From contig CAVTHK010000003.1 in assembly GCA_963734495.1 (NCBI GenBank), positions 256,001 through 320,000 on the forward strand: DNA of 64,000 nt. The letters run 5' to 3'. Origin of the DNA: an uncultured Spirochaetota bacterium. Its GTDB lineage: Bacteria > Spirochaetota > Spirochaetia > SZUA-6 > CAVTHK01. The number at the start of each line of letters is the position of its first letter. Positions within the stretch are counted from its first letter, which is position 1. Below, piece by piece: positions 1-64,000 of this stretch. Under the pieces are notes generated by a model that made no database searches, was not told the origin of the DNA, and was given only the letters and a program-made list of their open reading frames with translations. Position numbers and translations under genes: made by a program.

Positions 1-682
1 TTCTTCAAGCCGCAGACGCTGAAGCTCGCGTTCGAGGAGAGGTACTTCAGCGCGCTGGGAGGCGGGCTCGACATGCAGTCGTTCCTCGAAGCCGAGATCG
101 AGGTGGTCGAGGAGCTGATCCGCAAGGCGGAGGCGCAGCTGCAGCAGAGCCAGAACGCCCGCGGGCGGCCGCGGCCCGACTTCGCGGACCGCGTCGTGCG
201 GGAGCTGCGGGCGAAGACTGAAAAGTACGACGACGTCGCGTTCCACAAGCAGGCCAACCCGGAGATCCGGCGGCTCGTCGGGGCGGTGAGCCGGCTCGGA
301 GAGGGAGTACATGACGCAGCTGCACGATGCGCTGCGCGACACTTCGTACAATTTCTCTTCGCGGGAGATGCTGGACCTCGACAGCCGGCTGCGCGACCTG
401 ACGTCGCCGGGCGGCAAGGACGCGCCCCCCAGGCTGACGCGCTACGTCGGGCTGCTGAGCGCGTTCCCCCGCGACTACAACGCCGTGGACCGCGAGGAGA
501 AGTCTTTTCTCGTGGATGCGGCGTACCTGCTGCACGACCTGCGCGGGGTCATCGAGCGCGCCCGAGAGTCGTACCGCGATCTCGACGGCGAGAACCAGGC
601 CCGGCTGGATCGTGTCGACGGGTACCTGCTCGGCATCCTCGAGGACTTCCGGCTCAAGGATTTCCGCAGACCCGCTCCTTAG
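1..682 (+). CDS. Hypothetical protein, 5'-truncated by window edge; probable frameshift near 300
   Basis: Frame +1 is open from base 1 (FFKPQTLKLAFEERYFS...MQSFLEAEIE). Protein-like sequence continues in ORF 311..682 (MTQLHDALRD...DFRRPAP), whose stop overlaps the trxA RBS. Confidence 0.6.
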
Positions 683-690
683 GAGGAACG

Positions 691-1011
691 ATGAGCATCG
701 TCAAGGTCACGACCGATACGTTCAAGAGCGAAGTGCTCGATTCGGATCAGGTCGTGCTTGCAGACTTCTGGGCAGTCTGGTGCATGCCCTGCCGCATGAT
801 GGAACCCGTCGTGGAGAAGCTCGCCCTGGCCCACGACGGCAAGCTCAAGGTCGTCAAGGTGAACGTCGACGAAGAGGAAGCCCTCGCCGGCAGATACACG
901 ATTCAGAGCATCCCGACCTTTCTGGTCTTCCACAAGGGACAGCTCGTCAACCAGGTCATCGGAGCCGTGCCGCAGCGCACGCTGGAGCAGCTCATCAAGG
1001 ACTACGTATAG
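691..1011 (+). CDS. trxA: Thioredoxin
   Basis: AGGAGG RBS at 681-686; MSIVKVTTDTFKSEVL...DFWAVWCMPC...IQSIPT; CxxC active site and cis-Pro motif. Confidence 0.95.
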   Translation: MSIVKVTTDTFKSEVLDSDQVVLADFWAVWCMPCRMMEPVVEKLALAHDGKLKVVKVNVDEEEALAGRYTIQSIPTFLVFHKGQLVNQVIGAVPQRTLEQLIKDYV

Positions 1012-1209
1012 GAAGCGGTCGGACTTTGCGCGGTCGGTTGCCCACGCGGCGCGGAGTGTCCGGCCGCGGCGGACCGCGGCCGATCCAGGACGGCGTCGGA
1101 CCTGAGGCGCGCGGACGCCGACAGCCGCTTGCGACGCGTCCGGGGCTGCTTGCGGGCGCGCCGGGGTCGAGGCGCACGGGGCTGCGTCCGGGCAGCGCCG
1201 CGGCTTGCC

Positions 1210-2224
1210 TCAGGGCGCATACTCCTCCTGCCTGTTCTCGCCGCCGAAGGTGGCCCCTCGCGTCGGCACGATGTACCAGTCCAGACGCGTGCCGGTGTCG
1301 ATTCCACGCCTGCGGCAGATGGATCGCGTGCTCGTGGACAGCTCCGGGATTGACGCCGTCCTCCGGTCGGACGGCCTCGCCTTCGGCCGACCAGCCGCCG
1401 GCCTCCGCGATTTCGAAGGCTCTCGCCATGGTCTCGGCGCTCCCGAACCCGGCGTACTCCGTGTCCGAAGCGGAGGTCCGGTTGCTGTAGAGGATCGCGT
1501 CGAGGACGCCGCCGCCGATCCGCGAGTATACGGACAGCACGCCGTTGTTGCCGTTGAGCCCGCTGGCCCCGCGGACCCAGAAGTCGTAGGCGGTCGCGGA
1601 CGCGTCCAGCCCGCCCGAGAGAGTCTTGCTCGTGGTCTCGTCGACTTCCTCCGGGAGGCCCTCCGGCTTGAAATGAGCGAGGACGAAGTCGCCCGCCTCC
1701 ACCCGGAATGCGGGAAACACGATCCGGTCCGTCCAGCTGCCCGCGGTGCCGTTGCAGAGGACGACTCCGCCCATGTCGCCCGCTGATTCGAGGCGCAGCT
1801 CCACGATATCGGGGTGCGTGCTGCTGCCCCTGACGGTGAGCTCGTTGATGAGCAGCGAAGGCACATCGGCGTTGAAGCCGTACAGAGGCACGACGATGGC
1901 GGCGGTGTTGCCGCGGGCATCCGCGACGGTCAACTCGACGAGGTACGGGGCGCCGGGAGTCTGGACGCCGGTGTCGAGGAGCAGGCAGTCGCCCTCCGGC
2001 TGCGCCCGCGACAGCGAGAGCGGCGGGTCGCTCGCAAACGAGCCGGCGACGAGGGTCACCGGCTCGGAGAAGCGCATCTCCGCGCTCCCCGGGGCCGTGC
2101 ACGCCGCGGCCAGGAGCACGGGCGGGGTCAGGTCGATGTCCGCGGCGGCCCTTCCGTCGGCCTCCGGGCCGCAGGCCCCGAGGATCAGGCCGGCGCAGAG
2201 CGCCCACGCGCTCATTCTCTTCAT
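1210..2224 (-). CDS. Lipoprotein with Ig-like and lamin-tail-like domains; frameshift near 1345
   Basis: Signal peptide with lipobox (LILGAC); LLINEL...DIVEL motif typical of lamin-tail domains; C-terminus (STRSICR...DWYIVPTRGATFG) lies in ORF 1210..1920. Confidence 0.65.
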
Positions 2225-2361
2225 GCTGCCTCCTCGCTTGATGTCTACTTCGTTCAACGCGAGGGCGGATCGTGCGCATTGGGTCCGCCGGCCGTGCCCG
2301 GCCGCGACAAAGGCGCCGCGCGGCGGTCTTTACTCTTGCGGGCGCTTGCCCGTATGATGAA

Positions 2362-2447
2362 AGCGCGCGGGAAGACCGCGCGGAAGAAGCGCGGCGGGCC
2401 GCGTCCGGGGCGCGGCGGACGTGCAAGAGCGCGCGGGAAGACCGCGC
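2362..2447 (+). repeat. Two exact 20-bp direct repeats AGCGCGCGGGAAGACCGCGC (2362-2381, 2428-2447)
   Basis: Read directly from sequence; each copy can fold as GCGCGG-GAAGA-CCGCGC. Confidence 0.85.
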
Positions 2448-2459
2448 TAGGGGCACGCG

Positions 2460-3073
2460 ATGGCTGAAGAGACGATCCTCTACCAGAAGTTCGGCCGGAC
2501 GGTAAAGCCCGGAGAGAACGTCTTCTCCGAGGGCGATACCGGCGACCAGATGTTCATCATCCAGGAAGGCAGGGTCAAGGTCACCAAGAACCTGAGCGGC
2601 CGCGAGCACGTCCTTTCGACGCTGGGCAAAGGGCGATTTCTTCGGCGAGATGGCGATCGTCAACAACGTCCGGCGGACCGCGACGGTGACGGCGCTGACG
2701 GAGGTGCACCTGCTCGCGTTCAACCGCGAAGGGTTCCTCAGCATGGTGACGAAGAACGCCAAGATCGCGCTCAACATCATCGACAAGCTCTGCAGGCGCC
2801 TGCAGAACATGAACACGCAGATCCAGCACCTGCTCAAGCACAACTCGCGCGGCCTGGTCGCGCTCAACCTCAACTACGCTTTCCGCGGCGCCGAAGGCGG
2901 CGTCATCCGCACCGACCGCGCGATCGAGGAGATCGCCGTGAACCTGCAGATCTCGATCGACGACGTGCAAGGCGGTCGTCGACAAGCTCGCGGCCGATGG
3001 CGTGATCGCGACGCAGGGCAACCAGATCCTGCTGGTCGATCCCGCGAAGCTGCTCGCCGAGGCGGAAAAGTAG
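2460..3073 (+). CDS. Crp/Fnr-family cyclic-nucleotide-binding protein; frameshifts near 2635 and 2970
   Basis: VFSEGDTGDQMFIIQEGRVKV, (F)FGEMAIV...RTATVTALT cNMP-binding motifs; C-terminal winged-helix-like tail ending at TAG 3071-3073. Confidence 0.85.
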
Positions 3074-3080
3074 GCGGGTT

Positions 3081-3660
3081 TCAGCCCCGGTCTTGGGGGC
3101 CGCTTCCGCAGGCGGTGCCGCGGGTGCAGGCGGGCGAGCCGCGGGCGCAGGCGGTGCCGTGGTGCAGGCGCAGGCGGTGCCGCTGGTGCAGGCGCAGGCG
3201 GTGCCGCGGTGCAGGCGCAGGCGCGGGTGCAGGTGCAGGCGCCGCCGCGAGCGCGGCCGGTGCCGGCTTGCGGTTCTTCAGGATAATGCCCCTGACCTTC
3301 TCTGCGAGCACGCGCGGCCCGCGGAGGGAGCGGGGGCGCGTCCGCGGGCTGGTTTTCGTAACGGGCCAGCAGCTGGTCGAACAGCTCGATCGCCTTGTCG
3401 TCGTCACCGAGCTTGTGATGGAGAAGGGCGATCTCGTACGACGCCCAGATGTTGCGCGCCGCGTCGTTGGGGAACTTGGCCTGGAACGCCTCGTAGTATC
3501 GCAGCGCGAGGCGGTAGTTGTCCTTGTCGGACGCTTCGATCGCGCGCTGGAAGTACTGGTCCGGCGTGAGATCCTGCGCGAGCGGATCGACAGTGCTGCG
3601 ACAGCCTGCTGCCGCGACCAGAGCGAGAACGACCGCGATCCAGGCAGCAGGGCGCGTCAT
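3081..3660 (-). CDS. TPR lipoprotein (BamD-like) with Pro/Ala-rich tail; frameshifted
   Basis: Lipobox AAGC; YFQRAIEASDKDNYRLALRYYEAF...WASYEIALLH TPR helices; repetitive PAPAPA tail at about 3100-3260. Confidence 0.7.
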
Positions 3661-3972
3661 CAGTAGCTGTAGGCCTCGTCTTTGATCGGGAGGTTCTTCT
3701 TGAGCTCCCGCAGGTACTCCCGCGAGTCGCCCATCGGTTCGTAGCGCTCGCATTCGTCGATGGCGCGCCGTACGACCGTGAAGTACTTGTAGAGCTTCTC
3801 CGTGCCCAGGCGCTTTCGCCACTTGCCGGCGATGCACCGCACGCGCAGGTTGTACTGGCCGCTGCTCGCGGCGGGCACACGCACCAGCTTGCAGCTTCTG
3901 ACAATTCGCGCAGTAGATCTTGCCCCTGCGAGGATCACTGCCGTCGAGCACTTCGCGCACCGCGTCGGACAT
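3660..3972 (-). CDS. Small Cys-containing conserved hypothetical protein; frameshift near 3895
   Basis: GGAGG RBS; KIYCANC..CKLVR...RVRC..GKWRK...C..YEPMG; its stop codon overlaps the start of the next gene. Confidence 0.65.
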
Positions 3973-4027
3973 CCGTGATGCCTCCGCTATCCTATGCCGG
4001 CATACTACAATAATCGTCCGAGCGCGG

Positions 4028-5254
4028 TCAATAGTTGAAGGCCTGCGCCCGCCGCGCCGCGTCGCGCGCCTGCGGCACGCGCACTACCGCGCGAACGGCG
4101 CCGTGAGCATGTCCATGATCTGCGCCGCTCGCGGCCAGGGGACGTCCCTTGAGCGCCTTCCTTCTCGGAGAAGCCGGCCGCACGCGTCGGGCTCGACGTC
4201 CGTTCCGGCCAGCGCGAACGGGCACGGCGTCCCGCGTGTGGGTCTTCACGTAGCAGGGCGTCGGGTGGTCGGGCATCACGAGGATGCGCCACTGCGCGTA
4301 CCGGCGCGAGCGCGTCGAGCAGCGGCGCGACGATGGCGCGGTCGATCTCCTCGAGGCTGCGCACCTTCTCCTGCCATTCCCCGCGGTGGCCTGCTTCGTC
4401 CGGCGCCTCGATGTGCACGCAGACGAGGTCGTGGTCGGCGAGAGCCGCCACGCCCGCGGCGCCCTTGCCGCGGAAGTTGGTGTCCGTGTTCCCGGTGGCG
4501 CCCGTCCACCTCGATCGTCGGCCAGCCGATGAGGCTGCCGAGGCCGCGCGCGAGGTCCACGGCGCAGACCATGGCGCCGCGCAGGCCCCGCCGCCGTGCC
4601 GCGAACGGCTCGAGGCGGGCCGGCTTGCCCTGGCCCCAGAGCCAGATCGACGACACGCCTCGGCGGGCGCCGCGCCGCGGAAGAGGTCGCGGCTGCGCTC
4701 GATCATCGCCACAAGCGGCTCCGAGCCCTCGCCCGCGGGCAGATGGCGGGCGAAGGGCTGCCCGAGGATGTCGTGAGGGGCAGTGGTGCGCACGCCCGAG
4801 GCGTCGTGCGACCATACCATGAGGTTGCGGTAGCTCACCCCGGAGTAGAAGCGCGCCTCGGGCACTCCCATCTCGCGGTTGAGCGCATCCACGAGGCCGG
4901 CCGCGTCGCGCGCTGGAGACCCCCCCGCCGGAGTGGTCCTTCATCAGGTCGCCGTCGAGGGTCACGAGGTTGCAGCGGAAGACCCAGTCGCCGTCGGCGA
5001 CGGGTACGCCGCGGGCCGCCGCCTCGATGGGCGCCCGTCCCGTGTGGTCCCGCTCGGGGTCGTAGCCGAGGACCGACATGATGGCCACGTCGCTCCCGGC
5101 CTCCATGCTGTCGGGAATGCAGTGGACGGTCCCGCTGCGGCCCCGTCGGACGATGCCGTCCATGGCCGGGATGTCCGCCGCCTCCAGGGGTGTGCGGCCT
5201 GCCGAGCTCGCGCATCGGCAGGTCCGCCGCCCCGTCGATGATGACGAGGGCCAT
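4028..5254 (-). CDS. apgM: Cofactor-independent phosphoglycerate mutase family protein (ApgM-like, possible homoserine kinase); several frameshifts
   Basis: LVIIDGAAD, GSDVA (phospho-Ser), TGRAPIEA, FRCNL, HIEAPDEAGH, DHPTP and TH metal-binding motifs spread over several frames. Confidence 0.85.
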
Positions 5255-5261
5255 CTTGGCC

Positions 5262-6580
5262 TCAGAGCTCTTCGGGGTGCTCATCAACGATCTCGATCCA
5301 GGTCGTCGGTGCCCTTGACGACCGGAAGCCGGTCGATCGACGCGAGGGCGTCGCGCAGCCTTCCCTCGCTGGCCCTGTACGTCGTGATCACGACCGGGAC
5401 CCCCTCCGACGGCTGGCGCACCATCCGGCAGCTCCTTCTGCAGCACCGAGCTGATGCTGATCTCGTTGTCGCCGAGCCGCGAGGCGATCTGGGCGAGGAC
5501 GCCAGGGGAATCCTCGCACATCACGCGGAGGTAGTAGCGGCTCTGGTTCGACGCCTGGTCGAGCGGTCGCGCCGTCGGCGCCCGGTCCGGCCACAGGAAG
5601 GTCGCGAAGAACGGCTGCGCCGTCCCCGCCGCGATGGCGTGGATGTCGGCGACGACGGCCGAGGCCGTCGGCCGCCCGCCCGCGCCCCGGCCGTAGTACA
5701 TCGTGTGGCCCGTGGCGTGCCCGTACACGCTGATCGCGTTGAACGGCCCGGACACCCACGCGAGGGGGTGCTCCTTGGAGATGAAGGCGGGCCTCACGTA
5801 GAGATTCACCCCGTCGCGGCGCTGTTTCGCGACCGCCAGCAGCTTGACGACGAAGCCCAGCTCCTGGCCGTAAGCCACGTCGCGTGCCTGGAGCGTGTCG
5901 ATGCCGGAGACGGGGATGGAATCGAAGACGATCCGCTCGCCGAACGCCAGGGCGGAGAGGATCGCGAGCTTGTGCGCCGTGTCGGTGCCGCTCACGTCGA
6001 GGGTCGGGTCGGCCTCGGCGAGGCCCGCCGCCTGCGCCTCGGCGAGCGCCTCGCGGTAGCCCTTGCCCTCGCGCGTCATCTCGGTGAGGATGTAGTTGCA
6101 GGTCCCGTTGAGGATCCCGTAGAGCGCCGTGATGCGGTTCGCGATGAGGCCCTGGGTCACGGCCGCCACCACCGGGATCCCGCCGCCGCAGCTCGCCTCG
6201 AAGCCCATGCTGACGCCGTGCTTGCGGGCGAGCGACAGCAGCTCGTTTCCGTGGTGCGCGAGCAGCGCCTTGTTGGCCGTGACGACGTGCTTGCCCGCGC
6301 GCAGCGCCCGCTCGATGATGTCCCTGGCCGCGGTCAGGCCGCCGACCAGCTCGACCACCACCTGGATCGAAGGATCGGACAGCACCTTGTCGTAGTCGCC
6401 GCAGAACAGCTCCTCGGGCAAGCCGTTGGCGCGCGCGTTGGCAAAGTCGCGGTCGACGATGTACTTGAGCTCTATGCGGCTGTCTGTGCGCGCCGCGACG
6501 ACGGCGCGTTCCTGCGTGAGAAGCCTTGCTGTGGCTGCGCCCACTGTGCCGCAGCCGACGAGGGCGACATTCGTGTTCAA
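5262..6580 (-). CDS. hom: Homoserine dehydrogenase with C-terminal ACT domain; frameshifts near the 3' end
   Basis: GCGTVG, VVTANKALLA, FEASCGGGIP, GILNGTCNYIL, AEADPTLDVSG, GRGAGG; ACT domain YYLRVMCEDSPGVLA. Confidence 0.95.
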
Positions 6581-6611
6581 AAGAGGTTCTCCGAGCGCAG
6601 AGATCGTCCCG

Positions 6612-6640
6612 ATCGTATCGGCCCGGGCAGCGTGTGTCAA
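6612..6640 (-). promoter_or_regulatory. Sigma70-type promoter for hom
   Basis: Minus strand TTGACA-N17-TACGAT. Confidence 0.75.
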
Positions 6641-6754
6641 GGACGCCGCCCGACGGCCGCGGCGGGCGGGACGGCGCGCCGAGGCACCGCGTGACGCAAA
6701 TCCGGCGGCGGGGTGATACAATAGGCGACAAGACCCGCGCAAGGACAAACACCG

Positions 6755-7824
6755 ATGAGAAAGGCCCTGTTCCTGCCTGATCCTGCTCGCATCCTGCGCC
6801 CTCGCCTTCGCGGAGCAGGTCGGCGAGATCCTCTTTGTGGACGGCGACGTCGACTCCTGCGCAACGAGCAGACGCTCACCGGGGCCGAGCTCGACATCGG
6901 CGGCGCCGATCGAGAACCTGGACCGCTTGCGCACCGGTGATGGACGGCCAGGTGACGATCGCGATCACGGCGTCGTACGGGGCGCCGGCGGAGATCCGCA
7001 TCGCCCCGCGAACGACCTTCTACGTCGAGATCGAGCAGACGGAGCGCCGCAGCACGACCACGCTCGGTCTCATGACCGGATCGATCGGACTCAAGGTGCA
7101 GAAGCTCAGCGGCAACCGCGACCTCGCGGTGCGGACGGACACCACGGTGATGGGCGTGCGGGGCACGACGTTCGACGTCAGCACCTCGCCCGCGGGCGAC
7201 GTGCTCGTGAGCACCCAGGAGGGGTCGGTCGCCTGCTCGGACTCCGAGAAGGGCGGCGAGATCGTCGCCGAGCCGGGGCAGGTCGTCGAGAGGCGCGTCG
7301 ACGACGGCACCTTCCGCTCGATCCCGGTCGCCGTCTCGAGCCTCGAGCAGTTCCGCCGCGACTGGATCGCCGAGCGCATCGCGGTGTTCCGCAGCAACGC
7401 CCTCCGCGTGACGCGGTCCTACGCGCAGCGCTACGACCAGCTGGTCGGCGAGTTCAACGATGCCTACGGCGACCTGATGCGCAACGGCGAGATCCTGGCC
7501 AAGTGGGTCCGGGAGGACAGGCAGGGCGGGATCGGCAGCCGTCTCGAGATCATGCGCGAGAAGCGGGCCGTCGTCGGCTCCCTGTTCCGGCTGCGCAGGA
7601 CGCTCTTCGTGTTCGAGCGCGTCTATTTCAGGCTCGCCGAGCTCGAGGGCTACTACAATGAGGGCGTCGGCCGCGGCGACCTGCGCCCCGGCCTGTCGGC
7701 AGCCCAGTTCTGGGCGCGCGTCGCGTCCGACCGCAGGGACCTCGCGGCGAAGATGGCGCGGGTCCGCTACGTGATCAAGCTCTACGCGAAGCGCAACGAC
7801 GGCCAGTTCCCCGGCGAGTCCTGA
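6755..7824 (+). CDS. Secreted FecR-domain protein; frameshifts in the 5' part
   Basis: Signal peptide MRKALFL..; VRTDTTVMGVRGTTFDV and VSTQEGSV FecR motifs; TG-n-TACAAT upstream at 6714-6722. Confidence 0.75.
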
Positions 7825-7911
7825 CCGGGTCGCTCGGGCCGGGACCGGTTCCGGAAACGGGACGGGAGCGCGGCGCATTTCGGCTATCGGGGCGGACCCG
7901 ACGGAGGCAAC

Positions 7912-7946
7912 AAAAAGAGACCGGCTCGCGCCGGTCTCTTTCTTTT
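7912..7946. terminator. Bidirectional intrinsic terminator
   Basis: AAAAAGAGACCGG-CTCGCG-CCGGTCTCTTTCTTTT hairpin flanked by A/T tracts, between convergent genes. Confidence 0.85.
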
Positions 7947-8045
7947 CGGTTTTGGAGGCTCCGCGGTCCAGGAGCCTGTCGGACTTTCGGCAGGCCGTCG
8001 CTCGCGCCCCTGCCGGTTGTCTGGCCGCGGCGGACCGCGGCCGGC

Positions 8046-9143
<1,098 letters not shown>

Positions 9144-9188
9144 GCAGCTACCTCCAGGCGCTGAGCGAGATTATTCTATGGTTCCGGT

Positions 9189-9217
9189 AGTGTAACTCGT
9201 CGATGTCGCGTTGTCAA
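9189..9217 (-). promoter_or_regulatory. Sigma70-type promoter for the ABC ATPase
   Basis: Minus strand TTGACA-N17-TACACT. Confidence 0.75.
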
Positions 9218-9379
9218 ACGATATTTGCGCATCCGGAGCCTCCGGAGGCCTCCTGACGCGTCTAGGACGGGCCGCGGAAGCCCCTCGAGACCGGCCTCAC
9301 GGCACCCGCAGGCCGGGGGATGCGGCCACGAGCTGCCCGGGCGCGGCGCCAAAGGCGTCCTGATCCGTTGCGCCCGCGA

Positions 9380-10600
9380 TCATCTGAACCCGGCGGCCTC
9401 GAGCTTCTTGCGGAGCGGGGTCTGGGCGCTTCCGGCCAGCACCGCCTCTCGCAGCCACGGAAGGACCACCCCGTCCCGGACCGTGCCCCAGCCGGCCGGA
9501 AGCGGCTCCGGCGCGAGGAGCATGTCTCTGGGCGGGATGTGGCCGACGAACACAGGGTAGTGGTGCGGCTGCGGCAGGTCGTTCTCGGCCACGGCCACGA
9601 GCGCCGGCAGCCCGTCGGCCACGCCGAAGACGCCGGGCAGGCGCTTGAAGTGGTTGGTCTCCATCAGCCGGATCTGAGTCTGAGGCTGGAACAGCCAGAG
9701 GAGAAAACGCCGGGCGCCCCGGGGATTGCGCGAACCTCTGAGGGAACCGGCGTGGAGGACCTCGCTCACGGGGATCCGGTCCTTCTCGCCGAGCCAGCGG
9801 AAGTCCAGGTTCTGCCGCTTCTCCGGGGGGATGGCGAGGAACTCGCGCGAGTCCGACAGGTAGAACAGGATCCGGCTGTCCTCGATCAGCCGGTAGTAGG
9901 GGACGTGCAGGTACTTGGAATCGAAATCCCGCAGGTCGTCCGTGTTCAGGCTCTTTGACCAGTCCCGGAAACGATTCAGCGTCCCCTCGAGCACGGAGTC
10001 GTCCCACTGCACGCTGCGGCCGTCGCTCGAGCGGAAAGCGACTCCGTCGAGGGCAGCCGTGTAGTAGACGAACGCAGGCCGCCACGCCGGCGAAAAGCCG
10101 ACCTTGCGGGCGATCCGGCTCTTCTGCGCATCGAACTCGGCCGCCTTGGCGCGTATGTACTCCGGCGTGACGTAGCTTGCCGGAGCCTCTTCGGCGAGCG
10201 CCGCGGGCTTGAACACCACCATCGGCAGATTGAAGGAAACCGGCAGAAGGTACTGGTTGTTGTCCTGGCGGCCGGTCTCCAGCAGCGCCTTGTAGAACGA
10301 CCGCGGGTCCAGCCTGCCCTTGCCGAACAGGTCTCCGACCGATCGGAAGTGCTCCCGCATGTCGGGGCCGGCCATTCCCGCGGCCACCACGACGTCCGCC
10401 CCCGTGCCTCCCTTGCGCACCGCGGCCGCGGGGTCCGGCCGGTAAACGAGCTCCACCTTGACGTCGCGCTGCGCGGCGTTGAACACCTCCACGTAAGCTG
10501 CCATCTCGCTCCTGTCGGTCAGCAGGTAGACGGTGAAGGCAGACCTCTGTGAGCACCCGGCGACGAGCACGGCGAAGAACAAGGGGAAGGCGACTCTCAT
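9380..10600 (-). CDS. Extracellular solute-binding lipoprotein
   Basis: Lipobox VAGC; LPVSFNLPMVVF and GARRFLLWLF motifs resembling sugar-binding proteins; next to a MalK-type ATPase. Confidence 0.7.
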   Translation of the reverse strand: MRVAFPLFFAVLVAGCSQRSAFTVYLLTDRSEMAAYVEVFNAAQRDVKVELVYRPDPAAAVRKGGTGADVVVAAGMAGPDMREHFRSVGDLFGKGRLDPRSFYKALLETGRQDNNQYLLPVSFNLPMVVFKPAALAEEAPASYVTPEYIRAKAAEFDAQKSRIARKVGFSPAWRPAFVYYTAALDGVAFRSSDGRSVQWDDSVLEGTLNRFRDWSKSLNTDDLRDFDSKYLHVPYYRLIEDSRILFYLSDSREFLAIPPEKRQNLDFRWLGEKDRIPVSEVLHAGSLRGSRNPRGARRFLLWLFQPQTQIRLMETNHFKRLPGVFGVADGLPALVAVAENDLPQPHHYPVFVGHIPPRDMLLAPEPLPAGWGTVRDGVVLPWLREAVLAGSAQTPLRKKLEAAGFR

Positions 10601-10611
10601 ACGGTGCGCCG

Positions 10612-10640
10612 ACTCTAGGGAAGGTGTCCCGCCTTGTCAA
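10612..10640 (-). promoter_or_regulatory. Sigma70-type promoter, 11 nt upstream of the start codon
   Basis: Minus strand TTGACA-N17-TAGAGT. Confidence 0.7.
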
Positions 10641-10706
10641 GAAACGACCCTGCCGGCGCCTGCCGGCGTGTTGAGCAAGCGGAGCGAAAGCGTCAGACTC
10701 TCCGGC

Positions 10707-11684
10707 ATGCCGGCCACGGAGCGCTACTCCTCCTATGCCGCCTACCTCCGGCGCCGCTACGGGGAGCCGGTCCACCGCGTCGCGGTGGACGCCGGGTTCT
10801 CATGCCCGCACAGGAGCGCGGACCGGCGCTCCGGGGGCTGCACGTTCTGCGGAGAGAGCGGCTCGCGAGCTCCCTACCTCGGCCCCGCGGACCGCAGCCC
10901 CGGCCCGGCCGGCTCGCCGACGGCCCTCGAGTCCCTCCGCGCGCAGATAGCGCGCGGAACGGCATTTCTGGAGCACCGCTACGGCGCGCGAGCCTTCATT
11001 CTCTATTTCCAGGCGTTCTCGAACACGTTCGCGCCCCTCGCGGCCCTGCGGGCGACCTACGACGCGGGCCTCGCCGCGGCGCCGTTCCGCGGCCTCGTGG
11101 TGTCCACCAGGCCCGACTGCGTGGACGCCGAGCGGGCGGCCCTGCTCGCGGGCTACCAGGGACCCGAGCGGGAGGTGTGGGTCGAGCTCGGGCTGCAGTC
11201 GGCCTGCGAGCGGACGCTGCGCCGGATCCGCCGCGGCCACGGGGCGGCCGCTTTCGAGCGCGCGTTTGCCCTGCTGCGCGAGCGCGGCCTGCGGGTGACG
11301 CCGCACCTGATCTTCGGGCTCCCGGGGGAGGGGTGGGAGGAGATCGAGGCGACGATCGACCTCGTCGCCCGCCTCGCTCCAGACGGCGTGAAGATCCACA
11401 ACCTCCACGTCCCCGTCGGGACTCCGCTCGCGGGCGAAGCGCGCGCGGGCGAGCTCGCGGTCCTGTCCGCCGAGAGGCACCTGGATTACGTGATCCGCGC
11501 GCTCGAGCGGCTGCCCCGGTCGACCGTGGTGGTGCGGCTCACCTGCGACACGCAGGCGGACCGGCTGGCGCTTCCCCGGCGCTTCCTCGACAAGGCGGCG
11601 TTCAGGCGCCTGTTGCTCGCGGAGATGGCCGCGCGCGACACCTGGCAGGGGCGGCTGCGGGGCGAGCCGCGGCCCGAGGGCTGA
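10707..11684 (+). CDS. Radical SAM protein, TIGR01212/YhcC family
   Basis: DAGFSCPHR...GCTFC, YFQAFSNT, STRPDC, ELGLQS, GVKIHNLH. Confidence 0.9.
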   Translation: MPATERYSSYAAYLRRRYGEPVHRVAVDAGFSCPHRSADRRSGGCTFCGESGSRAPYLGPADRSPGPAGSPTALESLRAQIARGTAFLEHRYGARAFILYFQAFSNTFAPLAALRATYDAGLAAAPFRGLVVSTRPDCVDAERAALLAGYQGPEREVWVELGLQSACERTLRRIRRGHGAAAFERAFALLRERGLRVTPHLIFGLPGEGWEEIEATIDLVARLAPDGVKIHNLHVPVGTPLAGEARAGELAVLSAERHLDYVIRALERLPRSTVVVRLTCDTQADRLALPRRFLDKAAFRRLLLAEMAARDTWQGRLRGEPRPEG

Positions 11685-11746
11685 CGGCGCCTGTACAGGG
11701 CGGCGGGCGCTCGTGTATCCTCGGGCGAAAACAAGGAGCAGGCAGG

Positions 11747-12682
11747 ATGAACCTCAAAGGTCGATCGCTCTTGACGCTCAAGGACTACACCGCGGAGGAG
11801 ATCCGCGGTCTTCTCGATCTCGCGCACAAGGTCAAGAAGGAGCGGCGCTCGGGCAAGGTCGGCAGGCGCTTCGCGGGCAAGGCACTGGCGCTCATCTTCG
11901 AGAAACGCTCCACGCGGACCCGGTGCGCATTCGAAACGGCGTTCGGCGAGGAGGGCGGCCACGTGTCGTTCCTCTCGATGGCCGACATCCACCTCGGCTC
12001 CAAGGAGACGATCGAGGACACGGCGCGGGTGCTGGGCAGGATGTTCGACGCGATCCAGTTCAGGGGATTCAAGCAGGCGACCGCCGAGGCGCTCGCCGCG
12101 TATTCGGGCGTCCCCGTCTACAACGGCCTCACCGACGTCTACCACCCGACTCAGTCGCTCGCCGACCTGATGACCCTCGAGGAGGCGTTCGGCCGCCTCA
12201 AGGGGCTGCGCCTCGCGTATGTCGGAGACGGGCGCAACAACGTCGCTCATTCCCTGCTGATCGCGTGCTCCAAGATGGGCGTCGACTTCGCCATCGGCGC
12301 CCCCGAGAGCCTCTCTCCCTCGCAGGAGCAGCTGGACTACGCCCGCGGGGAGGCCGCGCGCAGCGGCGCCCGCGTCGAGGTCACCTCCCGCCCCGAGCAG
12401 GCGGTCCGCGGCGCCGACGCCGTGTACACCGACGTGTGGGTCTCGATGGGGGAGGAGGCGCAGGAAAAGGAGCGTGTCGAGCTCCTGACGCCTTTCCAGG
12501 TGAACGATCGCCTCATGAGCGCTACGGGAAAAAAGGAGTCGATCTTCCTGCACTGCCTGCCGGCGGTGCGGGGGAACGAGGTCACCGGCCAGGTGCTCGA
12601 CGGACCGCAGTCGCGGGCCTTCGACGAGGCGGAGAACCGCAAGCACACCATCAAGGCGCTGATGCTCGCTACGATAAATTGA
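11747..12682 (+). CDS. argF: Ornithine carbamoyltransferase
   Basis: STRT, HPTQ, DVWVSMG and HCLP motifs. Confidence 0.95.
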   Translation: MNLKGRSLLTLKDYTAEEIRGLLDLAHKVKKERRSGKVGRRFAGKALALIFEKRSTRTRCAFETAFGEEGGHVSFLSMADIHLGSKETIEDTARVLGRMFDAIQFRGFKQATAEALAAYSGVPVYNGLTDVYHPTQSLADLMTLEEAFGRLKGLRLAYVGDGRNNVAHSLLIACSKMGVDFAIGAPESLSPSQEQLDYARGEAARSGARVEVTSRPEQAVRGADAVYTDVWVSMGEEAQEKERVELLTPFQVNDRLMSATGKKESIFLHCLPAVRGNEVTGQVLDGPQSRAFDEAENRKHTIKALMLATIN

Positions 12683-12741
12683 AGAAGGTCGCCCGCCGCG
12701 CGCTCTGACCCGGGCCTGGGCCGGCGCGTTCGCGGGAGGAG

Positions 12742-14034
12742 CTACAGCGCCTGCGCCGCCCGGTACACCGCGTCGTAGAGCTCCTCGACCTGCTCGGGCT
12801 CCACGGCCGAGAACGCGATCCGCAGCAGCCGCTCGTCCATGGCGACGGTCCCGACGCCCTGCTCGAGCAGCTTCTGGCGCAGCTCCTCCGCGCTCCCCCT
12901 CTTGAGCCGGAAGCACATGAAGTAGCCGGAATTGAACGGCAGGAGCTCCAGCGCCGGAGGCACCTTGCGCCCGGCGAGGACCTGCTTGACCTTGCGGTAC
13001 TTCGCCTCGACCAGCCGGACGGCCGCTTCCTTTTCCTGCCGGTACGTCGGCTTCTCCATGGCCCGGATCAGCAGGTACTGGGCGGGGCGGCCGGCCATCG
13101 AGACTGTGGCGCGGATGGCGCCCATGGTCTTGTTCTCGAGGGCGGAGTACTGGGCCGGCTGGAGGCCCTTGGCCCCGTAGGTCAGCATGCCGACGCGGAA
13201 GCCCCAGACCATGTCTTCCTTGGTGCTCCCGTCGATCTTGACCGCGAGGATGTTCTCGTGCAGCGGAGCGAGATAGGTGAACAGCGACTCCTTGCAGGTC
13301 TCCTCCTCGAAGAAGAGGCCGAAGTAGGCGTCGTCGATGATCACCAGCATGGAAAGCCCGCGATCGGCCAGGTCCCCCAGGACGTGCACGATCGCCTGCG
13401 CCTCGTCGCGCGTCGGCGAATACCCGGTGGGGTTGTTGGGAAAGTTGAGCAGCACGATCGCCTTGCCCCGGCTCTCTTCGCGCACCAGCGCCTCTCTCAG
13501 CCCCGCGGCGTTGAAGCCGCCGGAGCGCGTGAAGAAGGGGAAGGTGACGAAGCGCGCCTCGCGCCGGTCCTCGTACATGAGGCGGTAGTTCTCCCACGCA
13601 AGGTCGGGGATCACGACGGGGTCGCCCGCGTCGATGAACAGGTCGCCGGCGATCGACAGCCCGTGGGTCAGGCCCGCGGTCACCAGGGGCACGGATGTGG
13701 GCACCCCCGCGAGGCCGGGGTTCTTCTCGACCATGGCGGCCTTCCAGATCTCTCTCAAGCGGGGCTCGCCCGCCGTCGTCGAGTAGCCGACCAGCTCCGA
13801 CGGCGACAGCGAGGGCACGGCGGCGCGGATCGAGGGCAGAGCGATGGGCTGGCCCTCGGTGAACGCCATGCCGGCGGTCGCGTTGAAGCGGCTGGCCTTC
13901 TTGTTGGCCTCCGCGGTCTGGGCGACGATCCCCTTGGGGAAGTAGGCGCGCCTTCCGTAGCGCGAGAGCAGGCGCTCCGCCACCGTTCCCGCCAGCGCCG
14001 CATTCGCCTCCTGCAGAGGAGTCACTGGAGCCAT
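12742..14034 (-). CDS. PLP-dependent aminotransferase, class I/II
   Basis: NFPNNPTGY, DDAYFG, GSTKE (PLP lysine), GFRVG. Confidence 0.9.
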   Translation of the reverse strand: MAPVTPLQEANAALAGTVAERLLSRYGRRAYFPKGIVAQTAEANKKASRFNATAGMAFTEGQPIALPSIRAAVPSLSPSELVGYSTTAGEPRLREIWKAAMVEKNPGLAGVPTSVPLVTAGLTHGLSIAGDLFIDAGDPVVIPDLAWENYRLMYEDRREARFVTFPFFTRSGGFNAAGLREALVREESRGKAIVLLNFPNNPTGYSPTRDEAQAIVHVLGDLADRGLSMLVIIDDAYFGLFFEEETCKESLFTYLAPLHENILAVKIDGSTKEDMVWGFRVGMLTYGAKGLQPAQYSALENKTMGAIRATVSMAGRPAQYLLIRAMEKPTYRQEKEAAVRLVEAKYRKVKQVLAGRKVPPALELLPFNSGYFMCFRLKRGSAEELRQKLLEQGVGTVAMDERLLRIAFSAVEPEQVEELYDAVYRAAQAL

Positions 14035-14053
14035 CCCATCCTCCAAAACGCAG

Positions 14054-14077
14054 GCGGCGCCCGTCGCCGGGCGCCGC
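14054..14077 (-). terminator. GC-rich hairpin, possibly a weak terminator
   Basis: GCGGCGCCC-GTCGCC-GGGCGCCGC; a short T-run follows on the minus strand. Confidence 0.45.
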
Positions 14078-14085
14078 AGCGGACT

Positions 14086-15984
<1,899 letters not shown>

Positions 15985-16074
15985 ATCGACCGACCTCTAT
16001 ATCGGCCGCGGTCCTCCGCGGCCAGACTTGCCGAAGCGATGCAACTGGCGGCCTGCTGCAGGTCCGACAGCCTC

Positions 16075-16266
16075 CTAACGCGATTTACAGAGTCGCGCGA
16101 CCGCCGCAAGGGCGATCGCTACCTCGTGTTCCCCGTCCGCGTTCACCGGAGCGGGCTCGGGCCGCCGCGACCCGAGGGCGACCCTGACGGCCGCACCCGT
16201 GGCGAGGGAGGCTGCCACCCCCGCCGCCATACCGACCAGCAGCAGAACGACGTCGCGCGCGATCAC
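16075..16266 (-). CDS. Small membrane protein, OadG/MmdD-like
   Basis: One N-terminal TM segment, Pro-rich linker, EHEVAIALAAVA motif; overlaps the birA stop by 4 nt. Confidence 0.55.
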   Translation of the reverse strand: MIARDVVLLLVGMAAGVAASLATGAAVRVALGSRRPEPAPVNADGEHEVAIALAAVARLCKSR

Positions 16267-16997
16267 TGCACGTCTCCCAGGGTGAGTGTCACCCGGCCCT
16301 GGGGTGTGAGCACTGCGAGGGAGCCTTCCTCGGTGACGTCACAAGCCGTGCCAGTTATCCGGGAGTGGAGCGAGTTTACAGAAATCTGCCGACCTAGCAT
16401 AGGGGTCAGGGCCAGGAACTCGGACCGGATCCAGGGAAAGCCGGCCTCCAGAAACGCGGGGTAGCCGGCGAAGAACTCGTCCAGAACGGCTTCCAGGAAC
16501 GCGTCCCGCTCGACGGCCCGGCCCAGGACGAGGTTCAGCGACGCAGCCGGCTGATCGATGGCGGCGAGGTCCTCCTCCCGCATCGCCAGGTTAACGCCCG
16601 CGCCCACGACCGCGCCGCGCACGCGGCCGGGCGCGCTCACGGCCTCGGCGAGGATGCCCGCGAGCTTGCGGCCCCCCGCGAGCAGGTCGTTCGGCCACTT
16701 GATCGCAACCTCGGCGCCCAGGCCGCGGGCGACGCGCGCGAGGACCACGGCCATGTACTGCGTCAGGTTCGGGAACCCCGCGGGCGGACGCTCCTGCCGC
16801 GCCGGCTCGAGCTTGAGCACGAGGCTCGCGTACAGGTTCCCCGCCACCGACGAGCGCCACGCGCGCTCGAGGCGGCCCCGGCCCCGGGTCTGGCGGTCGG
16901 CGACGACGGCGAGGCCGTGGGGGAGCTCCTCGAACCGTTCGACGGCGTAGCGATTGGTCGACTCGATCTCGCCCAGGTGAAGGACGCGATGCCTCAT
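16263..16997 (-). CDS. birA: Biotin-protein ligase without HTH domain
   Basis: STN, QTRGRGR..R.W, IKWPND, KLAGIL, GAGVN. Confidence 0.93.
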   Translation of the reverse strand: MRHRVLHLGEIESTNRYAVERFEELPHGLAVVADRQTRGRGRLERAWRSSVAGNLYASLVLKLEPARQERPPAGFPNLTQYMAVVLARVARGLGAEVAIKWPNDLLAGGRKLAGILAEAVSAPGRVRGAVVGAGVNLAMREEDLAAIDQPAASLNLVLGRAVERDAFLEAVLDEFFAGYPAFLEAGFPWIRSEFLALTPMLGRQISVNSLHSRITGTACDVTEEGSLAVLTPQGRVTLTLGDVQ

Positions 16998-17005
16998 CGC
17001 ACGGG

Positions 17006-17191
17006 TCAGCGCTTGAGCACCCGTCGCTGAACGAGCTCGCGCATGCGCATGATGCCCTGCCTGCCATGCAGGGCCCAGGACCCGGCCGCGCCGGGCGCGG
17101 CGGCCGCACCCGCCTTCACCTTTGACGTCTCCTCTTCTTCCTCGAGGTAGCGCGCGACGCCGGCGAGAACCGCAAGCACTTCGGGGTTCAT
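17006..17191 (-). CDS. Small acyl-CoA carboxylase accessory (epsilon/delta-like) protein
   Basis: MNPEVLAVLAGVARYLEEE...SWALHGR; GGAG RBS directly after the beta-subunit gene. Confidence 0.6.
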   Translation of the reverse strand: MNPEVLAVLAGVARYLEEEEETSKVKAGAAAAPGAAGSWALHGRQGIMRMRELVQRRVLKR

Positions 17192-17199
17192 CTCGGCTC

Positions 17200-18753
17200 C
17201 TACAGCGGGATATTCCCGTGTTTCTTGGGAGGCAGCGCCTCGCTCTTGCTCTTCATGAGCTCGAGCGCGGCGACGAGCCGCACGCGCGTCTCCGCGGGCC
17301 GGATCACCGCGTCGATGTAGCCGCGCTCGGCCGCCAAGTACGGGTTGTAGAGCTGGTTCTCGTACTCCTCGATCTTCTGCCGGCGCGCGGCCTGCGGGTC
17401 GGCGGCGCCGTCGATCTCGCGGCGGTAGATGATGTTGACCGCGCCCTCGGCGCCCATCACCGCGATCTCGGCCGTGGGCCAGGCGAAGACCATGTCCGCG
17501 CCGAGGTGGCGCGAGCTCATGGCGATGTACGCGCCGCCGTACGCCTTTCGCGTGATGACCGTGAGCTTGGGGACCGTAGCCTCGGAGTAGCTCCACAGGA
17601 GCTTCGCGCCGTGGCGGATGATGCCGCCCCACTCCTGCTGCGCGCCGGGGAGGTAGCCGGGGACGTCGACGAACGAGACCAGGGGGATGTTGAAGGCGTC
17701 GCAGAAGCGGATAAAGCGGCTCGCCTTGTCGGAGGCGTTGATGTCGAGGCAGCCCGCGAGCACGGCGGGCTGGTTGCCCACGACGCCTGTCACGTGCCCG
17801 GCGATGCGCGCGAAGCCCGTGACGATGTTCTGCGCGTAGGCGGCGCTCGACTCAAAGAAGCTGTCGCGGTCCACGACCGCGGCGATGACCGCCTTGATGT
17901 CGTAGGCGAGGCGCGCGCTGTCGGGGATGATGGCGTCGAGCTCTGGGCACTCGCGGCGCGGACTGTCCTGGGGCGCCTGGTACGGCGGGTCCTCGATGTT
18001 GTTCGACGGGAGGTAGGAGAGCAGCTTCTTGATCTGGGCGATCGTGTCGGCTTCCGTCGCTCCGGAGAACTGCGCGTTGCCGCTCTTGACGTTGTGGGCC
18101 GCCGCGCCGCCGAGGTCCTCGTGCGTCGTGTCCTCGCCCGTGACGGCTTTGATGACCGCCGGCCCGGTGATGTACATGTAGCTCGTCCGCTCGGTCATGA
18201 ACGTCCAGTCGGTCATCGCGGGGGAGTACACGGCGCCGCCGGCGCAGGGGCCCATGATCGCCGAGATCTGCGGGATGACGCCCGAGGCCCGGGCGTTCCT
18301 GAAAAAGATGTCGCCGTAGCCCCGCAGCGAGTCGATGCCCTCCTGGATGCGCGCGCCGCCCGAATCGTTGAACCCCACCACGGGGGAGCCCGACTTGAGC
18401 GCGAGGTCGAGGATCTTGCAGATCTTGGCCGAGTGCATCTCACCCAGCGACCCGCCGCGCGCCGTGAAGTCCTGGAAGAAGGCGAACACCGGCCTTCCGC
18501 TGACGAGGCCGTGGCCCGTGACCACCCCGTCGGATGGGATCACCTGCTTGTCCATGCCGAAACGCGACGCCCGGTGATGCACGAAGCGGTCGATCTCCTG
18601 GAACGTGCCCTCGTCGAAGAACAGCGCCACCCGCTCGCGCGCCGACAGCTTTCCCTGCTTGTGCTGCTTCTCGACCTGGTCGTCGCCGCCCATCTTGAGG
18701 GTCTCGCAGTCCCTCTTCGCCAGGTCCTCGATTCTGCTACGGATCGATTCCAT
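17200..18753 (-). CDS. Acyl-CoA carboxyltransferase beta subunit (PccB/MmdA/transcarboxylase 12S family)
   Basis: GKLSARER, DSGGARIQEG, GPCAGGAVYSP, DVPGYLPG, RKAYGGAY, KKHGNIPL. Confidence 0.95.
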   Translation of the reverse strand: MESIRSRIEDLAKRDCETLKMGGDDQVEKQHKQGKLSARERVALFFDEGTFQEIDRFVHHRASRFGMDKQVIPSDGVVTGHGLVSGRPVFAFFQDFTARGGSLGEMHSAKICKILDLALKSGSPVVGFNDSGGARIQEGIDSLRGYGDIFFRNARASGVIPQISAIMGPCAGGAVYSPAMTDWTFMTERTSYMYITGPAVIKAVTGEDTTHEDLGGAAAHNVKSGNAQFSGATEADTIAQIKKLLSYLPSNNIEDPPYQAPQDSPRRECPELDAIIPDSARLAYDIKAVIAAVVDRDSFFESSAAYAQNIVTGFARIAGHVTGVVGNQPAVLAGCLDINASDKASRFIRFCDAFNIPLVSFVDVPGYLPGAQQEWGGIIRHGAKLLWSYSEATVPKLTVITRKAYGGAYIAMSSRHLGADMVFAWPTAEIAVMGAEGAVNIIYRREIDGAADPQAARRQKIEEYENQLYNPYLAAERGYIDAVIRPAETRVRLVAALELMKSKSEALPPKKHGNIPL

Positions 18754-18793
18754 TTCTGCTCCCGGGTCCGCTTGGCCGCTCGAAGATCGGAGG

Positions 18794-18861
18794 AGCATAG
18801 CTAGTTTGCGCAAAAAGAGTCAAGAAAAAGCCGTACGCAGCCGTACGGCGGCCTCCGTACG
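18794..18861 (-). promoter_or_regulatory. Promoter of the carboxyltransferase operon with candidate operator motifs
   Basis: Minus strand TTGACT-N18-TATGCT; palindrome TTTGCGCAAA at 18805-18814; three CCGTACG copies at 18831, 18841 and 18855. Confidence 0.55.
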
Positions 18862-19048
18862 ATATCGCGCGGGCCGCGGCGGGCGGGCGGGACAGCCGGC
18901 GGGGCGGGCCGAACGGCGCCTTGACCAGTGTCCGGGCGGGCTGTAGGCTTCCGCAGGCACGATCCTCGATGCCCGGACCGGTCGCAGCGGCGGATCGGAC
19001 CCAGACGAAAGGACAAAAGGCTGCCGGCACGGCCGGTCGAGCTTGCCG

Positions 19049-20479
19049 ATGTACGTCTACCGCAGGCTATCCAATGTGCGCCGCGTCGTGTTCTGGCTCG
19101 CGGCCGCGCTATACCTCGTCACCTTCCCTGTCATCATCCTCGACGTCACGGGAATCGTGCTGCGCCCCGCCCAGCGCACGCCGTTCATCCAGACGGGAGC
19201 GCTGGAGATCGTCACCCGGCCCGACGGGTGCGAAGTCGTCGTGGATGGCCGGTCCGCCCGCTCGCTCACGCCGGCCGTCGTCGAAGGATTGCAGCCGGGG
19301 CGCCACGACGTGCTGATCCAGGGGCCCGGCGGCGCTTCGTGGCGTGGAGCGATCGAAGTCGCTCCCGGCGAGGTCACCTCCGTCAAGGGGCTGCCCGTCG
19401 CGCTGCCTTCGGTGACGCGGGTCCCGCTTCCCGCGGGCCCGGTGCTCGCTGTGCGCCGCAGCCTCGTCAGCGCTTCCGTTCTGGTTGCCGGGTCCGAGGA
19501 GCCGCGCCTCGCGGTGCTGGACCTCGCCGCGGGGCGCCTGGTGCCCCTGCGCGGGGCGCCGGTCCGGGGGACGGTCTCGGCGGTGCACCCCATGCTTTCG
19601 GACGCGGAGTTCCTCGTCCAGCTCGACCTGGGCAACGGCAGCTCGGCGATGCTCCTCGACCAGTCCGCCCTGGGCGGCTGGAGCTCGATCGAGCTGCCCT
19701 TCGGCCTGCCCGCGGGGGTCCTCCCGCTCGCCGTCTCCTGGCGTGATCGCGCCGTCATGTACCTCGACGGCCAGCTCGTCGTTCAGAGGAGCCCCGCGGG
19801 CGACCGCACCCTGTTCGCGACGAGCGCCCCGGTCGTGGCCTCGGGGTCGGCCCAGGGAGGGATGCTGCTGCTCGACAGGGACGGCTGGCTCTATCATCAG
19901 GCTCGCTTCCTCGCCCCCCGCGTCGTTTCCAGCTACCGGCTCGGCGCCCTCTCGGCCGTCGCCGAGGGCGCGCGGGGCAAGATCGTGGCGCAGAAGGGCT
20001 CGGTTCTCGTCGTGAAGGCGGGTCAGTCGCTGTTCCTGCTGACCCGCACGCGCGCCGTGGAAGTGACGGGAGTCGGAGGCGCGGCCTTTGACGAAGTCCG
20101 CGAGCGCATCATCGTGTGGAGCGCGAATCGCGTCGGAAGGCTCGACAATCCGTGGATCGAGAGCGAGCCGCACCCCGGCGCTCCGGCGGCGAAGCAGCCG
20201 ACGCTCAGCTGGAGCCTGCAGACCGAGGGGCCGGTCGAAAGGGTGATCGCGGTGCGCGACGGCGACGCCGTGATCATCGTGACCGACGCCGCTCTGCTCC
20301 TCGGGGTGCTGAGCGAGCGGGTCCTGCTCGAGCCGTTCAACATCGCCACCCTCGCGCCCGGAGGCGTCCGTCCCGTGATCGACGCCTCCGGCGCCGTCGT
20401 GCTCGCGGATGGGCCGGGTCCGGCGCAGCTTCTGCGGCTGGCCCCGCCGCCCCTGGCGATCCCGGGAGAGCAGCGATGA
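19049..20479 (+). CDS. PEGA-domain membrane-anchored protein
   Basis: N-terminal TM, then TGALEIVTRPDGCEVVVDG..TPAVVEGLQPGRHDV (PEGA); beta-rich C-terminus. Confidence 0.8.
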   Translation: MYVYRRLSNVRRVVFWLAAALYLVTFPVIILDVTGIVLRPAQRTPFIQTGALEIVTRPDGCEVVVDGRSARSLTPAVVEGLQPGRHDVLIQGPGGASWRGAIEVAPGEVTSVKGLPVALPSVTRVPLPAGPVLAVRRSLVSASVLVAGSEEPRLAVLDLAAGRLVPLRGAPVRGTVSAVHPMLSDAEFLVQLDLGNGSSAMLLDQSALGGWSSIELPFGLPAGVLPLAVSWRDRAVMYLDGQLVVQRSPAGDRTLFATSAPVVASGSAQGGMLLLDRDGWLYHQARFLAPRVVSSYRLGALSAVAEGARGKIVAQKGSVLVVKAGQSLFLLTRTRAVEVTGVGGAAFDEVRERIIVWSANRVGRLDNPWIESEPHPGAPAAKQPTLSWSLQTEGPVERVIAVRDGDAVIIVTDAALLLGVLSERVLLEPFNIATLAPGGVRPVIDASGAVVLADGPGPAQLLRLAPPPLAIPGEQR

Positions 20480-22113
20480 GCTTTGCCTACACTCCATGGC
20501 CGGAGGACAAGCGGGCGCGGCGCCTCCAGCGGCTGCTCGACATGCTTCCGGGCCTCGTGAGCTGGAGCATCATCCTCGGCCTGGCCGCGGTGTCGCTCTT
20601 CGCCCCGATCTATGGAGCGGTGGCGCTCGTCGCGTTCCTCTACTACTACGTGTTCCGCATCTCCTACGTCGCCGTGTTCCTCATGCTCGGTTTTTTCCAG
20701 ATCTGGGTCGAGAGGCGCACGGACTGGGTGGCCCGCATCCGCGACCTCTACGACCCGCCCGCCGAGCCGCAGCCGGTCTCCGGCGTGCGGGCGCGCCTCT
20801 CGCTGCGCCGCCACTGGAGCAACCTGCGCGCCCTGCTGCGCGAATCCGAGGGCAAGCCGCTGCCGAAGCTCGACGATCTGCTGCACGTCGTCCTGATACC
20901 GGTGCTGCGCGAGCGGCGCTCCATTTACGAGGAGACGGTGCGCGGCGTCGCGGCGAGCACCATGGCGAGCGAGGAGAAGATCGTGGTCGCTCTCGGCGTC
21001 GAGGAGCGGGGCGGGGCGGAGGTCCTGGAGGCCTGCCGCGAGGTGCAGCGCGAATGGCGCGACCGCTTCGTGGATTTCCTCGTGATCGTGCACCCCGACG
21101 GGCTGCCCGGCGAGATCCCGGGCAAGGCCTCGAACGACACCTACGCGGCGCGCCAGGTCGTCGCCTGGCTCGAGGAGCGCGGCACCGACCTGCGCAACGT
21201 CGTCCTCACCTGCCTCGATTCCGACACGATGGTCCCGCCGAGCTACTTTGCCTGCCTCACCTACGCGTTTCTCGCCTGTCCGGAGAGGCTGCGCGCGAGC
21301 TTCCAGCCGATCCCGGTCTTCGATAAGAACCTCTGGTCGGTCCCCGCCCCCGTGCGCATCGCCGAGATGAGCACCACGGTCGTGCAGGTGATCGAGAGCA
21401 CGAACATGGACTGGCTGGTCTCGTTCTCGAGCCACAGCATCAGCCTGTACGGCCTGCGGGAGGCCGGCTACTGGCCCGTGGACATGGTCGCCGAGGATGC
21501 CGCGGGCTACTGGCAGCGCTACGTGCATTTCAGCGGCGACTACCGTGTCGTGCCGATCCCGGTTTCCGTCTCGATGGACGCCCCCGAAGGCGAAACGTTC
21601 CTGCAGACGATGCTCATATCCTACAAGCAGAAGCGCCGCTGGGCGTTCGGGGCCGAGAACGTGGCCGTCGCGCTCCGCGGCGTGCTCACGACGCGCGGTC
21701 TGGACCTCGCGCGCAAGCTCACCTGCGCGATCAAGCTCATCGACAACTACGTGACCTGGGCGACGTGGGCCTTCATCCTGAACTTCGTCATCTGGATGCC
21801 GCGGCTGGGCGCGCAGATCGCGAAGAGCTCCGCGCTGGCCGTGTTCAACTTCCAGCGCCTCTCCGGGACCGTGTTCAGCCTCTCCGGGGTCTACCTCGTG
21901 CTGCTGGTGGTGATCTCGCTGGCGCTCGCAACTCGCAAGGCCGCGCCCAGGGCGCCGCTCTGGCGCCTGCTGCTGCACCCCCTGGAATGGCTGCTCTTCC
22001 TGCCGATCACTTCGCTGCTCCTCGGCAGCGTTCCCGCGCTCGATGCGCAGACCCGCCTCATGCTCGGCAAGCGCCTCGGCTACTTCCCGGTCCCGCACAA
22101 GGACAAGGAGTAA
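20476..22113 (+). CDS. Integral-membrane glycosyltransferase family 2
   Basis: GKASN, DSD (DxD), AED and QKRRW (QxxRW) processive GT2 motifs; TM helices at both ends; ATGA overlap with the PEGA gene. Confidence 0.88.
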   Translation: MSFAYTPWPEDKRARRLQRLLDMLPGLVSWSIILGLAAVSLFAPIYGAVALVAFLYYYVFRISYVAVFLMLGFFQIWVERRTDWVARIRDLYDPPAEPQPVSGVRARLSLRRHWSNLRALLRESEGKPLPKLDDLLHVVLIPVLRERRSIYEETVRGVAASTMASEEKIVVALGVEERGGAEVLEACREVQREWRDRFVDFLVIVHPDGLPGEIPGKASNDTYAARQVVAWLEERGTDLRNVVLTCLDSDTMVPPSYFACLTYAFLACPERLRASFQPIPVFDKNLWSVPAPVRIAEMSTTVVQVIESTNMDWLVSFSSHSISLYGLREAGYWPVDMVAEDAAGYWQRYVHFSGDYRVVPIPVSVSMDAPEGETFLQTMLISYKQKRRWAFGAENVAVALRGVLTTRGLDLARKLTCAIKLIDNYVTWATWAFILNFVIWMPRLGAQIAKSSALAVFNFQRLSGTVFSLSGVYLVLLVVISLALATRKAAPRAPLWRLLLHPLEWLLFLPITSLLLGSVPALDAQTRLMLGKRLGYFPVPHKDKE

Positions 22114-22160
22114 GGCCGCGACCCGTTTCGCCGCCGCATGGCTCGCCTGCCGCGGGGCCG

Positions 22161-23499
22161 TCAGCCGCCCTTCGCCCCGCCGCCCGCCGCCGGCGCCGGG
22201 CGTGTCGCGCAGGCCCTTGCGCCCGCCGCGGCCGAGCAGGCTCGCGCGCGTCAGGCTGGCGTCCTTCTTCTTTTTGAGCTCCAGGGCGACCTCCTCGATC
22301 CTGCGCCTTCGGTCGGAGGGCCTGCCCTGCTCAGGGGGCTCTTCGAAGAGCTCGCCCTGCATCGGCTGGCCCTGCGCTGGACGCGCGCCCTGCGCTGGCT
22401 CGCCCTGCGCCCGGGGCTCGCTTCCGCGGCGGTGCTCGCCCTGCCCGGGGGCCAGGCCCTGCTCGCGCGCCGCCTCGCCGGCGAGGCCGACGCCGATCAG
22501 GCGCACCGGGGTCGCGCCGTCCCAGCGGCGGTCGAGGAGCTCGAGCGCCACCCGGTGGATCTCGAGCGCGGAGGCCGGGGGCCGGGCGAGCGTCGTCTGG
22601 ATCGTGGTGGTCTTGAAGTCGTGCGTGCGCAGCTTGAGGAACAGCGTGCGCGCGGCCTCGCGCTCCTCGATGACGCGCTCCATGAGCAGCTGCGAGAGCT
22701 CGAGGAGGACGGTCCGCAGGTGCTCGCGGTCGACGGTGTCGTGCTCGAAGGTGATCTCGTGGCTGAGGGAGTGGCTCCGCGGCGTTTCGGAGTGAATCCC
22801 GGGGTCTTCGCCGCGCACGCAGCCGTGGAGGAAGCGCGCGGCGCCCTTGCCCAGCATCGACGCGAGCTGCGCTTGAGAGAGAGCGCGCAGCTCGGGGATC
22901 GTGGTGATGCCCGCCTCGCGCAGCCGCGCCCGCGTCTTTTTCCCCACGCCCCAGAGATCCTTGAGCGCGAGCCCGTCGAGAAACGCGATCGCCTCCCCTT
23001 CGGCGACGCGCACGAGGCCGTCGGGCTTGCCCGCTTCGCAGGCGAGCTTGGCGAGATAGCGGTTGGGGGCGATGCCGACGGAGACGTTCAGCCCCTCGGC
23101 CCCGCGGACCTGGTCCTTCATCCGGCGGCCGACCTCGAGGGAGTCGCCTAACAGCCGCTCGGTGCCCGAGAGGTCGAGGAAGGCTTCGTCCACCGAGATC
23201 TGCTGCAGGTGCGGCGTGTAGCCGGCGAGGATCGCCATGACGTTACGCGATACCTCGACGTAGCGGTCCATCCGCGCGGGCACGAAGACGCCCCTGGGAC
23301 AGCGCCGATACGCCTCCGATATGGGCATCGCCGAGCGCACGCCGAATCGCCGCGCCTCGTACGAGCACGCGGCGACGACGCCCCGCTGCCCCGGCATCGC
23401 GCCGACGATCACGGGTTTCCCGCGCAGCGTGGCGTTGTCCCGCTGCTCCACCGAGGCGTAGAACGCGTCGAGGTCCACGTGGAAGATCGTGGCGCCCAT
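22161..23499 (-). CDS. dinB: DNA polymerase IV; 3' end approximate because no in-frame stop lies nearby
   Basis: HVDLDAFYASVE, SYEAR, SVDEAF, LAKLA..KPDG, VRLIGVG, QGELF clamp-binding-like motif. Confidence 0.92.
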
Positions 23500-23611
23500 C
23501 GGACCTTCTGGATTACCACGGCAGCGAGCCGGCGCGCAAGGAGCGGGCGAGCTGGGAGCGGACGAGCCGGGAGCCGGCGGGCGAGGGGCCGCCGCGGCGG
23601 GCGCGGGCGCT

Positions 23612-25819
23612 CTACGTGCGGAAGCGGAAGCCGTCGTCCACGATCATGCGGCTGCGCACGACGCGGTTCCGGCCGGGAAGCTCGACGCTGGTGGGCATGT
23701 CGTCGTAGCGGAGGCGCACCGCCAGCGTGAACGTCTGTCCCTGCGGCAGCGTGAGCTCCACCTCGAGCGGCACCGGCGGATAGCGGCCCACGTGGAGCGT
23801 GTAGGCCCTGCCCGATTGGTCGCGCGTCGCGGGGAAGCTGGAGTCGTAGAGCAGGAACTTCTCCTGCGATAGGATCGCGAGCTCGATGCTCTCGGGGTTC
23901 CCCCGGGGCTCGATCGCGACCGTGACGTTCTCGCGGTCGAGCATGGGCGTGCTCGCGGCGCGGATCGTGAGCAGGTCGCCGGGGGCTTCGGCGGGCAGCA
24001 GCCGCGACTTCGCCCGGGTGGCCACGGTCTTGACCGAGCCCGATTCGGCATAGCGGATCCTGCCGAGCGGCGCGGAGCTCGTGACCTCGATGCGGCTGCT
24101 CCGGGCCGTCAGGTCGACGTAGCGGGTGACGTCGATGACCTGCGGCCGCAGCGGCCCGAACGGGGGGAACGCCAGCGCGGCGGCGAGAAGCGCCACCGAC
24201 AGCGCGGCCGTGACGGCGGGGGCGGCGCGGCGCACGGCCCGGGTCACGGCTTCGGAGAAGGGGGCGGACAGCGTCATGTCGAGCAGCAGCAGGACGTAGG
24301 GGAGCAGGAGCACCGCCACGACGAAGTTGCCCCTCAACGGAGCCGTCAGCACGATGCGGCCGGCGTCGCTTCCGGGCTGGAGGATGAGCGCGAGCCCGAC
24401 GCCGGCGATGCTGGCCGGCGCGAGCACGAGGCAGAGCAGCCGCAGCCAGGTCCAGCGGGTGGCCTCGTAGAGGAAGACGAAGAACACCGGCCACAGCAGG
24501 ATGACGGCCAGCGAGACGTTCGCGGCCGCGACGACCATGAGCCCGAAGATCAGCACAAGGAGCGCGGAAGCAGGGAAAAAGCGCTCCGGGATCCGCTCGA
24601 GCCATGGGCCGGCATGTCGCAGCAGCAGCCGGCTCGCCACGATCAGAAGGAATGCGGCGCCTGACACCTTGAGCGCCAGAAAGAGGCCGGGAGAGGCCTT
24701 CCACAGGTCCCGCACGCCGCGAAGCGCCTCCACCGCGTACACGAGCCCCGTGGCGGCAAGGAGGAACGCGAAGGTCGCCGCGAACAGGATCGGCAGGAGC
24801 CAGAGGTGCTCGCCGGTGATGACGATGTCTTCGGTGAGCCGTCGCCTCGCGAGCTGTATGTAGACCACCGAGACTGCGAACACGGCCAGCAGCAGGAGCA
24901 GGTAGTCGCGCTCCGAAAGGAAGTAATGGCGCGAGCCGATCCGGAACAGGAGGTAGTGCCTGTCCCAGGACTGCGGGATGCCGCCGCGGCTGGCCTCCAG
25001 GAAGCGGCTCCAGAACGCCGCGAAGGCTCCTGCGAACTCGCGATCGTTTCCGGCCGCTCCCGTGTACTCGCCTTCGATGGCGACCGCCGGATAGCCGTTG
25101 CGAAGAAATGGGCCGACCGGCGTCCGCAACTTGACCAGGCCCGCGCGGACGAGCTGGATCTCGTTGCCGTCCGCGCGGGCGTCCAGGCCCGCCTCGCCGA
25201 GCGCCCCGAGGGTGCGCCGGAGGAGCCACAGCGGCGCGACCAGCCCCTCGGAGCCGGCCCGCACCACGACGCGCTCGGGGACGGCGTCGAGGTTGAGGTA
25301 GAGCGCGAGCACGGGGTTCTCGGGGTAGTAGCCTTCGAGGAAGAGGCGGCTGCTCATCGGGTAGGCGTCGCCTTCGCCCTGCTCCGCGCCCAGGAAAAGG
25401 ATCTGGATCGTGAGCGGCGGCCGCGAGGACGCGGCCTGCCGGGCGGTCTCGAGAGCGAGCGCCAGGCCGATCGAATCGTCCCTCCCGGGCTCGGGCTGCT
25501 GCGCGGTGTCGATCGGGACGCAGAGCAGGACCGTATCGGGGCGTCCGCCCGGGATCGTCGCCACCACGGAAGAGGCGAAGGAGTGCATGACCTCGGAGTC
25601 CCGGAAGTCCTGGATGCTGTAGGCGACCCTCATCTGCGAGAGGCGGTCCCGCAGCAGGTCCACCAGCTTGCGCGAGTTCTCCGACCCTTCAGGGCGCGGA
25701 GCGAGCGCGCGGATGGCGGCGAGATCCTTGTCGAACTCGTGCCACGCGGCTTCGCACCACGAGCGAGGAGACCACAGGAGGAGCAGAGCAGCGACGGTCA
25801 GAATGAGCCGCATGGCCAC
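23612..25819 (-). CDS. M28-like peptidase-fold membrane protein
   Basis: Signal peptide, PRPEGS, ILFLGAEQ, YLNLD; multi-TM central region; metal ligands look degenerate. Confidence 0.65.
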   Translation of the reverse strand: MAMRLILTVAALLLLWSPRSWCEAAWHEFDKDLAAIRALAPRPEGSENSRKLVDLLRDRLSQMRVAYSIQDFRDSEVMHSFASSVVATIPGGRPDTVLLCVPIDTAQQPEPGRDDSIGLALALETARQAASSRPPLTIQILFLGAEQGEGDAYPMSSRLFLEGYYPENPVLALYLNLDAVPERVVVRAGSEGLVAPLWLLRRTLGALGEAGLDARADGNEIQLVRAGLVKLRTPVGPFLRNGYPAVAIEGEYTGAAGNDREFAGAFAAFWSRFLEASRGGIPQSWDRHYLLFRIGSRHYFLSERDYLLLLLAVFAVSVVYIQLARRRLTEDIVITGEHLWLLPILFAATFAFLLAATGLVYAVEALRGVRDLWKASPGLFLALKVSGAAFLLIVASRLLLRHAGPWLERIPERFFPASALLVLIFGLMVVAAANVSLAVILLWPVFFVFLYEATRWTWLRLLCLVLAPASIAGVGLALILQPGSDAGRIVLTAPLRGNFVVAVLLLPYVLLLLDMTLSAPFSEAVTRAVRRAAPAVTAALSVALLAAALAFPPFGPLRPQVIDVTRYVDLTARSSRIEVTSSAPLGRIRYAESGSVKTVATRAKSRLLPAEAPGDLLTIRAASTPMLDRENVTVAIEPRGNPESIELAILSQEKFLLYDSSFPATRDQSGRAYTLHVGRYPPVPLEVELTLPQGQTFTLAVRLRYDDMPTSVELPGRNRVVRSRMIVDDGFRFRT

Positions 25820-25844
25820 TTCGAAGGATAGCGCATCTCCCCGC

Positions 25845-25928
25845 CGCAGTGGAAGGTGCCGCCCCTCCCGCTCCCGACCGCCTCGCCCCTGCGCCGCCCC
25901 TCCGCCGCCGCGCAGTGGAAGGTGCCGC
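25845..25928 (+). repeat. Two exact 18-bp direct repeats CGCAGTGGAAGGTGCCGC (25845-25862, 25911-25928)
   Basis: Read directly from sequence, in a divergent intergenic region. Confidence 0.85.
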
Positions 25929-25960
25929 GACGAGGCGATAGAGTATACGAGGAGCCTCCC

Positions 25961-26470
25961 ATGGACGTGCTACCGGAGATCCTTCAGAGGAGAAGCGCCC
26001 GCAGCTTCAAGGACCAGGCGGTCGAGAAGTCCAAGCTCGAGCGCATCCTGAAGGCCGCGCAGCTCGCACCCTCGGCGAAGAACCGGCAGGAGTGGCGCTT
26101 CGTCGTTGCGCAGAAGGCCGCCGACAAGGAGGCCCTGAGCCGCGCGGCGTTCGGCCAGGCGTTCGTCCGGCAGGCCGGCGCCGTCATCGCGCTGTGCCCG
26201 ACGAACGTCGACTACCGCATGCCCAACGGGCAGCTCTCCTACCCCATCGACCTGGCCATGGCCGCCGCGTTCATGGCGCTGCAGGCCACGCGCGAAGGGC
26301 TGGCAAGCTGCATGGTAACCACGTTCGACGAGCAGGAAGTGCGCGATGCGTTGTCGGTGCCCTTCACCATCCCGGTCGTGATGCTGCTCGTGCTGGGCTA
26401 CGCCGATCAGGAGCCGGAGCCGCAGGCGCGCAAGCCGCTGCGCGAGATCAGCTCCTACGGCCACTGGTGA
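25961..26470 (+). CDS. Nitroreductase family protein
   Basis: RRSARSF, APSAKNRQEWRFVV, GLASC, LGY; GAGGAG RBS. Confidence 0.92.
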   Translation: MDVLPEILQRRSARSFKDQAVEKSKLERILKAAQLAPSAKNRQEWRFVVAQKAADKEALSRAAFGQAFVRQAGAVIALCPTNVDYRMPNGQLSYPIDLAMAAAFMALQATREGLASCMVTTFDEQEVRDALSVPFTIPVVMLLVLGYADQEPEPQARKPLREISSYGHW

Positions 26471-26534
26471 AGCCTGGCCGGTGAGGCCGGCCGATGAAGC
26501 AGGCTGGTGACGCGGCGCGCTTCCTGCCTGACGC

Positions 26535-28028
26535 CTACGGGCCGGCCGAGAGGATCTCCCTGACGACGCTCGCCTCGTCCCACGTCCGGGGGCCGTCGGC
26601 GTAATCGATGCTCTTCTCGTGCCCCTTGCCCAGGCACATGACCACGTCGCCCGGCCGCGCCGCCCCGAGGGCGGCCCGCAGCGCTTCGCGCCGGTCGGGG
26701 ATCAGGCGCACCTCGGCCGCTCCCTTCGCCCCGGAGGCGATCTGGCGCAGGATCTCCATGCGATCCTCGCCCCGCGGGTCCTCATCCGTGAGCACCATGA
26801 GGTCCGCGAGCTCCGAGGCGACGCCGCCCTGCGCCGGGCGCTTCTCCACGTCGCGCTCGCCGCCCGAGCCGAAGACCACGATGAGGCGGCCGCGGGCCAG
26901 GCCGCGGATGAACCCGAGCACCTTGCGGAACGCTTCGGGCGTGTGGGCGAAATCCACGAACACGTCGAACGGCTGGCCGCAGTCGACGCGCTGCAGGCGC
27001 CCGGTCGGCGCGCTGAGGCGCGGCCCGAGGGCCGCCAGATCGGCAAGCGCTTCGCCGGTGTGCACCGACACCGCCAGCAGCGCGCCCAGGAAGTTCTCGA
27101 CGTTGTGCCTGCCCGGCAGCGTGAGGCTCGCGGAGTGCTCGCCCGAGCGGCTGCGCAGCCGGAACCGGCTTCCCCATGCCCCGGTCTCCAGATCGCGGGC
27201 CTCGAGGTCAGCCGCCGCGCTGTTCAGGCTGAAGGTAAGCGTCGAGTGGGGCGCGCCCGCCTCCTCGAAGAGCCTCCAGTGCGCGTCGTCCCTGTTGGCG
27301 ACTCCGAAGCTCGTCTCCGCGGGCTTGAGCCCGCGGAACAGGTTCGCCTTGTCGCGCCTGTACTGCTCGAGGCTGCCGTGGAACTCGCGGTGCTCCGCGG
27401 TCACGTTGGTGAGGACCGCGACGTCGAAGGCCACGTCGGCGAGGCGCGCCGTGCGGGCCGAGAGCCCGTGGGAGGTCGCTTCGACGATCGCGAACGCGCA
27501 GCCCGCGTCGCGGATCTCCGCGAGGATCCGGTGCACTTCGTGGGCCTCGGGCGTCGAGGTGTGAATCGGGTTCGGCCGGGGAGGCCCGGAGGTCTTGATG
27601 TCGACGCTCGAGAAGAAGCCGCTGCGCTTCCCCGTCATCTCGAGAAGCTGCTGGATCATCCACACGGTGGTGCTCTTGCCGTCGGTTCCCGTGACGCCGA
27701 TCACGCGCAGGGCGCGGTCGGGGTGATCGTAGAGCGCGGCCGCGGCCGCCGACATCGCGGCGCGGGTGTCGTCGACGCGCACGTACGCGCGGTCGGGGCG
27801 ATAGCTCGGGAGCTCCGCCGAATGGAGCACCGCGGACGCGCCGCGATCGAGGGCCTGCTCGACGTAGCGGTGCCCGTCGGTGTGGATGCCCGGAAACGCC
27901 GCGAACAGCCAGCCGGGGGCGACGTGCCTCGAGTCGATCGCCAGGCCGCGGATCACCGAGTCGGCCCTCCCGCGCAGGCGGGCCCCGTGCATCCCGGCGG
28001 TCAGGGCGTCCAGTGTCTTTTCGGGCAT
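26535..28028 (-). CDS. murE: UDP-N-acetylmuramoyl-dipeptide amino acid ligase
   Basis: DSR, GVTGTDGKST, TPE, EATSHGL, DFAHTP, FGSGGERD..KR, DEDPR, GKGHE. Confidence 0.92.
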   Translation of the reverse strand: MPEKTLDALTAGMHGARLRGRADSVIRGLAIDSRHVAPGWLFAAFPGIHTDGHRYVEQALDRGASAVLHSAELPSYRPDRAYVRVDDTRAAMSAAAAALYDHPDRALRVIGVTGTDGKSTTVWMIQQLLEMTGKRSGFFSSVDIKTSGPPRPNPIHTSTPEAHEVHRILAEIRDAGCAFAIVEATSHGLSARTARLADVAFDVAVLTNVTAEHREFHGSLEQYRRDKANLFRGLKPAETSFGVANRDDAHWRLFEEAGAPHSTLTFSLNSAAADLEARDLETGAWGSRFRLRSRSGEHSASLTLPGRHNVENFLGALLAVSVHTGEALADLAALGPRLSAPTGRLQRVDCGQPFDVFVDFAHTPEAFRKVLGFIRGLARGRLIVVFGSGGERDVEKRPAQGGVASELADLMVLTDEDPRGEDRMEILRQIASGAKGAAEVRLIPDRREALRAALGAARPGDVVMCLGKGHEKSIDYADGPRTWDEASVVREILSAGP

Positions 28029-28056
28029 GGCCCACGGTAGCAACTGTCGCGGCCCC

Positions 28057-28178
28057 GCGCAAGCGCCAGGGATGGCGCGGGCCCGGGCGCTACAGGGATG
28101 TAAAGCGCCCGGGCAAGCGCCAGGCAAGCGCCAGGCGCCCGGGCAAGCGCAGGCAGCGCCAGGCGCCCGCGCAAGCGC
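28057..28178. repeat. Degenerate cluster of GCAAGCGC / GCGCCAGG / GCGCCCGG units
   Basis: About 5 GCAAGCGC copies plus variants between the divergent murE and methyltransferase starts. Confidence 0.7.
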
Positions 28179-28217
28179 GATCTGGACGAGACGCGAGCGC
28201 GCGGGGTAGCATCGGGC

Positions 28218-29892
28218 GTGCTCCGGCCGGCGCTCTTCGACGACTACCTCTCGCGCCAGCTCATCCCCTACATCGGCAATAAGCGCAGGCTGCTCCCTTT
28301 CCTCGACCAGGTCTTCGAGCGGCTCGAGGCGGACAAGCCGGTGCGCGTGTTCCTCGACCCTTTTGCCGGAAGCGGCTCCGTCTCGCGCCTGGCCCGCGTG
28401 CGCGGGTGGCGGGTCATCGCGAGCGACTGGGAGCCATTCAGCGTCGAGATCAACCGATGTCACCTCGGCGTCCAGGCCTCGGAGCTACCCGCGCTGTTCG
28501 CGGGACGCGGCGGCCTGCCCGCTGTTCTCGCCGAGATGAACGGCCTGCCGCCCCCGCGGCCCGAGCAGCGCTACGTCGCGCGCCACTTCGCGCCGCGGGA
28601 GACGGCCCGGGCCGATTATCGCCGCGAGCGGCTCTTCTACAGCACGGAGAACGCCCTGCGCATCGATGCGCTTCGCAACAGGATCGAAGAGCTCTATCCC
28701 TCCGGTGGGCTCGACCCGCGATCGGCGGCCGAGCGGTCGGTCCTGCTGGCCGGGCTCCTCTACGAGGCGGCCACCCACACGAATACATCGGGTGTGTTCA
28801 AGGCGTGCCACAAGGGCTTCGGCGGCCATGGCCGGGAGGCCCTGGGCCGGATCCTCGCCGCCATCGCCCTCGCGCCGCCCGTGCTCGTCGACGCGCCGCC
28901 GGCCTGCGTCCTCGCCGGGGACGCGCTCGACGTCGTGCGCGGCCGCTCCGCCGACCTCTGCTACCTCGACCCGCCGTACAACCAGCACCAGTACGGCAGC
29001 AACTACCACCTGCTGAACACCATCGCCTTGTGGGACCGGCCGCCGGTCTCGGACGAGCTCACGCCGGAAGGCCGCCTGCGCTTCAAGGCCGCGATCCGGT
29101 CCGACTGGGTTCGGACGCGCTCCGACTTCTGCGCGCGCGCCCGGGCGCCGGCCGCCCTGCGGGCCCTGCTCGACGCGGTCGATGCCGGCCGCATCGCGCT
29201 CAGCTACTCGAGCGACGGGATCATCCCGCTGGAGGAGCTGCGCGAGACCCTCGAGGCGCGCGGCCGGGTGAGCGTCTACTCGAGCGGATACGTGAAATAT
29301 CGAGGGGGAAGGCAGAGCGCCGCGCGCGAGACCAGCAACGAAGAGCTCCTCTGGGTCGTGGAGCGGGGCCGCTGCGCCGCCGCAGGCTCGCGCGCCCGCA
29401 TCGACGCGCAGCTCGCGCGCGGGCGGCTCGGGCTCCTGCTCCGCGGCGCGTTCGTCCCGCGCCGCGCGGCCGAGCTGCTGGCTGCGGCCGGCGGGCAGTG
29501 CGAGCCGCTTCAGGGCGTCCGCCTGCCGATGCCATCGCTCCACCGCTTCGCCGATCCGGAGGCGGCGATCGAGCGGCTGGCCGCGCTCCCGCCCGCAGCC
29601 CGGGCCGAAGTCGAGCGGAGGCTCGCGGCCGCCCTCTGCACCGATCGCGCGGAAGAGCTCGATGTCCTGACCGCCATCCTCCCGGGCATCGCCGGGGGCG
29701 GCGAGGCGGTCCGATGGGCGCGGCGCGCCGCGCAAGCTGCTCCGCAAGCTGGCGCATCGGAAGTACGCGGAGCTCTTCGCGGCGGGCGCGCGCGGGCTGC
29801 GGGCCGTGGCGGCCGCGGCGCCCGCCTACGGCTTTCTGGCGGACGAGGTCGAGCGGCTCGAACTCCTGCTGCGCGCGCGCCTCGCGGGGTGA
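28218..29892 (+). CDS. DNA N6-adenine methyltransferase (D12 class) with C-terminal extension; frameshift near 29720
   Basis: PYIGNKRRLL, FLDPFAGSGSVS (SAM binding), YLDPPYN (catalytic), LSYS. Confidence 0.88.
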
Positions 29893-29893
29893 C

Positions 29894-31727
29894 CTATGAT
29901 TGCGCGGCGGCCGCGAGGTGCGCTGCGAGCGCGCGGGCGGTCTCGAGGCTGACCCGCGCGCGCTCTGCCAGCTCCTCGGGCGGCGCCTGGGCGATGGCTG
30001 CCAGCGAACCGTAGCTCTCCAGCAGCACGCGGCTGCGGGACGGGCCGATGCCCTTGACGCCTTCGAGGGTCAGGCGCTCCATGGCCTTCGCCTTCTGTTT
30101 CGTGCGCAGGCTGTTCGCGAAGCGGTGCGTCTCGTCCCGCACCGCCTGCAGGACTCTGAGCGCCGACGATGAGCGGGGGAGGACGACGGCGCTCGTGGCG
30201 CCGGCCGGCCAGATCTCTTCGTTCTCCTTTGCCAGGCCCACCAGCGGGATCCCCTCGAGGCCGAGCGAAGCGAGCACCGAGGCCGCAGCGCTCACCTGGC
30301 CGCGGCCGCCGTCGACGAGGATCAGCTCCGGCCGCTCCAGGCCGTCGTTGAGCACGCGCGTGTAGCGGCGCGCCACGACCTCGCGGATCGCGGCGTAGTC
30401 GTCGATCCGGTCGCCGAGGCTGCGGATGCTGAAGTGACGGTAGCCCGATTTCTCGGGTTTCCCGTCGACGAAGCTGATCATCGAGGCGACGGTCTGTTTC
30501 CCCGCGAGATGGGAGATGTCGAAGCCTTCGATCCGGCGCGGCGGCTTCGGCAGCCCGAGGGCCTGCTGGAGGGCCTCGAGCGCGCGGCGTGCCTTCTTCG
30601 CCCTGGCCGTAGAGCTGGATGTCCTGCTCGGCGTTCTCCATGGCGAGCGCCAGGATCTTCGCGTGGCGGCCCCGCTGCGGGAAGCGCGCCTCCACCGGCG
30701 GCCGTCCGGGCCGGGCCGCGGCCAGGTACTGCGCCAGCTCGGCCGCGTCTTCGCGCACGATCGACGGCAGGTAGGCCGCGCGGGGCGGCCGCGAGGTCAC
30801 GGGCAGCTTGCCGTAGTACTGCAGCACGAACTCGGCGACGGACTCCTCGCCCGAAGAGTAGACCTCGGTGCGGTAGACCTCCTTGCCGACCATGGCGCCG
30901 TCGCGCATCTGAAGCACGACGAAGCTCGCGCGGTTGTCCCGCGCTGCGAAGCCCACGTAGTCACGGTCGCTCTCGCCGCGGGCGCCGGCCACGTCCACCA
31001 CCTGCTTCTCGGGGGTGAGGTCGCGTATCGTGCGGATCTGGTCGCGGATGTGGGCGGCCTTTTCGTACTCCAGCCGGATGGACGCCTCGGCCATCGCGGC
31101 TTCGAGGTCCCCGACGAGCTCTTCCGTGCGGCCCGTGAGCAGCTTCCTGATCCGCTCCACGTTGACCTGGTAGGCCGCCTGGTCCACAGCGCCGACGCAC
31201 GGGCCCAGGCTGCGGCCCAGGTGGTAGTAGAAGCACGGGTGCCGGCGCGGCTTGAGAGGCCCCCTGCACATGCGGAGCGGGAACAGCTTGACGATGAGCG
31301 CGAGATACTCGTCGAGCCGTCCCGCCTGGGGATAGGGCCCGAAATAGCTCGACCCGTCGAACACGATGCGGCGCGTGCGGAAGACCCGCGGGTACGCCTC
31401 GTTCGTGATCCGGATGACCGGGTAGCTCTTGCCGTCCTTGAGGTTGATGTTGAAGCGCGGCTTCCACTGCTTGATCAGCGTGTTCTCGAGCAGGAGCGCG
31501 TCGTACTCGTCGCGGGTGACGATGACCTCGACGTCCGCCGCGTTGCGCAGGAGGATCCGCGTCTTGATGTCCTTGCCCGCGTTGAAGTACGAGCGGACGC
31601 GCTTGACGAGGCTCTTGGCCTTTCCGACGTAGATGATGCGCCTGGTCGCGTCCTTGAACAGGTAGACGCCGGCCTTGTCGGGGAGCTCCTTGACCCGCTC
31701 CGAGAGCGGCGCGACCGGCTCGCTCAT
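29894..31727 (-). CDS. uvrC: Excinuclease ABC subunit C; frameshift near 30590
   Basis: GIY-YIG domain (GVYLF..IYVGKAK), UVR domain, IEGFDISH, DGGRGQ, RDETHRFA, HhH GIGP. Confidence 0.95.
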
Positions 31728-32221
31728 CGGGCTTCGGGGACCCCCGCGGGGCGCCGGGCGCGCGGCCGGCCCGGCCCGGCGGCCGCGCGGCGGTCGAGCC
31801 ACGTCCTCTGCCGCGGGCAGCTGCCGCAGCAGTCGATGAAATCCGCGAGGCGTCCGTACATCTCGTCCGAGACGCGGTGCTCGAGCAGGCAGGCGTCGTC
31901 GCCGGCCGTCTTCTCGTCCAGCCCGAGGACGGAAACGAGAAACGCGCGCAGCACCTCGTAGCGGCGCATGATGCCGGTGACCGTCTTTTTCCCGCGGTCC
32001 GTGAGGGTGATCAGGTCGTAGGGGGCGTAGTTGAGGAGGCCGCGGCGCGAGAGCGAGCGGAGCGCGGCGGTGACCGACGCCTTGATCACGCCGAGGCGCC
32101 GGGCGATGTCGGTGACGCGGGCGGCGCCCTTTTCCTGCTGGATCAGCCAGGCGGCCTTGAGGTACATCTGCTGGCTCTCCGAGAGCTTCGCGGATCTGTC
32201 GACGGCGGATCCCTGTTTCAC
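31724..32221 (-). CDS. DtxR/MntR-family metal-dependent repressor
   Basis: LSESQQMYLKA, ARVTDIA..LGV..ASVT, ITLTDRG, DACLLEH; divergent from feoAB. Confidence 0.9.
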   Translation of the reverse strand: MKQGSAVDRSAKLSESQQMYLKAAWLIQQEKGAARVTDIARRLGVIKASVTAALRSLSRRGLLNYAPYDLITLTDRGKKTVTGIMRRYEVLRAFLVSVLGLDEKTAGDDACLLEHRVSDEMYGRLADFIDCCGSCPRQRTWLDRRAAAGPGRPRARRPAGVPEAR

Positions 32222-32228
32222 CGCGCCA

Positions 32229-32312
32229 ATGATAGTCTCGTGCCGCCCCTTGAGTCAACGAGCCAAACAGTGTTTGATCAGTCTTGACAGTGTTAGCCTC
32301 GGCAGATAATGT
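32229..32312. promoter_or_regulatory. Divergent promoters for dtxR and feoAB with a possible DtxR-type box
   Basis: Plus strand TTGACA(32284)-N17-TAATGT; minus strand TTGACT-N18-TATCAT; TTAGCCTCGGCAGA in the feo promoter spacer. Confidence 0.6.
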
Positions 32313-32364
32313 TTGCCAAGACAAACAAAGCGGGCGGATCGGGCCGTCCGCGGGAGGGTGCGGG

Positions 32365-32616
32365 GTGCGGTGCAGTGTGGGGGAGCTCCCGGTCGGCGCG
32401 AGCGCCGTCGTGGTCGGGTACGGCGAGGCCCGCCCCGGCTACCGGGCGAGGCTTCTGTCCATGGGTCTCACGCGCGGGGCCCGGGTCCGGGTGGCCCGCC
32501 TCGCGCCGCTCGGCGACCCCGTGCAGGTCCAGGTCCGCGGCGTCTCGCTCACGCTCCGGCGCGAGGAGGCGCGGGTGCTCATCCTCGAGACCGACGACGA
32601 CGCCGCGGCCGGGTGA
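32365..32616 (+). CDS. feoA: Ferrous iron transport protein A
   Basis: RLLSMGLTRG...APLGDPV.V.VRG..LTLRREEA. Confidence 0.92.
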   Translation: MRCSVGELPVGASAVVVGYGEARPGYRARLLSMGLTRGARVRVARLAPLGDPVQVQVRGVSLTLRREEARVLILETDDDAAAG

Positions 32617-32630
32617 GGGAGCAACGACCC

Positions 32631-35024
32631 ATGGAATCCTGCTGCGGGACGCGCTGTCCGGCGGCTCGCCGCTGCGCGCCGGCCCCGGCCGCACGGGCGG
32701 TTGCCGCGCTGGCGGGCAATCCGAACTCGGGCAAGACGACGCTGTTCAACGCCCTCACCGGGAGCCATCAGCGGGTCGGGAACTGGCCGGGAGTGACGGT
32801 CGAACGGAGGGAAGGCGCGCTTGCCGACGGCGGGCGCGAAGCCGTCCGCGTCGTCGATCTTCCCGGCATCTACTCGCTTGCTGCCGGGTCGGAAGACGAG
32901 GTTGCCGCCCGGGACTTCCTCCTGAGCGGCGAGCCCGGCCTCGTGGTGAGCGTCGTCGATGCGACCAGCCTCTCTCGCGGCCTGTTCCTCACCATTGGTC
33001 TCCTCGAGATGAAGGTGCCCGTCCTCGTCGTGCTCACGATGATGGACCTGGCAAGGCGGCGAGGGATCGCGATCGACGCGGAGCATCTCGCGGGTCTCCT
33101 CGACTGCCCTGTCGTGGCCGTCGACGCCACCAGCGCGAAGGACGCCGGGCGGGTCGGGGGCGCCATCCGCGCGGCGCTGGATCTCCGGCGGATCTCATCG
33201 TTCCGCGTGAGCTACGCGCCCGCGATCGAGTCGTGCCTCGCGGAGCTCGGTCCGCTGCTCGCCGGTCTCGCCGCCGGGATCGGCGCGGACGAACGGTGGG
33301 TCGCGCTCGAGCTGATCGGGGGCGACGCGTGGATCGCGCGGCGCGCGGCCGAGGCTTCAGCCGTGACTGAAGAGCATGCGGGCGGCGTCCGCCGCGGCCT
33401 GCGCGCCTCGATCGGCGAGGAGCCGGACGTCGCGGTCGCGGACGCGCGGTTCGCCCTGGCGCGCTCGCTGTCGGGCCCGGCGTCGCGGGAGCCCGCCGCG
33501 CGGGGGACGGTGACCGAGAGGGTGGACCGCGTGCTGCTCAACCGCTTCCTCGCCCTCCCGATCTTTCTCGCGGCGATGTACCTGACGTTCTGGTTCACGA
33601 TGAGCGTCGGGGGCGCTTTCGTCGGTTTCTTCGACCGGATCGCGGGCACGCTCTTTGTCGACGGTCCCGCCGCGCTGCTCGCCGGCGCCGGGGCCCCCGG
33701 CTGGCTCATCGCCCTGGCCGCAGGAGGGCTCGGCGCAGGCCTGCGCGCCGTGGCGGCGTTCGTGCCGGTCCTCTTCGCCATGTTTCTTGCGCTCGCCGCG
33801 CTCGAGGAGTCCGGCTACATGGCGCGGGCCGCCTTCGTCATGGACCGCATCATGCGATGCGTCGGCCTTCCCGGGAGGGCGTTCGTGCCGATGATGGTGG
33901 GGTTCGGGTGCACGGTCCCTGCGATCATGAGCACCCGCACCCTCGAGACCCGGCGCGACCGGTTCATGACGATCTTCATGGCGCCGAGCATGTCCTGCGG
34001 CGCGAGGCTGCCGGTCTACGCGTTCTTCGCGGCTGCATTCTTTCCGGACGCTTCCGGAGCGGTGGTCTTCTCGCTCTACGCCGCCGGTGTCCTCGTGGCG
34101 CTGCTGACCGGTCTTCTGCTCAAATCGACGCTGTTCCGCGGCGCGGAGTCCTGCTTCGTCATGGAGCTGCCGCCGTATCACGTGCCGCGGGTGCGCGCTG
34201 CGGTCGCTCAGGCGTCGTTCAGGCTCAAGGGGTTCGTGATGAGGGCGGGCGCCGCAATCGCCCTGATCGCGACCGTTCTCGGGCTGGCGAACACCATCTC
34301 CGCGGGCGGACTCCCGGCGCGCGGCGGCCGCGGCGAGACGGTCCTGTCCGCGGCGGGCAAGGTCGTCGCCCCCGTCTTCGAGCCGATGGGCGTCCGCGGC
34401 GACAACTGGCCGGCCGCGGTGGCGCTGCTCACCGGCCTGTTTGCTAAGGAAGCGGTGGTGGGGACGCTGAGCTCCCTCTACGGCCAGGGCGGGGCGGTGG
34501 AGCGGGCGGCCTCCTTTGATCCGATCGCCCGTATCCGCGAGGCCCTGGCTTCGGTCCCTGTCGGGCTGGCGCAGGCCGCGGCGCGCCTGGTCGACCCGCT
34601 GGGGCTTCGGGCGGGCGGCGCTGCGCCCCGGGACGCCGGAACGTTCGCTCGCCTGCGCGAGCGCTTCAGCCCCGCGGCTGCATACGCGTACCTGCTGTTC
34701 GTGCTGCTGTATTTCCCCTGCGTGGCGTCCATGGGTGCGGCGCTGCGGGAGATGGGAGCGGGCCTGGCCCTGGCCCTTGCCGGCTACCTCACGGCAGTCG
34801 CGTGGTCAGTGGCGACGCTGTTCTATCAGCTTGCGGCGGGGCCGAGGCCGCTGCCCGTCGCGCTCGCGCTCGCGGTGGCAGCCGCCGTGGTGGGTGTCTT
34901 TGCTCTGGCGGGAAGGAGCGGCCGCGACGCCGCGGCCGCTCCGATGGATCTGCCTACAGCCGCGACCGGGCCGCGTAGTGCGTGTGCAGCAGGTGATGCG
35001 AGCGCTCCCCGAGCGGCTCTTTGA
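32631..35024 (+). CDS. feoB: Ferrous iron transport protein B
   Basis: GNPNSGKTT, VGNWPGVTVE, DLPG, LEESGYMAR, GFGCTVP, MSCGARLP, FVMELP, AKE, LYFPC. Confidence 0.95.
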   Translation: MESCCGTRCPAARRCAPAPAARAVAALAGNPNSGKTTLFNALTGSHQRVGNWPGVTVERREGALADGGREAVRVVDLPGIYSLAAGSEDEVAARDFLLSGEPGLVVSVVDATSLSRGLFLTIGLLEMKVPVLVVLTMMDLARRRGIAIDAEHLAGLLDCPVVAVDATSAKDAGRVGGAIRAALDLRRISSFRVSYAPAIESCLAELGPLLAGLAAGIGADERWVALELIGGDAWIARRAAEASAVTEEHAGGVRRGLRASIGEEPDVAVADARFALARSLSGPASREPAARGTVTERVDRVLLNRFLALPIFLAAMYLTFWFTMSVGGAFVGFFDRIAGTLFVDGPAALLAGAGAPGWLIALAAGGLGAGLRAVAAFVPVLFAMFLALAALEESGYMARAAFVMDRIMRCVGLPGRAFVPMMVGFGCTVPAIMSTRTLETRRDRFMTIFMAPSMSCGARLPVYAFFAAAFFPDASGAVVFSLYAAGVLVALLTGLLLKSTLFRGAESCFVMELPPYHVPRVRAAVAQASFRLKGFVMRAGAAIALIATVLGLANTISAGGLPARGGRGETVLSAAGKVVAPVFEPMGVRGDNWPAAVALLTGLFAKEAVVGTLSSLYGQGGAVERAASFDPIARIREALASVPVGLAQAAARLVDPLGLRAGGAAPRDAGTFARLRERFSPAAAYAYLLFVLLYFPCVASMGAALREMGAGLALALAGYLTAVAWSVATLFYQLAAGPRPLPVALALAVAAAVVGVFALAGRSGRDAAAAPMDLPTAATGPRSACAAGDASAPRAAL

Positions 35025-36726
35025 GCCACGTCTCGTAGAGCTTCTGGATGTCGGGGTTGAGGTGGCTCTTGCGCAGCGTCTTGCCCTCGTCCTCGCGGTA
35101 GATCGCAGCGATGCGGGCCTTGCGCACCTCATCGGTGGTAAAGCGCGGCTGGCCGCCGCCGCCGATGCAGCCGCCGGGGCAGGTCATCACTTCGACAAAG
35201 TGGTACTGGCCGGCGCCGCTCTTGATCCTCTCCATCAGGATCCGGGCGTTTCCCAGGCCGTGGGCGACCGCGGTCCGCAGCTCGACCCCTTCGAGGAAGC
35301 GCCAGTCGGGAAGCGTCCCTTCGAGCCTGATCGCCGCCTCCTTGACCCCCTGCAGCCCCTCGAGCGGCGTGACGTGGAGGCCGCCGACCGGGATCTCGCG
35401 GCCGGTCACCAGCTCGTACGCGGTGCGCAGCGCCGCCTCCATGACTCCGCCGGTATTGGCAAAGATGTCGGCCGCGCCGGTGGAGAGGCCGAGCGGGGCG
35501 TCCATCTGGTCGTCGGGGAGCGAGACGAAATCGATGCCGGCCCCGTCGATCATCTGGGCGAGCTCGCGCGTCGTGAGCACGTAGTCGACGTCCTGCTGGC
35601 CGCTTGCGTTCATCTCGGGCCGCTGCGCCTCGAACTTCTTGGCCGTGCACGGCATGACCGAGACCACGACGATGTCCTCGGCCCGCCTGCCGATCTGCTC
35701 GGCGTAGAAGGTCTTGGCCAGGGCGCCGAACATCTGCTGCGGGCTCTTGCAGGTCGAGAGGTTCGGCAGGTACTCCGGGTAGAAGTGCTCGGTGTACTTG
35801 ATCCAGCCCGGCGAGCAGCTCGTGAACTGGGGGAGAGCCACCGGGCGCTTCTCGACGAGGGCTTTCTTGAGCCTCATCAGGAGCTCGGTGCCCTCCTCGA
35901 CGATCGTGAGGTCGGCCGTGAAGTTGGTGTCGAAGACCTTGGCGAAGCCGAGCCGCCGCAGGGCGGAGACCATCTTGCCGGTGACCAGCGTGCCGGGCGG
36001 GAGCCCGAAGCACTCCCCGAGGGCGGCGCGGATGGCGGGCGCGGTCTGCACGATGACCACCTTCTTCGGGTCCTCCAGGGCGCGGAAGACGCCGTCGGCG
36101 TGGCTGGACTCCACGATCGCGCCGACGGGGCAGACCGCCGCGCACTGCCCGCACTGCACGCAGGCGACGTCGGCGAGGTTCGCCGCAAAGGCGGGCGCCA
36201 CCTGGGTGCGGTAGCCGCGGTACTGCGGGAAGAGGGCGCCCACGCCCTGCACGTCGTTGCACGCGGTCACGCACCGGCGGCACTTGATGCACTTGCCGGA
36301 GTCGCGGGAAAGAGCCGGCGTGCTGCGGTCGAGCCGCACCGCGGCCTTCTCGCCCGTGTAGCGGATGTCGCGAATCCCGAGCTGGTGGGCGAGCGCCTTG
36401 AGCTCGCAGTCCTCGCTCCGGTCGCAGGTCTGGCAGTCGCCTTCGTGCTCCGACAGCAGCAGCTCGACCACCGTGCGGCGCGCGTTGCGGACGCGGCCCG
36501 TGTTGGTGCGCACCTTCATGCCGTCGGAGGCGGGGGTGGCGCAGGCGGCCGAGAGGGTCTTGGCCCCCTCGACCTCCACGACGCACACGCGGCAGGCTCC
36601 GAGGGGCGCGCGCCCCTCGAGGTGGCAGAGGGTGGGGATGTGGACCCCGGCATCCGTGGCAGCCTGGAGGATGGTCGCGCCGGGGGCGACTTTCGTTTCT
36701 CTGTCGTTGATCGTGACGCTAATCAT
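34954..36726 (-). CDS. hydA: [FeFe]-hydrogenase catalytic subunit, group A3 (HydA/HndD-like)
   Basis: N-terminal 2Fe-2S, His-ligated and 2x[4Fe-4S] domains; H-cluster motifs TSCSPGW, MPCTAKKFE, EVMTCPGGCIGGGGQP; C-terminal small-subunit region with LHTHY. Confidence 0.95.
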   Translation of the reverse strand: MISVTINDRETKVAPGATILQAATDAGVHIPTLCHLEGRAPLGACRVCVVEVEGAKTLSAACATPASDGMKVRTNTGRVRNARRTVVELLLSEHEGDCQTCDRSEDCELKALAHQLGIRDIRYTGEKAAVRLDRSTPALSRDSGKCIKCRRCVTACNDVQGVGALFPQYRGYRTQVAPAFAANLADVACVQCGQCAAVCPVGAIVESSHADGVFRALEDPKKVVIVQTAPAIRAALGECFGLPPGTLVTGKMVSALRRLGFAKVFDTNFTADLTIVEEGTELLMRLKKALVEKRPVALPQFTSCSPGWIKYTEHFYPEYLPNLSTCKSPQQMFGALAKTFYAEQIGRRAEDIVVVSVMPCTAKKFEAQRPEMNASGQQDVDYVLTTRELAQMIDGAGIDFVSLPDDQMDAPLGLSTGAADIFANTGGVMEAALRTAYELVTGREIPVGGLHVTPLEGLQGVKEAAIRLEGTLPDWRFLEGVELRTAVAHGLGNARILMERIKSGAGQYHFVEVMTCPGGCIGGGGQPRFTTDEVRKARIAAIYREDEGKTLRKSHLNPDIQKLYETWLKEPLGERSHHLLHTHYAARSRL

Positions 36727-39700
36727 CGGCTGGCTCCTTGGGGTACTGCGGGGGCTGCGTGCGCCGAGGCGGCCGAGCGGCGCGGCCGCGGCGCACCTGC
36801 TCGAGGGTGAGCTCGGGCGGCGTGATCACCGTCTTCCCGAAGTCGCAGCGCAGGCACCGGCACGCCTGCTTGAGCGCCACGGCCTCGTTCCACGGGAGCT
36901 CGACCTCGTCGAAGTTGTGCCTTCGGCGCTCGACGGCGATCGAGGGCATCTTCTCCCTCGGCGTGGCCACCGGGTCGGCCTCGGGGTCGAAGAACGTGTC
37001 CTCCGTCCTCTCCGTGCGCCAGAAGGCGTTGTAGCCTCCGCTCAGGTACAGGTCCATGGCGACCGCGGCGCGTTCGCCCCCGGCGATCGCTTCGACGACC
37101 GACGACGGGCCGCTGGCCGCGTCGCCGCCGGCGAAGACCCAGTCCAGGGACGTCTGGCCGGTGACCGGATCGGCGGAGATGAAGCCGTCGTCGGTGAGCG
37201 CCACCGCCGCCCCGCCGAGGATCTGCCGCGCGTCCAGCCTCTGGCCGATCGCCGCGATCACCTGGTCGGCCTCGACCTCGAGCTCGGCCGCGCTCGCCTT
37301 GGCGCGCCTGCGGCCGCTCCTGTCGAATTCGCCGAGCGACATGGTGACGCAGCGCAGGCCCGTGATCTTCCTGCCGCGGTCGCGCAGGACCGCGACCGGC
37401 TGCGTGAGCGTCATCAGCTCCACGCCTTCCTGCAGCGCCTCGTCGATCTCTTCGGCATACGCCGGCATCTGCTCGCGGGTGCGGCGGTAGAGGACGGTGA
37501 CCTTTTCCGCCCCGAGGCGCAGCGCCGTGCGCGCAGCGTCGATGGCGGCGTTTCCGCCGCCGATGATCGCGACCTTGCGCCCGACTTCGCACGGAGCCGC
37601 GGATGTTGTACTGCTTGAGGAACGGGACGGCCTGGACGACGCCCGGGCCCTCGGCGCCTTCGATGTCGAGCTCGATGCCTTCGGGCGCACCCACCCCGAG
37701 GAAGACGCTCTCGTAGCCCCAGTTCTTGAGGTCGGCGAGGGTAAAGTCGGCGCCGAGCCTTCGGCCGGTCTCGATGTCGACGCCCATGCGCTCGATCATG
37801 CGGATCTCGCGGGCCATGGTCTCGCGGGGCAGGCGGTAGGCGGGGATCGTCTGGGTGAGCATCCCGCCGGGCGCGGATCTCCGCCTCGAAGACCTTGGGC
37901 TTGTAGCCCAGACGGGCGAGGAAGTAGGCGCATGCGAGGCCGCCGCGGCCCCGCGCCCACGATGGCGATCTTGCGCGCGGCGTTCGCCGCGTTCTCCCGC
38001 ACCTCGGGGAGCTGAATGGTCACCTCCTGGTCGACCATGAAGCGCTTGATCGCCGCGGACGGAGACCGGCGCGTCCAGCGACGTGCGGCGGCACTTGTCC
38101 TCGCAGGTGTGGAAACAGACGCGGCCGCAGACGGCGGCGAACGGGTTGCGCTCGCGGTGCAGCTTGAGCGCCTCGGCGTAGCGCTTCTCGGCAACCAGCG
38201 AGACGAAGCCCGGCACGTTGACCCCCGCGGGGCAGGCGCTCTGGCAGGGCGCGCGCACGAGCGAGGGGCAGACGCCCGCTTCGCAGTGGCGGTCCCGGAT
38301 GTGCTGCTCGTACTCGTGGCGGAAGTGCCGTATGGTGGAGAGCACCGGGTTGGGCGCGGTCTGGCCGAGGCCGCAGAGCGCCGTCTCCTTGATCTGCTGG
38401 CCGAGCTCGACCAGCCGGTCGATGTCCTCCATGTGCCCCTTGCCCGCGCAGATCCGCTCGAGGATCTCGAGCATCCGCTTGGTGCCCACGCGGCAGGGGA
38501 CGCACTTGCCGCACGACTCGTCCTGGACGAACTCCAGGAAGAAGCGCGCGACGTCGACCATGCACGTGTCGTCGTCCATGACGATGAGCCCGCCCGAGCC
38601 CATGATCGCACCGAGCTCGGTGAGGGTCTTGTAGTCGAGCGGGACGTTGAGGTGCTCCTTGGAGATGCAGCCGCCCGACGGACCCCCGACCTGGGCGGCT
38701 TTGAAGGTCTTGCTCCCCTTGATGCCGCCGCCCACGTCGTAGATGAGCTCGCCGAGAGGCGTGCCGATCGGGACCTCGACCAGCCCGGTGTTGTTGACCG
38801 CGCCGGCGAGGGCGAAGACCTTGGTGCCCTTGCTGTCCGCGCTGCCCATGGAAGCGTACCAGGCGGCGCCGTTGAGGATGATGGCGGGGACGTTGTTGTA
38901 GGTCTCTACGTTGTTCAGGACGGTCGGCCTGCCGCGCAGGCCCTTCTGCGCCGGGAACGGCGGGCGCGGCCGAGGCTCGCCGCGCTTGCCCTCGATCGAG
39001 GCCATGAGCGCGGTCTCCTCGCCGCAGACAAAGGCGCCGGAGCCCATGCGGATCGCGAGGTCGAAGGAGAAGCCGGTCCCGAGGATGTCCTCGCCGAGGA
39101 GCCCCCGCTCGCGCGCCTGCTTGAGCGCCGCGTCGAGCCGCTCGACCGCGAGCGGGTACTCGGCCCGCACGTAGATGTACCCGCGGCTCGCCCCGATCGC
39201 GAAGGCGCCGATGACCATGCCTTCGATGACGCTGTGGGGGTCGCCCTCGAGGACGCTGCGGTTCATGAACGCGCCAGGGTCGCCTTCGTCGGCGTTGCAG
39301 AGGATGTACTTCTGTCCGTCCTCGGAGGCCGCCTTGCGCGTGAAGTCCCACTTCATCCAGGTGGGGAAACCGGCGCCGCCCCGGCCGCGAAGGCCCGACC
39401 GCTTGATCTCGTCGATGACCGTTTCGGGGGTCATCTGGGAGAGCACCTTGGCGAGGGCCTGGTAGCCGTCGTTGCCGATGTAGTCCTCGATGTCGAGCGG
39501 GTCGATGCGGCCGCAGTTGCGCAGCACCACCTTGGTCTGCCTGCGGAAATACTCCAGGTCCCGCTCGGTGCGCAGCTGGGCGTCGCCGTCGATCATCGTT
39601 TCCAGGACCTCGGGCACCCTGTCCTCGGTGACCCCTTCGAACCAGGCGCCGCTGGGCTGGAAGACCATGACCGGTCCCTTGGCGCACGGCCCGAGGCAGC

Positions 39701-39974
39701 CGGTCTGCACGATGCGGGCCTTGGCGCCGCGCGCCTCGAGCTCCTTTTCGAGCGCGGCCTTGACCTTGAGCGCGCCCGAAGCGAGGCAGCCGCCGCCGGT
39801 GCAGAGCCGGATCTCCATCTCGGCGGCCCGCGCGTCGCGCGCCTCCTGGACTCTCTTGCGGACGGTGTCGAGCTCCTCGATCGAGCCGATCCTGGCGGGC
39901 CCGGCCGTCCGGCTGGTCGCCTGGCCGACCTTGACCTTCACCTTGGTTTCCTTTCCGCCTTCGCCGAACTTCAT
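36719..39974 (-). CDS. hydB: NuoF/HydB-like diaphorase fused to a GltD/NfnB-like FAD oxidoreductase; frameshifts at about 37590-38060
   Basis: Trx-like 2Fe-2S domain, [32 protein letters not shown]; then PCQSACP, CGRVC..CE.KCRR, IPAYRLP, GGGNAAID, YRR, AGGD, CRCLRCD. Confidence 0.88.
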
Positions 39975-40507
39975 GCCTTCTCCTCCCCCTGCTCGGCCTG
40001 GGTGAGCAGCTCGCGCACGCGCGCAGGCTTGACCCGCTGGTGGACCTCGTCGTTGACCATGACGGCGGGGGCGAGGCCGCACGCTCCGAAGCAGCGGCCG
40101 ATCTCGAGCGAGAACTGGCGGTCGGGCGTCGTCTGCCCGACCTCGATGTGCAGCGTGTCCTGAAGGGACTTCAGCACGTCCTTGCCGCCGCGCACGTAGC
40201 AGGCCGTGCCGAGGCAGACCCGCACGAGGTTCTTGCCGCGCGGAACGGTGGAGAAGTAGGAGTAGAAGGTCACCACCCCGGTGACTTCGCTGTAGGGCTT
40301 CTCGAGCCTGAGCGCGATGTGCTTGAGCACGCACGCGGGCAGGTACCCGAGCAGGTCCTGGGCCTTCTGGAGCACGGGGATCAGGGCGCTGTCCGGATCG
40401 GGGAACTCGTCGATGACGCGATCCAGGATCGCCAGCTGTTCGTCGGCGATCCGTTCCGCTTCCTGCGGCGAGGGATTCGCGACTCCGGGATGCACGGCCT
40501 GGCTCAT
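39971..40507 (-). CDS. hydC: NuoE/HydC-like 2Fe-2S subunit
   Basis: LIPVLQKAQ..GYLP, VTFYSYF, CLGTAC, RCFGACGLAP. Confidence 0.93.
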   Translation of the reverse strand: MSQAVHPGVANPSPQEAERIADEQLAILDRVIDEFPDPDSALIPVLQKAQDLLGYLPACVLKHIALRLEKPYSEVTGVVTFYSYFSTVPRGKNLVRVCLGTACYVRGGKDVLKSLQDTLHIEVGQTTPDRQFSLEIGRCFGACGLAPAVMVNDEVHQRVKPARVRELLTQAEQGEEKA

Positions 40508-40579
40508 GAACACCTCCTAAGGCTTCGCGGGGGGCCCCCAGATCGCCTGCCTCACGGCTACCGGGGCCCTTTTCCCCCG

Positions 40580-40760
40580 ACGCATATGGATTTAATGCTC
40601 CACATGCTCATTTATTAGCTGACCTTTACCGATTGAATGTCACAATACTCTATTTAAGAGTGTTATAGCGCGCACAAAAAGCCTTCTTGTCACATCAATG
40701 ATGCCACAGGCCTCTTTGTCGCGCAATCTATCACGTGTTATTGAGAGTGTCAAACATGTT
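40580..40760. promoter_or_regulatory. AT-rich divergent control region between the hyd and hox operons, with degenerate Rex-like boxes
   Basis: Abrupt drop in GC; GTGTTATAGCGCGCACAA (40660-40677), TTGTCACATCAATGATGC (40687-40704) and TCGCGCAATCTATCACGT (40719-40736) partly match TTGTGAA-N4-TTCACAA. Confidence 0.5.
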
Positions 40761-41059
40761 CCATGTCGCGGGGCGCGATGTCCGCGCTCCCGTGGCGTGA
40801 AGAGGAATGATGCGATTCCATGCTGCGCGCTGCGGCCGGAGCGGAGCAATTCGGGGAGAGTCGGGACGCCAAGCGCTGCCGCGGCTGCCTCGGTTTTGCG
40901 ACTTGACGGCGCGCACGGTTGGGATACTCTGGGGACACGACGTGCGTTCGTTGCTGACCGCGGGTGCGCGCAGTGGGATGGCAGCGTGGGCGACGGCACC
41001 TCACTGATCGACAACGGCGCGACCAGGCGATGAACGGCTGAGACGTCATAGGAGGTCGC

Positions 41060-42827
41060 ATGAGCCAGGTCTGGAGCATCGCCGAAGTGACGGCCCGCTA
41101 CGGGCGGGAGCGCGACAGGCTTCTGGACATCCTCCGTGAGGTTCAGGCCGAGCACGGGTTCGTCTCCGACGAGGCCGTGCGTGAGATCGCGCACGCCCTC
41201 GGCATCCACAAAGTCGAGGTGCACGACGCGGCGACGTTCTACAATTTCCTCTCGCGCAAGCCCAAAGGCCGCACGGTCATCCGCCTCGCCAAGGGCGTGG
41301 TGGAGCGGCAGCATGGCCTGGCCGAGGTGGCCGCCGCCTTCGAGCAGGCGGTGGGCGTGCGCTTCGGGGAGACCACCGCGGACGGCGCCATCAGCCTCGA
41401 GTACACGTCCTGCATCGGGATGAGCGACCAGCCGCCCTCGGCGCTCGTGGACGGCCAGGTCGTGGGAAGCATCCGGCCCGAAGAGGTCCCGGGCATGGTG
41501 GCGGAGCTCCGCGAGCACGGGCACCTCGCCCGCTCGCGCGTCGAAACCAACCTGGTGGTCGCAGGGGCGTGCATCTTCGCCCCCATGGAGCGGGGCCGCG
41601 CCATCCGCTCCGCGGTCAACATAACGCCCGACCAGGTGATCGCCGAGCTCAACCGCGCGAGACTGCGCGGGCGCGGCGGGGCCGGGTTCCCGACCGCGAT
41701 GAAGTGGGACTTCTGCCGCAAGGCGCACGGCCGCGCCCACTACATCGTCTGCAACGCCGACGAAGGCGAGCCGGGGACCTTCAAGGACCGCGTGATCTTC
41801 AGCCTGTCGCGCGACCTCGTGATCGAAGGGCATGACGGTCGCCGCCTACGCAATCGGCGCGAGCTTCGGCCTCCTGTACCTGCGCGGCGAGTACGCCTTT
41901 CTCCAGGAGCGCATCGAGGAGGTCCTCGCGCGGCGCAGGCACCAGGGTCTGCTGGGCAATCACATCTGCGGCAAGGAAGGCTTCGACTTCGACATCCGCG
42001 TCCAGATGGGCGCGGGCGCGTACGTCTGCGGCGAGGAGTCGTCGCTGCTGGAGTCCGCGGAGGGCAAGCGCGGCGCCCCGCGCGACCGCCCGCCGTTCCC
42101 CGTGACCAAGGGCTACCTGGGCCAGCCCACGGCCGTCAACAACGCCGAGACGCTCTGCTGCGCGGCGCGGGTGCTGGAAAAGGGGGCCGGCTGGTTCTCC
42201 GGGATCGGCACCAGGGACTCGACGGGCACCAAGCTCTTCAGCGTCTCCGGCGACTGCACGGCGCCCGGCGTCTACGAGCTGCAGTTCGGGCACGAGCGTC
42301 AACAAGCTGCTCGAGATGGTCGGCGCCGAGGACGTGCAGGCCGTGCAGGTCGGCGGGCCGTCGGGCGCCTGCGTCGCGCCCAAGGACTTCGGCCGCAGGC
42401 TCTGCTTCGAGGACCTGGCGACCGGCGGCTCCGTCATGGTGTTCGGCAAGGACCGGGACCTGCTGCAGGCCGTGCGCGACTTCACCGAGTTCTTCGTCGA
42501 GGAGTCGTGCGGCTGGTGCGCCCCCTGCCGCGCCGGCACGACGCTGCTGCTGCGCATGCTCGAGCGGATCCAGGAGGGGCGGGCCACCCGCGCGGACCTG
42601 CACCAGATGGAAGACCTCGCCGCCACGGTGCAGGCACTGCAGCCGCTGCGGCCTGGGGCAGACCGCGCCCAACCCGTTCGTGACGACGCTGCGCAACTTC
42701 CCGGAGCTGTACCAGGCGCGCCTCGCGCCCCGAGGAGTACGTGCCCGCGCTCCGCCTGGAGGAGGCGCTCGCGGCGGGCGAGCGCGCCGCGGGCCGGCGC
42801 GCCGCGACCAGGGAGGCCGGCGAATGA
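41060..42827 (+). CDS. hoxF: NAD-reducing [NiFe]-hydrogenase diaphorase large subunit (NuoE-NuoF fusion); frameshifted
   Basis: [60 protein letters not shown]. Confidence 0.9.
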
Positions 42828-43539
42828 ACACCAAGGTCACCTTCGTGCTGGACGGCCGCGACGTCGAGGCCAAGCCGGGCCAGACGATCCTGGAGGCGGC
42901 GGACGCCGCGGGCATCTACATCCCGCGGCTGTGCTACCACGAGGACCTGCGTGCCCGGCGGCCACTGCCGGATCTGCTCGGTCAAGGTCAACGGGAAGGT
43001 CACCAACGCGTGCACCATGCCCGTCATGGACGGGATGGTGGTCGAGAAGCGACACGCCGGAGCTGACCGCTCACCGCAAGCGGATCGTCGAGATGCTCTT
43101 CGTGGAGGGCAATCACTTCTGCCCCATCTGCGAGAAGAGCGGCAGCTGCGAGCTGCAGGCGCTGGCGTACCGGTTCGGGATGACGGCGCCGACCTACCCG
43201 TACCTGCCGCGGCTCCGCGGCGGTGGACGCGAGCGCACCCCGACGTGTTCATCGACCGCAACCGCTGCGTGCTGTGCGGCCGGTGCGTGCGCGCCTCGCG
43301 CGACCGCGACCACAAGGGCGCTGTTCGGCTTCGAGGGCCGGGGCGTCTGCGCATGCGGGTCGTCGTGGATTCGCTCGACGGCCTCGGCGGCACGGCCCTG
43401 GTGCGCGAGGACGCGGCCGCCGCCATCTGCCCGACGGGCAGCATCGTCGTGAAGCGCGTCGGCTACGCGACGCCGTACGGCAGGCGGCACGTACGACAAG
43501 GCGCCGATCGGCTCGGAGATCGAGAAGAAGGGGTCCTGA
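42824..43539 (+). CDS. hoxU: NAD-reducing hydrogenase diaphorase small subunit; frameshifted
   Basis: [45 protein letters not shown]. Confidence 0.9.
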
Positions 43540-43591
43540 GGCCGGCCGACGGCGCGACCGGCCCTGAGGCCGCACGAAAAGGGGGAACAGC

Positions 43592-44136
43592 ATGGCGGGC
43601 AAGCCCAAAGTCGCGACGTGTGCTCTGACGGGCTGCTTCGGGTGCCACATGTCGCTGCTGGACATCGACGAGCGCATCCTCGATCTGATCGAGCTCGTCG
43701 ATTTCGACAAGTCGCCGATCGACGACATCAAGGAGCTCACGGGTCCCGTCGACATCGGGATCATCGAGGGAGGCGTGTCCACCGAGGAGAACGTCGAGGT
43801 GCTGCGCTCGTTCCGCGAGCACTGCAAGGTGCTCGTGGCCATCGGCGAGTGCGCGCTCACGGGCGGCGTCCCGTCGATGCGCAACCTCGTGCCGCCTGCA
43901 GGAGTGCCTCGAGGAGGCGTACCTGAAGGGGCCGACGGTCGTCGACGGCCGGATCCCCGACGACCCGTCGCTTCCGCGTGATCCTCGACAGGGTCTATCC
44001 CTGCCACGAGGTGGTCAAGATCGACTACCTCCTTCCGGGCTGTCCTCCGTCGGCCGACGTGCTCTGGACGGCGCTCTCGGCCCTGCTCAAGGGCGAGGAG
44101 CCGAAGCTGAGCTACGAGCTGATCAAGTACGACTGA
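43592..44136 (+). CDS. hoxY: [NiFe]-hydrogenase small subunit, group 3d; frameshifted
   Basis: GCFGCHMSLLD, GECA..GG.P, LPGCPP. Confidence 0.92.
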
Positions 44137-44150
44137 AGGGAGGCGCGCTC

Positions 44151-45633
44151 ATGAAGACCAACGGCAACGGCAAGCACAAGGGCACGGCGGGCGCGCAGGC
44201 CACCCGGAAGATCGTCATCAACCCCGTCACGCGCGTCGAGGGGCACGGCAAGGTCACCATCCATCTCGACGCGAAGGGCGGCATCGACCAGGCCCGGTTC
44301 CACGTCGTCGAGTTCCGCGGGTTCGAGCGCTTCGTGCGCGGCCGGCTGTACTGGGAGGTGCCGGTCATCGTCCAGCGGCTCTGCGGCATCTGCCCGGTGA
44401 GCCACCTCCTGGCCGCGGCCAAGGCGATGGACGTCATCGTCGGCGCCGACCGGCTCACGCCGACCGCGGAAAAGATGCGGCGGCTGATGCACTACGGCCA
44501 GATCTACCAGTCGCACGCCCTGCACTTCTTCCACCTCGCGTCGCCCGACCTCCTGTTCGGCTTCGACGCGCCGCCGGCGACGCGCAACGTGATCGGCGTC
44601 GCGCGCGAGCACCCCGAGATCGCGACGAAGGCCGTGCTGATGCGCAAGTTCGGCCAGGAGATCATCAAGGCCACCGCGGGAAAGAAGATCCACGGCAACG
44701 GCGCGATCCCCGGCGGGATCAACAAGAACCTCTCGATCGAGGAGCGGGACATGCTCGCCGGCGGCATCGACGACGATGCTCGCCTGGGCGGTCGAGGGGC
44801 TCGAGCTCTACAAGGGGCTGTACACGCAAGGACATCGACGCGGCTCGCCTCGTTCGGGAGCTTCGAGAGCAATTTCGTGAGCATCGTGCGCGACGACGGG
44901 GCCTCGACCTCTACGACGGTCTGCTGCGGGCCAAGGATCCCGACGGCAAGATCATCTTCGACAAGGTGCAAGGCCGCCGACTACCTGGACGTGATCGCCG
45001 AGGAGGTGCGCGGCTGGAGCTACATGAAGTTCCCGTTCATCCGGCCCCTCGGCAAGGAGAAGGGGTGGTACCGCGTCGGACCGCTGGCGCGCATGAACAA
45101 CTGCGACCGCATCGACACGCCGATCGCGGAGGCGGAGCGCAAGGAGTTCCTCGCGCTCGGAGGGAGGCCGCCCGGTCCACTCGACGATGGCCTACCACTG
45201 GGCGCGCCTGATCGAGCTGGTTCACTGCGCGGAGAAGATGAAGGAGCTGCTCGCGGACCCCGACCTCCAGGGGACGGACCTGGTGACGAGCGGCGAGCGG
45301 CGCGGCCGCGGGGTCGGCTGGATCGAGGCGCCGCGCGGCACGCTGTTCCATCACTACGAGGTCGACGATCACGACCAGGTGACGATGGCGAACCTGATCG
45401 TGTCGACGACCAACAACAACGAGCCCATGAACCAGGCGGTGCGCGCGGTCGCGCGAGACCACCTCGCCGGGAAGGCCGAGATCACCGAGGGCCTGCTGAA
45501 CGCGATCGAGGTCGCCATCCGGGCCTACGATCCGTGCCTGAGCTGCGCGACGCACGCGGTCGGCCGCATGCCGCTCGAGGTCGTGCTGCTCGGCTGCGAC
45601 GGGCGGGAGATCTCGCGCGGGAGCAAGGGGTGA
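44151..45633 (+). CDS. hoxH: [NiFe]-hydrogenase large subunit, group 3d; frameshifted
   Basis: TRVEGHGK, RGFE, L1 QRLCGICPVSH, EAPRGTL.H, L2 DPCLSCATH with a cleavable C-terminal tail. Confidence 0.94.
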
Positions 45634-46185
45634 GCGGGAGGGCCGGCCGCTCGGTCCTGGTCGTCGGCGTCGGCAACCCCGGCCGGGGCGACGACGGGAT
45701 CGGGCCCGCCCTGGTCGAGCGCCTGGAGGCGCGACGCCGTGCCCGGGCTCGCGCTGGAGTCGGCCTTTCAGCTCTCGCTCGAGCACGCGGCCGCGGTCGG
45801 CGGAGCATCCGACGGTGCTGTTCGTCGACGCGGCCGTCGGCACCGCTGTCGGCCGCGCGGCCGTTCGCGCTGCTGCCGATCGCCCCGGGCGACGGCGCCG
45901 TCACCGGCATCAGCACGCACGCGATGGCGCCCGCGGACGTGCTGGCGGTCTCGCGGCTCGCGTTCGGCGCCGGCGCCGGACGCGTGGCTGCTCGCGGTGC
46001 GGGGCCGCGACTTTCGCGAACGCGAGGGGCTGAGCGCGCGCGGCCCGCCGCAACCTGGCGCGGGCCCTCGAGGCCGCCCGGGCGTTCATCGCCTCGGCGC
46101 TGGATCGCGGCGCGGACCTCCGGTGCCGGACGAAGCGACGAGACGACGGCCGGCGCAAGTCCGACAGGGTGCTGGGGAGGAGTGA
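45630..46185 (+). CDS. hoxW: Hydrogenase maturation protease; several frameshifts, end approximate
   Basis: VVGVGNPGRGDDGIGP, FQL..E, LFVDA, STH. Confidence 0.82.
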
Positions 46186-46188
46186 AAG

Positions 46189-46567
46189 ATGACCGATCGG
46201 AAGACCATCCTGATCATCGACGATGACGCGGACATCCGGGCCTCCATCCGGATGGTGCTCGAGGCCGCGGGGTTCTCCGTAGGCGAGGCGGGAAGCGCCG
46301 ACGAAGGGCGCCAAGATCGCCCCGAGGATCTCGCCCGACGCCATCATCGTCGACCTGATGATGGAGAGCGTCGACTCGGGGGTGCAGCTCTCGCAGTCCC
46401 TCAAGGAAAGCGGCTACGCCGGCCCCATGTACCTGCTGAGCTCGGCGGGCGACTCCGTGCGCTTCAACCTGGACCCGCGCGAGCTCGGCCTGGCCGGCAT
46501 CTTCCAGAAGCCGATCCAGCACGACCTGCTCGTGCGCACCCTCAAGTCGAAGCTGCACGTCCCGTAG
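46189..46567 (+). CDS. Single-domain response regulator (receiver only); frameshift near 46310
   Basis: ILIIDDD, IVDLMM (phospho-Asp), LLSS, QKP. Confidence 0.85.
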
Positions 46568-46601
46568 GCCGGGCCCGCCGGGTCATCGCGCCCCGCTCGG
46601 C

Positions 46602-48107
46602 TCAGGCCTCGGCGCAGGGCAGCGTGACGACGAACGTGCTCCCGCGGTCCGGCGCCGAGTCCACCGAGATCGTGCCGTTGTACTCGTCGAGCACCCTCCG
46701 CACGGTGGCGAGGCCGAGGCCCGTCCCGGGGATGCCCTGCGTCTTCGGGCCGCGAGCCCTGTAGAAGTCCTGGAAGAGGTTGGACACCTCCTCCTGCGTC
46801 ATGCCGATGCCCGTGTCCTGCGAAGCGCGATCTCCCAGCCGCCGCCGAGCCGCTCCTGCCGCTGCGGACCGAGACCGTGAGGCTGCCGCCTTCGCGGTTG
46901 TACTTGATGCCGTTGGAGATCAGGTTCATGAAGATGCGGTCGAGGTCGCCGCGGTCGGCGACGCACGCGCGCCTCGTCGGGCGCCTCGAGGCTCAGGCGC
47001 GATCCCGCGCTTTTCCGCCTGCACGCGGAAGAACTCCAGCTGCTCGTCGAGGACCTGCCGCAGGTCGAGCCCCTGCGCCGACCGCTCGACCTTGCGCGCC
47101 TCGCGACTGCGCAGGAACTGCAGGTCCTTCACGAGGTCCAGCAGCGCTTCGGCGCGCGCCTTGCTCCGCGCCATGATCTCCTTGATCCGCTCGGGCTCCC
47201 GTCGAGCGTGCCCGCGAGCACGACGTCGATGTAGCTGACGATCGCGGCCAGCGGGCTGGTGAGCTCGTGCGCGACCATGGAGACGAAGCGGTTGCGGTCC
47301 TGCTCGGCTTCCCACTCGTCGGTGACGTCGCTGCAGCAGCAGGATCAGCCCCGCGGTCTCCCTCGCCGCGGATGTACGGCGCCGCGTTCAGCTCGAGCCT
47401 GCGGCCCCGGAGCTCGAGCCGCAGCCGCCGGAAGCGGCCGGCCGCCGGCCCGCGCGGCGAGCAGCGTCCTCGACGACGGCCGGTGACCGCGGCGTCGAGG
47501 CCGAGCTCCTCGAGGGCCAGGTCCTCGCGGTAGCGGACGCCGAGCAGCGAACTCGGCCCGCGGGTTCATCAGCACCGGCTTGCGGTTGATGTTGAGCACG
47601 ATCACCCCTTCGCGCATCGAGTTGATGAGCTGGCGCGAGAGGTTGCGCTCGCTGTTGAGCGCGGACAGGTAGGTCTCCCGCTCGCCGGATGAGCCGGCAC
47701 TGCCGCGCCCGCCCGCTCGACGACCTGCAGCAGCTCGTCGGGCGCCGAACGGCTTGACCAGGAAGTCGAAGGCGCCGTGGCGGGTGACCTCGACCGCGGC
47801 CTCGACGGTGGCCAGCGCCGAGACGATGACGACGACCGTCGCGGCCGCTCTCGTTGATGCGCCTCGGTCACCTCGAAGCCGTCGATCCCGGGCATCTTGA
47901 GGTCGACGAGGGCGACGTCGAAGGTCCCGCCCGGCGAGCCGCACCAGCGCCTCGCCGCCGTCCGCGGCCGCGACGACGGAGTGACCCTGGCGCTCGAGGA
48001 TGCGGCGCATGCCCTCGCGCATGCCCTCCTCGTCGTCGACGACCAGGATGCTGAGGGCGCCGCCTCGGAGGACGCTGTCGCGGGGTCGGTCCGACGACCG
48101 CGCTCAC
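46602..48107 (-). CDS. Hybrid kinase REC-PAS-HisKA-HATPase; many frameshifts
   Basis: ILVVDDEE, VDLKMPG.DG, DFLVKPF, NSMREGVIVL..MNP (PAS), VAHELTSPL, NLISNGIKYN, DTGIGM, GTGLGL. Confidence 0.82.
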
Positions 48108-50230
48108 GGCGCGGACCTCTCCGCGCCGACGGCCGCGCCGGCGCCGGCGCCGGGTCCCGCAGCCCGATCTCGAAGCAGGCGCCGCCCTCGGGGCGATTGC
48201 CGCCGCGGATCCAGCCGCCGTGCATCTTGACGATCCCGTAGCAGACCGAGAGGCCCAGTCCCGTGCCCTTGCCGACCGGCTTGGTCGTGTAGAAAGGCGT
48301 GAACAGGTGCTCGAGGACGCCTCTCGGGGATGCCCGGCCCCGTGTCGGACACCGAGACGGTGAACTCCCCGTCGCCCTCCTGCGGTCTCGATCCGGATGC
48401 GTCCCGCCCCCGGGCATCGCCTCGATCGCGTTCTTGATGATGTTGTCGAAGACCTGCCGCAGCTGCGACGAGTCGACGCTGTGAGCCTTCATGCCGTCGT
48501 CGAGGTCGAGCTCGACGCGCACCCGTCCCGCGGGGTCGAGGGCGCGGGCACGGCCCGGGCCGCTTCGCGGACCAGCGCGTTGATGTCGGTCTGCTGACGG
48601 TCGATCTTCTTCTCGCGCGCGAAGTTCAGGATGCCCTGCACGATCGAGCGGGCGCGCTCGGACTCGCGGATGATGCGGTCCGCGTCCGCCGAGCCCCTGC
48701 CCGCTCGCCGCCTTCGGCGAGCTCCTCCCGCAGGAGGTGCGCGTACATGAGCACGACGCCGAGCGGGTTGTTGATCTCGTGGGCGATGCCCGCGGCCATC
48801 TGGCCCATGGAGGCGAGCTTCTCGGCCTGGATCAGGCGGCTCTGGTTCTCCTTGAGGTCCGTGATCGTCGTCCTCGAGCCGCGAGATGAGGTAGGGCAGG
48901 CACATCTCGACCTCGGCGATGCCGCGGTAGACGGCCACCGCCTTCTCCCGGCAGGAGTCGTAGCCGCAGGCGCGGCAGTTCAGCTCGTCCTCGGGGACGC
49001 ACCTTGCCGGTGCTGGCGAGGATCTTGCGGATGTCCTCCTCGGGCACCGGCGCCTCGCGGGTCTTGGATCTGCGCGAACGTCTTGGGGAGGTCGAGCGTC
49101 GAGGTAGCGGGTGTTGGCGGCCGCCCACTCCTCGATGTCGCTGATCAGCGGGACTGCGCTTCATGTAGTCGACGATGTACTTCTTGCGCTCGTAGAAGGT
49201 GAGGTCGTTGGGCATCGCGGGCCCGCCGATGCACCCTTCGCAGAACAGCAGGTCGAAGAGCCTGGTCACCACGGGCCGGCGCTTGCGCACGATCCGGCCG
49301 AGGACTGGAGCAGCTCCGTGACCCGGGCGCTTCCCTCGACGATCATCACCGGGCTCTCCAGCAGGTCGTCGTCGATGGCGGCCGCCTTGAGCAGCCCGCC
49401 GGTGACCGGGTAGATCTGGCCGAGGTTGGCGTGCGGCGGATCGAAATCGCGCGGCGCCGCGGCCTGCGGATCGACGCCGAGGTCCGCGAACAGCTCGATC
49501 AGCTCCTCGAAGGTGAGCACCTCGTCCACGAGGCCGAGTCCGCCGCGCCTCGTCCTTCTTCGCGACGCACGGCCCGATGAAGACGATCGGCGGGAGGCTC
49601 CGCGCCGGTCGGGCGTGAGGCGCTCGCGGATCACGCGCGGCCATCGCCTCCATCGGCGAAACGACGTCGCGCGAGGTGCGGCACGAGCTCGGGGCAGATC
49701 TTCTCCACGTACGAGACGACCGCGGGGCAGGGCGAGCTGATGACGAAGGCCGGCCGACCGGCGGCCGGTCTCATCGCGCACGAGCTGCCCGAATCGCCGG
49801 CGATACTCGTAGGAGACCAGGTCCGCGCCGAAAGCCACCTCGTAGCACGCGGCTGAACCCGCAGGCGGCGACCGCGCCGACGAGGCGCTCGGGCTTGACG
49901 TCGAGGAAGGCGGCGGGAAAGGAGGGCGCGATCATGGCGCAGCACGGCCTGCCCGGAGCGCAGGAGGCGCTCGACCTCGGCGACCGACGAGCGGATCTGC
50001 TTGGCGCCCTGGGAGCACATCGGGACGCAGTAGCCGCAGGAGATGCACTTGGAGGCGATGATCTCGGCCTGGCCGCCGTGCACCTCGATCGCCTTGGTCG
50101 GGCAGGTCCGCACGCAGGAGTAGCACTTCCTGCACTTTTCGGCAGCCGTCAGGACCGCGAGAGAATCACCGGCTGCCTGGCCGTAGCGAGCCCTGCCCGC
50201 GGGCCGCTGCGGTCCCGGAAGTGCCTCCAT
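48104..50230 (-). CDS. Sensory [FeFe]-hydrogenase-like protein fused to a histidine kinase (group C1-like); many frameshifts
   Basis: 2x[4Fe-4S] ([23 protein letters not shown]); H-cluster-like [28 protein letters not shown]; FeS domain [40 protein letters not shown]. Confidence 0.85.
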
Positions 50231-50289
50231 CAGGCCCATGATAGCATGCCCGGCTCCCTTGTCCACCGCACTGTCCGCCCTGCCCGTCG

Positions 50290-51021
50290 AACGGATGACC
50301 GGTCACCAGCGCCGCCGCCGTGCCGCCGGAGACGAAGACGTCGGCCCGCAGCGGAAGGCCGCGGTGGAACAGCCTGTGGAAGCCGTCCGGGATCCGCGCG
50401 AGCGCGCGGCCATTCGACGCGAGCGCCGCTGCCGCGGCCGAGGCGGGGATCCACTCGCCCGCGGGAAGCTCGAGCGCCACCTCCCGGCGCTCCGCCTCCG
50501 CTCAGGTCGGTGACGCGCAGGCCGCCCGAGAGGATGCTCTCCGCGAGTCGCGCCGTGTCCAGGTGCCACGGGTCTTCGAGGCGGAGGGCGTCGACGGCCT
50601 CCAGGAGGCGGCTCGTGTTCAGCTCCTCGAGGCGGTACCCGGCTGCGGAGAGGCTGAGGAGGCAGGCTGCCAGGGGCCCCCTCCGCCACGACAGCGCGAG
50701 CGGCGAGCTCTCGCCCTCGCAGATGCCCGCCCGCCGGCAGCAGCTCGACGCCCGCGTGCACCGGGAACGCGAGCACGGGCGTCGGCGCCGCCGCGGGAGC
50801 TCGACGGAGGCGTCCGCGGGCCACGACGGCAGGCGTTCGGCGCGCACGGGACCTCCCGGCTCGCTCCAGACGATCCGGCAGGCGAGGCCGGGGAACCGCG
50901 CCCGCCACGAGTCGGGAGGCTCGGGCAGCAGCAGCCGCTGGGGCCGCGGCGGCAGGTCGCATGCCAGGCATCCCGCGGCCAGCAGCGCGGCGCAGCCGGC
51001 CGCCCGCAGTCGTCGCCTCAT
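50290..51021 (-). CDS. Hypothetical lipoprotein; frameshifted, 3' end approximate
   Basis: MRRRLRAAGCAALLAAGCLAC signal/lipobox; protein-like segments alternate between frames. Confidence 0.5.
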
Positions 51022-51068
51022 GCACGAGACAATGGGGCCGGCGCCCGCGGCGCGTGGCGTCCCCGGCC

Positions 51069-51601
51069 TCAGCCTGCCGATTCGCGAAGCTGCTCCCTCA
51101 GCCGCGCGCGGATGCGCTCGAGCACCGCGAGGGTGCGCGGGCTGCGGTAGTCGGGGTAGGTCCAGGGCAGGGGCCGGAAGCCGCCCTTCTCATACTTCAA
51201 TGTGAGCTCGGCATAGATGCCGTCGCGGAGGGGGATGCGGTGGGCGCTTTCCTTGGTCGTGGCCAGCGAGAAGCGGGCCAGCGTCAGCAGCCCCGGGTCG
51301 AGGTTGAAGGTGCGCCGGCCCGATTCCGCGAGCCCGGCCTCGAGCACGTTGGTCTCGAGCTTGATGGCCGCGAGCGAATCCGGGCTGACGAGCCGCTCGA
51401 AGGAGAGGAACCAGCGCGACAAAGGGCTTCCCATTTCCTGATCGTAGTAATCGGTAAAGGTGAAGGCGTCGGGCTCGCTTTCCACGTCGACCGGGCCGAA
51501 GAGGGCCTCGAGCCTCTCTGCGCCGAGCCGCGCCGCTCGGGGCGGCTCGCGATCACCGCGACGACGAGCTTGGCCGGGGGGAAAGGGCGGGGGATTCCCA
51601 T
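51069..51601 (-). CDS. DUF4416-family protein; frameshift near 51520
   Basis: MGIP...KLVVAV; FGPVD..S..F.FTDYY..EMG, LAAIKLETN.LE, RR.FNLDPG, LATTK..HRI, PWTYPDY. Confidence 0.8.
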
Positions 51602-51653
51602 GGCTGTTTGCGAGATTCCCTCCGGGCGGAGGATAGCCTATAATGGTGCGCTG

Positions 51654-53039
51654 ATGGAAGAAACGGGATCCTGGACGCAGCAGATGCAGACCGCGGTCGA
51701 AGGGCTTCGGGCCGAGCTGGAGTCGAGCGACCTGCCGAGGCTCCGCAAGGCGATCGCGGTCTACAAGACCACCTTCGACAACGTCTATCAGATGCTGGTG
51801 CGCAAGTCGCTGATCAAGGCGGACTTGTACGGCTACGACAGCGGTCCCAAGAAGCTGGAGGCTCCCGCCGACGAGCCCATCCTCGAATCCCAGAAGATAG
51901 AGCAGGCGGGCATGCGGCTGGCCGCCTACGGGGCCCAGATCAACCTGCTGGCAACGTCGCTGCAGCCGACGCTCGACTGGCTCGTCCTCTCCAGGCTGCC
52001 GGCGCTGGCCAACCTGGCGCAGTACATCCGGTGGGCGAACCTGACCCAGGGTTCCGACAGCCCGATCACGCAGGTCGTCGCCGAGTTCATCGATCGGATC
52101 AAGGCGCACAGCGACATGATGTCGGGCCGCGTCGCCGCGACGAACGTGGGCCAGCTGGGCCGGCTCTCCCGGGAGATGGTCCGGACGGTCGAAAGGGTGG
52201 CGGTCTATCAGCGCGAGGCCTACAAGTCGATGCTCCGCCGGGATGTGGCGCCGGCGGTCGGCGCCGAGGGGACCGAGGAGCAGAAGCTTGCGCGGGCCAG
52301 GAAGGTCTTCGCGACCGCGCTCAAGGGAAAGGCGTTCTACCCGGAGCTGTTGAAGGAAGTGCTCGCCGAGGATTCGCCGGCGGGAGGCGAGGCGCGCGCC
52401 GCGGCCCTGGCGCGCCTCTCGAGCCTGCTGCAGAACGAAGGGCCGACCCCCTCCTCCAACGACAGGGTCAGCCTCATGCAGGCGGTGCGCGCTCTGGCCG
52501 CGGCCGCTTCGCCGCTGGCCGACTGCGTCGTCAAGATCGCCGAGATCGACCAGGCGGCGCGGAAGGAACGGGAGCCGAAGGGGCTGCGGGCGCTCCTGAG
52601 GCGCCTCCGGCACGCGAAGCCCGAGACGCCCGCCTACCGGATCGAGTATCTCGACGGCGCGGTCATGCGCGCGGAGACGATCGCGATCGACGCCTTCCTC
52701 GACGAGGTGACCAGGCAGTCGCGGCTGCTGGCCGCCCTCACGAGGCGGGACGGCCCGACCGCGGACCGGTTGCGGCGCGCCGGCGACAGGAGCCTGACCG
52801 AGTTCCTCGACCGGCAGCTCGCGACGCTGCAGATCATGCACCGCCGGCTCGCGGGTCTCTCCGACCTGTTCCGCAAGCAGACGCCGGCGGCTCCCGCAGG
52901 CGCGTCGGACGCCCCGGTCAAGGGGATCAAGATCGAGCTCACGGTGCTGAGGAACTGCCTGATCCGATCGAACCGGCTCAGGCACGCCTACGCGGGGGCG
53001 CCGGAAGAACGCGACAAGGCGAAGAGCGCCGGCGCCTGA
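51654..53039 (+). CDS. Conserved hypothetical alpha-helical protein
   Basis: Intact 461-aa ORF with protein-like composition; TATAAT at 51639-51644. Confidence 0.75.
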   Translation: MEETGSWTQQMQTAVEGLRAELESSDLPRLRKAIAVYKTTFDNVYQMLVRKSLIKADLYGYDSGPKKLEAPADEPILESQKIEQAGMRLAAYGAQINLLATSLQPTLDWLVLSRLPALANLAQYIRWANLTQGSDSPITQVVAEFIDRIKAHSDMMSGRVAATNVGQLGRLSREMVRTVERVAVYQREAYKSMLRRDVAPAVGAEGTEEQKLARARKVFATALKGKAFYPELLKEVLAEDSPAGGEARAAALARLSSLLQNEGPTPSSNDRVSLMQAVRALAAAASPLADCVVKIAEIDQAARKEREPKGLRALLRRLRHAKPETPAYRIEYLDGAVMRAETIAIDAFLDEVTRQSRLLAALTRRDGPTADRLRRAGDRSLTEFLDRQLATLQIMHRRLAGLSDLFRKQTPAAPAGASDAPVKGIKIELTVLRNCLIRSNRLRHAYAGAPEERDKAKSAGA

Positions 53040-53063
53040 CCGGGGCTGCCCGCCCGCCGGCCC

Positions 53064-54953
53064 CTATCCCCCGTACATCCCGAGGATCCGGAAGTCGTCG
53101 GTCTCGCCCTTCAGCAGCTCGACGGCCTCGTCGAAGGACTCGCGGGCGGCGGGCATCTCGACGTCGACGTAGAACATGTACTGCCACGGCTTGCCGAGGA
53201 TCGGCCGCGACTCGAGCTTCTTCATGTTGATGCCGCGCTCGGCGAGGACCGACAGCACGCGGTAGAGGCAGCCGGGCCTGTCGGCGGTGTCGAACACGAG
53301 CGAGGCCATCGTGACGGGGGCGCCGCGGCCGGCGCCTTCGCGGGCGATGACGAAGAAGCGGGTGTAGTTGCGCGCGTTGGTCTCGATGCCTTCCTTGAGG
53401 ATGCTCATCCCGTAGACCGCGGCCGCTTCGGCGCTGGCGATCGCCGCGTTCTCCGGCCGCGCCTCGCGCGCGATCATGGCGACGGAGCCCGCGGTGTCGT
53501 AGTAGGGCACCCTCTCCCAGGCGGCGTACCGGTCGAGGAAGCGCGCGCACTGCGCGAGCCCCTGCGGGTGCGAATAGACGCGGCGCACGTCATCGATGCG
53601 CGCGCCGGGAAGGCCGATCAGGTTGTGCACGATGCGGATCTTGCGCTCGCCGACGATCTGGATGTCGGGGTACTCGAGCAGCAGGTCGTAGTTCTCGTGG
53701 ATCGAGCCCGCGAGGGAGTTCTCGATCGGGATGACGCCGTAGCGCGCCTCGCCGCTCAGCACCGCCTCGAAGACGCCGCGGAACTGCGGGCAGGGCAGGG
53801 GCTCGACCGGATCCTGGAACTCCATCTGGATCGCCTTTTCGCTGAACGCCCCCCGCTCCCCCTGGAAGGCCACCCTGGTCCCGGCCGCGGCCGCCTCCGG
53901 CCGCGGCGCCGCGGGCGCGGCTTCCTCCCTCCGCGGCAGCCGCGAGAGCTCCTTGCCGAGCACGGGCGCCATGGCCTCGATGTCGCGCATGAGCTTCTCG
54001 AACTGCTCGGGGTAGATGCTCTGCGGGCCGTCGGAGAGGGCGTGGTCCGGGTCGGGGTGCACCTCGACCATCACCCCGTCGGCGCCCGCGGCGATCGAGG
54101 CGAGCGCCATCGGCGAGACCTTGTCCCGCAGGCCGGTGCCGTGGCTCGGGTCCACGAAGATGGGCAGGTGGCTGAGCTTCTTGACGACCGGGATGGCGCT
54201 GAGGTCCAGCGTGAAGCGCGTGGCCGTCTCGAACGTGCGGATTCCGCGCTCGCACAGGATGACGTGGTCCGCACCGGCCGCGAGCAGGTACTCGGCGGAC
54301 ATCAGCAGGTCTTCGATCGTCGCGGCCAGGCCCCTCTTGAGCATCACGGCCTTGCCGAGCGCGCCGACGGTCCGCAGCAGGTCGAAGTTCTGCATGTTCC
54401 GCGCGCCGATCTGGAAGATGTCGACATAGTCGCGCATGGGCTCGGCCTGGACCGGGGACATGATCTCCGAGATGACAGGCATGCCTGTGGCCTCGCCCGC
54501 CTCTTTGAGATAACGGAGCGCCTCCTCGCCGAGCCCCTGGAACGCGTAAGGCGACGTTCGGGGCTTGAACGCGCCGCCTCGGAGGATCACCGCCCCCGAC
54601 TCCCGCACCGCGTGCGCGGTTTCCAGGAGCTGCTGCCGGCTCTCGATGGAGCACGGACCCGCGATGGCGGTGATGCGCGACCCGCCGATCTTGACGGGCC
54701 CCACGGGGAAGATCGTGTCCTCCTTCTTGAACTCGCGCGACGCGAACTTGTACGGCTTGGTGATCGGGATGACGCTGGCGACGCCGGGAAGCAGCTCGAC
54801 CTCGCGGAGGTCCATCGCCACGACCCCGACCGCGCCGAAGATGGTCTTTTCCTCGCCGACGATCTCCTTGACCCGGAAGCCGCGCGACTCGAGCGTCTCG
54901 CGGATCGCCTGCTTTTCCGGGTCCGTGATGCCCTGCCTGAGGACGATGACCAT
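53064..54953 (-). CDS. aroF: Bifunctional DAHP synthase (type I-beta) / prephenate dehydratase with ACT domain
   Basis: IAGPCSIE, GAFKPRTSPY, IGARNMQN, LKRG, DPSH; then VAFQGERGAFS, PIENS, SHPQ, NYTRF, ESRP. Confidence 0.93.
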   Translation of the reverse strand: MVIVLRQGITDPEKQAIRETLESRGFRVKEIVGEEKTIFGAVGVVAMDLREVELLPGVASVIPITKPYKFASREFKKEDTIFPVGPVKIGGSRITAIAGPCSIESRQQLLETAHAVRESGAVILRGGAFKPRTSPYAFQGLGEEALRYLKEAGEATGMPVISEIMSPVQAEPMRDYVDIFQIGARNMQNFDLLRTVGALGKAVMLKRGLAATIEDLLMSAEYLLAAGADHVILCERGIRTFETATRFTLDLSAIPVVKKLSHLPIFVDPSHGTGLRDKVSPMALASIAAGADGVMVEVHPDPDHALSDGPQSIYPEQFEKLMRDIEAMAPVLGKELSRLPRREEAAPAAPRPEAAAAGTRVAFQGERGAFSEKAIQMEFQDPVEPLPCPQFRGVFEAVLSGEARYGVIPIENSLAGSIHENYDLLLEYPDIQIVGERKIRIVHNLIGLPGARIDDVRRVYSHPQGLAQCARFLDRYAAWERVPYYDTAGSVAMIAREARPENAAIASAEAAAVYGMSILKEGIETNARNYTRFFVIAREGAGRGAPVTMASLVFDTADRPGCLYRVLSVLAERGINMKKLESRPILGKPWQYMFYVDVEMPAARESFDEAVELLKGETDDFRILGMYGG

Positions 54954-55101
54954 GGCGAAGCCTAGGCAGTCCGCTCCGCCGTTGTCAACACCGCGCGGCG
55001 CCCGACGGCCGCGTCGCCCGCGTCGCCCGCGGGCGCGGCGCAGCACGGCGCAGCGCGGCGCGGTTTCCCCGCGGCGCGAATTGCTGGTATAATCCATAAC
55101 A

Positions 55102-56298
55102 ATGAAAAAGAAGGTATTCGCGCTGCTGGAGGGCTGCGAAGGCGTCGATCGTTATCTCAGCGCCCTCGAGGGCGACGTGTACAATGTCGAGCGCATCGGC
55201 GCGGACAGCGCCGGGGTCGGCGCCCTGTCCGAGAGGGTGCACGCCCACGCTGCCGCCGAGGCGGCTCCCTTCATTTTTGTCGTGGACAAGAAGAGGTTCC
55301 GGCACGAGGAGTCCAGCCGGGAGATCTCCCTGGCCATGGCGGCCCACGGGATCGCCGTGGAGCCCGTCTTTCTCGTGGTCGCCAGGAATTTCTCCGTGGA
55401 AGAGATGGGCCGCATCCTCCGCCGCGGCAACCTGTTCGTTCTCCCCCGCACGTCCGGGAGCGCCGCGCGCCCGACGGGCTTTGCGCGCTTCAACGCCGCG
55501 CTCGAGAAGGTCTTTGTCGATTTCGAGCTGCAGAGCCGCCTCGCGCGCTACGTGGCCGACGACCTCCAGAGCTTCGCCCACAACGAGCAGCTGCGCTCCA
55601 CCAAGGAGGAGATCGAGCGGGTCAACCAGGAGCTGGCGCTCCAGAACCGCGTCGACGAGCTGACCAAGCTGCTCAACCGCAGGGGCATCATCGAGAGCAT
55701 GAGGATCGCCAAGGGGCGGGCCGGCCGCGAGCGCTGGCGCCTTGCCGCGAAGGCGGAGCTGGTCGACCCGCAGCGCGGGGTTCCCGCCGGCGAGATCAAC
55801 GAATTCTTCGGCCACCTCTCGTGCATGATGATCGACGTCGATCACTTCAAGCACGTCAACGACAGCTACGGGCATGTGGTCGGAGACGAGGTGCTGCGGT
55901 CGATCGGCAAGCTGTTCCACAGGAAGGGCATCTTCCGCGCGGAGGACATCTGCGGCCGCTACGGCGGCGAGGAGTTCACCGTGATCCTGCCCGCCACCAG
56001 CGCCGTCAACGCGTTCGTGCCCGCGGAGAAGTTCCGGGCGGAGCTCGCGCGGCTCAACTTTTCCTCGGAGCGCGGCGAGAAGTTCCGCGTGACCGCGAGC
56101 ATCGGCATCGCGGAGCTCAGCGACTCCGAGGAGACGATCGACGAGATCGTCAGCAAGGCCGACGCGGCGCTCTATCGGGCCAAGGAGAGCGGCCGCAACA
56201 AGACGGTCATCTACGACGAGGACAGCTTTACGCACGACGACGTGTTCCGCGCGTCCGAAAGGCGCGTCGAAGACATCGAGGAGATCGGCGGCGACTGA
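55102..56298 (+). CDS. Diguanylate cyclase (GGDEF domain)
   Basis: DELTKLLNRR, DVDHFK.VND.YGH..GD, RAED I-site, GGEEF, ADAALY.AK..GRN. Confidence 0.92.
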   Translation: MKKKVFALLEGCEGVDRYLSALEGDVYNVERIGADSAGVGALSERVHAHAAAEAAPFIFVVDKKRFRHEESSREISLAMAAHGIAVEPVFLVVARNFSVEEMGRILRRGNLFVLPRTSGSAARPTGFARFNAALEKVFVDFELQSRLARYVADDLQSFAHNEQLRSTKEEIERVNQELALQNRVDELTKLLNRRGIIESMRIAKGRAGRERWRLAAKAELVDPQRGVPAGEINEFFGHLSCMMIDVDHFKHVNDSYGHVVGDEVLRSIGKLFHRKGIFRAEDICGRYGGEEFTVILPATSAVNAFVPAEKFRAELARLNFSSERGEKFRVTASIGIAELSDSEETIDEIVSKADAALYRAKESGRNKTVIYDEDSFTHDDVFRASERRVEDIEEIGGD

Positions 56299-56347
56299 CC
56301 GGCAGCCGCAGGCGCTGCGGCGCCGCGGCAGCCGCGGGTGCCGGGGA

Positions 56348-57151
56348 CTACTCCCCGGCGAGGGCACGCTCCGCGTACGCCACGCCGCGGCGGAAAATCG
56401 CCATCCCCCCCGCTTCGGCCACCGGCTCCCGCGTCCAGCGGGGGTGGTTCTCCGGGTGCTGGAACGCTTCCGGGTGGGGCATGAGCCCGAAGACGCGGCC
56501 GCTCGCGTCGCACAGGCCGGCAATGTCCCTCACCGAGCCGTTGGGGTTGTCCGGATAGCTCGCGGGCGCCTGCGCCCCGGGCTGCCGCGGCAGGTAGGTC
56601 GCGGCGATGCGGCCGCCTCGCTCGAGCGCTTCCAGGACCCGCGCTTCGGGCGCGATCAGCTTGCCCTCGCCGTGACGTACGGGCAGCTCGGTCGGGGGGA
56701 TCCCTTCGGTCCAGACGCACGCGGAGCGCGGAAAGCCCAGCCTGACCCAGCGGTCCTCGAACTTGCCCGAGTCATTGGCCACGAGCGAGACCTCGGGCTT
56801 TCCCGCCGCCGAGAGGTCGGGCAGGAGCCCCGCTTTCACGAGCACCTGGAACCCGTTGCAGATGCCGATCACGAGGCGGCCGCCGCGGATAAAGCGCTCC
56901 AGCGCCGGGCCGACGCGGCGGCGCAGCAGGACGGCGAGGACGCGGCCCGACCCCAGATGGTCGCCGAACGAGAAGCCGCCCGGGAGCGCGAGGATGTGAC
57001 AGTCGTCCAGCCGGAATACCCCGTCGACGAGGTCGCTCACGTGCACGCCCGCCGGCTCGGCTCCCGCCGCGCGGAACGCGTCGAGCAGCTCCTCGTCCGC
57101 GTTGATGCCCAGCCCCTGCAGCACGCAGACCCGCACCCGCCGGCCGCTCAT
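56348..57151 (-). CDS. purQ: FGAM synthase glutaminase subunit
   Basis: PGGFSFGD, GICNGFQ, RHGEG, NPNGS, MPHPE. Confidence 0.95.
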   Translation of the reverse strand: MSGRRVRVCVLQGLGINADEELLDAFRAAGAEPAGVHVSDLVDGVFRLDDCHILALPGGFSFGDHLGSGRVLAVLLRRRVGPALERFIRGGRLVIGICNGFQVLVKAGLLPDLSAAGKPEVSLVANDSGKFEDRWVRLGFPRSACVWTEGIPPTELPVRHGEGKLIAPEARVLEALERGGRIAATYLPRQPGAQAPASYPDNPNGSVRDIAGLCDASGRVFGLMPHPEAFQHPENHPRWTREPVAEAGGMAIFRRGVAYAERALAGE

Positions 57152-60101
57152 GGCTGCCTCCCGCTCCATGCGCCGCGGACCGCCTCGAGCGTCAGCTCGA
57201 GCAGCGGACGAGCGCCTCGGCTCACGCGAAGGAGCGGCTCACCCAGCACCGAGCCCGCGCGGGCCATCTCGGCGCCGCGCATGCGCCGCTCGAAGGCGGC
57301 GCGGCTTGCGGGACGCACCGAGACCAGGAAGCGCGAAGGCGTCTCGCAGAACAACAGCCGGTCCGCCTCGGCGGCCGCGGGGCCTGCCCCGGCCGGGACC
57401 GCATCGGCGTCCAGCTCCGCTCCGAGCCCGCCTCCGATCGCGGATTCGCACAGCGCCACCGCGAGCCCGCCGTCGGAGAGATCGTGGCAGGACGCGACCA
57501 GCCCCTCGGCGATGGCGCGGTGCAGCGCGCGGTAGCCGGCCATCGCCGCCGCGGGCTCGACGGCCGGGGCCTCGCCCAGGGGCGCGCCCACGAGCCGCTC
57601 GTAAGCCGTGCCGCCGAGCTCGCCGCGCGTCGCTCCCACGACGTAAAGCGCGTCGCCGGCGGACTTGAAGTCCGTCGTCACGGCGCGGCTCACGTCCTCG
57701 ATGATGCCGACGAGCGAGACCAGCAGCGTGGGCCGGACCGAGATCTTGCGGCCGCCGGCGAAGGCGTCGTTCTTCATCGAGTCCTTGCCCGAGATCAGCG
57801 GAAGGCCGTACGCCACGCACGCCTCGGCGAGCCCGCGGCACGCGCGGACGAGCTGCGCGAGCTTGTGCGGCCCGTCCGGGTTGGTCGGCGAAGCGATCGG
57901 GTCCGGCCAGCAGAAGTTGTCGAGCGCCGCTGCCTGATCCGGGTCGCCGCCGCAGCGCCACGTGCGCGCGCAGGGCCTCGTCGACCGCGCACATCGCCAT
58001 CCGCAGCGTGTCGTGGTCGCCGTAGCGCGGGCAGATCCCGTGCGTGACCGTGATGCCCCGGCGGCCGGCGCGCCCGAGCCGCAGCACCGCGCCGTCGGAC
58101 GGGCCGTCCTCGCGCGCGCCGCAGAAGGGCTTGATCACCGAGCGGGCCTGGACCTCGTGATCGTACTGGCGCACCAGGTCCTCTTTGCTCGCGACGTTCG
58201 GGTCCGCGAGGAGGGCGAGCAGGTCCGCGCGGAGGTCGCGGCCCGAGCGGTCCGCTTCGCCGCGAGGCTGCGGGTCCCAGACCGCCTCGAGGCGCATCCG
58301 GGGCAGACCCTCGGCGAGAAAGGCGCACGAAAGGCGCGCTACGAGGCGGCCGTCGTGGAAGACTTCGACCAGCCCGGAGTCCGTGAACTGCGCCGACGAC
58401 CGTGGCCTCGACGCCGCGCCGGCGGGCGAGCGCGAGCAGCTCGCCGGCCTTTTCCGGCGCGACGGCGAGGCTCATGCGCTCCTGCGACTCGGAGAGCAGG
58501 ATCTCCCACGGGGCGAGCCCCGCGTACTTGAGCGGGCACTTGTCGAGCTCGATGCGCACGCCGCCCGGCTCCATCGCCATCTCGCCGAGGGACGACGAGA
58601 GGCCGCCCGCGCCGTTGTCGGTGAGCCCGCGGTACAGGCCGCGGTCGCGGGCCTCCATCAGCAGGTCGGTCATCCGCTTCTGGATGATGGGGTCGCCGAT
58701 CTGCACCGCCGAGGTCGGCGAGGTTTCGTCGAGCGCGAGCGATGAGAACGTCGCCCCGTGGATCCCGTCCTTGCCGATGCGGCCGCCCACCATCACCGCG
58801 AGGTCGCCGGGCTCGACGTGCTTGACCCAGCCCTCCTCGCCGTTGAGGCGCGCCGGGAGGATCCCGCCGGTGCCGCAGAAGACCAGGGGCTTCCCGAGGT
58901 AGCTCTCGTCGAACAGGAACGCGCCCGCCACGACGGGGATGCCCGACTGGTTGCCGCCGTCGACGATCCCGTGATGGACGCCCTCCAGCACCCGCGCGGG
59001 GGGCAGCAGAGCCGCCGGGACCCGGTCCGCCGGAGTCGCCGGGTCGGCGAAGCAGAGGACGTTCGTGTTGAAGATCGGCCGCGCGCCCATGCCCGTGCCG
59101 AGGATGTCGCGGTTGACGCCCACGATGCCGGTGATCGCCCCGCCGTAGGGGTCGAGCGCCGACGGGGAGTTGTGCGTCTCGACCTTGAACGCCAGCAGCG
59201 TCTCCTCGTCGACCTGGATCACGCCCGAGTTGTCGTGGAACACGCTCTTCAGAAAGGGCTTCGCGATCCGCTCCGTGGTGCTGCGGATGTACGTGCGGAA
59301 CAGGGAGTCCACGTGCTCGACGCGGTCCCCCTCCCGGTAGGCGATCGAGGCCGCGAAGATCTTGTGCTTGCAGTGCTCGCTCCACGTCTGGGCGATCATC
59401 TCGAGCTCGACGTCGGTGGCCTCGGCACCGATCCCCGCGGCGGTCCGTTCGCCGCGCCCGGACGCGACGTAGCCGCGGATCGCCCGCATCTCCTCCGTGG
59501 TCAGGGCGAGCAGCCTCCGCCGCGAGAGCGCCGCGAGCTCCTCGTCGCCCATCGCGGCGACGTCGAAGCGCTCGACCCAGGCGGGGCTCGCCGGGACGAC
59601 GTGCGGGTAGAGCGCGGGCGGCCGCTCGCCGCGCTCCCACCGCGCCCGGTCGAGGGCGAGCGCGCTCTGGATCAGGGGGTTGTGGAGGGCGGCGGCGAGA
59701 GCGGCCGCGCCGGCCGCGTCGAAGCTGCCGCCGAACAGGTACTGGCGCGCGGTCTGCACGACGGTTCCCGCCGGCAGCGGATGCCCGAGCACCGTTTCCA
59801 TGGCCTCGCGGGCGGTCAGGGCCACCGTGTCGGTCACGCCCGGTCGCGGCGTCACCTCGATGAGGCACTGCCACCGCGCATGTCGCCCCGCGAGCGGCTC
59901 GTCGATCAGGCCCTCTTCGGCGACCGGATCCGTAAAGGTCTCCTCGACCTGCGCCCGCGTGAGAGCGCACCCGTCGACCAGGTAGACGTCGACGAGCGTG
60001 AGGTCCTCGAGAGGGAGCCCGAGGCCGCGGCGGAGCCGGCCGAGCAGCCGCGCCGCGCGGCCGTCGGTCACGCCGGCGCGAAACGTCACCTCGATCCGCA
60101 C
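57148..60101 (-). CDS. purL: FGAM synthase with N-terminal PurS-like domains; frameshifts near 58390 and 57950
   Basis: QTWSEHCKHK, KVETHNSPS, DGIHGA, DNGAGG, SESQERM, QYDHEVQ, GKDSM, HDLSDGG. Confidence 0.93.
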
Positions 60102-60261
60102 GAACGCGAGACTACACGCCGCGCCCCGGAGGGGCAAGGGGCCGGCGCACCGGACGCCGCGCGAGTCTACGGCGCCGCGGCAGTCCGTTGGCGGTCAGGG
60201 CGGTCGGCGGGGGGCACTGGACACGCCGGATCGACATTGGCTACTTTGCTCTTCCATCGAT

Positions 60262-60771
60262 ATGTCTGAGCCAAGCTGCTTCCGTGCCGGGAATGTGCAC
60301 TCGATTGCCGCCACGGACAAATACGGGGCGATCGCCGAGCTGATCCGCAACGCGGGCGCCCTCGCCGAGGTCGAGGACCTCGGTCAGTTCGAAGAGTGCG
60401 TCATCACGCGCGAAAGGATCGCGGGCACGGGTCTCGGACGGGGCGTGGCCGTGGCTCACGGCAAGACGCCGCTCGTGGACCGTGTCATCGTGACGCTCGG
60501 GGTGTCGAAGGCCGGCATCGACTTCGGGGCGCCTGACGGGCTGCCCGTGCACCTGCTGTTTCTCGTGGCGAGCCCCCCGGACAAAAGCTCTGAATACCTC
60601 ATGGCGCTCTCGGCGATCGCCAGGCTCTGCAAGCTGCAGGAAGTCAAGGAGCGGGTCCTCGGCGCGCCGATCGCCGATGCCGGCCGCTACCTGGCGGATG
60701 TCTTCGCGAGGACCCTGCACAGCCGCTGCGAGCGGCTGGCGGGGAGCCTCGCCCTGAGCAGCCTCTTCTAG
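60262..60771 (+). CDS. Stand-alone PTS EIIA domain protein (fructose/mannitol/Ntr family)
   Basis: RE...TGLG.GVAVAH (phospho-His), GIDFGAPDG.PVHLLF. Confidence 0.88.
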   Translation: MSEPSCFRAGNVHSIAATDKYGAIAELIRNAGALAEVEDLGQFEECVITRERIAGTGLGRGVAVAHGKTPLVDRVIVTLGVSKAGIDFGAPDGLPVHLLFLVASPPDKSSEYLMALSAIARLCKLQEVKERVLGAPIADAGRYLADVFARTLHSRCERLAGSLALSSLF

Positions 60772-60900
60772 GAGCCTGGTCGACGTGCGGCTGACCGCCG
60801 TTCCCGCCGCTTCCGCGGGTCTGGGCACGGCGGACCGTGCCCGATCTAGATCTTCCTGGACTATAGAATAGAAGAAGGCGCCCTCCCGGGAAGGCAGGAC

Positions 60901-61890
60901 ATGCGGATCGACGCTTATGCGCACACAGGGGTGCCCCGGTTCGGCTCCGCCGAGCAGGGTCGGACGTTTCTGGAGTCCGCGGGCATCGACAAGATCGTGT
61001 TCGTGCTCGGGCCGGAGGTGCCGGACCTCGCGCAGATCCCGCTCGCGCACGAGGCCCTCGGCGAGCGCGTGCGCACCTTCGGCATCCCCTTCGGCCGCGA
61101 CGAAGCCCAGGTCGAGGAGATCGCGCGCGCGCAGATCCAGGCGGGAGTCCTCGGCTTCCGCCTCGAGCCGCGCCAGGTGCTGGCCTACCCGCGCGTGCTC
61201 ACCCTCATCGGCGAATCCGCCCGCTGGATCTACGCCACCAATCCCGCGCACTCGGAGCCCGTCTGCAGCGCACTGTCCGAATGGCTGGAGAGCTACCCGG
61301 AGGGCTTCGTCGGCGCGCCTCACTTTCTCATGCCACGGGTGCCGGACGGCGCCCGGCGCCGGGCCGTGGAGCGGCTCGCATCCCACCCGCGGTTCTTTGC
61401 GATCTTCTCGCGCCACGGCGGCGTGGGCAGCGCGATGCCCTATCCCCACGAGGACCTGAGGGACTGGGTGCGCTTCGTCCTCGACCTCTGCGGAAACGGG
61501 CGGGTGCTCTGGGGAAGCGAGTTCCCCGTCTTCACGTGGCGCGGCGAACGCATCGAGGAATGCCTGGCCTGGTACTCCGCGCTCATGCCGGAGACGGCCG
61601 CCGACGCGGTCGAGGGGTTCCTCGGCGGCAACGCTCAGCGGATCATCTTTTCCCGGCCCGCGCCGCCGCGCTCCCGGCCGGCTGCGCCCCCGTGGGTCGA
61701 GCGCCAGTTCGACCGCAACCGGACCGTGCCGCTGTTTCCCCGCGGCCTGGCCCTCCCGATGCCGGTCTACCGCGTCTACCTCGACCGCTACCTGGCCCGC
61801 GTGGCACGGGAGCCGAAGCTGCTGCTCGAGGATGTGTTCCGGGAAGCGCTGACGGAAGCGGCGAAAGACTCAGAAGCGGCGAAAGACTAG
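60901..61890 (+). CDS. Amidohydrolase-2-like TIM-barrel protein
   Basis: IDAYAH, RVLWGSEFP, GGNA; metal ligands are partly degenerate. Confidence 0.7.
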   Translation: MRIDAYAHTGVPRFGSAEQGRTFLESAGIDKIVFVLGPEVPDLAQIPLAHEALGERVRTFGIPFGRDEAQVEEIARAQIQAGVLGFRLEPRQVLAYPRVLTLIGESARWIYATNPAHSEPVCSALSEWLESYPEGFVGAPHFLMPRVPDGARRRAVERLASHPRFFAIFSRHGGVGSAMPYPHEDLRDWVRFVLDLCGNGRVLWGSEFPVFTWRGERIEECLAWYSALMPETAADAVEGFLGGNAQRIIFSRPAPPRSRPAAPPWVERQFDRNRTVPLFPRGLALPMPVYRVYLDRYLARVAREPKLLLEDVFREALTEAAKDSEAAKD

Positions 61891-62486
61891 CGGTCGCGCC
61901 TGCGCGGGAGCTTCCGCTGCGGGGCCTTTCCCCTGGCCTGCCGCTCCCGCTTGGAGCGGCACCGGGCGATGGCGTCCTCGCACTCCTTTACGCCTTCGGG
62001 ATCGGTCTCCTGGCGGTAGGAGGTCTCATAGGCACGCTCCGCCTCCTCGTAGAGCCCGCTCACTTCCAGGGAATAGCCGAGCTCGTACCATGCCTCGGGG
62101 TAGGGGCCCTGAAAGACGTCCTCCACCAGGTTGCGGAGCTCCCGGGTGGCCTCTTCGATCTTTCCCTGGTTGCGCAGGGCGCAGGCCAGGTTGAAGCGCG
62201 CGTCGGTGAACGCGGGGGCCAGCTCCACGGCCCTGCGCAGGAGCGCCACGGCCTCGTCCACGCGGCGGCCGGGGAGCCGGAAGGCGTAGATCCAGCCGAG
62301 ATGATTCAGCGCCTCGAGATGCGACGGGTCCGCGGACAGAACGGTCTCGAGCAGGTCGGCGGCCTGCCGGAAGCGGCCATCGCTCGCAAGCTGGTCCGCC
62401 TCGGCGAACGAGTTCTCGAGGAACGTCCGCTGCTGCGCGTCGTTGCGGATCAGGCGGAAACTTTTGTCCTTGTCGTCCTCGTCCAT
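61887..62486 (-). CDS. Tetratricopeptide repeat protein
   Basis: ALNHLG, ARFNLA, AWYELG TPR signatures. Confidence 0.8.
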   Translation of the reverse strand: MDEDDKDKSFRLIRNDAQQRTFLENSFAEADQLASDGRFRQAADLLETVLSADPSHLEALNHLGWIYAFRLPGRRVDEAVALLRRAVELAPAFTDARFNLACALRNQGKIEEATRELRNLVEDVFQGPYPEAWYELGYSLEVSGLYEEAERAYETSYRQETDPEGVKECEDAIARCRSKRERQARGKAPQRKLPRRRDR

Positions 62487-62674
62487 TTCCTGCTTCCAGC
62501 GCTCAATGTGCCTCGACCGCGTGCTCCGCAGCAAGCCCCGCGGCCAGTGTAGCGTTTTGCGGCCGCCGACGCGAGCCCCGGGAGCGGCCCCGGGCGGCGC
62601 CAGGAGGCGCCCGACCGGGCGACGTCGCCTGATCTCGTTTGATCGCGGGCGCCTTCTTTCCATATAGTTGTCTG

Positions 62675-63406
62675 GTGAGACTGCTTCGGATCGTCAGGGC
62701 GGCGGCCCTTGCCGGCGCGGCTGCCGCAGCCGCCGCGGCTCTCGCCGCCTGCGTCCGGGCGCCGGCCGTGGCGCGGGCCGCCGCGCCCGCCCCGCGGCCC
62801 GGGCGCGAGGTCGGGGTGCCGCCTTCGCTGGCCGCCGGCAGCCTCCTCGTCTCGCGGGCGGGGCTGCAGGACCCCAGCTTCGCCCAGTCCGTCGTGCTCC
62901 TGGTCGAGGCGGGCGAGGACGGCGCCTGGGGGCTGATTCTGAACCGGCCGACGGAGCTCGCGCTCGGCCGTGCCTTCCCCGACGTCGAGGCTTTCCGCGG
63001 GCAGGGCGGCGTGCTGCACTTCGGCGGCCCGGTCGACGCCCAGGCGCGTGCTCGCGCTCGTGCGCACGCAGGCCGAGCCGGATGAGTCGCGCCCCGTGCT
63101 CAAGGGCGTTCGGCTGTGCTGGAGCATGGACGTCATCGGCGGGCTCGCGCGCAACGGAGTCTCCTTTCGCGTGTTCGCCGGCTACGCCGGCTGGGGCGCC
63201 GGGCAGCTCGACGCCGAGCTCGCGCGCGGCGACTGGCACGTGATGAGCGCGAACGAGGCGCTCGTCTTCGACCAGGACGGCGCCGGGCTCTGGGAGCTCC
63301 TCAACCGCAAGTCGTCCACGCTCGTCGTCGAAGCCCCCCGAGTACGGGGGCAAGTGCCGGGGCCGACGACGCGGCCGCCGGCCCTCGGACCGCCCCGGGG
63401 ACGTAG
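62675..63406 (+). CDS. YqgE/AlgH (DUF179) family protein; frameshifted, end approximate
   Basis: DPSFAQSVVLL, GLILNRP, GGPV, FAGYAGW..GQL..EL..GDW. Confidence 0.82.
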
Positions 63407-63408
63407 CG

Positions 63409-64000
63409 GTGACGTTCGTCGGCTTCGGGCTCGGCGCGATCCAGACCGGGCTCTTCCTCTACGAGGCGCGGCGCTCGGGCGCCTTTGACCGGCTGGTGGT
63501 GGCCGAGATCGACAAGCCGCTGGTGCGCGCGGTGCGCGCGAGCGGGAGCGTGTCGGTGAACGTGGCGTGGAGCGACGGCGTCGAGCGCGCCCGCATCGAG
63601 GGCGTGGAGCTGCTCGACCCGAACGAGGCCGCAGACCGCGCCGCGCTGGTCCGCGCGGCAGCCGAGGCGCACGAGCTGGCCACCGCCGTGCCGAGCGTGG
63701 CCGCCTATGGCCGCGGAGGCGAATCCTCGCCTGCCCGCGTGCTCGCTGAGGCGCTTGGCGCCGCCGCCGGCGGACAACGCGTCCTCTACGCGGCAGAGAA
63801 CCACAACCGCGCCGCGGAGATCCTGTCGTCCGCCGTCGGCCCGGCGGCGGCGATCGCCCGGGTTCCAGGCGCTGAACACCGTGATCGGCAAGATGAGCGG
63901 GGTGATCGCGGACCCCGCCGAGATCGAGGAGTCGCGCCTCGCGCCGCTCGCGCCCGGGATCGGCCGCGCGGCGCTCGTCGAGGAGTTCAACCGCATCCTC
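63409..64000 (+). CDS. Mannitol-1-phosphate/altronate dehydrogenase-like protein, 3'-truncated
   Basis: FVGFGLGAIQTG Rossmann start, ATAVP, AAENH, then LNTVIGKM after a frameshift. Confidence 0.6.
   Translation, partial: MTFVGFGLGAIQTGLFLYEARRSGAFDRLVVAEIDKPLVRAVRASGSVSVNVAWSDGVERARIEGVELLDPNEAADRAALVRAAAEAHELATAVPSVAAYGRGGESSPARVLAEALGAAAGGQRVLYAAENHNRAAEILSSAVGPAAAIARVPGAEHRDRQDERGDRGPRRDRGVAPRAARARDRPRGARRGVQPHP

Follow-up and report, generated by a model that had tools for sequence, protein, structure and literature searches.

When the neighbourhoods of 79 loci around relatives of a sensor hydrogenase gene were compared, the pair formed by the sensor kinase and a REC-kinase was found to be a conserved unit, which follows hydCBA in most lineages and stands beside hoxFUYHW and a receiver gene in one spirochaete clade. 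The window (the whole stretch of 64,000 nucleotides that was analysed, from an uncultured Spirochaetota bacterium) holds all of these genes together, a three-way arrangement that is restricted to one genus and most parts of which have already been described. The sensor likely tunes hydrogen metabolism. The best explanation, in which we place moderate confidence, would be that the sensor kinase reports H2 or redox state via a phosphorelay whose likely target is the neighbouring hox operon.

The stop-to-stop ORFs of 60 aa or more in all six frames between positions 31000 and 51500, 180 in total, were scanned against Pfam, and the intact proteins of another genome in the genus (G001, the congener, 99 % complete) served as tblastn queries against the window, whose own genome is G000. 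All genes listed in an earlier note on this DNA were found where it had placed them. The stretch consists of dtxR-feoAB, hydCBA, hoxFUYHW with a lone receiver, and a converging pair of kinase genes:

31724-32254, minus strand: DtxR-family iron-dependent repressor gene (Pfam Fe_dep_repress 2.2e-14, Fe_dep_repr_C 1.1e-15; syntenic in the congener)
32278-32616, plus strand: feoA (Pfam FeoA 2.5e-17)
32613-35024 (start approximate), plus strand: feoB, frame intact (Pfam FeoB_N 2.5e-55, Gate, FeoB_C, FeoB_Cyto)
34954-36726, minus strand: hydA, [FeFe]-hydrogenase catalytic subunit, 590 aa, intact (Pfam Fe_hyd_lg_C 1.6e-94, with SSU, Fer2_4 and NADH-G_4Fe-4S_3)
36719-39941, minus strand: hydB, NuoF-like with a C-terminal Fer4_20 and Pyr_redox_2 (GltD/NfnB-like) module, frame broken (Pfam, two frames)
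39971-40513, minus strand: hydC, NuoE-like [2Fe-2S] subunit, intact (Pfam 2Fe-2S_thioredx 3.6e-47; 81 % identity to G001 HydC)
40514-41050, no strand: divergent intergenic region between hydC and hoxF, with promoter-like elements
41051-42830, plus strand: hoxF, NuoE-like and NuoF-like diaphorase subunit, at least 4 frame changes (Pfam pieces in three frames)
42815-43560, plus strand: hoxU, split (Pfam Fer2_4 and NADH-G_4Fe-4S_3 in two frames)
43568-44136, plus strand: hoxY, [NiFe] small subunit, split (Pfam Oxidored_q6 in two ORFs)
44157-45633, plus strand: hoxH, [NiFe] large subunit, split (Pfam NiFeSe_Hases N- and C-terminal pieces in two frames)
45636-46120 (end approximate), plus strand: hoxW, maturation endopeptidase, split (tblastn to G001 HoxW)
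46186-46567, plus strand: lone receiver (REC-only), last gene of the hox operon, split once (Pfam Response_reg in two frames)
48103-46605, minus strand: REC-(PAS)-HisKA-HATPase kinase, split (Pfam pieces; intact G001 ortholog scanned)
50230 to about 48124, minus strand: sensor with Fer4, Fe_hyd_lg_C, FeS (PF04060), HisKA and HATPase domains, heavily split (Pfam pieces; G001 ortholog)

Among the 79 sensor loci, which come from many phyla, hydA ends at most 1.5 kb upstream on the same strand in 41 and lies nearby in three more. The REC-kinase gene is next in 61 of the 68 loci having at least 1.5 kb downstream, and in other phyla hydG and hydF come directly afterwards (HydG in 9/10 such genomes). 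The hoxH gene is present at eight sensor loci, all of them from spirochaetes, in a convergent (L015, L033 and L074) or a co-directional order (L030, L038, L039, L040 and L042). The link of the sensor-kinase pair to hox, as previously suggested for the window, is thus conserved in two gene orders, and all eight hox-linked sensors belong to one clade of 17 rows (SH-aLRT 94). The receiver gene follows hoxW in 8/8 of these loci as well as in 7/10 other hox loci of the order, and is the regular last gene of spirochaete hox operons. It does not need the sensor, since hox operons with the same receiver have no sensor hydrogenase nearby at 8/8 informative order-level loci, two of which carry a membrane kinase in its stead.

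The earlier note had read feoAB/dtxR, hydCBA, hox and the relay as one integrated module with an iron supply of its own, which would sense H2 and balance or switch between the two hydrogenases. The units are indeed adjacent in two same-genus genomes, the two promoter regions stand back to back in the window's genome, and G000 has only one sensor hydrogenase. Moreover, the window's hydCBA has no private set of sensor, receiver and REC-kinase genes after hydA, unlike the orthologous loci of the order, where a paralogous set is found in 7/8, so that one relay could serve both operons. However, among the order-level relatives that combine a window-type HydA (at least 67 % identical) with a HoxH ortholog (at least 62 %), 8/8 carry them on separate contigs. 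No hox genes were found upstream of hydC at any of eight window-type hydCBA loci (4.9-11.5 kb searched), the sensor is absent from the informative hox loci of the order sample, and 6.3 kb of hyp genes interrupt the intergenic region in the congener. The note itself had held that its reading would fall if the units were unlinked in related genomes, and with hyd and hox unlinked in all eight relatives it fails on that ground. The proposed iron supply fares no better: feoB has no counterpart at the syntenic place in the congener, and neither FeoB nor DtxR gave a match in the 79 sensor loci or in nine hydCBA loci. The juxtaposition of hydCBA with hox, together with the feo genes, is specific to the window's genus or genome, and we consider a single selected module rather improbable.

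In the sensor, two [4Fe-4S] motifs at the N-terminus are followed by an [FeFe] H-domain, a Cx2Cx4Cx16C motif and HisKA-HATPase. The G001 ortholog is intact (699 aa); the window copy retains every cofactor and kinase motif, and the REC-kinase retains its REC Asp and H-box motifs. Four H-cluster cysteines and the neighbouring lysine are invariant in 68/68 sensor relatives. The group C features and the fused kinase noticed earlier were both found, and the protein combines an [FeFe] domain of the C1 type with a histidine kinase in one chain. HydDB calls C1 "histidine kinase-linked" (PMC5037454), and in Hydrogenedentota C1 proteins with a HATPase domain are encoded beside A3 genes (PMC11406978). 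With the putative sensory enzymes of group C (TmHydS), group D (TamHydS) and C1, as described in PMC8163306 and PMC5037454, the window sensor shares the two N-terminal [4Fe-4S] motifs, the lack of the Cys299 relay, the replacement of Met353 by Gly and the C-terminal Cx2Cx4Cx16C motif; its relatives also often share an operon with a group A hydrogenase (PMC8163306, PMC5037454). It differs from this class in that HisKA-HATPase is fused right after the four-Cys motif with no PAS domain, in that the last two H-cluster cysteines stand one residue closer together (67/68 members) and in that its clade adjoins a [NiFe] hox operon instead of a group A [FeFe] one. None of the titles and abstracts found for Spirochaetota, group 3d and group C1 addresses a link between such a sensor and hox.

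According to the favoured explanation, the H-domain, with its four invariant cysteines and flanking Fe-S clusters, would alter the autokinase activity of the fused kinase, and the REC domain of the REC-kinase, the lone receiver encoded in the hox operon, or both would accept the phosphoryl group. No DNA-binding or output domain was detected in the cluster with Pfam, which suggests that the final output would be encoded outside it. The sensor may also influence hydCBA, given that the genus has one sensor only and that it stands beside both operons; this is the weakest step. The sensor-free hox and receiver loci of the order (8/8) count against the explanation, as do two loci of the hox-linked clade, L023 and L024, with no hox within 2.1 and 3.6 kb beyond the kinase genes. 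The same applies to the missing output domain, to the onset of an error-rich patch at the hydC-hoxF junction and to the maturation genes that were not found (HydEFG in G000 and G001, hyp in G000; see below).

The regulatory [NiFe]-hydrogenase HoxBC, with the HoxJ kinase and the HoxA regulator, belongs to group 2b. As in that system, a hydrogenase-type sensor and a histidine kinase are encoded in the window beside the energy-converting hydrogenase that they would control. However, the sensor class is unrelated, with an [FeFe] instead of a [NiFe] domain, one chain serves as both sensor and kinase, a REC-kinase and a REC-only protein are added to the relay, and the cluster encodes no DNA-binding regulator.

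The two hydrogenase operons appear to be of the types assigned previously. The best solved relative of HoxH is the NAD+-reducing hydrogenase 5xf9_D (E-value 1.5e-176), and the operon order hoxF (NuoE and NuoF)-hoxU-hoxY-hoxH-hoxW is that of a predicted group 3d-like enzyme. The intact congener HoxH carries the RxCGxC and DPCxxC motifs (RLCGICP and DPCLSC), and the congener endopeptidase HoxW exceeds its family cut-off (TIGR00072, 78.9 bits; cut-off 47.45). Unlike 5xf9, the window-type operon closes with a lone receiver gene, and hyp genes were not found in the window's genome. For the other operon, assignment to [FeFe] A3 follows from the HydDB rule that a NuoF-type subunit lies beside hydA (PMC5037454). 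Gene order (hydC-hydB-hydA) is as in the electron-bifurcating HydABC of A. woodii and T. kivui, and the best solved relatives of HydA are the HydA1 chains of 8a6t (8.2e-184) and 7q4v (3.1e-179). HydA retains motifs L1-L3, and the G001 ortholog exceeds the NCBIfam NF040763 cut-off. In L1 (TSCSPGW) the second Cys is replaced by Ser, a variant also present in the active A. woodii enzyme (PMC10021017). HydB, which is intact in G001 (1060 aa, all HydB domains), has a tail matching 8oh5_C, 9bov_A and 9n5u_A. This NuoF-GltD fusion matches "sub-type I BfuABC", in which the C-terminal [4Fe-4S] domain of HydB is replaced by DPD_II and an FAD/NAD(P) domain and of which Spirochaetota homologs are mentioned (PMC11406978).

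Unlike in the HydABC and BfuABC systems, HydE, HydF and HydG were not found in the window's genus, neither in G000 nor in G001, and the 5.38 Mb of G000 yielded none of hypA, B, C, D, E and F. The known maturation routes are therefore unaccounted for at all three metal sites, and all three "hydrogenases" are putative as enzymes. As the H-cluster of the sensor and of HydA could not be made by the known route, we also considered that the H-domain proteins of this lineage lack the [2Fe] subcluster, which would make the sensor a [4Fe-4S] redox kinase and HydABC a pyridine-nucleotide/ferredoxin oxidoreductase of the Stn/NfnABC type rather than a hydrogenase. HydE, HydF and HydG occur together in just 5/41 genomes of the order sample, the two congeners not among them, and in only 3/19 genomes with a sensor-like H-domain; HydG is above cut-off in 0/10 relatives with a window-type HydA, and the genes in question are nonetheless under purifying selection. 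In addition, Stn and NfnABC have an NADPH module homologous to the HydB tail (PMC7483475), and H-cluster motifs are described as hardly detectable in the C1 proteins of the phylum studied in PMC11406978. Nevertheless, loss of the subcluster seems unlikely to us in view of the invariant cysteines and lysine of the sensors, of the L1-L3 motifs of HydA with a Ser variant known from an active enzyme, and of the same gene families adjoining hydG and hydF in other phyla. Most of the genomes are also metagenome bins, from which hydEFG islands may be systematically lost.

A single intergenic region shared by hydCBA and hox, as the earlier note described it, is present here (40514-41050), but is peculiar to this genome: hydC and hoxF are separated in G001 by a 6.3-kb hyp cassette (hypA, C, D, E and F), and hypB was not found there. 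A sigma-70-like promoter of hydCBA (TTGACA-17-TAGATT, minus strand, 40753-40725) has both hexamers kept in G001, and a TTGACG...TACTCT element upstream of hoxF is conserved there as well. The junction may be an assembly artefact, the real genome having a hyp cassette at this point or the two blocks not being adjacent. The patch with many errors starts no more than a few hundred bases away from it, the congener carries 6.3 kb at the same point, and loss of all hyp genes beside an otherwise conserved hox operon is odd. On the other hand, both promoter regions are present and joined with no hyp remnant, synteny with G001 is otherwise colinear over 34 kb, and the assembly has no hyp sequence elsewhere, thus no displaced piece. 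We regard such an artefact as quite unlikely.

From hoxF through the sensor kinase each gene is spread over at least two frames, in line with the indels suspected earlier. The hydB frame is also interrupted once or more (a tblastn frame change, and 5 gaps not divisible by 3 within 36-39 kb). The alignment with G001 contains 78 gaps of a length not divisible by 3 over 41.0-52.0 kb, against 0-4 per kb in other parts; 51 of the 78 are +1 insertions and 5 are single-base deletions, and homopolymers of 3 or more hold only three. Nucleotide identity per kb bin is 0.67-0.84 over 41-52 kb; the bins up to 50 kb (0.77-0.84) are comparable to the flanks, and 0.67-0.72 is seen over 50-52 kb (unk245 and DUF4416). 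Read in the G001 frame, the proteins had no stops and were 81.5 % (HoxF; tblastn pieces 77-85 %), 83.5 % (HoxU), 81.8 % (HoxY), 83.8 % (HoxH), 82.5 % (receiver), 74.4 % (REC-kinase) and 78.7 % (sensor) identical to their orthologs, with the exception of HoxW (65 %, 1 stop); intact neighbour genes are 79-86 % identical. Because of this indel pattern and of the stop-free proteins, the frame breaks over 41-52 kb are likely an assembly error and not decay.

The opposite reading, that hox, receiver, kinase and sensor form a cluster of pseudogenes, functionless since the hyp cassette was lost and now decaying, would fit the clustering of the breaks in precisely this block and the lack of the congener's hyp genes here and across the assembly. 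We consider it very improbable. Insertions far outnumber deletions among the single-base changes, 75/78 indels lie outside homopolymers, substitution identity is not reduced up to 50 kb, and seven proteins remain stop-free at 74-84 % identity, the sensor with all its catalytic and cofactor motifs. Moreover, ORF-poor patches of a similar kind occur genome-wide, as 109 of 1047 10-kb windows are covered to less than 35 % by long high-GC3 ORFs.

Long spurious ORFs are frequent at the window's G+C content of 70 %, and every stop-to-stop ORF in the interval 31000-51500 with a length of 60 aa or more (180 in all) was therefore compared with Pfam. The gene list, order and orientation of the earlier note proved correct. 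The features assigned were as follows.

Features of the window assigned by Pfam
31724-32254, minus strand: DtxR-type repressor
plus strand: FeoA and FeoB
34954-36726, minus strand: HydA, intact (Fer2_4, NADH-G_4Fe-4S_3, Fer4, Fe_hyd_lg_C at 1.6e-94, small-subunit domain)
minus strand: HydB, NuoF-like, with its C-terminal part (Fer4_20, Pyr_redox_2) in another frame
minus strand: HydC, followed by a 537-bp gap before hox
plus strand: HoxF, HoxU, HoxY, HoxH and a lone REC-only gene (the receiver, 46186-46567), all in pieces
48103-46605, minus strand: REC-HisKA-HATPase kinase (the REC-kinase), in pieces
50230 to about 48124, minus strand: Fer4 / Fe_hyd_lg_C / PF04060 / HisKA / HATPase protein (the sensor), in pieces

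The window's genome (G000) consists of 18 contigs with a total of 5.38 Mb and is rated 83 % complete. It was compared with a genome of the same genus (G001; 220 contigs, 99 % complete), which is colinear with the window from uvrC to past a GGDEF gene and in which all genes of this region are intact. There, HydB is a protein of 1060 aa with every domain in one frame, and the hox set comprises HoxF, HoxU, HoxY, HoxH and HoxW (TIGR00072 match, 78.9 bits). The REC-only protein (127 aa, Response_reg over the cut-off), the REC-kinase (502 aa) and the sensor (699 aa, HisKA and HATPase_c in the same ORF as the H-domain) are also complete.

When the G001 proteins were used as tblastn queries, the genes from hoxF through the sensor all proved to be split over frames in the window. 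Pseudogene decay of this block and a technical fault in the consensus were both considered. In a global alignment to G001, 78 gaps not divisible by three fell in 41.0-52.0 kb, versus 0-4 per kb elsewhere; 51 of them were single extra bases in the window, 5 were single missing bases, and a homopolymer of at least three was present at 3 only. Matched-column identity was 0.77-0.84 up to 50 kb, like that of the flanks, and 0.67-0.72 over 50-52 kb. The window bases were then translated along the reading frames of G001, and X was entered wherever a base was missing. This frame-followed reading gave identities to G001 of 81.5 % (HoxF), 83.5 % (HoxU), 81.8 % (HoxY), 83.8 % (HoxH), 82.5 % (receiver), 74.4 % (REC-kinase) and 78.7 % (sensor), with no internal stop in any of the seven, and HoxW was 65 % identical with one stop. 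For comparison, intact neighbours were 86.5 % and 78.8 % identical and HydA 84 %. The cofactor and kinase motifs of the sensor were all retained. Such insertion-biased, non-homopolymer indels on sequence otherwise under purifying selection point to a low-quality consensus patch between 41 and 52 kb, and decay was rejected on the basis of the indel spectrum together with the frame-followed identity.

Elsewhere in G000, 109 of 1047 10-kb windows were less than 35 % covered by long high-GC3 ORFs, and some stretches contained no such ORF (e.g. C3:1-50000, C9:375000-420000 and C5:75000-90000). These ORF-poor stretches represent either patchy assembly quality or foreign or low-GC inserts. Patchy stretches probably also lower the completeness estimate of G000.

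In the H-domain of the sensor, the four cluster cysteines showed no variation across 68 of 68 full-length relatives. Cys299, the proton-relay residue, was absent, its position being occupied by Pro, Ser, Asp or Thr, and Met353 was replaced by Gly. The window copy retains SSPCP, GPCVAKK and FCEGCIGG as well as the H-box and G-box of the kinase. From the N-terminus, the protein consists of two [4Fe-4S] motifs, the H-domain, a Cx2Cx4Cx16C motif and HisKA-HATPase, with matches to Fer4 and PF04060. Two N-terminal [4Fe-4S] motifs, the lack of the relay cysteine, the replacement of Met353 and Cx2Cx4Cx16C are described as group C/D features in the accessible part of PMC8163306. HydDB lists C1 as 'histidine kinase-linked (putative)' (PMC5037454, in part), and C1 proteins with a HATPase domain adjoining A3 genes were reported in 2024 (PMC11406978, in part). 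By its sequence features, the sensor is predicted to be a group C1-type putative sensory [FeFe] hydrogenase fused to a histidine kinase. Phospho-accepting sites were present in the sensor (AHEINNPL) and in the REC-kinase (VDLKMP and AHE(I/L)TSPL). No DNA-binding or enzymatic output domain was found in the window cluster or in four related loci.

All three H-cluster motifs (L1, L2 and L3) occur in HydA, with MPCTAKK, EVMTCPGGCIGG and, as L1, TSCSPGW. Among solved structures, the HydA1 chains of two bifurcating HydABC complexes (8a6t and 7q4v) are closest to HydA. We considered TSCSPGW as the mark of a dead HydA, and hence of an Stn-like transhydrogenase, and dropped this idea since the same L1 serine occurs in 7q4v_A, HydA1 of the active Acetobacterium woodii enzyme. 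In that protein, Ser301 ligates the cluster and replaces the Cys ligand without effect on the H-cluster (PMC10021017, in the part available), and Ser is described as common at the fifth L1 position (PMC11406978, same restriction). Membership in Stn itself was rejected because, according to the available text of PMC7483475, Stn has the GltD-like module as part of its NuoG-like subunit and contains no H-domain. The Stn-like idea survives only via the missing maturases described below.

Under the HydDB rule, NuoF-like and NuoE-like subunits beside hydA indicate A3 (PMC5037454, in part). Here HydB has Complex1_51K, SLBB and NADH_4Fe-4S, and HydC has 2Fe-2S_thioredx. HydABC is therefore classed, by motifs and neighbouring subunits, as a predicted hydrogenase of the group A3-type [FeFe]. 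HydB does not have the C-terminal ferredoxin-like domain with two [4Fe-4S] clusters (the proposed ferredoxin site) and contains Fer4_20 and Pyr_redox_2 instead. For this tail (G001 residues 560-1029), matches were obtained to the GltD-like portions of 8oh5_C, 9bov_A and 9n5u_A. The same replacement characterizes 'sub-type I BfuABC', in which the B3/B4 domain is replaced by DPD_II and a FAD/NAD(P) domain and for which close homologs are mentioned for Spirochaetota, as far as the available part of PMC11406978 goes. GltD-type BfuB is not mentioned in the portion of PMC9304861 that was accessible. Among the loci fetched around sensor relatives, a GltD-type HydB was found in seven, five by coverage plus L082 and L083, in which it is cut by the locus end.

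The best solved match of HoxH is an NAD+-reducing hydrogenase (5xf9_D, E-value 1.5e-176). G001 HoxH contains RLCGICP and DPCLSCATH, i.e. both Cys pairs, and the C-terminal tail, and the HoxF/HoxU diaphorase module was present according to Pfam. By ligand motifs, diaphorase module and nearest solved relative, Hox would fit [NiFe] group 3d. A second [NiFe] large-subunit gene is present in G001 on another contig (G001:C194:1625-1831), and G000 has the hox copy only.

Of 200 confirmed sensor relatives the best 80 were kept, and 79 loci were fetched around them. These came from Spirochaetota, Bacteroidota, Planctomycetota, Acidobacteriota, Myxococcota, Hydrogenedentota and other lineages. Adjacency of hydA was counted from the match start, since stop-to-stop ORF starts overlap hydA. 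Among these best 80, the end of a co-oriented hydA lay no more than 1.5 kb upstream of the sensor in 41 of 79 loci, and hydA was nearby in three more. The REC-kinase was next after the sensor in 61 of the 68 loci with enough downstream sequence, often with a REC-only gene in between. In three loci of other phyla the kinases were directly followed by hydG, and then by hydF in one and by a second radical-SAM gene in another.

A HoxH match was required for a locus to be called Hox-linked, as HoxF cross-matches HydB. Eight spirochaete sensor loci among the best 80, that of the congener included, had hoxH instead of hydA, and in all eight the receiver followed hoxW. The gene order was convergent, as in the window, in L015, L033 and L074 and co-directional in L030, L038, L039, L040 and L042. 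A quick tree (LG+G4, 78 rows) placed the eight Hox-linked sensors together in a single 17-row clade (SH-aLRT 94) that is nested within HydABC-linked sensors of spirochaetes. Among the nine remaining rows of this clade, seven had too little flanking sequence, and L023 and L024 had no hox in the 2.1 and 3.6 kb past the kinases.

We also surveyed hyd and hox loci at the order level. A window-type HydA (at least 67 % identical) was present in 10 of 40 order-level relatives, and eight of these had a HoxH ortholog (at least 62 %). In each of the eight, hydA and hoxH were on different contigs. Nine window-type hydA loci were fetched, of which one was too short. None of the eight informative loci had hox within 4.9-11.5 kb upstream of hydC, and in seven, hydA was followed by a separate set consisting of a paralogous sensor (38-44 % identical), a receiver and a REC-kinase. 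Ten further hox loci were fetched; the receiver ended the operon in seven, and no sensor hydrogenase was found near hox in the eight with at least 6.5 kb beyond the operon. From this survey, the receiver is a long-standing member of the hox operon in spirochaetes, the kinase next to hox differs between loci, and hydCBA and hox are neighbours only in the window's genus. The claim of one integrated three-hydrogenase island thus reduces to a local juxtaposition, which, along with the probable technical nature of the frame breaks, is the main practical message for the window.

Two hox loci with a receiver and without a nearby sensor hydrogenase had another histidine kinase beside them (L103:7955-9313 and L110:540-1913, both on the plus strand), one of which has a PilS-like six-helix membrane domain. 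In L038, a gene between the REC-kinase and hoxF (12040-14439, plus strand) encodes a protein of 799 aa with HisKA-HATPase, a pyridine nucleotide-disulphide oxidoreductase, its dimerisation domain and a rhodanese domain. It is a kinase with a flavoenzyme as the likely sensor, and similar genes are present in L039 and L042.

Nor did the comparison bear out an iron supply belonging to the cluster. In G001, feoB is absent between feoA and hydA (L009:2615-3165 versus window 32613-35024), where only dtxR and a feoA-like piece are kept, and no feoB or dtxR matches were found in the 79 sensor loci or the nine hydCBA loci. The dtxR-feoA(B) genes are best read as an unrelated neighbour. The single intergenic region said to be shared by hyd and hox is likewise peculiar to the window's genome: in G001, hydC and hoxF are separated by 6.3 kb containing hypE, hypD, hypC and hypF on the minus strand, hypA on the plus strand and a Mrp/ApbC-like ATPase, which stands in place of canonical HypB (L009:8642-14186 and L011:186-900 versus window 40514-41050). 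In G000, the regions upstream of hydC and hoxF abut, and no hyp remnant was found between these genes. On the minus strand, positions 40753-40725 form a TG-extended promoter-like site, TTGACA-17-TAGATT (0.2 such sites expected, one found); both hexamers are kept upstream of hydC in G001. A TTGACG...TACTCT element upstream of hoxF is also kept between the congeners.

In the proposed mechanism, the H-domain and its Fe-S relay would set the activity of the fused kinase. The phosphate may then be accepted by the REC-kinase through its REC domain, by the REC-only protein encoded in the hox operon, or by both, and the REC-kinase would relay the signal to an output regulator whose gene lies elsewhere. 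Judged from gene neighbourhoods, hox is the nearest and most consistently linked candidate target of the sensor in the window's clade. An influence on hydCBA in the window's genus is possible because hydCBA is here without its own sensor set; the basis for it is that the genes adjoin in two related genomes.

Maturation genes were searched in both congeners. HypA, HypD, HypE and HypF of G001 found nothing in G000 by tblastn at an E-value of 1e-8, and the HypD, HypC and HypB family models found nothing over the cut-off there; hypA, C, D, E and F and the Mrp-like ATPase are present in G001. The HydG, HydF and HydE family models found nothing over the cut-off in G000 (83 % complete) or G001. Three HydG, two HydE-like and one HydF-like proteins of relatives gave only weak GTPase or unrelated tblastn matches in G000, and a HydG query from the same order, which recovers itself, had no match in either congener.

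In the order-level sample of 41 genomes (G000-G040), HydE, HydF and HydG occurred together in the same five genomes. HydA matches below 1e-100 were found in 24 order-level relatives. A sensor-like H-domain was present in 19 of the 41 genomes, three of which had maturases, and 13 genomes at least 90 % complete had a strong HydA without any maturase. Outside this sample, nine of ten genomes from other phyla had HydG, as did three of five Hox-linked spirochaetes (plus one broken copy) and three of five HydABC-linked spirochaetes. The gap may be explained by an unknown maturation route, by H-domains that carry the cubane only, or by systematic loss of hydEFG islands from bins.

The individual parts are already described in the literature (PMC10021017, PMC11406978, PMC8163306 and PMC5037454, each in the parts available). 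Among the titles and abstracts of the literature matches listed, there was no report of a group C sensor tied to a [NiFe] hox operon or of bacterial genomes without maturases. Our joint proposal is a tentative one, to which we give a rather low probability: that an [FeFe] sensor-kinase relay moved from HydABC to the receiver-bearing [NiFe] Hox in one spirochaete clade, forming a cross-class H2-sensing circuit, and that in the window's lineage selection maintains both the sensor and HydA in the absence of HydE, HydF and HydG. The latter part would imply either unknown H-cluster building or cofactor-poor, redox-sensing H-domains.

Putative sensory [FeFe]-hydrogenases are without a demonstrated signalling output, and the direct fusion to a histidine kinase offers a simple read-out, autophosphorylation with and without H2. 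As the sensor recurs next to [NiFe] hox operons that include a receiver, a concrete hypothesis on its target can be framed. In many spirochaete genomes hydA- and sensor-type genes appear to be selected without maturases, and a maturase-less hydA puts in doubt the usual practice in metagenome surveys of taking hydA homologs by themselves as a sign of H2 metabolism.

Two genes on the same strand lie upstream of the sensor (window 50289-50940 and 51078-52607, minus strand), one without a family match and the other with DUF4416 at its end. Their identity to the congener is only 57 % and 52 %, versus 79-86 % for their neighbours, and no other fetched locus has them next to the sensor. A GGDEF diguanylate cyclase gene, also kept in the congener, is located 5 kb past the sensor (55102-56286, plus strand), and its product has a 237-aa N-terminal part without assignment.

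Follow-up and report, generated by a model that had tools for sequence, protein, structure and literature searches.

The window, the whole stretch of 64,000 nucleotides that was analysed, comes from an uncultured Spirochaetota bacterium and carries genes for two kinds of hydrogenase together with a signalling locus. On the minus strand, an intact HydA gene with the L1 motif TSCSPGW (34954-36726) is accompanied by genes for a NuoF-GltD-like HydB (36719-40334), which is shifted near 37590, and a NuoE-like HydC (39971-40513). On the plus strand, an operon for an NAD-linked-type [NiFe]-hydrogenase (41033..46140) codes for a NuoE/F-like fusion, a small subunit, a large subunit and a 160-aa protein, as assigned by Pfam on the orthologues in the same-genus genome G001. 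This operon contains 18 frameshifts, and its annotation leaves out 42824-43571. Its last gene (46183..46564, plus strand) codes for a lone receiver protein, which in G001 has 127 aa and matches Response_reg (E 4e-17 on L011:14118-14501).

Convergent with this operon is a pair of minus-strand genes: the sensor gene studied here (48104..50230) and, downstream of it, a gene for a REC-PAS-HisKA-HATPase hybrid kinase (46595..48097), which is the likely phosphotransfer partner and carries 15 frameshifts here. In G001, the start of the hybrid kinase gene overlaps the stop of the sensor gene by 4 nt. The sensor is preceded, on its own strand, by two genes (50289..51782) that code for a 245-aa protein and a DUF4416 protein; the 245-aa protein matched no Pfam family, and from a reading of its N-terminus it looks like a lipoprotein. 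The sensor gene is ~12 kb from hydA, beyond another operon. No NtrC-type or other DNA-binding regulator was found among the 23 window ORFs scanned.

After reading through 19 frameshifts, the sensor gene gives a protein of ~700 aa, a kinase-fused, group C-type homologue of [FeFe]-hydrogenases. It begins with two ferredoxin-type [4Fe-4S] motifs (CxxCxxCxxxCP twice; 49985..50146, minus strand), matched by Fer4, Fer4_10 and Fer4_7 at residues 53-106 of the piece 49631-50302. The H-domain (49219..49953, minus strand) runs across three frames and holds L1 SSPCP at 49724-49738, L2 GPCVAKKDE at 49549-49575 and L3 FCEGC at 49219-49251. It is followed by a C-terminal four-cysteine motif, Cx2Cx4Cx16C (48894..48983, minus strand; PF04060, E 2e-10), which may hold an extra [4Fe-4S] cluster. 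The H-box AHEINNPL (48761..48784, minus strand), located by its motif and a HisKA match, contains the phospho-accepting histidine that corresponds to H483 of the orthologue described below, and the HATPase_c catalytic domain (48157..48474, minus strand; PF02518, E 1.9e-14 on the piece 47602-48831) has the N, G1, F and G2 boxes. A motif search of the window confirmed, on the minus strand, each of the four sensor motifs that the original prediction had quoted, and the Pfam order of the region (Fer4 twice, Fe_hyd_lg_C, FeS (PF04060), HisKA, HATPase_c) agreed with its proposed architecture of two [4Fe-4S] clusters, H-domain, Cys4 FeS domain, HisKA and HATPase. The sensor motifs also differ from those of the neighbouring HydA, as had been claimed; the comparison motifs TSCSP, MPCTAKKFE and VMTCPGGC were found at 35167-35823 in one frame.

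The same prediction had treated the sensor as one ORF, which fails for the deposited sequence, and had evidently passed over the frame changes without remark. No single ORF was found at 48104-50230 with translation table 11. The sensor domains lie in three minus-strand frames, with SSPCP and AHEINNPL in frame 0 and GPCVAKKDE and the L3 motif in frame 1, and the match to Fe_hyd_lg_C falls into three parts on stop-to-stop pieces of different frames, scoring 21.7, 28.0 and 24.0 bits. An intact orthologue of 699 aa was identified in the same genus (L011:15997-18096(-)), with 79% identity to the window copy over 694 aa. Frameshift-aware alignment to this orthologue spanned 48124-50224 and gave 19 frameshifts, 694 aligned codons, of which 549 were identical, and 0 in-frame stops. 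Two alignments divided the 19 frameshifts slightly differently, into 16 extra-base and 3 missing-base shifts or into 17 and 2. Between the two copies, dN/dS (NG86) was 0.23. The gene plausibly starts with the ATG at 50230 and stops near 48104, the last ~20 nt needing one further shift. Intact sensor orthologues were also found in 3 further relatives, and PF02906, PF04060, HisKA and HATPase_c occurred together in 120 of the 120 homologues listed; these bear out the earlier assumption that the H-domain and the kinase belong to one gene.

The frame breaks of the sensor are part of a larger patch. A GC3-phase HMM combined with frameshift-aware alignments delimited 61 frameshifts in 10 consecutive genes (41829..51606); the 4 flanking genes that were tested had 0. 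Such a cluster could be read as genuine pseudogenes, the [NiFe] operon and the sensor system having decayed in this strain after loss of hyp maturation genes. The shifts indeed stay within some 10 kb surrounding the hydrogenase and sensor genes; at 40507-40891, right next to the patch, the window lacks a 6.3-kb block that in G001 contains hypD, and HypD was found nowhere in this genome (G000). Bacterial gene decay is usually biased toward deletion. The patch, however, has the opposite bias, with 53 extra-base against 8 missing-base shifts, and only 3 in-frame stops occur in about 3,300 codons. GC3 in the patch is still 0.95, and both GC3 and dN/dS match the flanks; dN/dS of the conserved patch genes was 0.19-0.35 vs 0.16-0.25 in the flanks, a slightly higher range that we judged not decisive alone as a test of decay. 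The patch also takes in genes unrelated to hydrogenases, namely those for DUF4416 and a 593-aa protein.

The same insertion-biased shifts were found in other parts of the assembly. FtsH, encoded elsewhere, has 8 extra-base shifts and yet is 93.6% identical to the intact FtsH of the congener, and similar patches include the genes for MurJ, a class II aminoacyl-tRNA synthetase, EF-P and aconitase. Among 1083 5-kb bins across 13 contigs, 51 were comparably shift-dense. Among the 32 listed of 9,769 pieces, contigs of relatives had gaps relative to the window in 19 of the 25 that lie inside the patch and in 0 of the 7 that lie outside, and they were without the base at 48868, the same base that the alignment flagged as extra. 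These contigs came from 4 wetland or peat metagenome runs of 3 studies, which gave only short contigs of relatives, not the source reads; no public sequencing run containing the stretch was found, the best sharing 0.06-0.07 of its words. Programmed frameshifting or an alternative genetic code was rejected, the shifts being irregular, in both directions, and in unrelated genes on both strands. Because insertion-biased patches also break FtsH, MurJ and aconitase, we judge, on this indirect evidence, that the 19 frame breaks of the sensor are indel errors of the assembly, and we regard decay of the gene cluster as very unlikely. In the organism, the sensor is almost certainly encoded by a single unbroken gene with about 700 codons.

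The orthologue matched PF02906 with 135 bits (E 4e-39, profile positions 3-245), and profile-profile alignment of the sensor with HydA by hhalign gave a probability of 99.85%. The cluster-ligand cysteines C170, C222, C331 and C334 (L1 and L2 supply one each, L3 two) align with cysteines of the window HydA and of TmHydA, and are invariant in 25 of 25 homologues. So are K225, E228 and A98-P99-S100, as well as C418, C421, C426 and C443, which keep the exact Cx2Cx4Cx16C spacing; conservation of the two N-terminal clusters and of the C-terminal one equals that of the H-cluster site. The proton-relay cysteine (C299 of CpI) is absent: a proline stands opposite the first Cys of TSCCP in T. maritima HydA and opposite the Cys of TSCSP in the window HydA. 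M353 is replaced by Gly (GPC vs MPC) and M497 by Leu (DLLFC vs EVMTC). The proposal that an altered first motif and loss of the methionines mark a sensory type is supported, the pattern matching that given in the available text of PMC8163306. The L3 spacing is CxxC, one residue shorter than CPGGC (CxxxC) of catalytic enzymes. In the kinase, H483, N594/N598, D626/G628/G630, F640/P642/F643 and G650-G656 are invariant, and all are readable in the window copy.

Between the cluster domain and the kinase, neither a Pfam scan of the sensor nor the structure model revealed a PAS domain or any other domain for small molecules. In the model, which is of a monomer and has low confidence in the linker helix (pLDDT 45-60), one helix of residues 444-504 runs from right after C443 through H483 into the DHp domain. 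The N-terminal part of the model matched the solved [FeFe]-hydrogenases CbA5H and TmHydA (E about 1e-17), and the C-terminal part matched the kinase cores of ZraS, YF1 and HK853. By its sequence, we class the protein as a kinase-fused homologue of sensory [FeFe]-hydrogenases of the group C type and as a putative H2 sensor.

The kinase-fused family was found in at least 582 genome stretches of many phyla. Of the 64 family loci with >=2.5 kb downstream, 61 have a REC-PAS-HK homologue as the next gene, encoded on the strand of the sensor. HydA lies within 8 kb of the sensor in 64 of 80 loci; of the 67 loci with room, 38 have it directly before the sensor in the same orientation. A [NiFe] large subunit within 8 kb is found in 4 of 80 loci, the closest spirochaete loci among them. 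The class is widespread and already catalogued, and the window copy is an ordinary member of it.

We searched for the maturases HydE, HydF and HydG, with T. maritima and B. thetaiotaomicron as controls, which scored above the cut-off. HydE and HydG had no match at all in G000 or in G001 (99% complete); G000 is 83% complete, and absence there could reflect the incomplete assembly. For HydF, only GTPase-domain matches were found in G000 (<=83 bits vs a cut-off of 326), and no match at E <= 1e-40 in G001. That none of the three was found in this genome or in its nearly complete congener is a problem for H-cluster assembly here, and a specific one for the earlier proposal that the H-cluster redox state controls autophosphorylation in this organism. 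In a sample of 41 genomes of the order, 26 have H-domain genes and only 5 of these have maturases. Sensor-type H-domain matches, grouped by a score of 105-178 bits regardless of kinase presence, occurred in 18 genomes, 15 of which were without HydE, HydF and HydG. Genomes without maturases also hold 11 copies of canonical TSCCP HydA genes; therefore, the gap concerns all hydrogenases there and not the sensor alone. In other lineages, HydG was present in 5 of 5 sensor-bearing genomes, and within about 5 kb of the sensor in 3.

The explanation that we favor overall, with somewhat more confidence than doubt, is a soluble sensor histidine kinase with a slowed [FeFe]-hydrogenase as its input, encoded by an intact gene and passing an H2 signal through a helix to a receiver. 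H2 would react at an H-cluster without the proton-relay Cys and both flanking Met residues; because these are missing, we propose that turnover is slow and that the redox state of the cluster tracks H2. Electrons would come to equilibrium with the accessory clusters, one of which is the C-terminal [4Fe-4S] cluster presumed to be held by Cx2Cx4Cx16C. The last Cys of this motif appears to start the single long helix, with the phospho-accepting His 40 residues on, and the redox state of the C-terminal cluster may change the packing of the helices in the dimer and hence the rate of autophosphorylation. The downstream REC-PAS-kinase would then take up the phosphoryl group on its receiver domain and might hand it on to the lone receiver that ends the adjacent [NiFe]-hydrogenase operon, so that the relay might tune hydrogenase expression or activity. 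All of these steps are inferred, including the dependence on H2, what the C-terminal cluster does and how the phosphoryl group is transferred.

The L3 spacing of CxxC instead of the catalytic CxxxC counts against an H-cluster sensor, and so do the missing maturases, which would fit a protein that senses redox state through Fe-S clusters and not H2. Its H-domain would bind only [4Fe-4S], as in eukaryotic Nar1/NARFL, hydrogenase-like proteins that have [4Fe-4S] only and are without the [2Fe] subsite, and a chain of four or five Fe-S clusters would signal to the kinase how far ferredoxin or NADH-linked partners are reduced. The equal conservation of the N-terminal and C-terminal clusters and the H-cluster site, and the 15 maturase-less genomes among the 18 with sensor-type H-domains, point in the same direction. 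Residues needed only for [2Fe], however, are invariant in the 25 homologues including those of the genus (the Lys of GPCVAKK, APS and the second L3 Cys), the canonical HydA genes share the maturase gap, and elsewhere the family adjoins hydG. An alternative maturation route has also been proposed, according to the available text of PMC11216029, for archaea and some eukaryotes lacking HydEFG. We consider the Fe-S redox sensor rather unlikely. More generally, this genus and most hydrogenase-bearing relatives in the order may combine fully conserved H-cluster sites, in HydA as well as in the sensor kinase, with absence of HydEFG, for which a second bacterial route to [2Fe], of the kind proposed for archaea, or a cofactor-less Fe-S redox sensor would be a tentative explanation.

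The protein could otherwise be a structural or catalytic hydrogenase subunit, the 'T subunit' of a BfuABC-T complex, whose kinase-like domain has another role. The available text of PMC11406978 counts bfuT in the bfuABC gene cluster, and HydA often directly precedes the sensor in the same orientation, which agrees with this. Invariance of the H-box His and of all ATP-binding boxes speaks for a working kinase instead, as does the receiver-containing gene that comes next in nearly all loci; here the gene is also separated from hydA by about 12 kb and another operon, and the proton-relay Cys is lost. We therefore give the subunit reading hardly any credence, and continue to favor the H2-sensing histidine kinase.

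Whether 'sensory' [FeFe]-hydrogenases sense H2 at all would be asked most directly with kinase-fused hydrogenase-like sensors, in which input and output share one soluble protein and a single helix links them. Anaerobes of wetlands, sediments and guts commonly carry the class, beside enzymes that make or use H2. The window copy itself adds little beyond existing surveys, and its deposited sequence is unusable without correction. Because the local patches of insertion errors in this assembly look like pseudogenes, the same check is needed for any 'broken gene' found in it. The missing maturases of the lineage merit a proper survey.

The kinase-linked subgroup is not new. HydDB names it 'C1, histidine kinase-linked (putative)' (available text of PMC5037454), and the accessible part of PMC11406978 described in 2024 a 'BfuT' with a His_kinase domain, or C1 with HATPase_c, and assigned kinase-bearing forms to both C1 and C3; it also reports that standard H-cluster signatures are hard to find in group C1 proteins of Hydrogenedentota. 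The original prediction had said that this subgroup has little or no biochemical characterisation, and our literature search found no biochemical study of the kinase-fused form. The architecture and presumed role of HydDB C1 and BfuT are the same as here. The family usually lies beside a HydABC/BfuABC cluster, whereas here and in 4 of 80 loci it is paired with a [NiFe] operon instead of directly following hydA.

Among characterised proteins, TmHydS of Thermotoga maritima (group C, M2f), a putative H2 sensor compared by description only, shares with the window sensor the two N-terminal [4Fe-4S] clusters, the lack of the relay Cys, the M353-to-Gly replacement and the C-terminal Cx2Cx4Cx16C, a motif described for M2e/M2f enzymes (PMC8163306, in the text available). 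TmHydS ends in a PAS domain and signals via separate proteins, whereas HisKA/HATPase directly follows the cluster domain in the window sensor. The window sensor thus departs from group C as usually defined (M2f), with PAS after the C-terminal cluster. The M353/M497 positions are Gly/Ser in TmHydS and Ser/Leu in TamHydS (Land et al. 2020, same source), so the window sensor, with Gly/Leu, differs from the former at M497 and from the latter at M353. TamHydS of Thermoanaerobacter mathranii (group D, M2e) also has no PAS and has the C-terminal four-Cys cluster, but its kinase-like protein is a separate gene, as far as that description goes.

The regulatory [NiFe]-hydrogenase HoxBC with HoxJ (HydDB group 2b) likewise leads from a low-activity hydrogenase through a histidine kinase to hydrogenase genes (available text of PMC5037454), with an unrelated metal site and fold, and with sensor and kinase as separate proteins. 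The best solved matches of the DHp-CA part were kinases of the FixL/YF1 and ZraS types (E 5e-33 to 5e-31; Foldseek E about 1e-16), which share the HE(I/L)N(N/Q)PL H-box and a continuous helix from sensor to DHp. Their input is haem-PAS, LOV or periplasmic, whereas that of the window sensor is a hydrogenase domain.

The original prediction placed at 48104-50230 a single gene for an H2 sensor in which an [FeFe]-hydrogenase-like H-domain is fused to a histidine kinase. All four quoted sensor motifs were found there on the minus strand, split between two frames, and Pfam gave the domain order as described: two Fer4, Fe_hyd_lg_C, an FeS domain (PF04060), HisKA and HATPase_c. The single ORF was not there. 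No ORF spanned 48104-50230 under translation table 11; the domains were scattered across stop-to-stop pieces that together use every frame of the minus strand, and the Fe_hyd_lg_C match alone was broken into three pieces. The earlier observation was partly confirmed: motifs and architecture stood, and the intact reading frame did not. The interpretation was partly supported.

The window has a G+C content of 68-70%, and because the genome is so G+C-rich, the coding frame could be read from third-position G+C above 0.9. This signal changed frame every 100-300 nt from about 41.8 to 51.6 kb and was steady on either side.

The matching stretch of a 99% complete genome of the same genus (G001), 79% identical at the DNA level, holds one 699-aa ORF with the complete sensor architecture. 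Three more relatives gave full-length matches, and in one of them, G028, the locus is one long ORF, so the placement of H-domain and kinase in one gene was borne out in relatives. When the G001 protein was compared with the window by a frameshift-aware dynamic programme, 694 codons were aligned, 549 of them identical, with no in-frame stop and 19 frameshifts. One implementation divided these into 16 extra-base and 3 missing-base events, a slightly modified one into 17 and 2. Nei-Gojobori dN/dS between the two copies was 0.23 at a dS of 0.64. We concluded that the sensor gene is real and is intact in relatives.

The frameshifts could come from assembly errors or from real decay of a pseudogene cluster. 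Between 41033 and 53042, ten adjacent genes lying on either strand (the [NiFe]-hydrogenase operon, a lone receiver, a hybrid kinase, the sensor, a putative lipoprotein, a DUF4416 protein and a 593-aa protein) contained 61 shifts in total, 53 of which add a base, indicating that the shifts are not specific to one gene. All four flanking genes tested, encoding HydA, HydC, a DAHP synthase-prephenate dehydratase and a GGDEF protein, had none. Decay would fit with the absence, at 40507-40891, of a 6.3-kb block that lies between hydC and the [NiFe] operon in G001 (L011:2642-8927) and encodes HypD and ORFs of 367, 804 and 137 aa; HypD was not found anywhere in the assembly. This loss may reflect either a genuine deletion or a collapse in the assembly. 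Against decay, only three in-frame stops occurred in about 3,300 aligned codons of the patch genes, and third-position G+C of the conserved ones was kept at 0.93-0.97.

A similar density of frame switches was seen in 51 of 1083 5-kb bins of the assembly (18 contigs, 5.38 Mb), on 13 of the 18 contigs. Six other dense patches, in which 73 fragments were scanned, contained housekeeping genes: EF-P, a class II aminoacyl-tRNA synthetase, MurJ, tRNA-guanine transglycosylase, LptF/G, FtsH, ribosomal proteins L21 and L27, aconitase and exonuclease VII. The decisive control was FtsH on contig C15, which had eight frameshifts, all extra bases, and no stop, yet over 579 aa shared 93.6% identity with the intact FtsH of G001, excluding gene decay there. 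Among the 32 pieces listed (of 9,769), short metagenome contigs of relatives had gaps against the window in 19 of the 25 that fall within the patch and in none of the 7 beyond it. The base at 48868, flagged as extra by the alignment, was absent from the contigs of three runs, exactly that base. We therefore regard decay as very improbable and attribute the frameshifts of the sensor and the patch to assembly errors, on strong but indirect evidence.

Patches of insertion-type frameshifts elsewhere in the assembly, for example at C15:93000-96000 (L150:4000-7000), C10:88000-97000 and C3:108000-116000, also break MurJ and aconitase, and may partly lie behind its 83% completeness estimate. Apparent pseudogenes in this assembly need prior comparison with a relative. 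Parts of 40000-53000 were matched at 95-99% identity by short contigs in four metagenome runs, of wetland or peat, that belong to three studies, so close relatives live in such habitats.

In both the window's assembly and G001, the two genes immediately preceding the sensor (50289-51782, minus strand like the sensor) encode the DUF4416 protein and a 245-aa putative lipoprotein without a Pfam family. A 500-aa REC-PAS-HisKA-HATPase protein is encoded after the sensor, also on the minus strand, and its start overlaps the sensor stop in G001. Convergent with this pair, the plus-strand [NiFe]-hydrogenase operon encodes a NuoE/F-like diaphorase fusion, small and large subunits, a 160-aa protein and, last, a 127-aa lone receiver. 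The receiver holds this last position in the window (46183-46564, plus strand) and in G001 (L011:14118-14501). Twelve kilobases farther lie hydC, a hydB extended by a GltD-like module, and hydA, and beyond these feoB and a gene for a DtxR-type repressor. The module fused to HydB (36719-40334, minus strand) consists of Fer4_20 and pyridine-nucleotide-disulfide oxidoreductase domains; outside the main patch, this gene has a frame change near 37590 and probably another at about 37900-38050. Sensor and HydA are the only two H-domain genes in the assembly.

The protein was analyzed in the numbering of the intact G001 orthologue, which the window copy matches at every named residue. Two ferredoxin-type [4Fe-4S] motifs (residues 26-77) precede the H-domain (93-338). 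The first H-cluster motif had been described as altered, and alignment to T. maritima HydA confirmed this: it reads I-S-S-P-C-P, its Cys aligning with the second Cys of TSCCP and Pro replacing the first, which is the proton-relay Cys according to the title of 8bj8 (C178A variant of the D. desulfuricans enzyme) and a count along the alignment. The Met losses were likewise found, with Gly for Met in GPCVAKKDE and Leu for Met in DLLFCEGC compared with HydA; the latter motif has one residue fewer between its two Cys than CPGGC. Four Cys, the Lys and Glu of the second motif and an Ala-Pro-Ser motif were invariant in 25 homologues (60-86% identity), as were all ATP-binding boxes. Residues 418-443 carry a Cx2Cx4Cx16C motif, which excerpts of PMC8163306 give as that of the additional cluster at the C-terminus of M2e/M2f enzymes. 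Pfam detected no PAS domain in the orthologue.

The AlphaFold2 model of the orthologue had a mean pLDDT of 74.8, with the H-domain mostly above 85. A single unbroken helix (444-504) starts just after the last cluster Cys and runs through the phospho-accepting His483; its pLDDT is low (45-60), as one would expect when a dimeric coiled coil is modelled as a monomer. The N-terminal 430 residues superposed on solved [FeFe]-hydrogenases, and the last 230-250 on the kinase cores of ZraS, YF1-type proteins and HK853. By sequence, the kinase core was nearest to FixL-derived chimeras and ZraS.

Searches for the maturases gave no HydG or HydE match whatever in the window's assembly or in G001, and for HydF only GTPase-domain matches in the window's assembly and none at E <= 1e-40 in G001. 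H-domain genes were present in 26 of 41 genomes sampled from the order. All three maturases were found, clustered, in only five (G017, G028, G029, G035 and G038; HydF of G035, at 302 bits, was slightly below the cut-off), and were not found in the other 21, the 99% complete congener included. They were missing in 15 of 18 sampled genomes with sensor-type H-domain hits. Detection itself works, since HydG was above the cut-off in all five sensor-bearing genomes of other lineages, in three within about 5 kb of the sensor. The H-cluster site of the sensor looks competent, and may be either filled or empty in this organism. The absence of HydEFG in this lineage is the only unusual lead.

HydA of the window reads TSCSPGW at 35809-35823 (minus strand), with Ser at the second TSCCP Cys of the T. 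maritima and D. desulfuricans enzymes. From the CpI and DdH structures, we take this Cys to be a [4Fe-4S]H ligand. Within the order sample, TSCSP/SSCSP HydA occurred only in maturase-less genomes (18 copies versus 0 of 6 copies in maturase-bearing ones) and canonical TSCCP HydA also occurred there in 11 copies, counts that are not independent because the genomes are related. The TSCSP-type variant has been noted in print (PMC3787301, PMC11406978), and four of five BfuA sub-types commonly carry this Ser according to excerpts of PMC11406978. Hydrogenase without maturases was reported for 125 of 130 archaeal genomes, with an alternative pathway proposed (PMC11216029, in excerpt).

Among the matches listed, all 120 homologues (59-100% identity) combined PF02906, PF04060, HisKA and HATPase_c, and the named ones came from Spirochaetia and Rectinemataceae metagenome-assembled genomes. 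At least 582 stretches in one-genome-per-species contigs encode a sensor relative. Judged by their record titles, the 80 of these that were kept covered Spirochaetota, Acidobacteriota, Planctomycetota, Bacteroidota, Actinomycetota, Armatimonadota, Chloroflexota, Myxococcota, Hydrogenedentota, Melainabacteria, Elusimicrobia, Calditrichota and others. Within their 8-kb flanks, HydA was found in 64, HydB in 61 and the [NiFe] large subunit in only 4. Of the 67 kept loci with room, 38 had HydA as the immediately preceding gene in the same orientation. A REC...HK homologue came after the sensor, again in the same orientation, in 61 of the 64 loci where 2.5 kb or more lay downstream: directly in 18, and in 43 after a gap of 437-892 nt, room for one small gene. 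This makes hydCBA-sensor-(small gene)-REC-PAS-kinase the usual layout, and the window has a minority, [NiFe]-linked layout common to its closest spirochaete relatives. A paralogous second sensor type, with the motifs GPCIAKK and FCEGCINGP or CCEGCVMGP, adjoins hydA in L019, L020, L021 and L026 (relatives G019, G022, G016 and G012); G022 carries both this paralogue and an orthologue of the window's sensor.

In the excerpts available, HydDB names [FeFe] group C1 'histidine kinase-linked (putative)' (PMC5037454), C1 and C3 genes are listed for the spirochaete Rectinema cohabitans (PMC6052044), and Hydrogenedentota C1 proteins have a HATPase_c domain (PMC11406978). The same partial text gives a histidine-kinase domain for one C3 protein type, 'BfuT', which belongs to sub-type V clusters and occurs in Calditrichota and Bacteroidota as well, and calls H-cluster signatures hard to find in C1. 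The kinase-linked subgroup had been described as little characterized, in agreement with our full-text literature search, which found no paper characterizing the kinase-fused form in the main texts it covered. The sensor is an ordinary representative of a class that is known, widespread and biochemically untested; here it is recorded in a locally error-ridden assembly stretch. The sensory enzymes that the excerpts name as studied biochemically are TmHydS and TamHydS (PMC8163306; PMC8924675), and neither of the two has a fused kinase.
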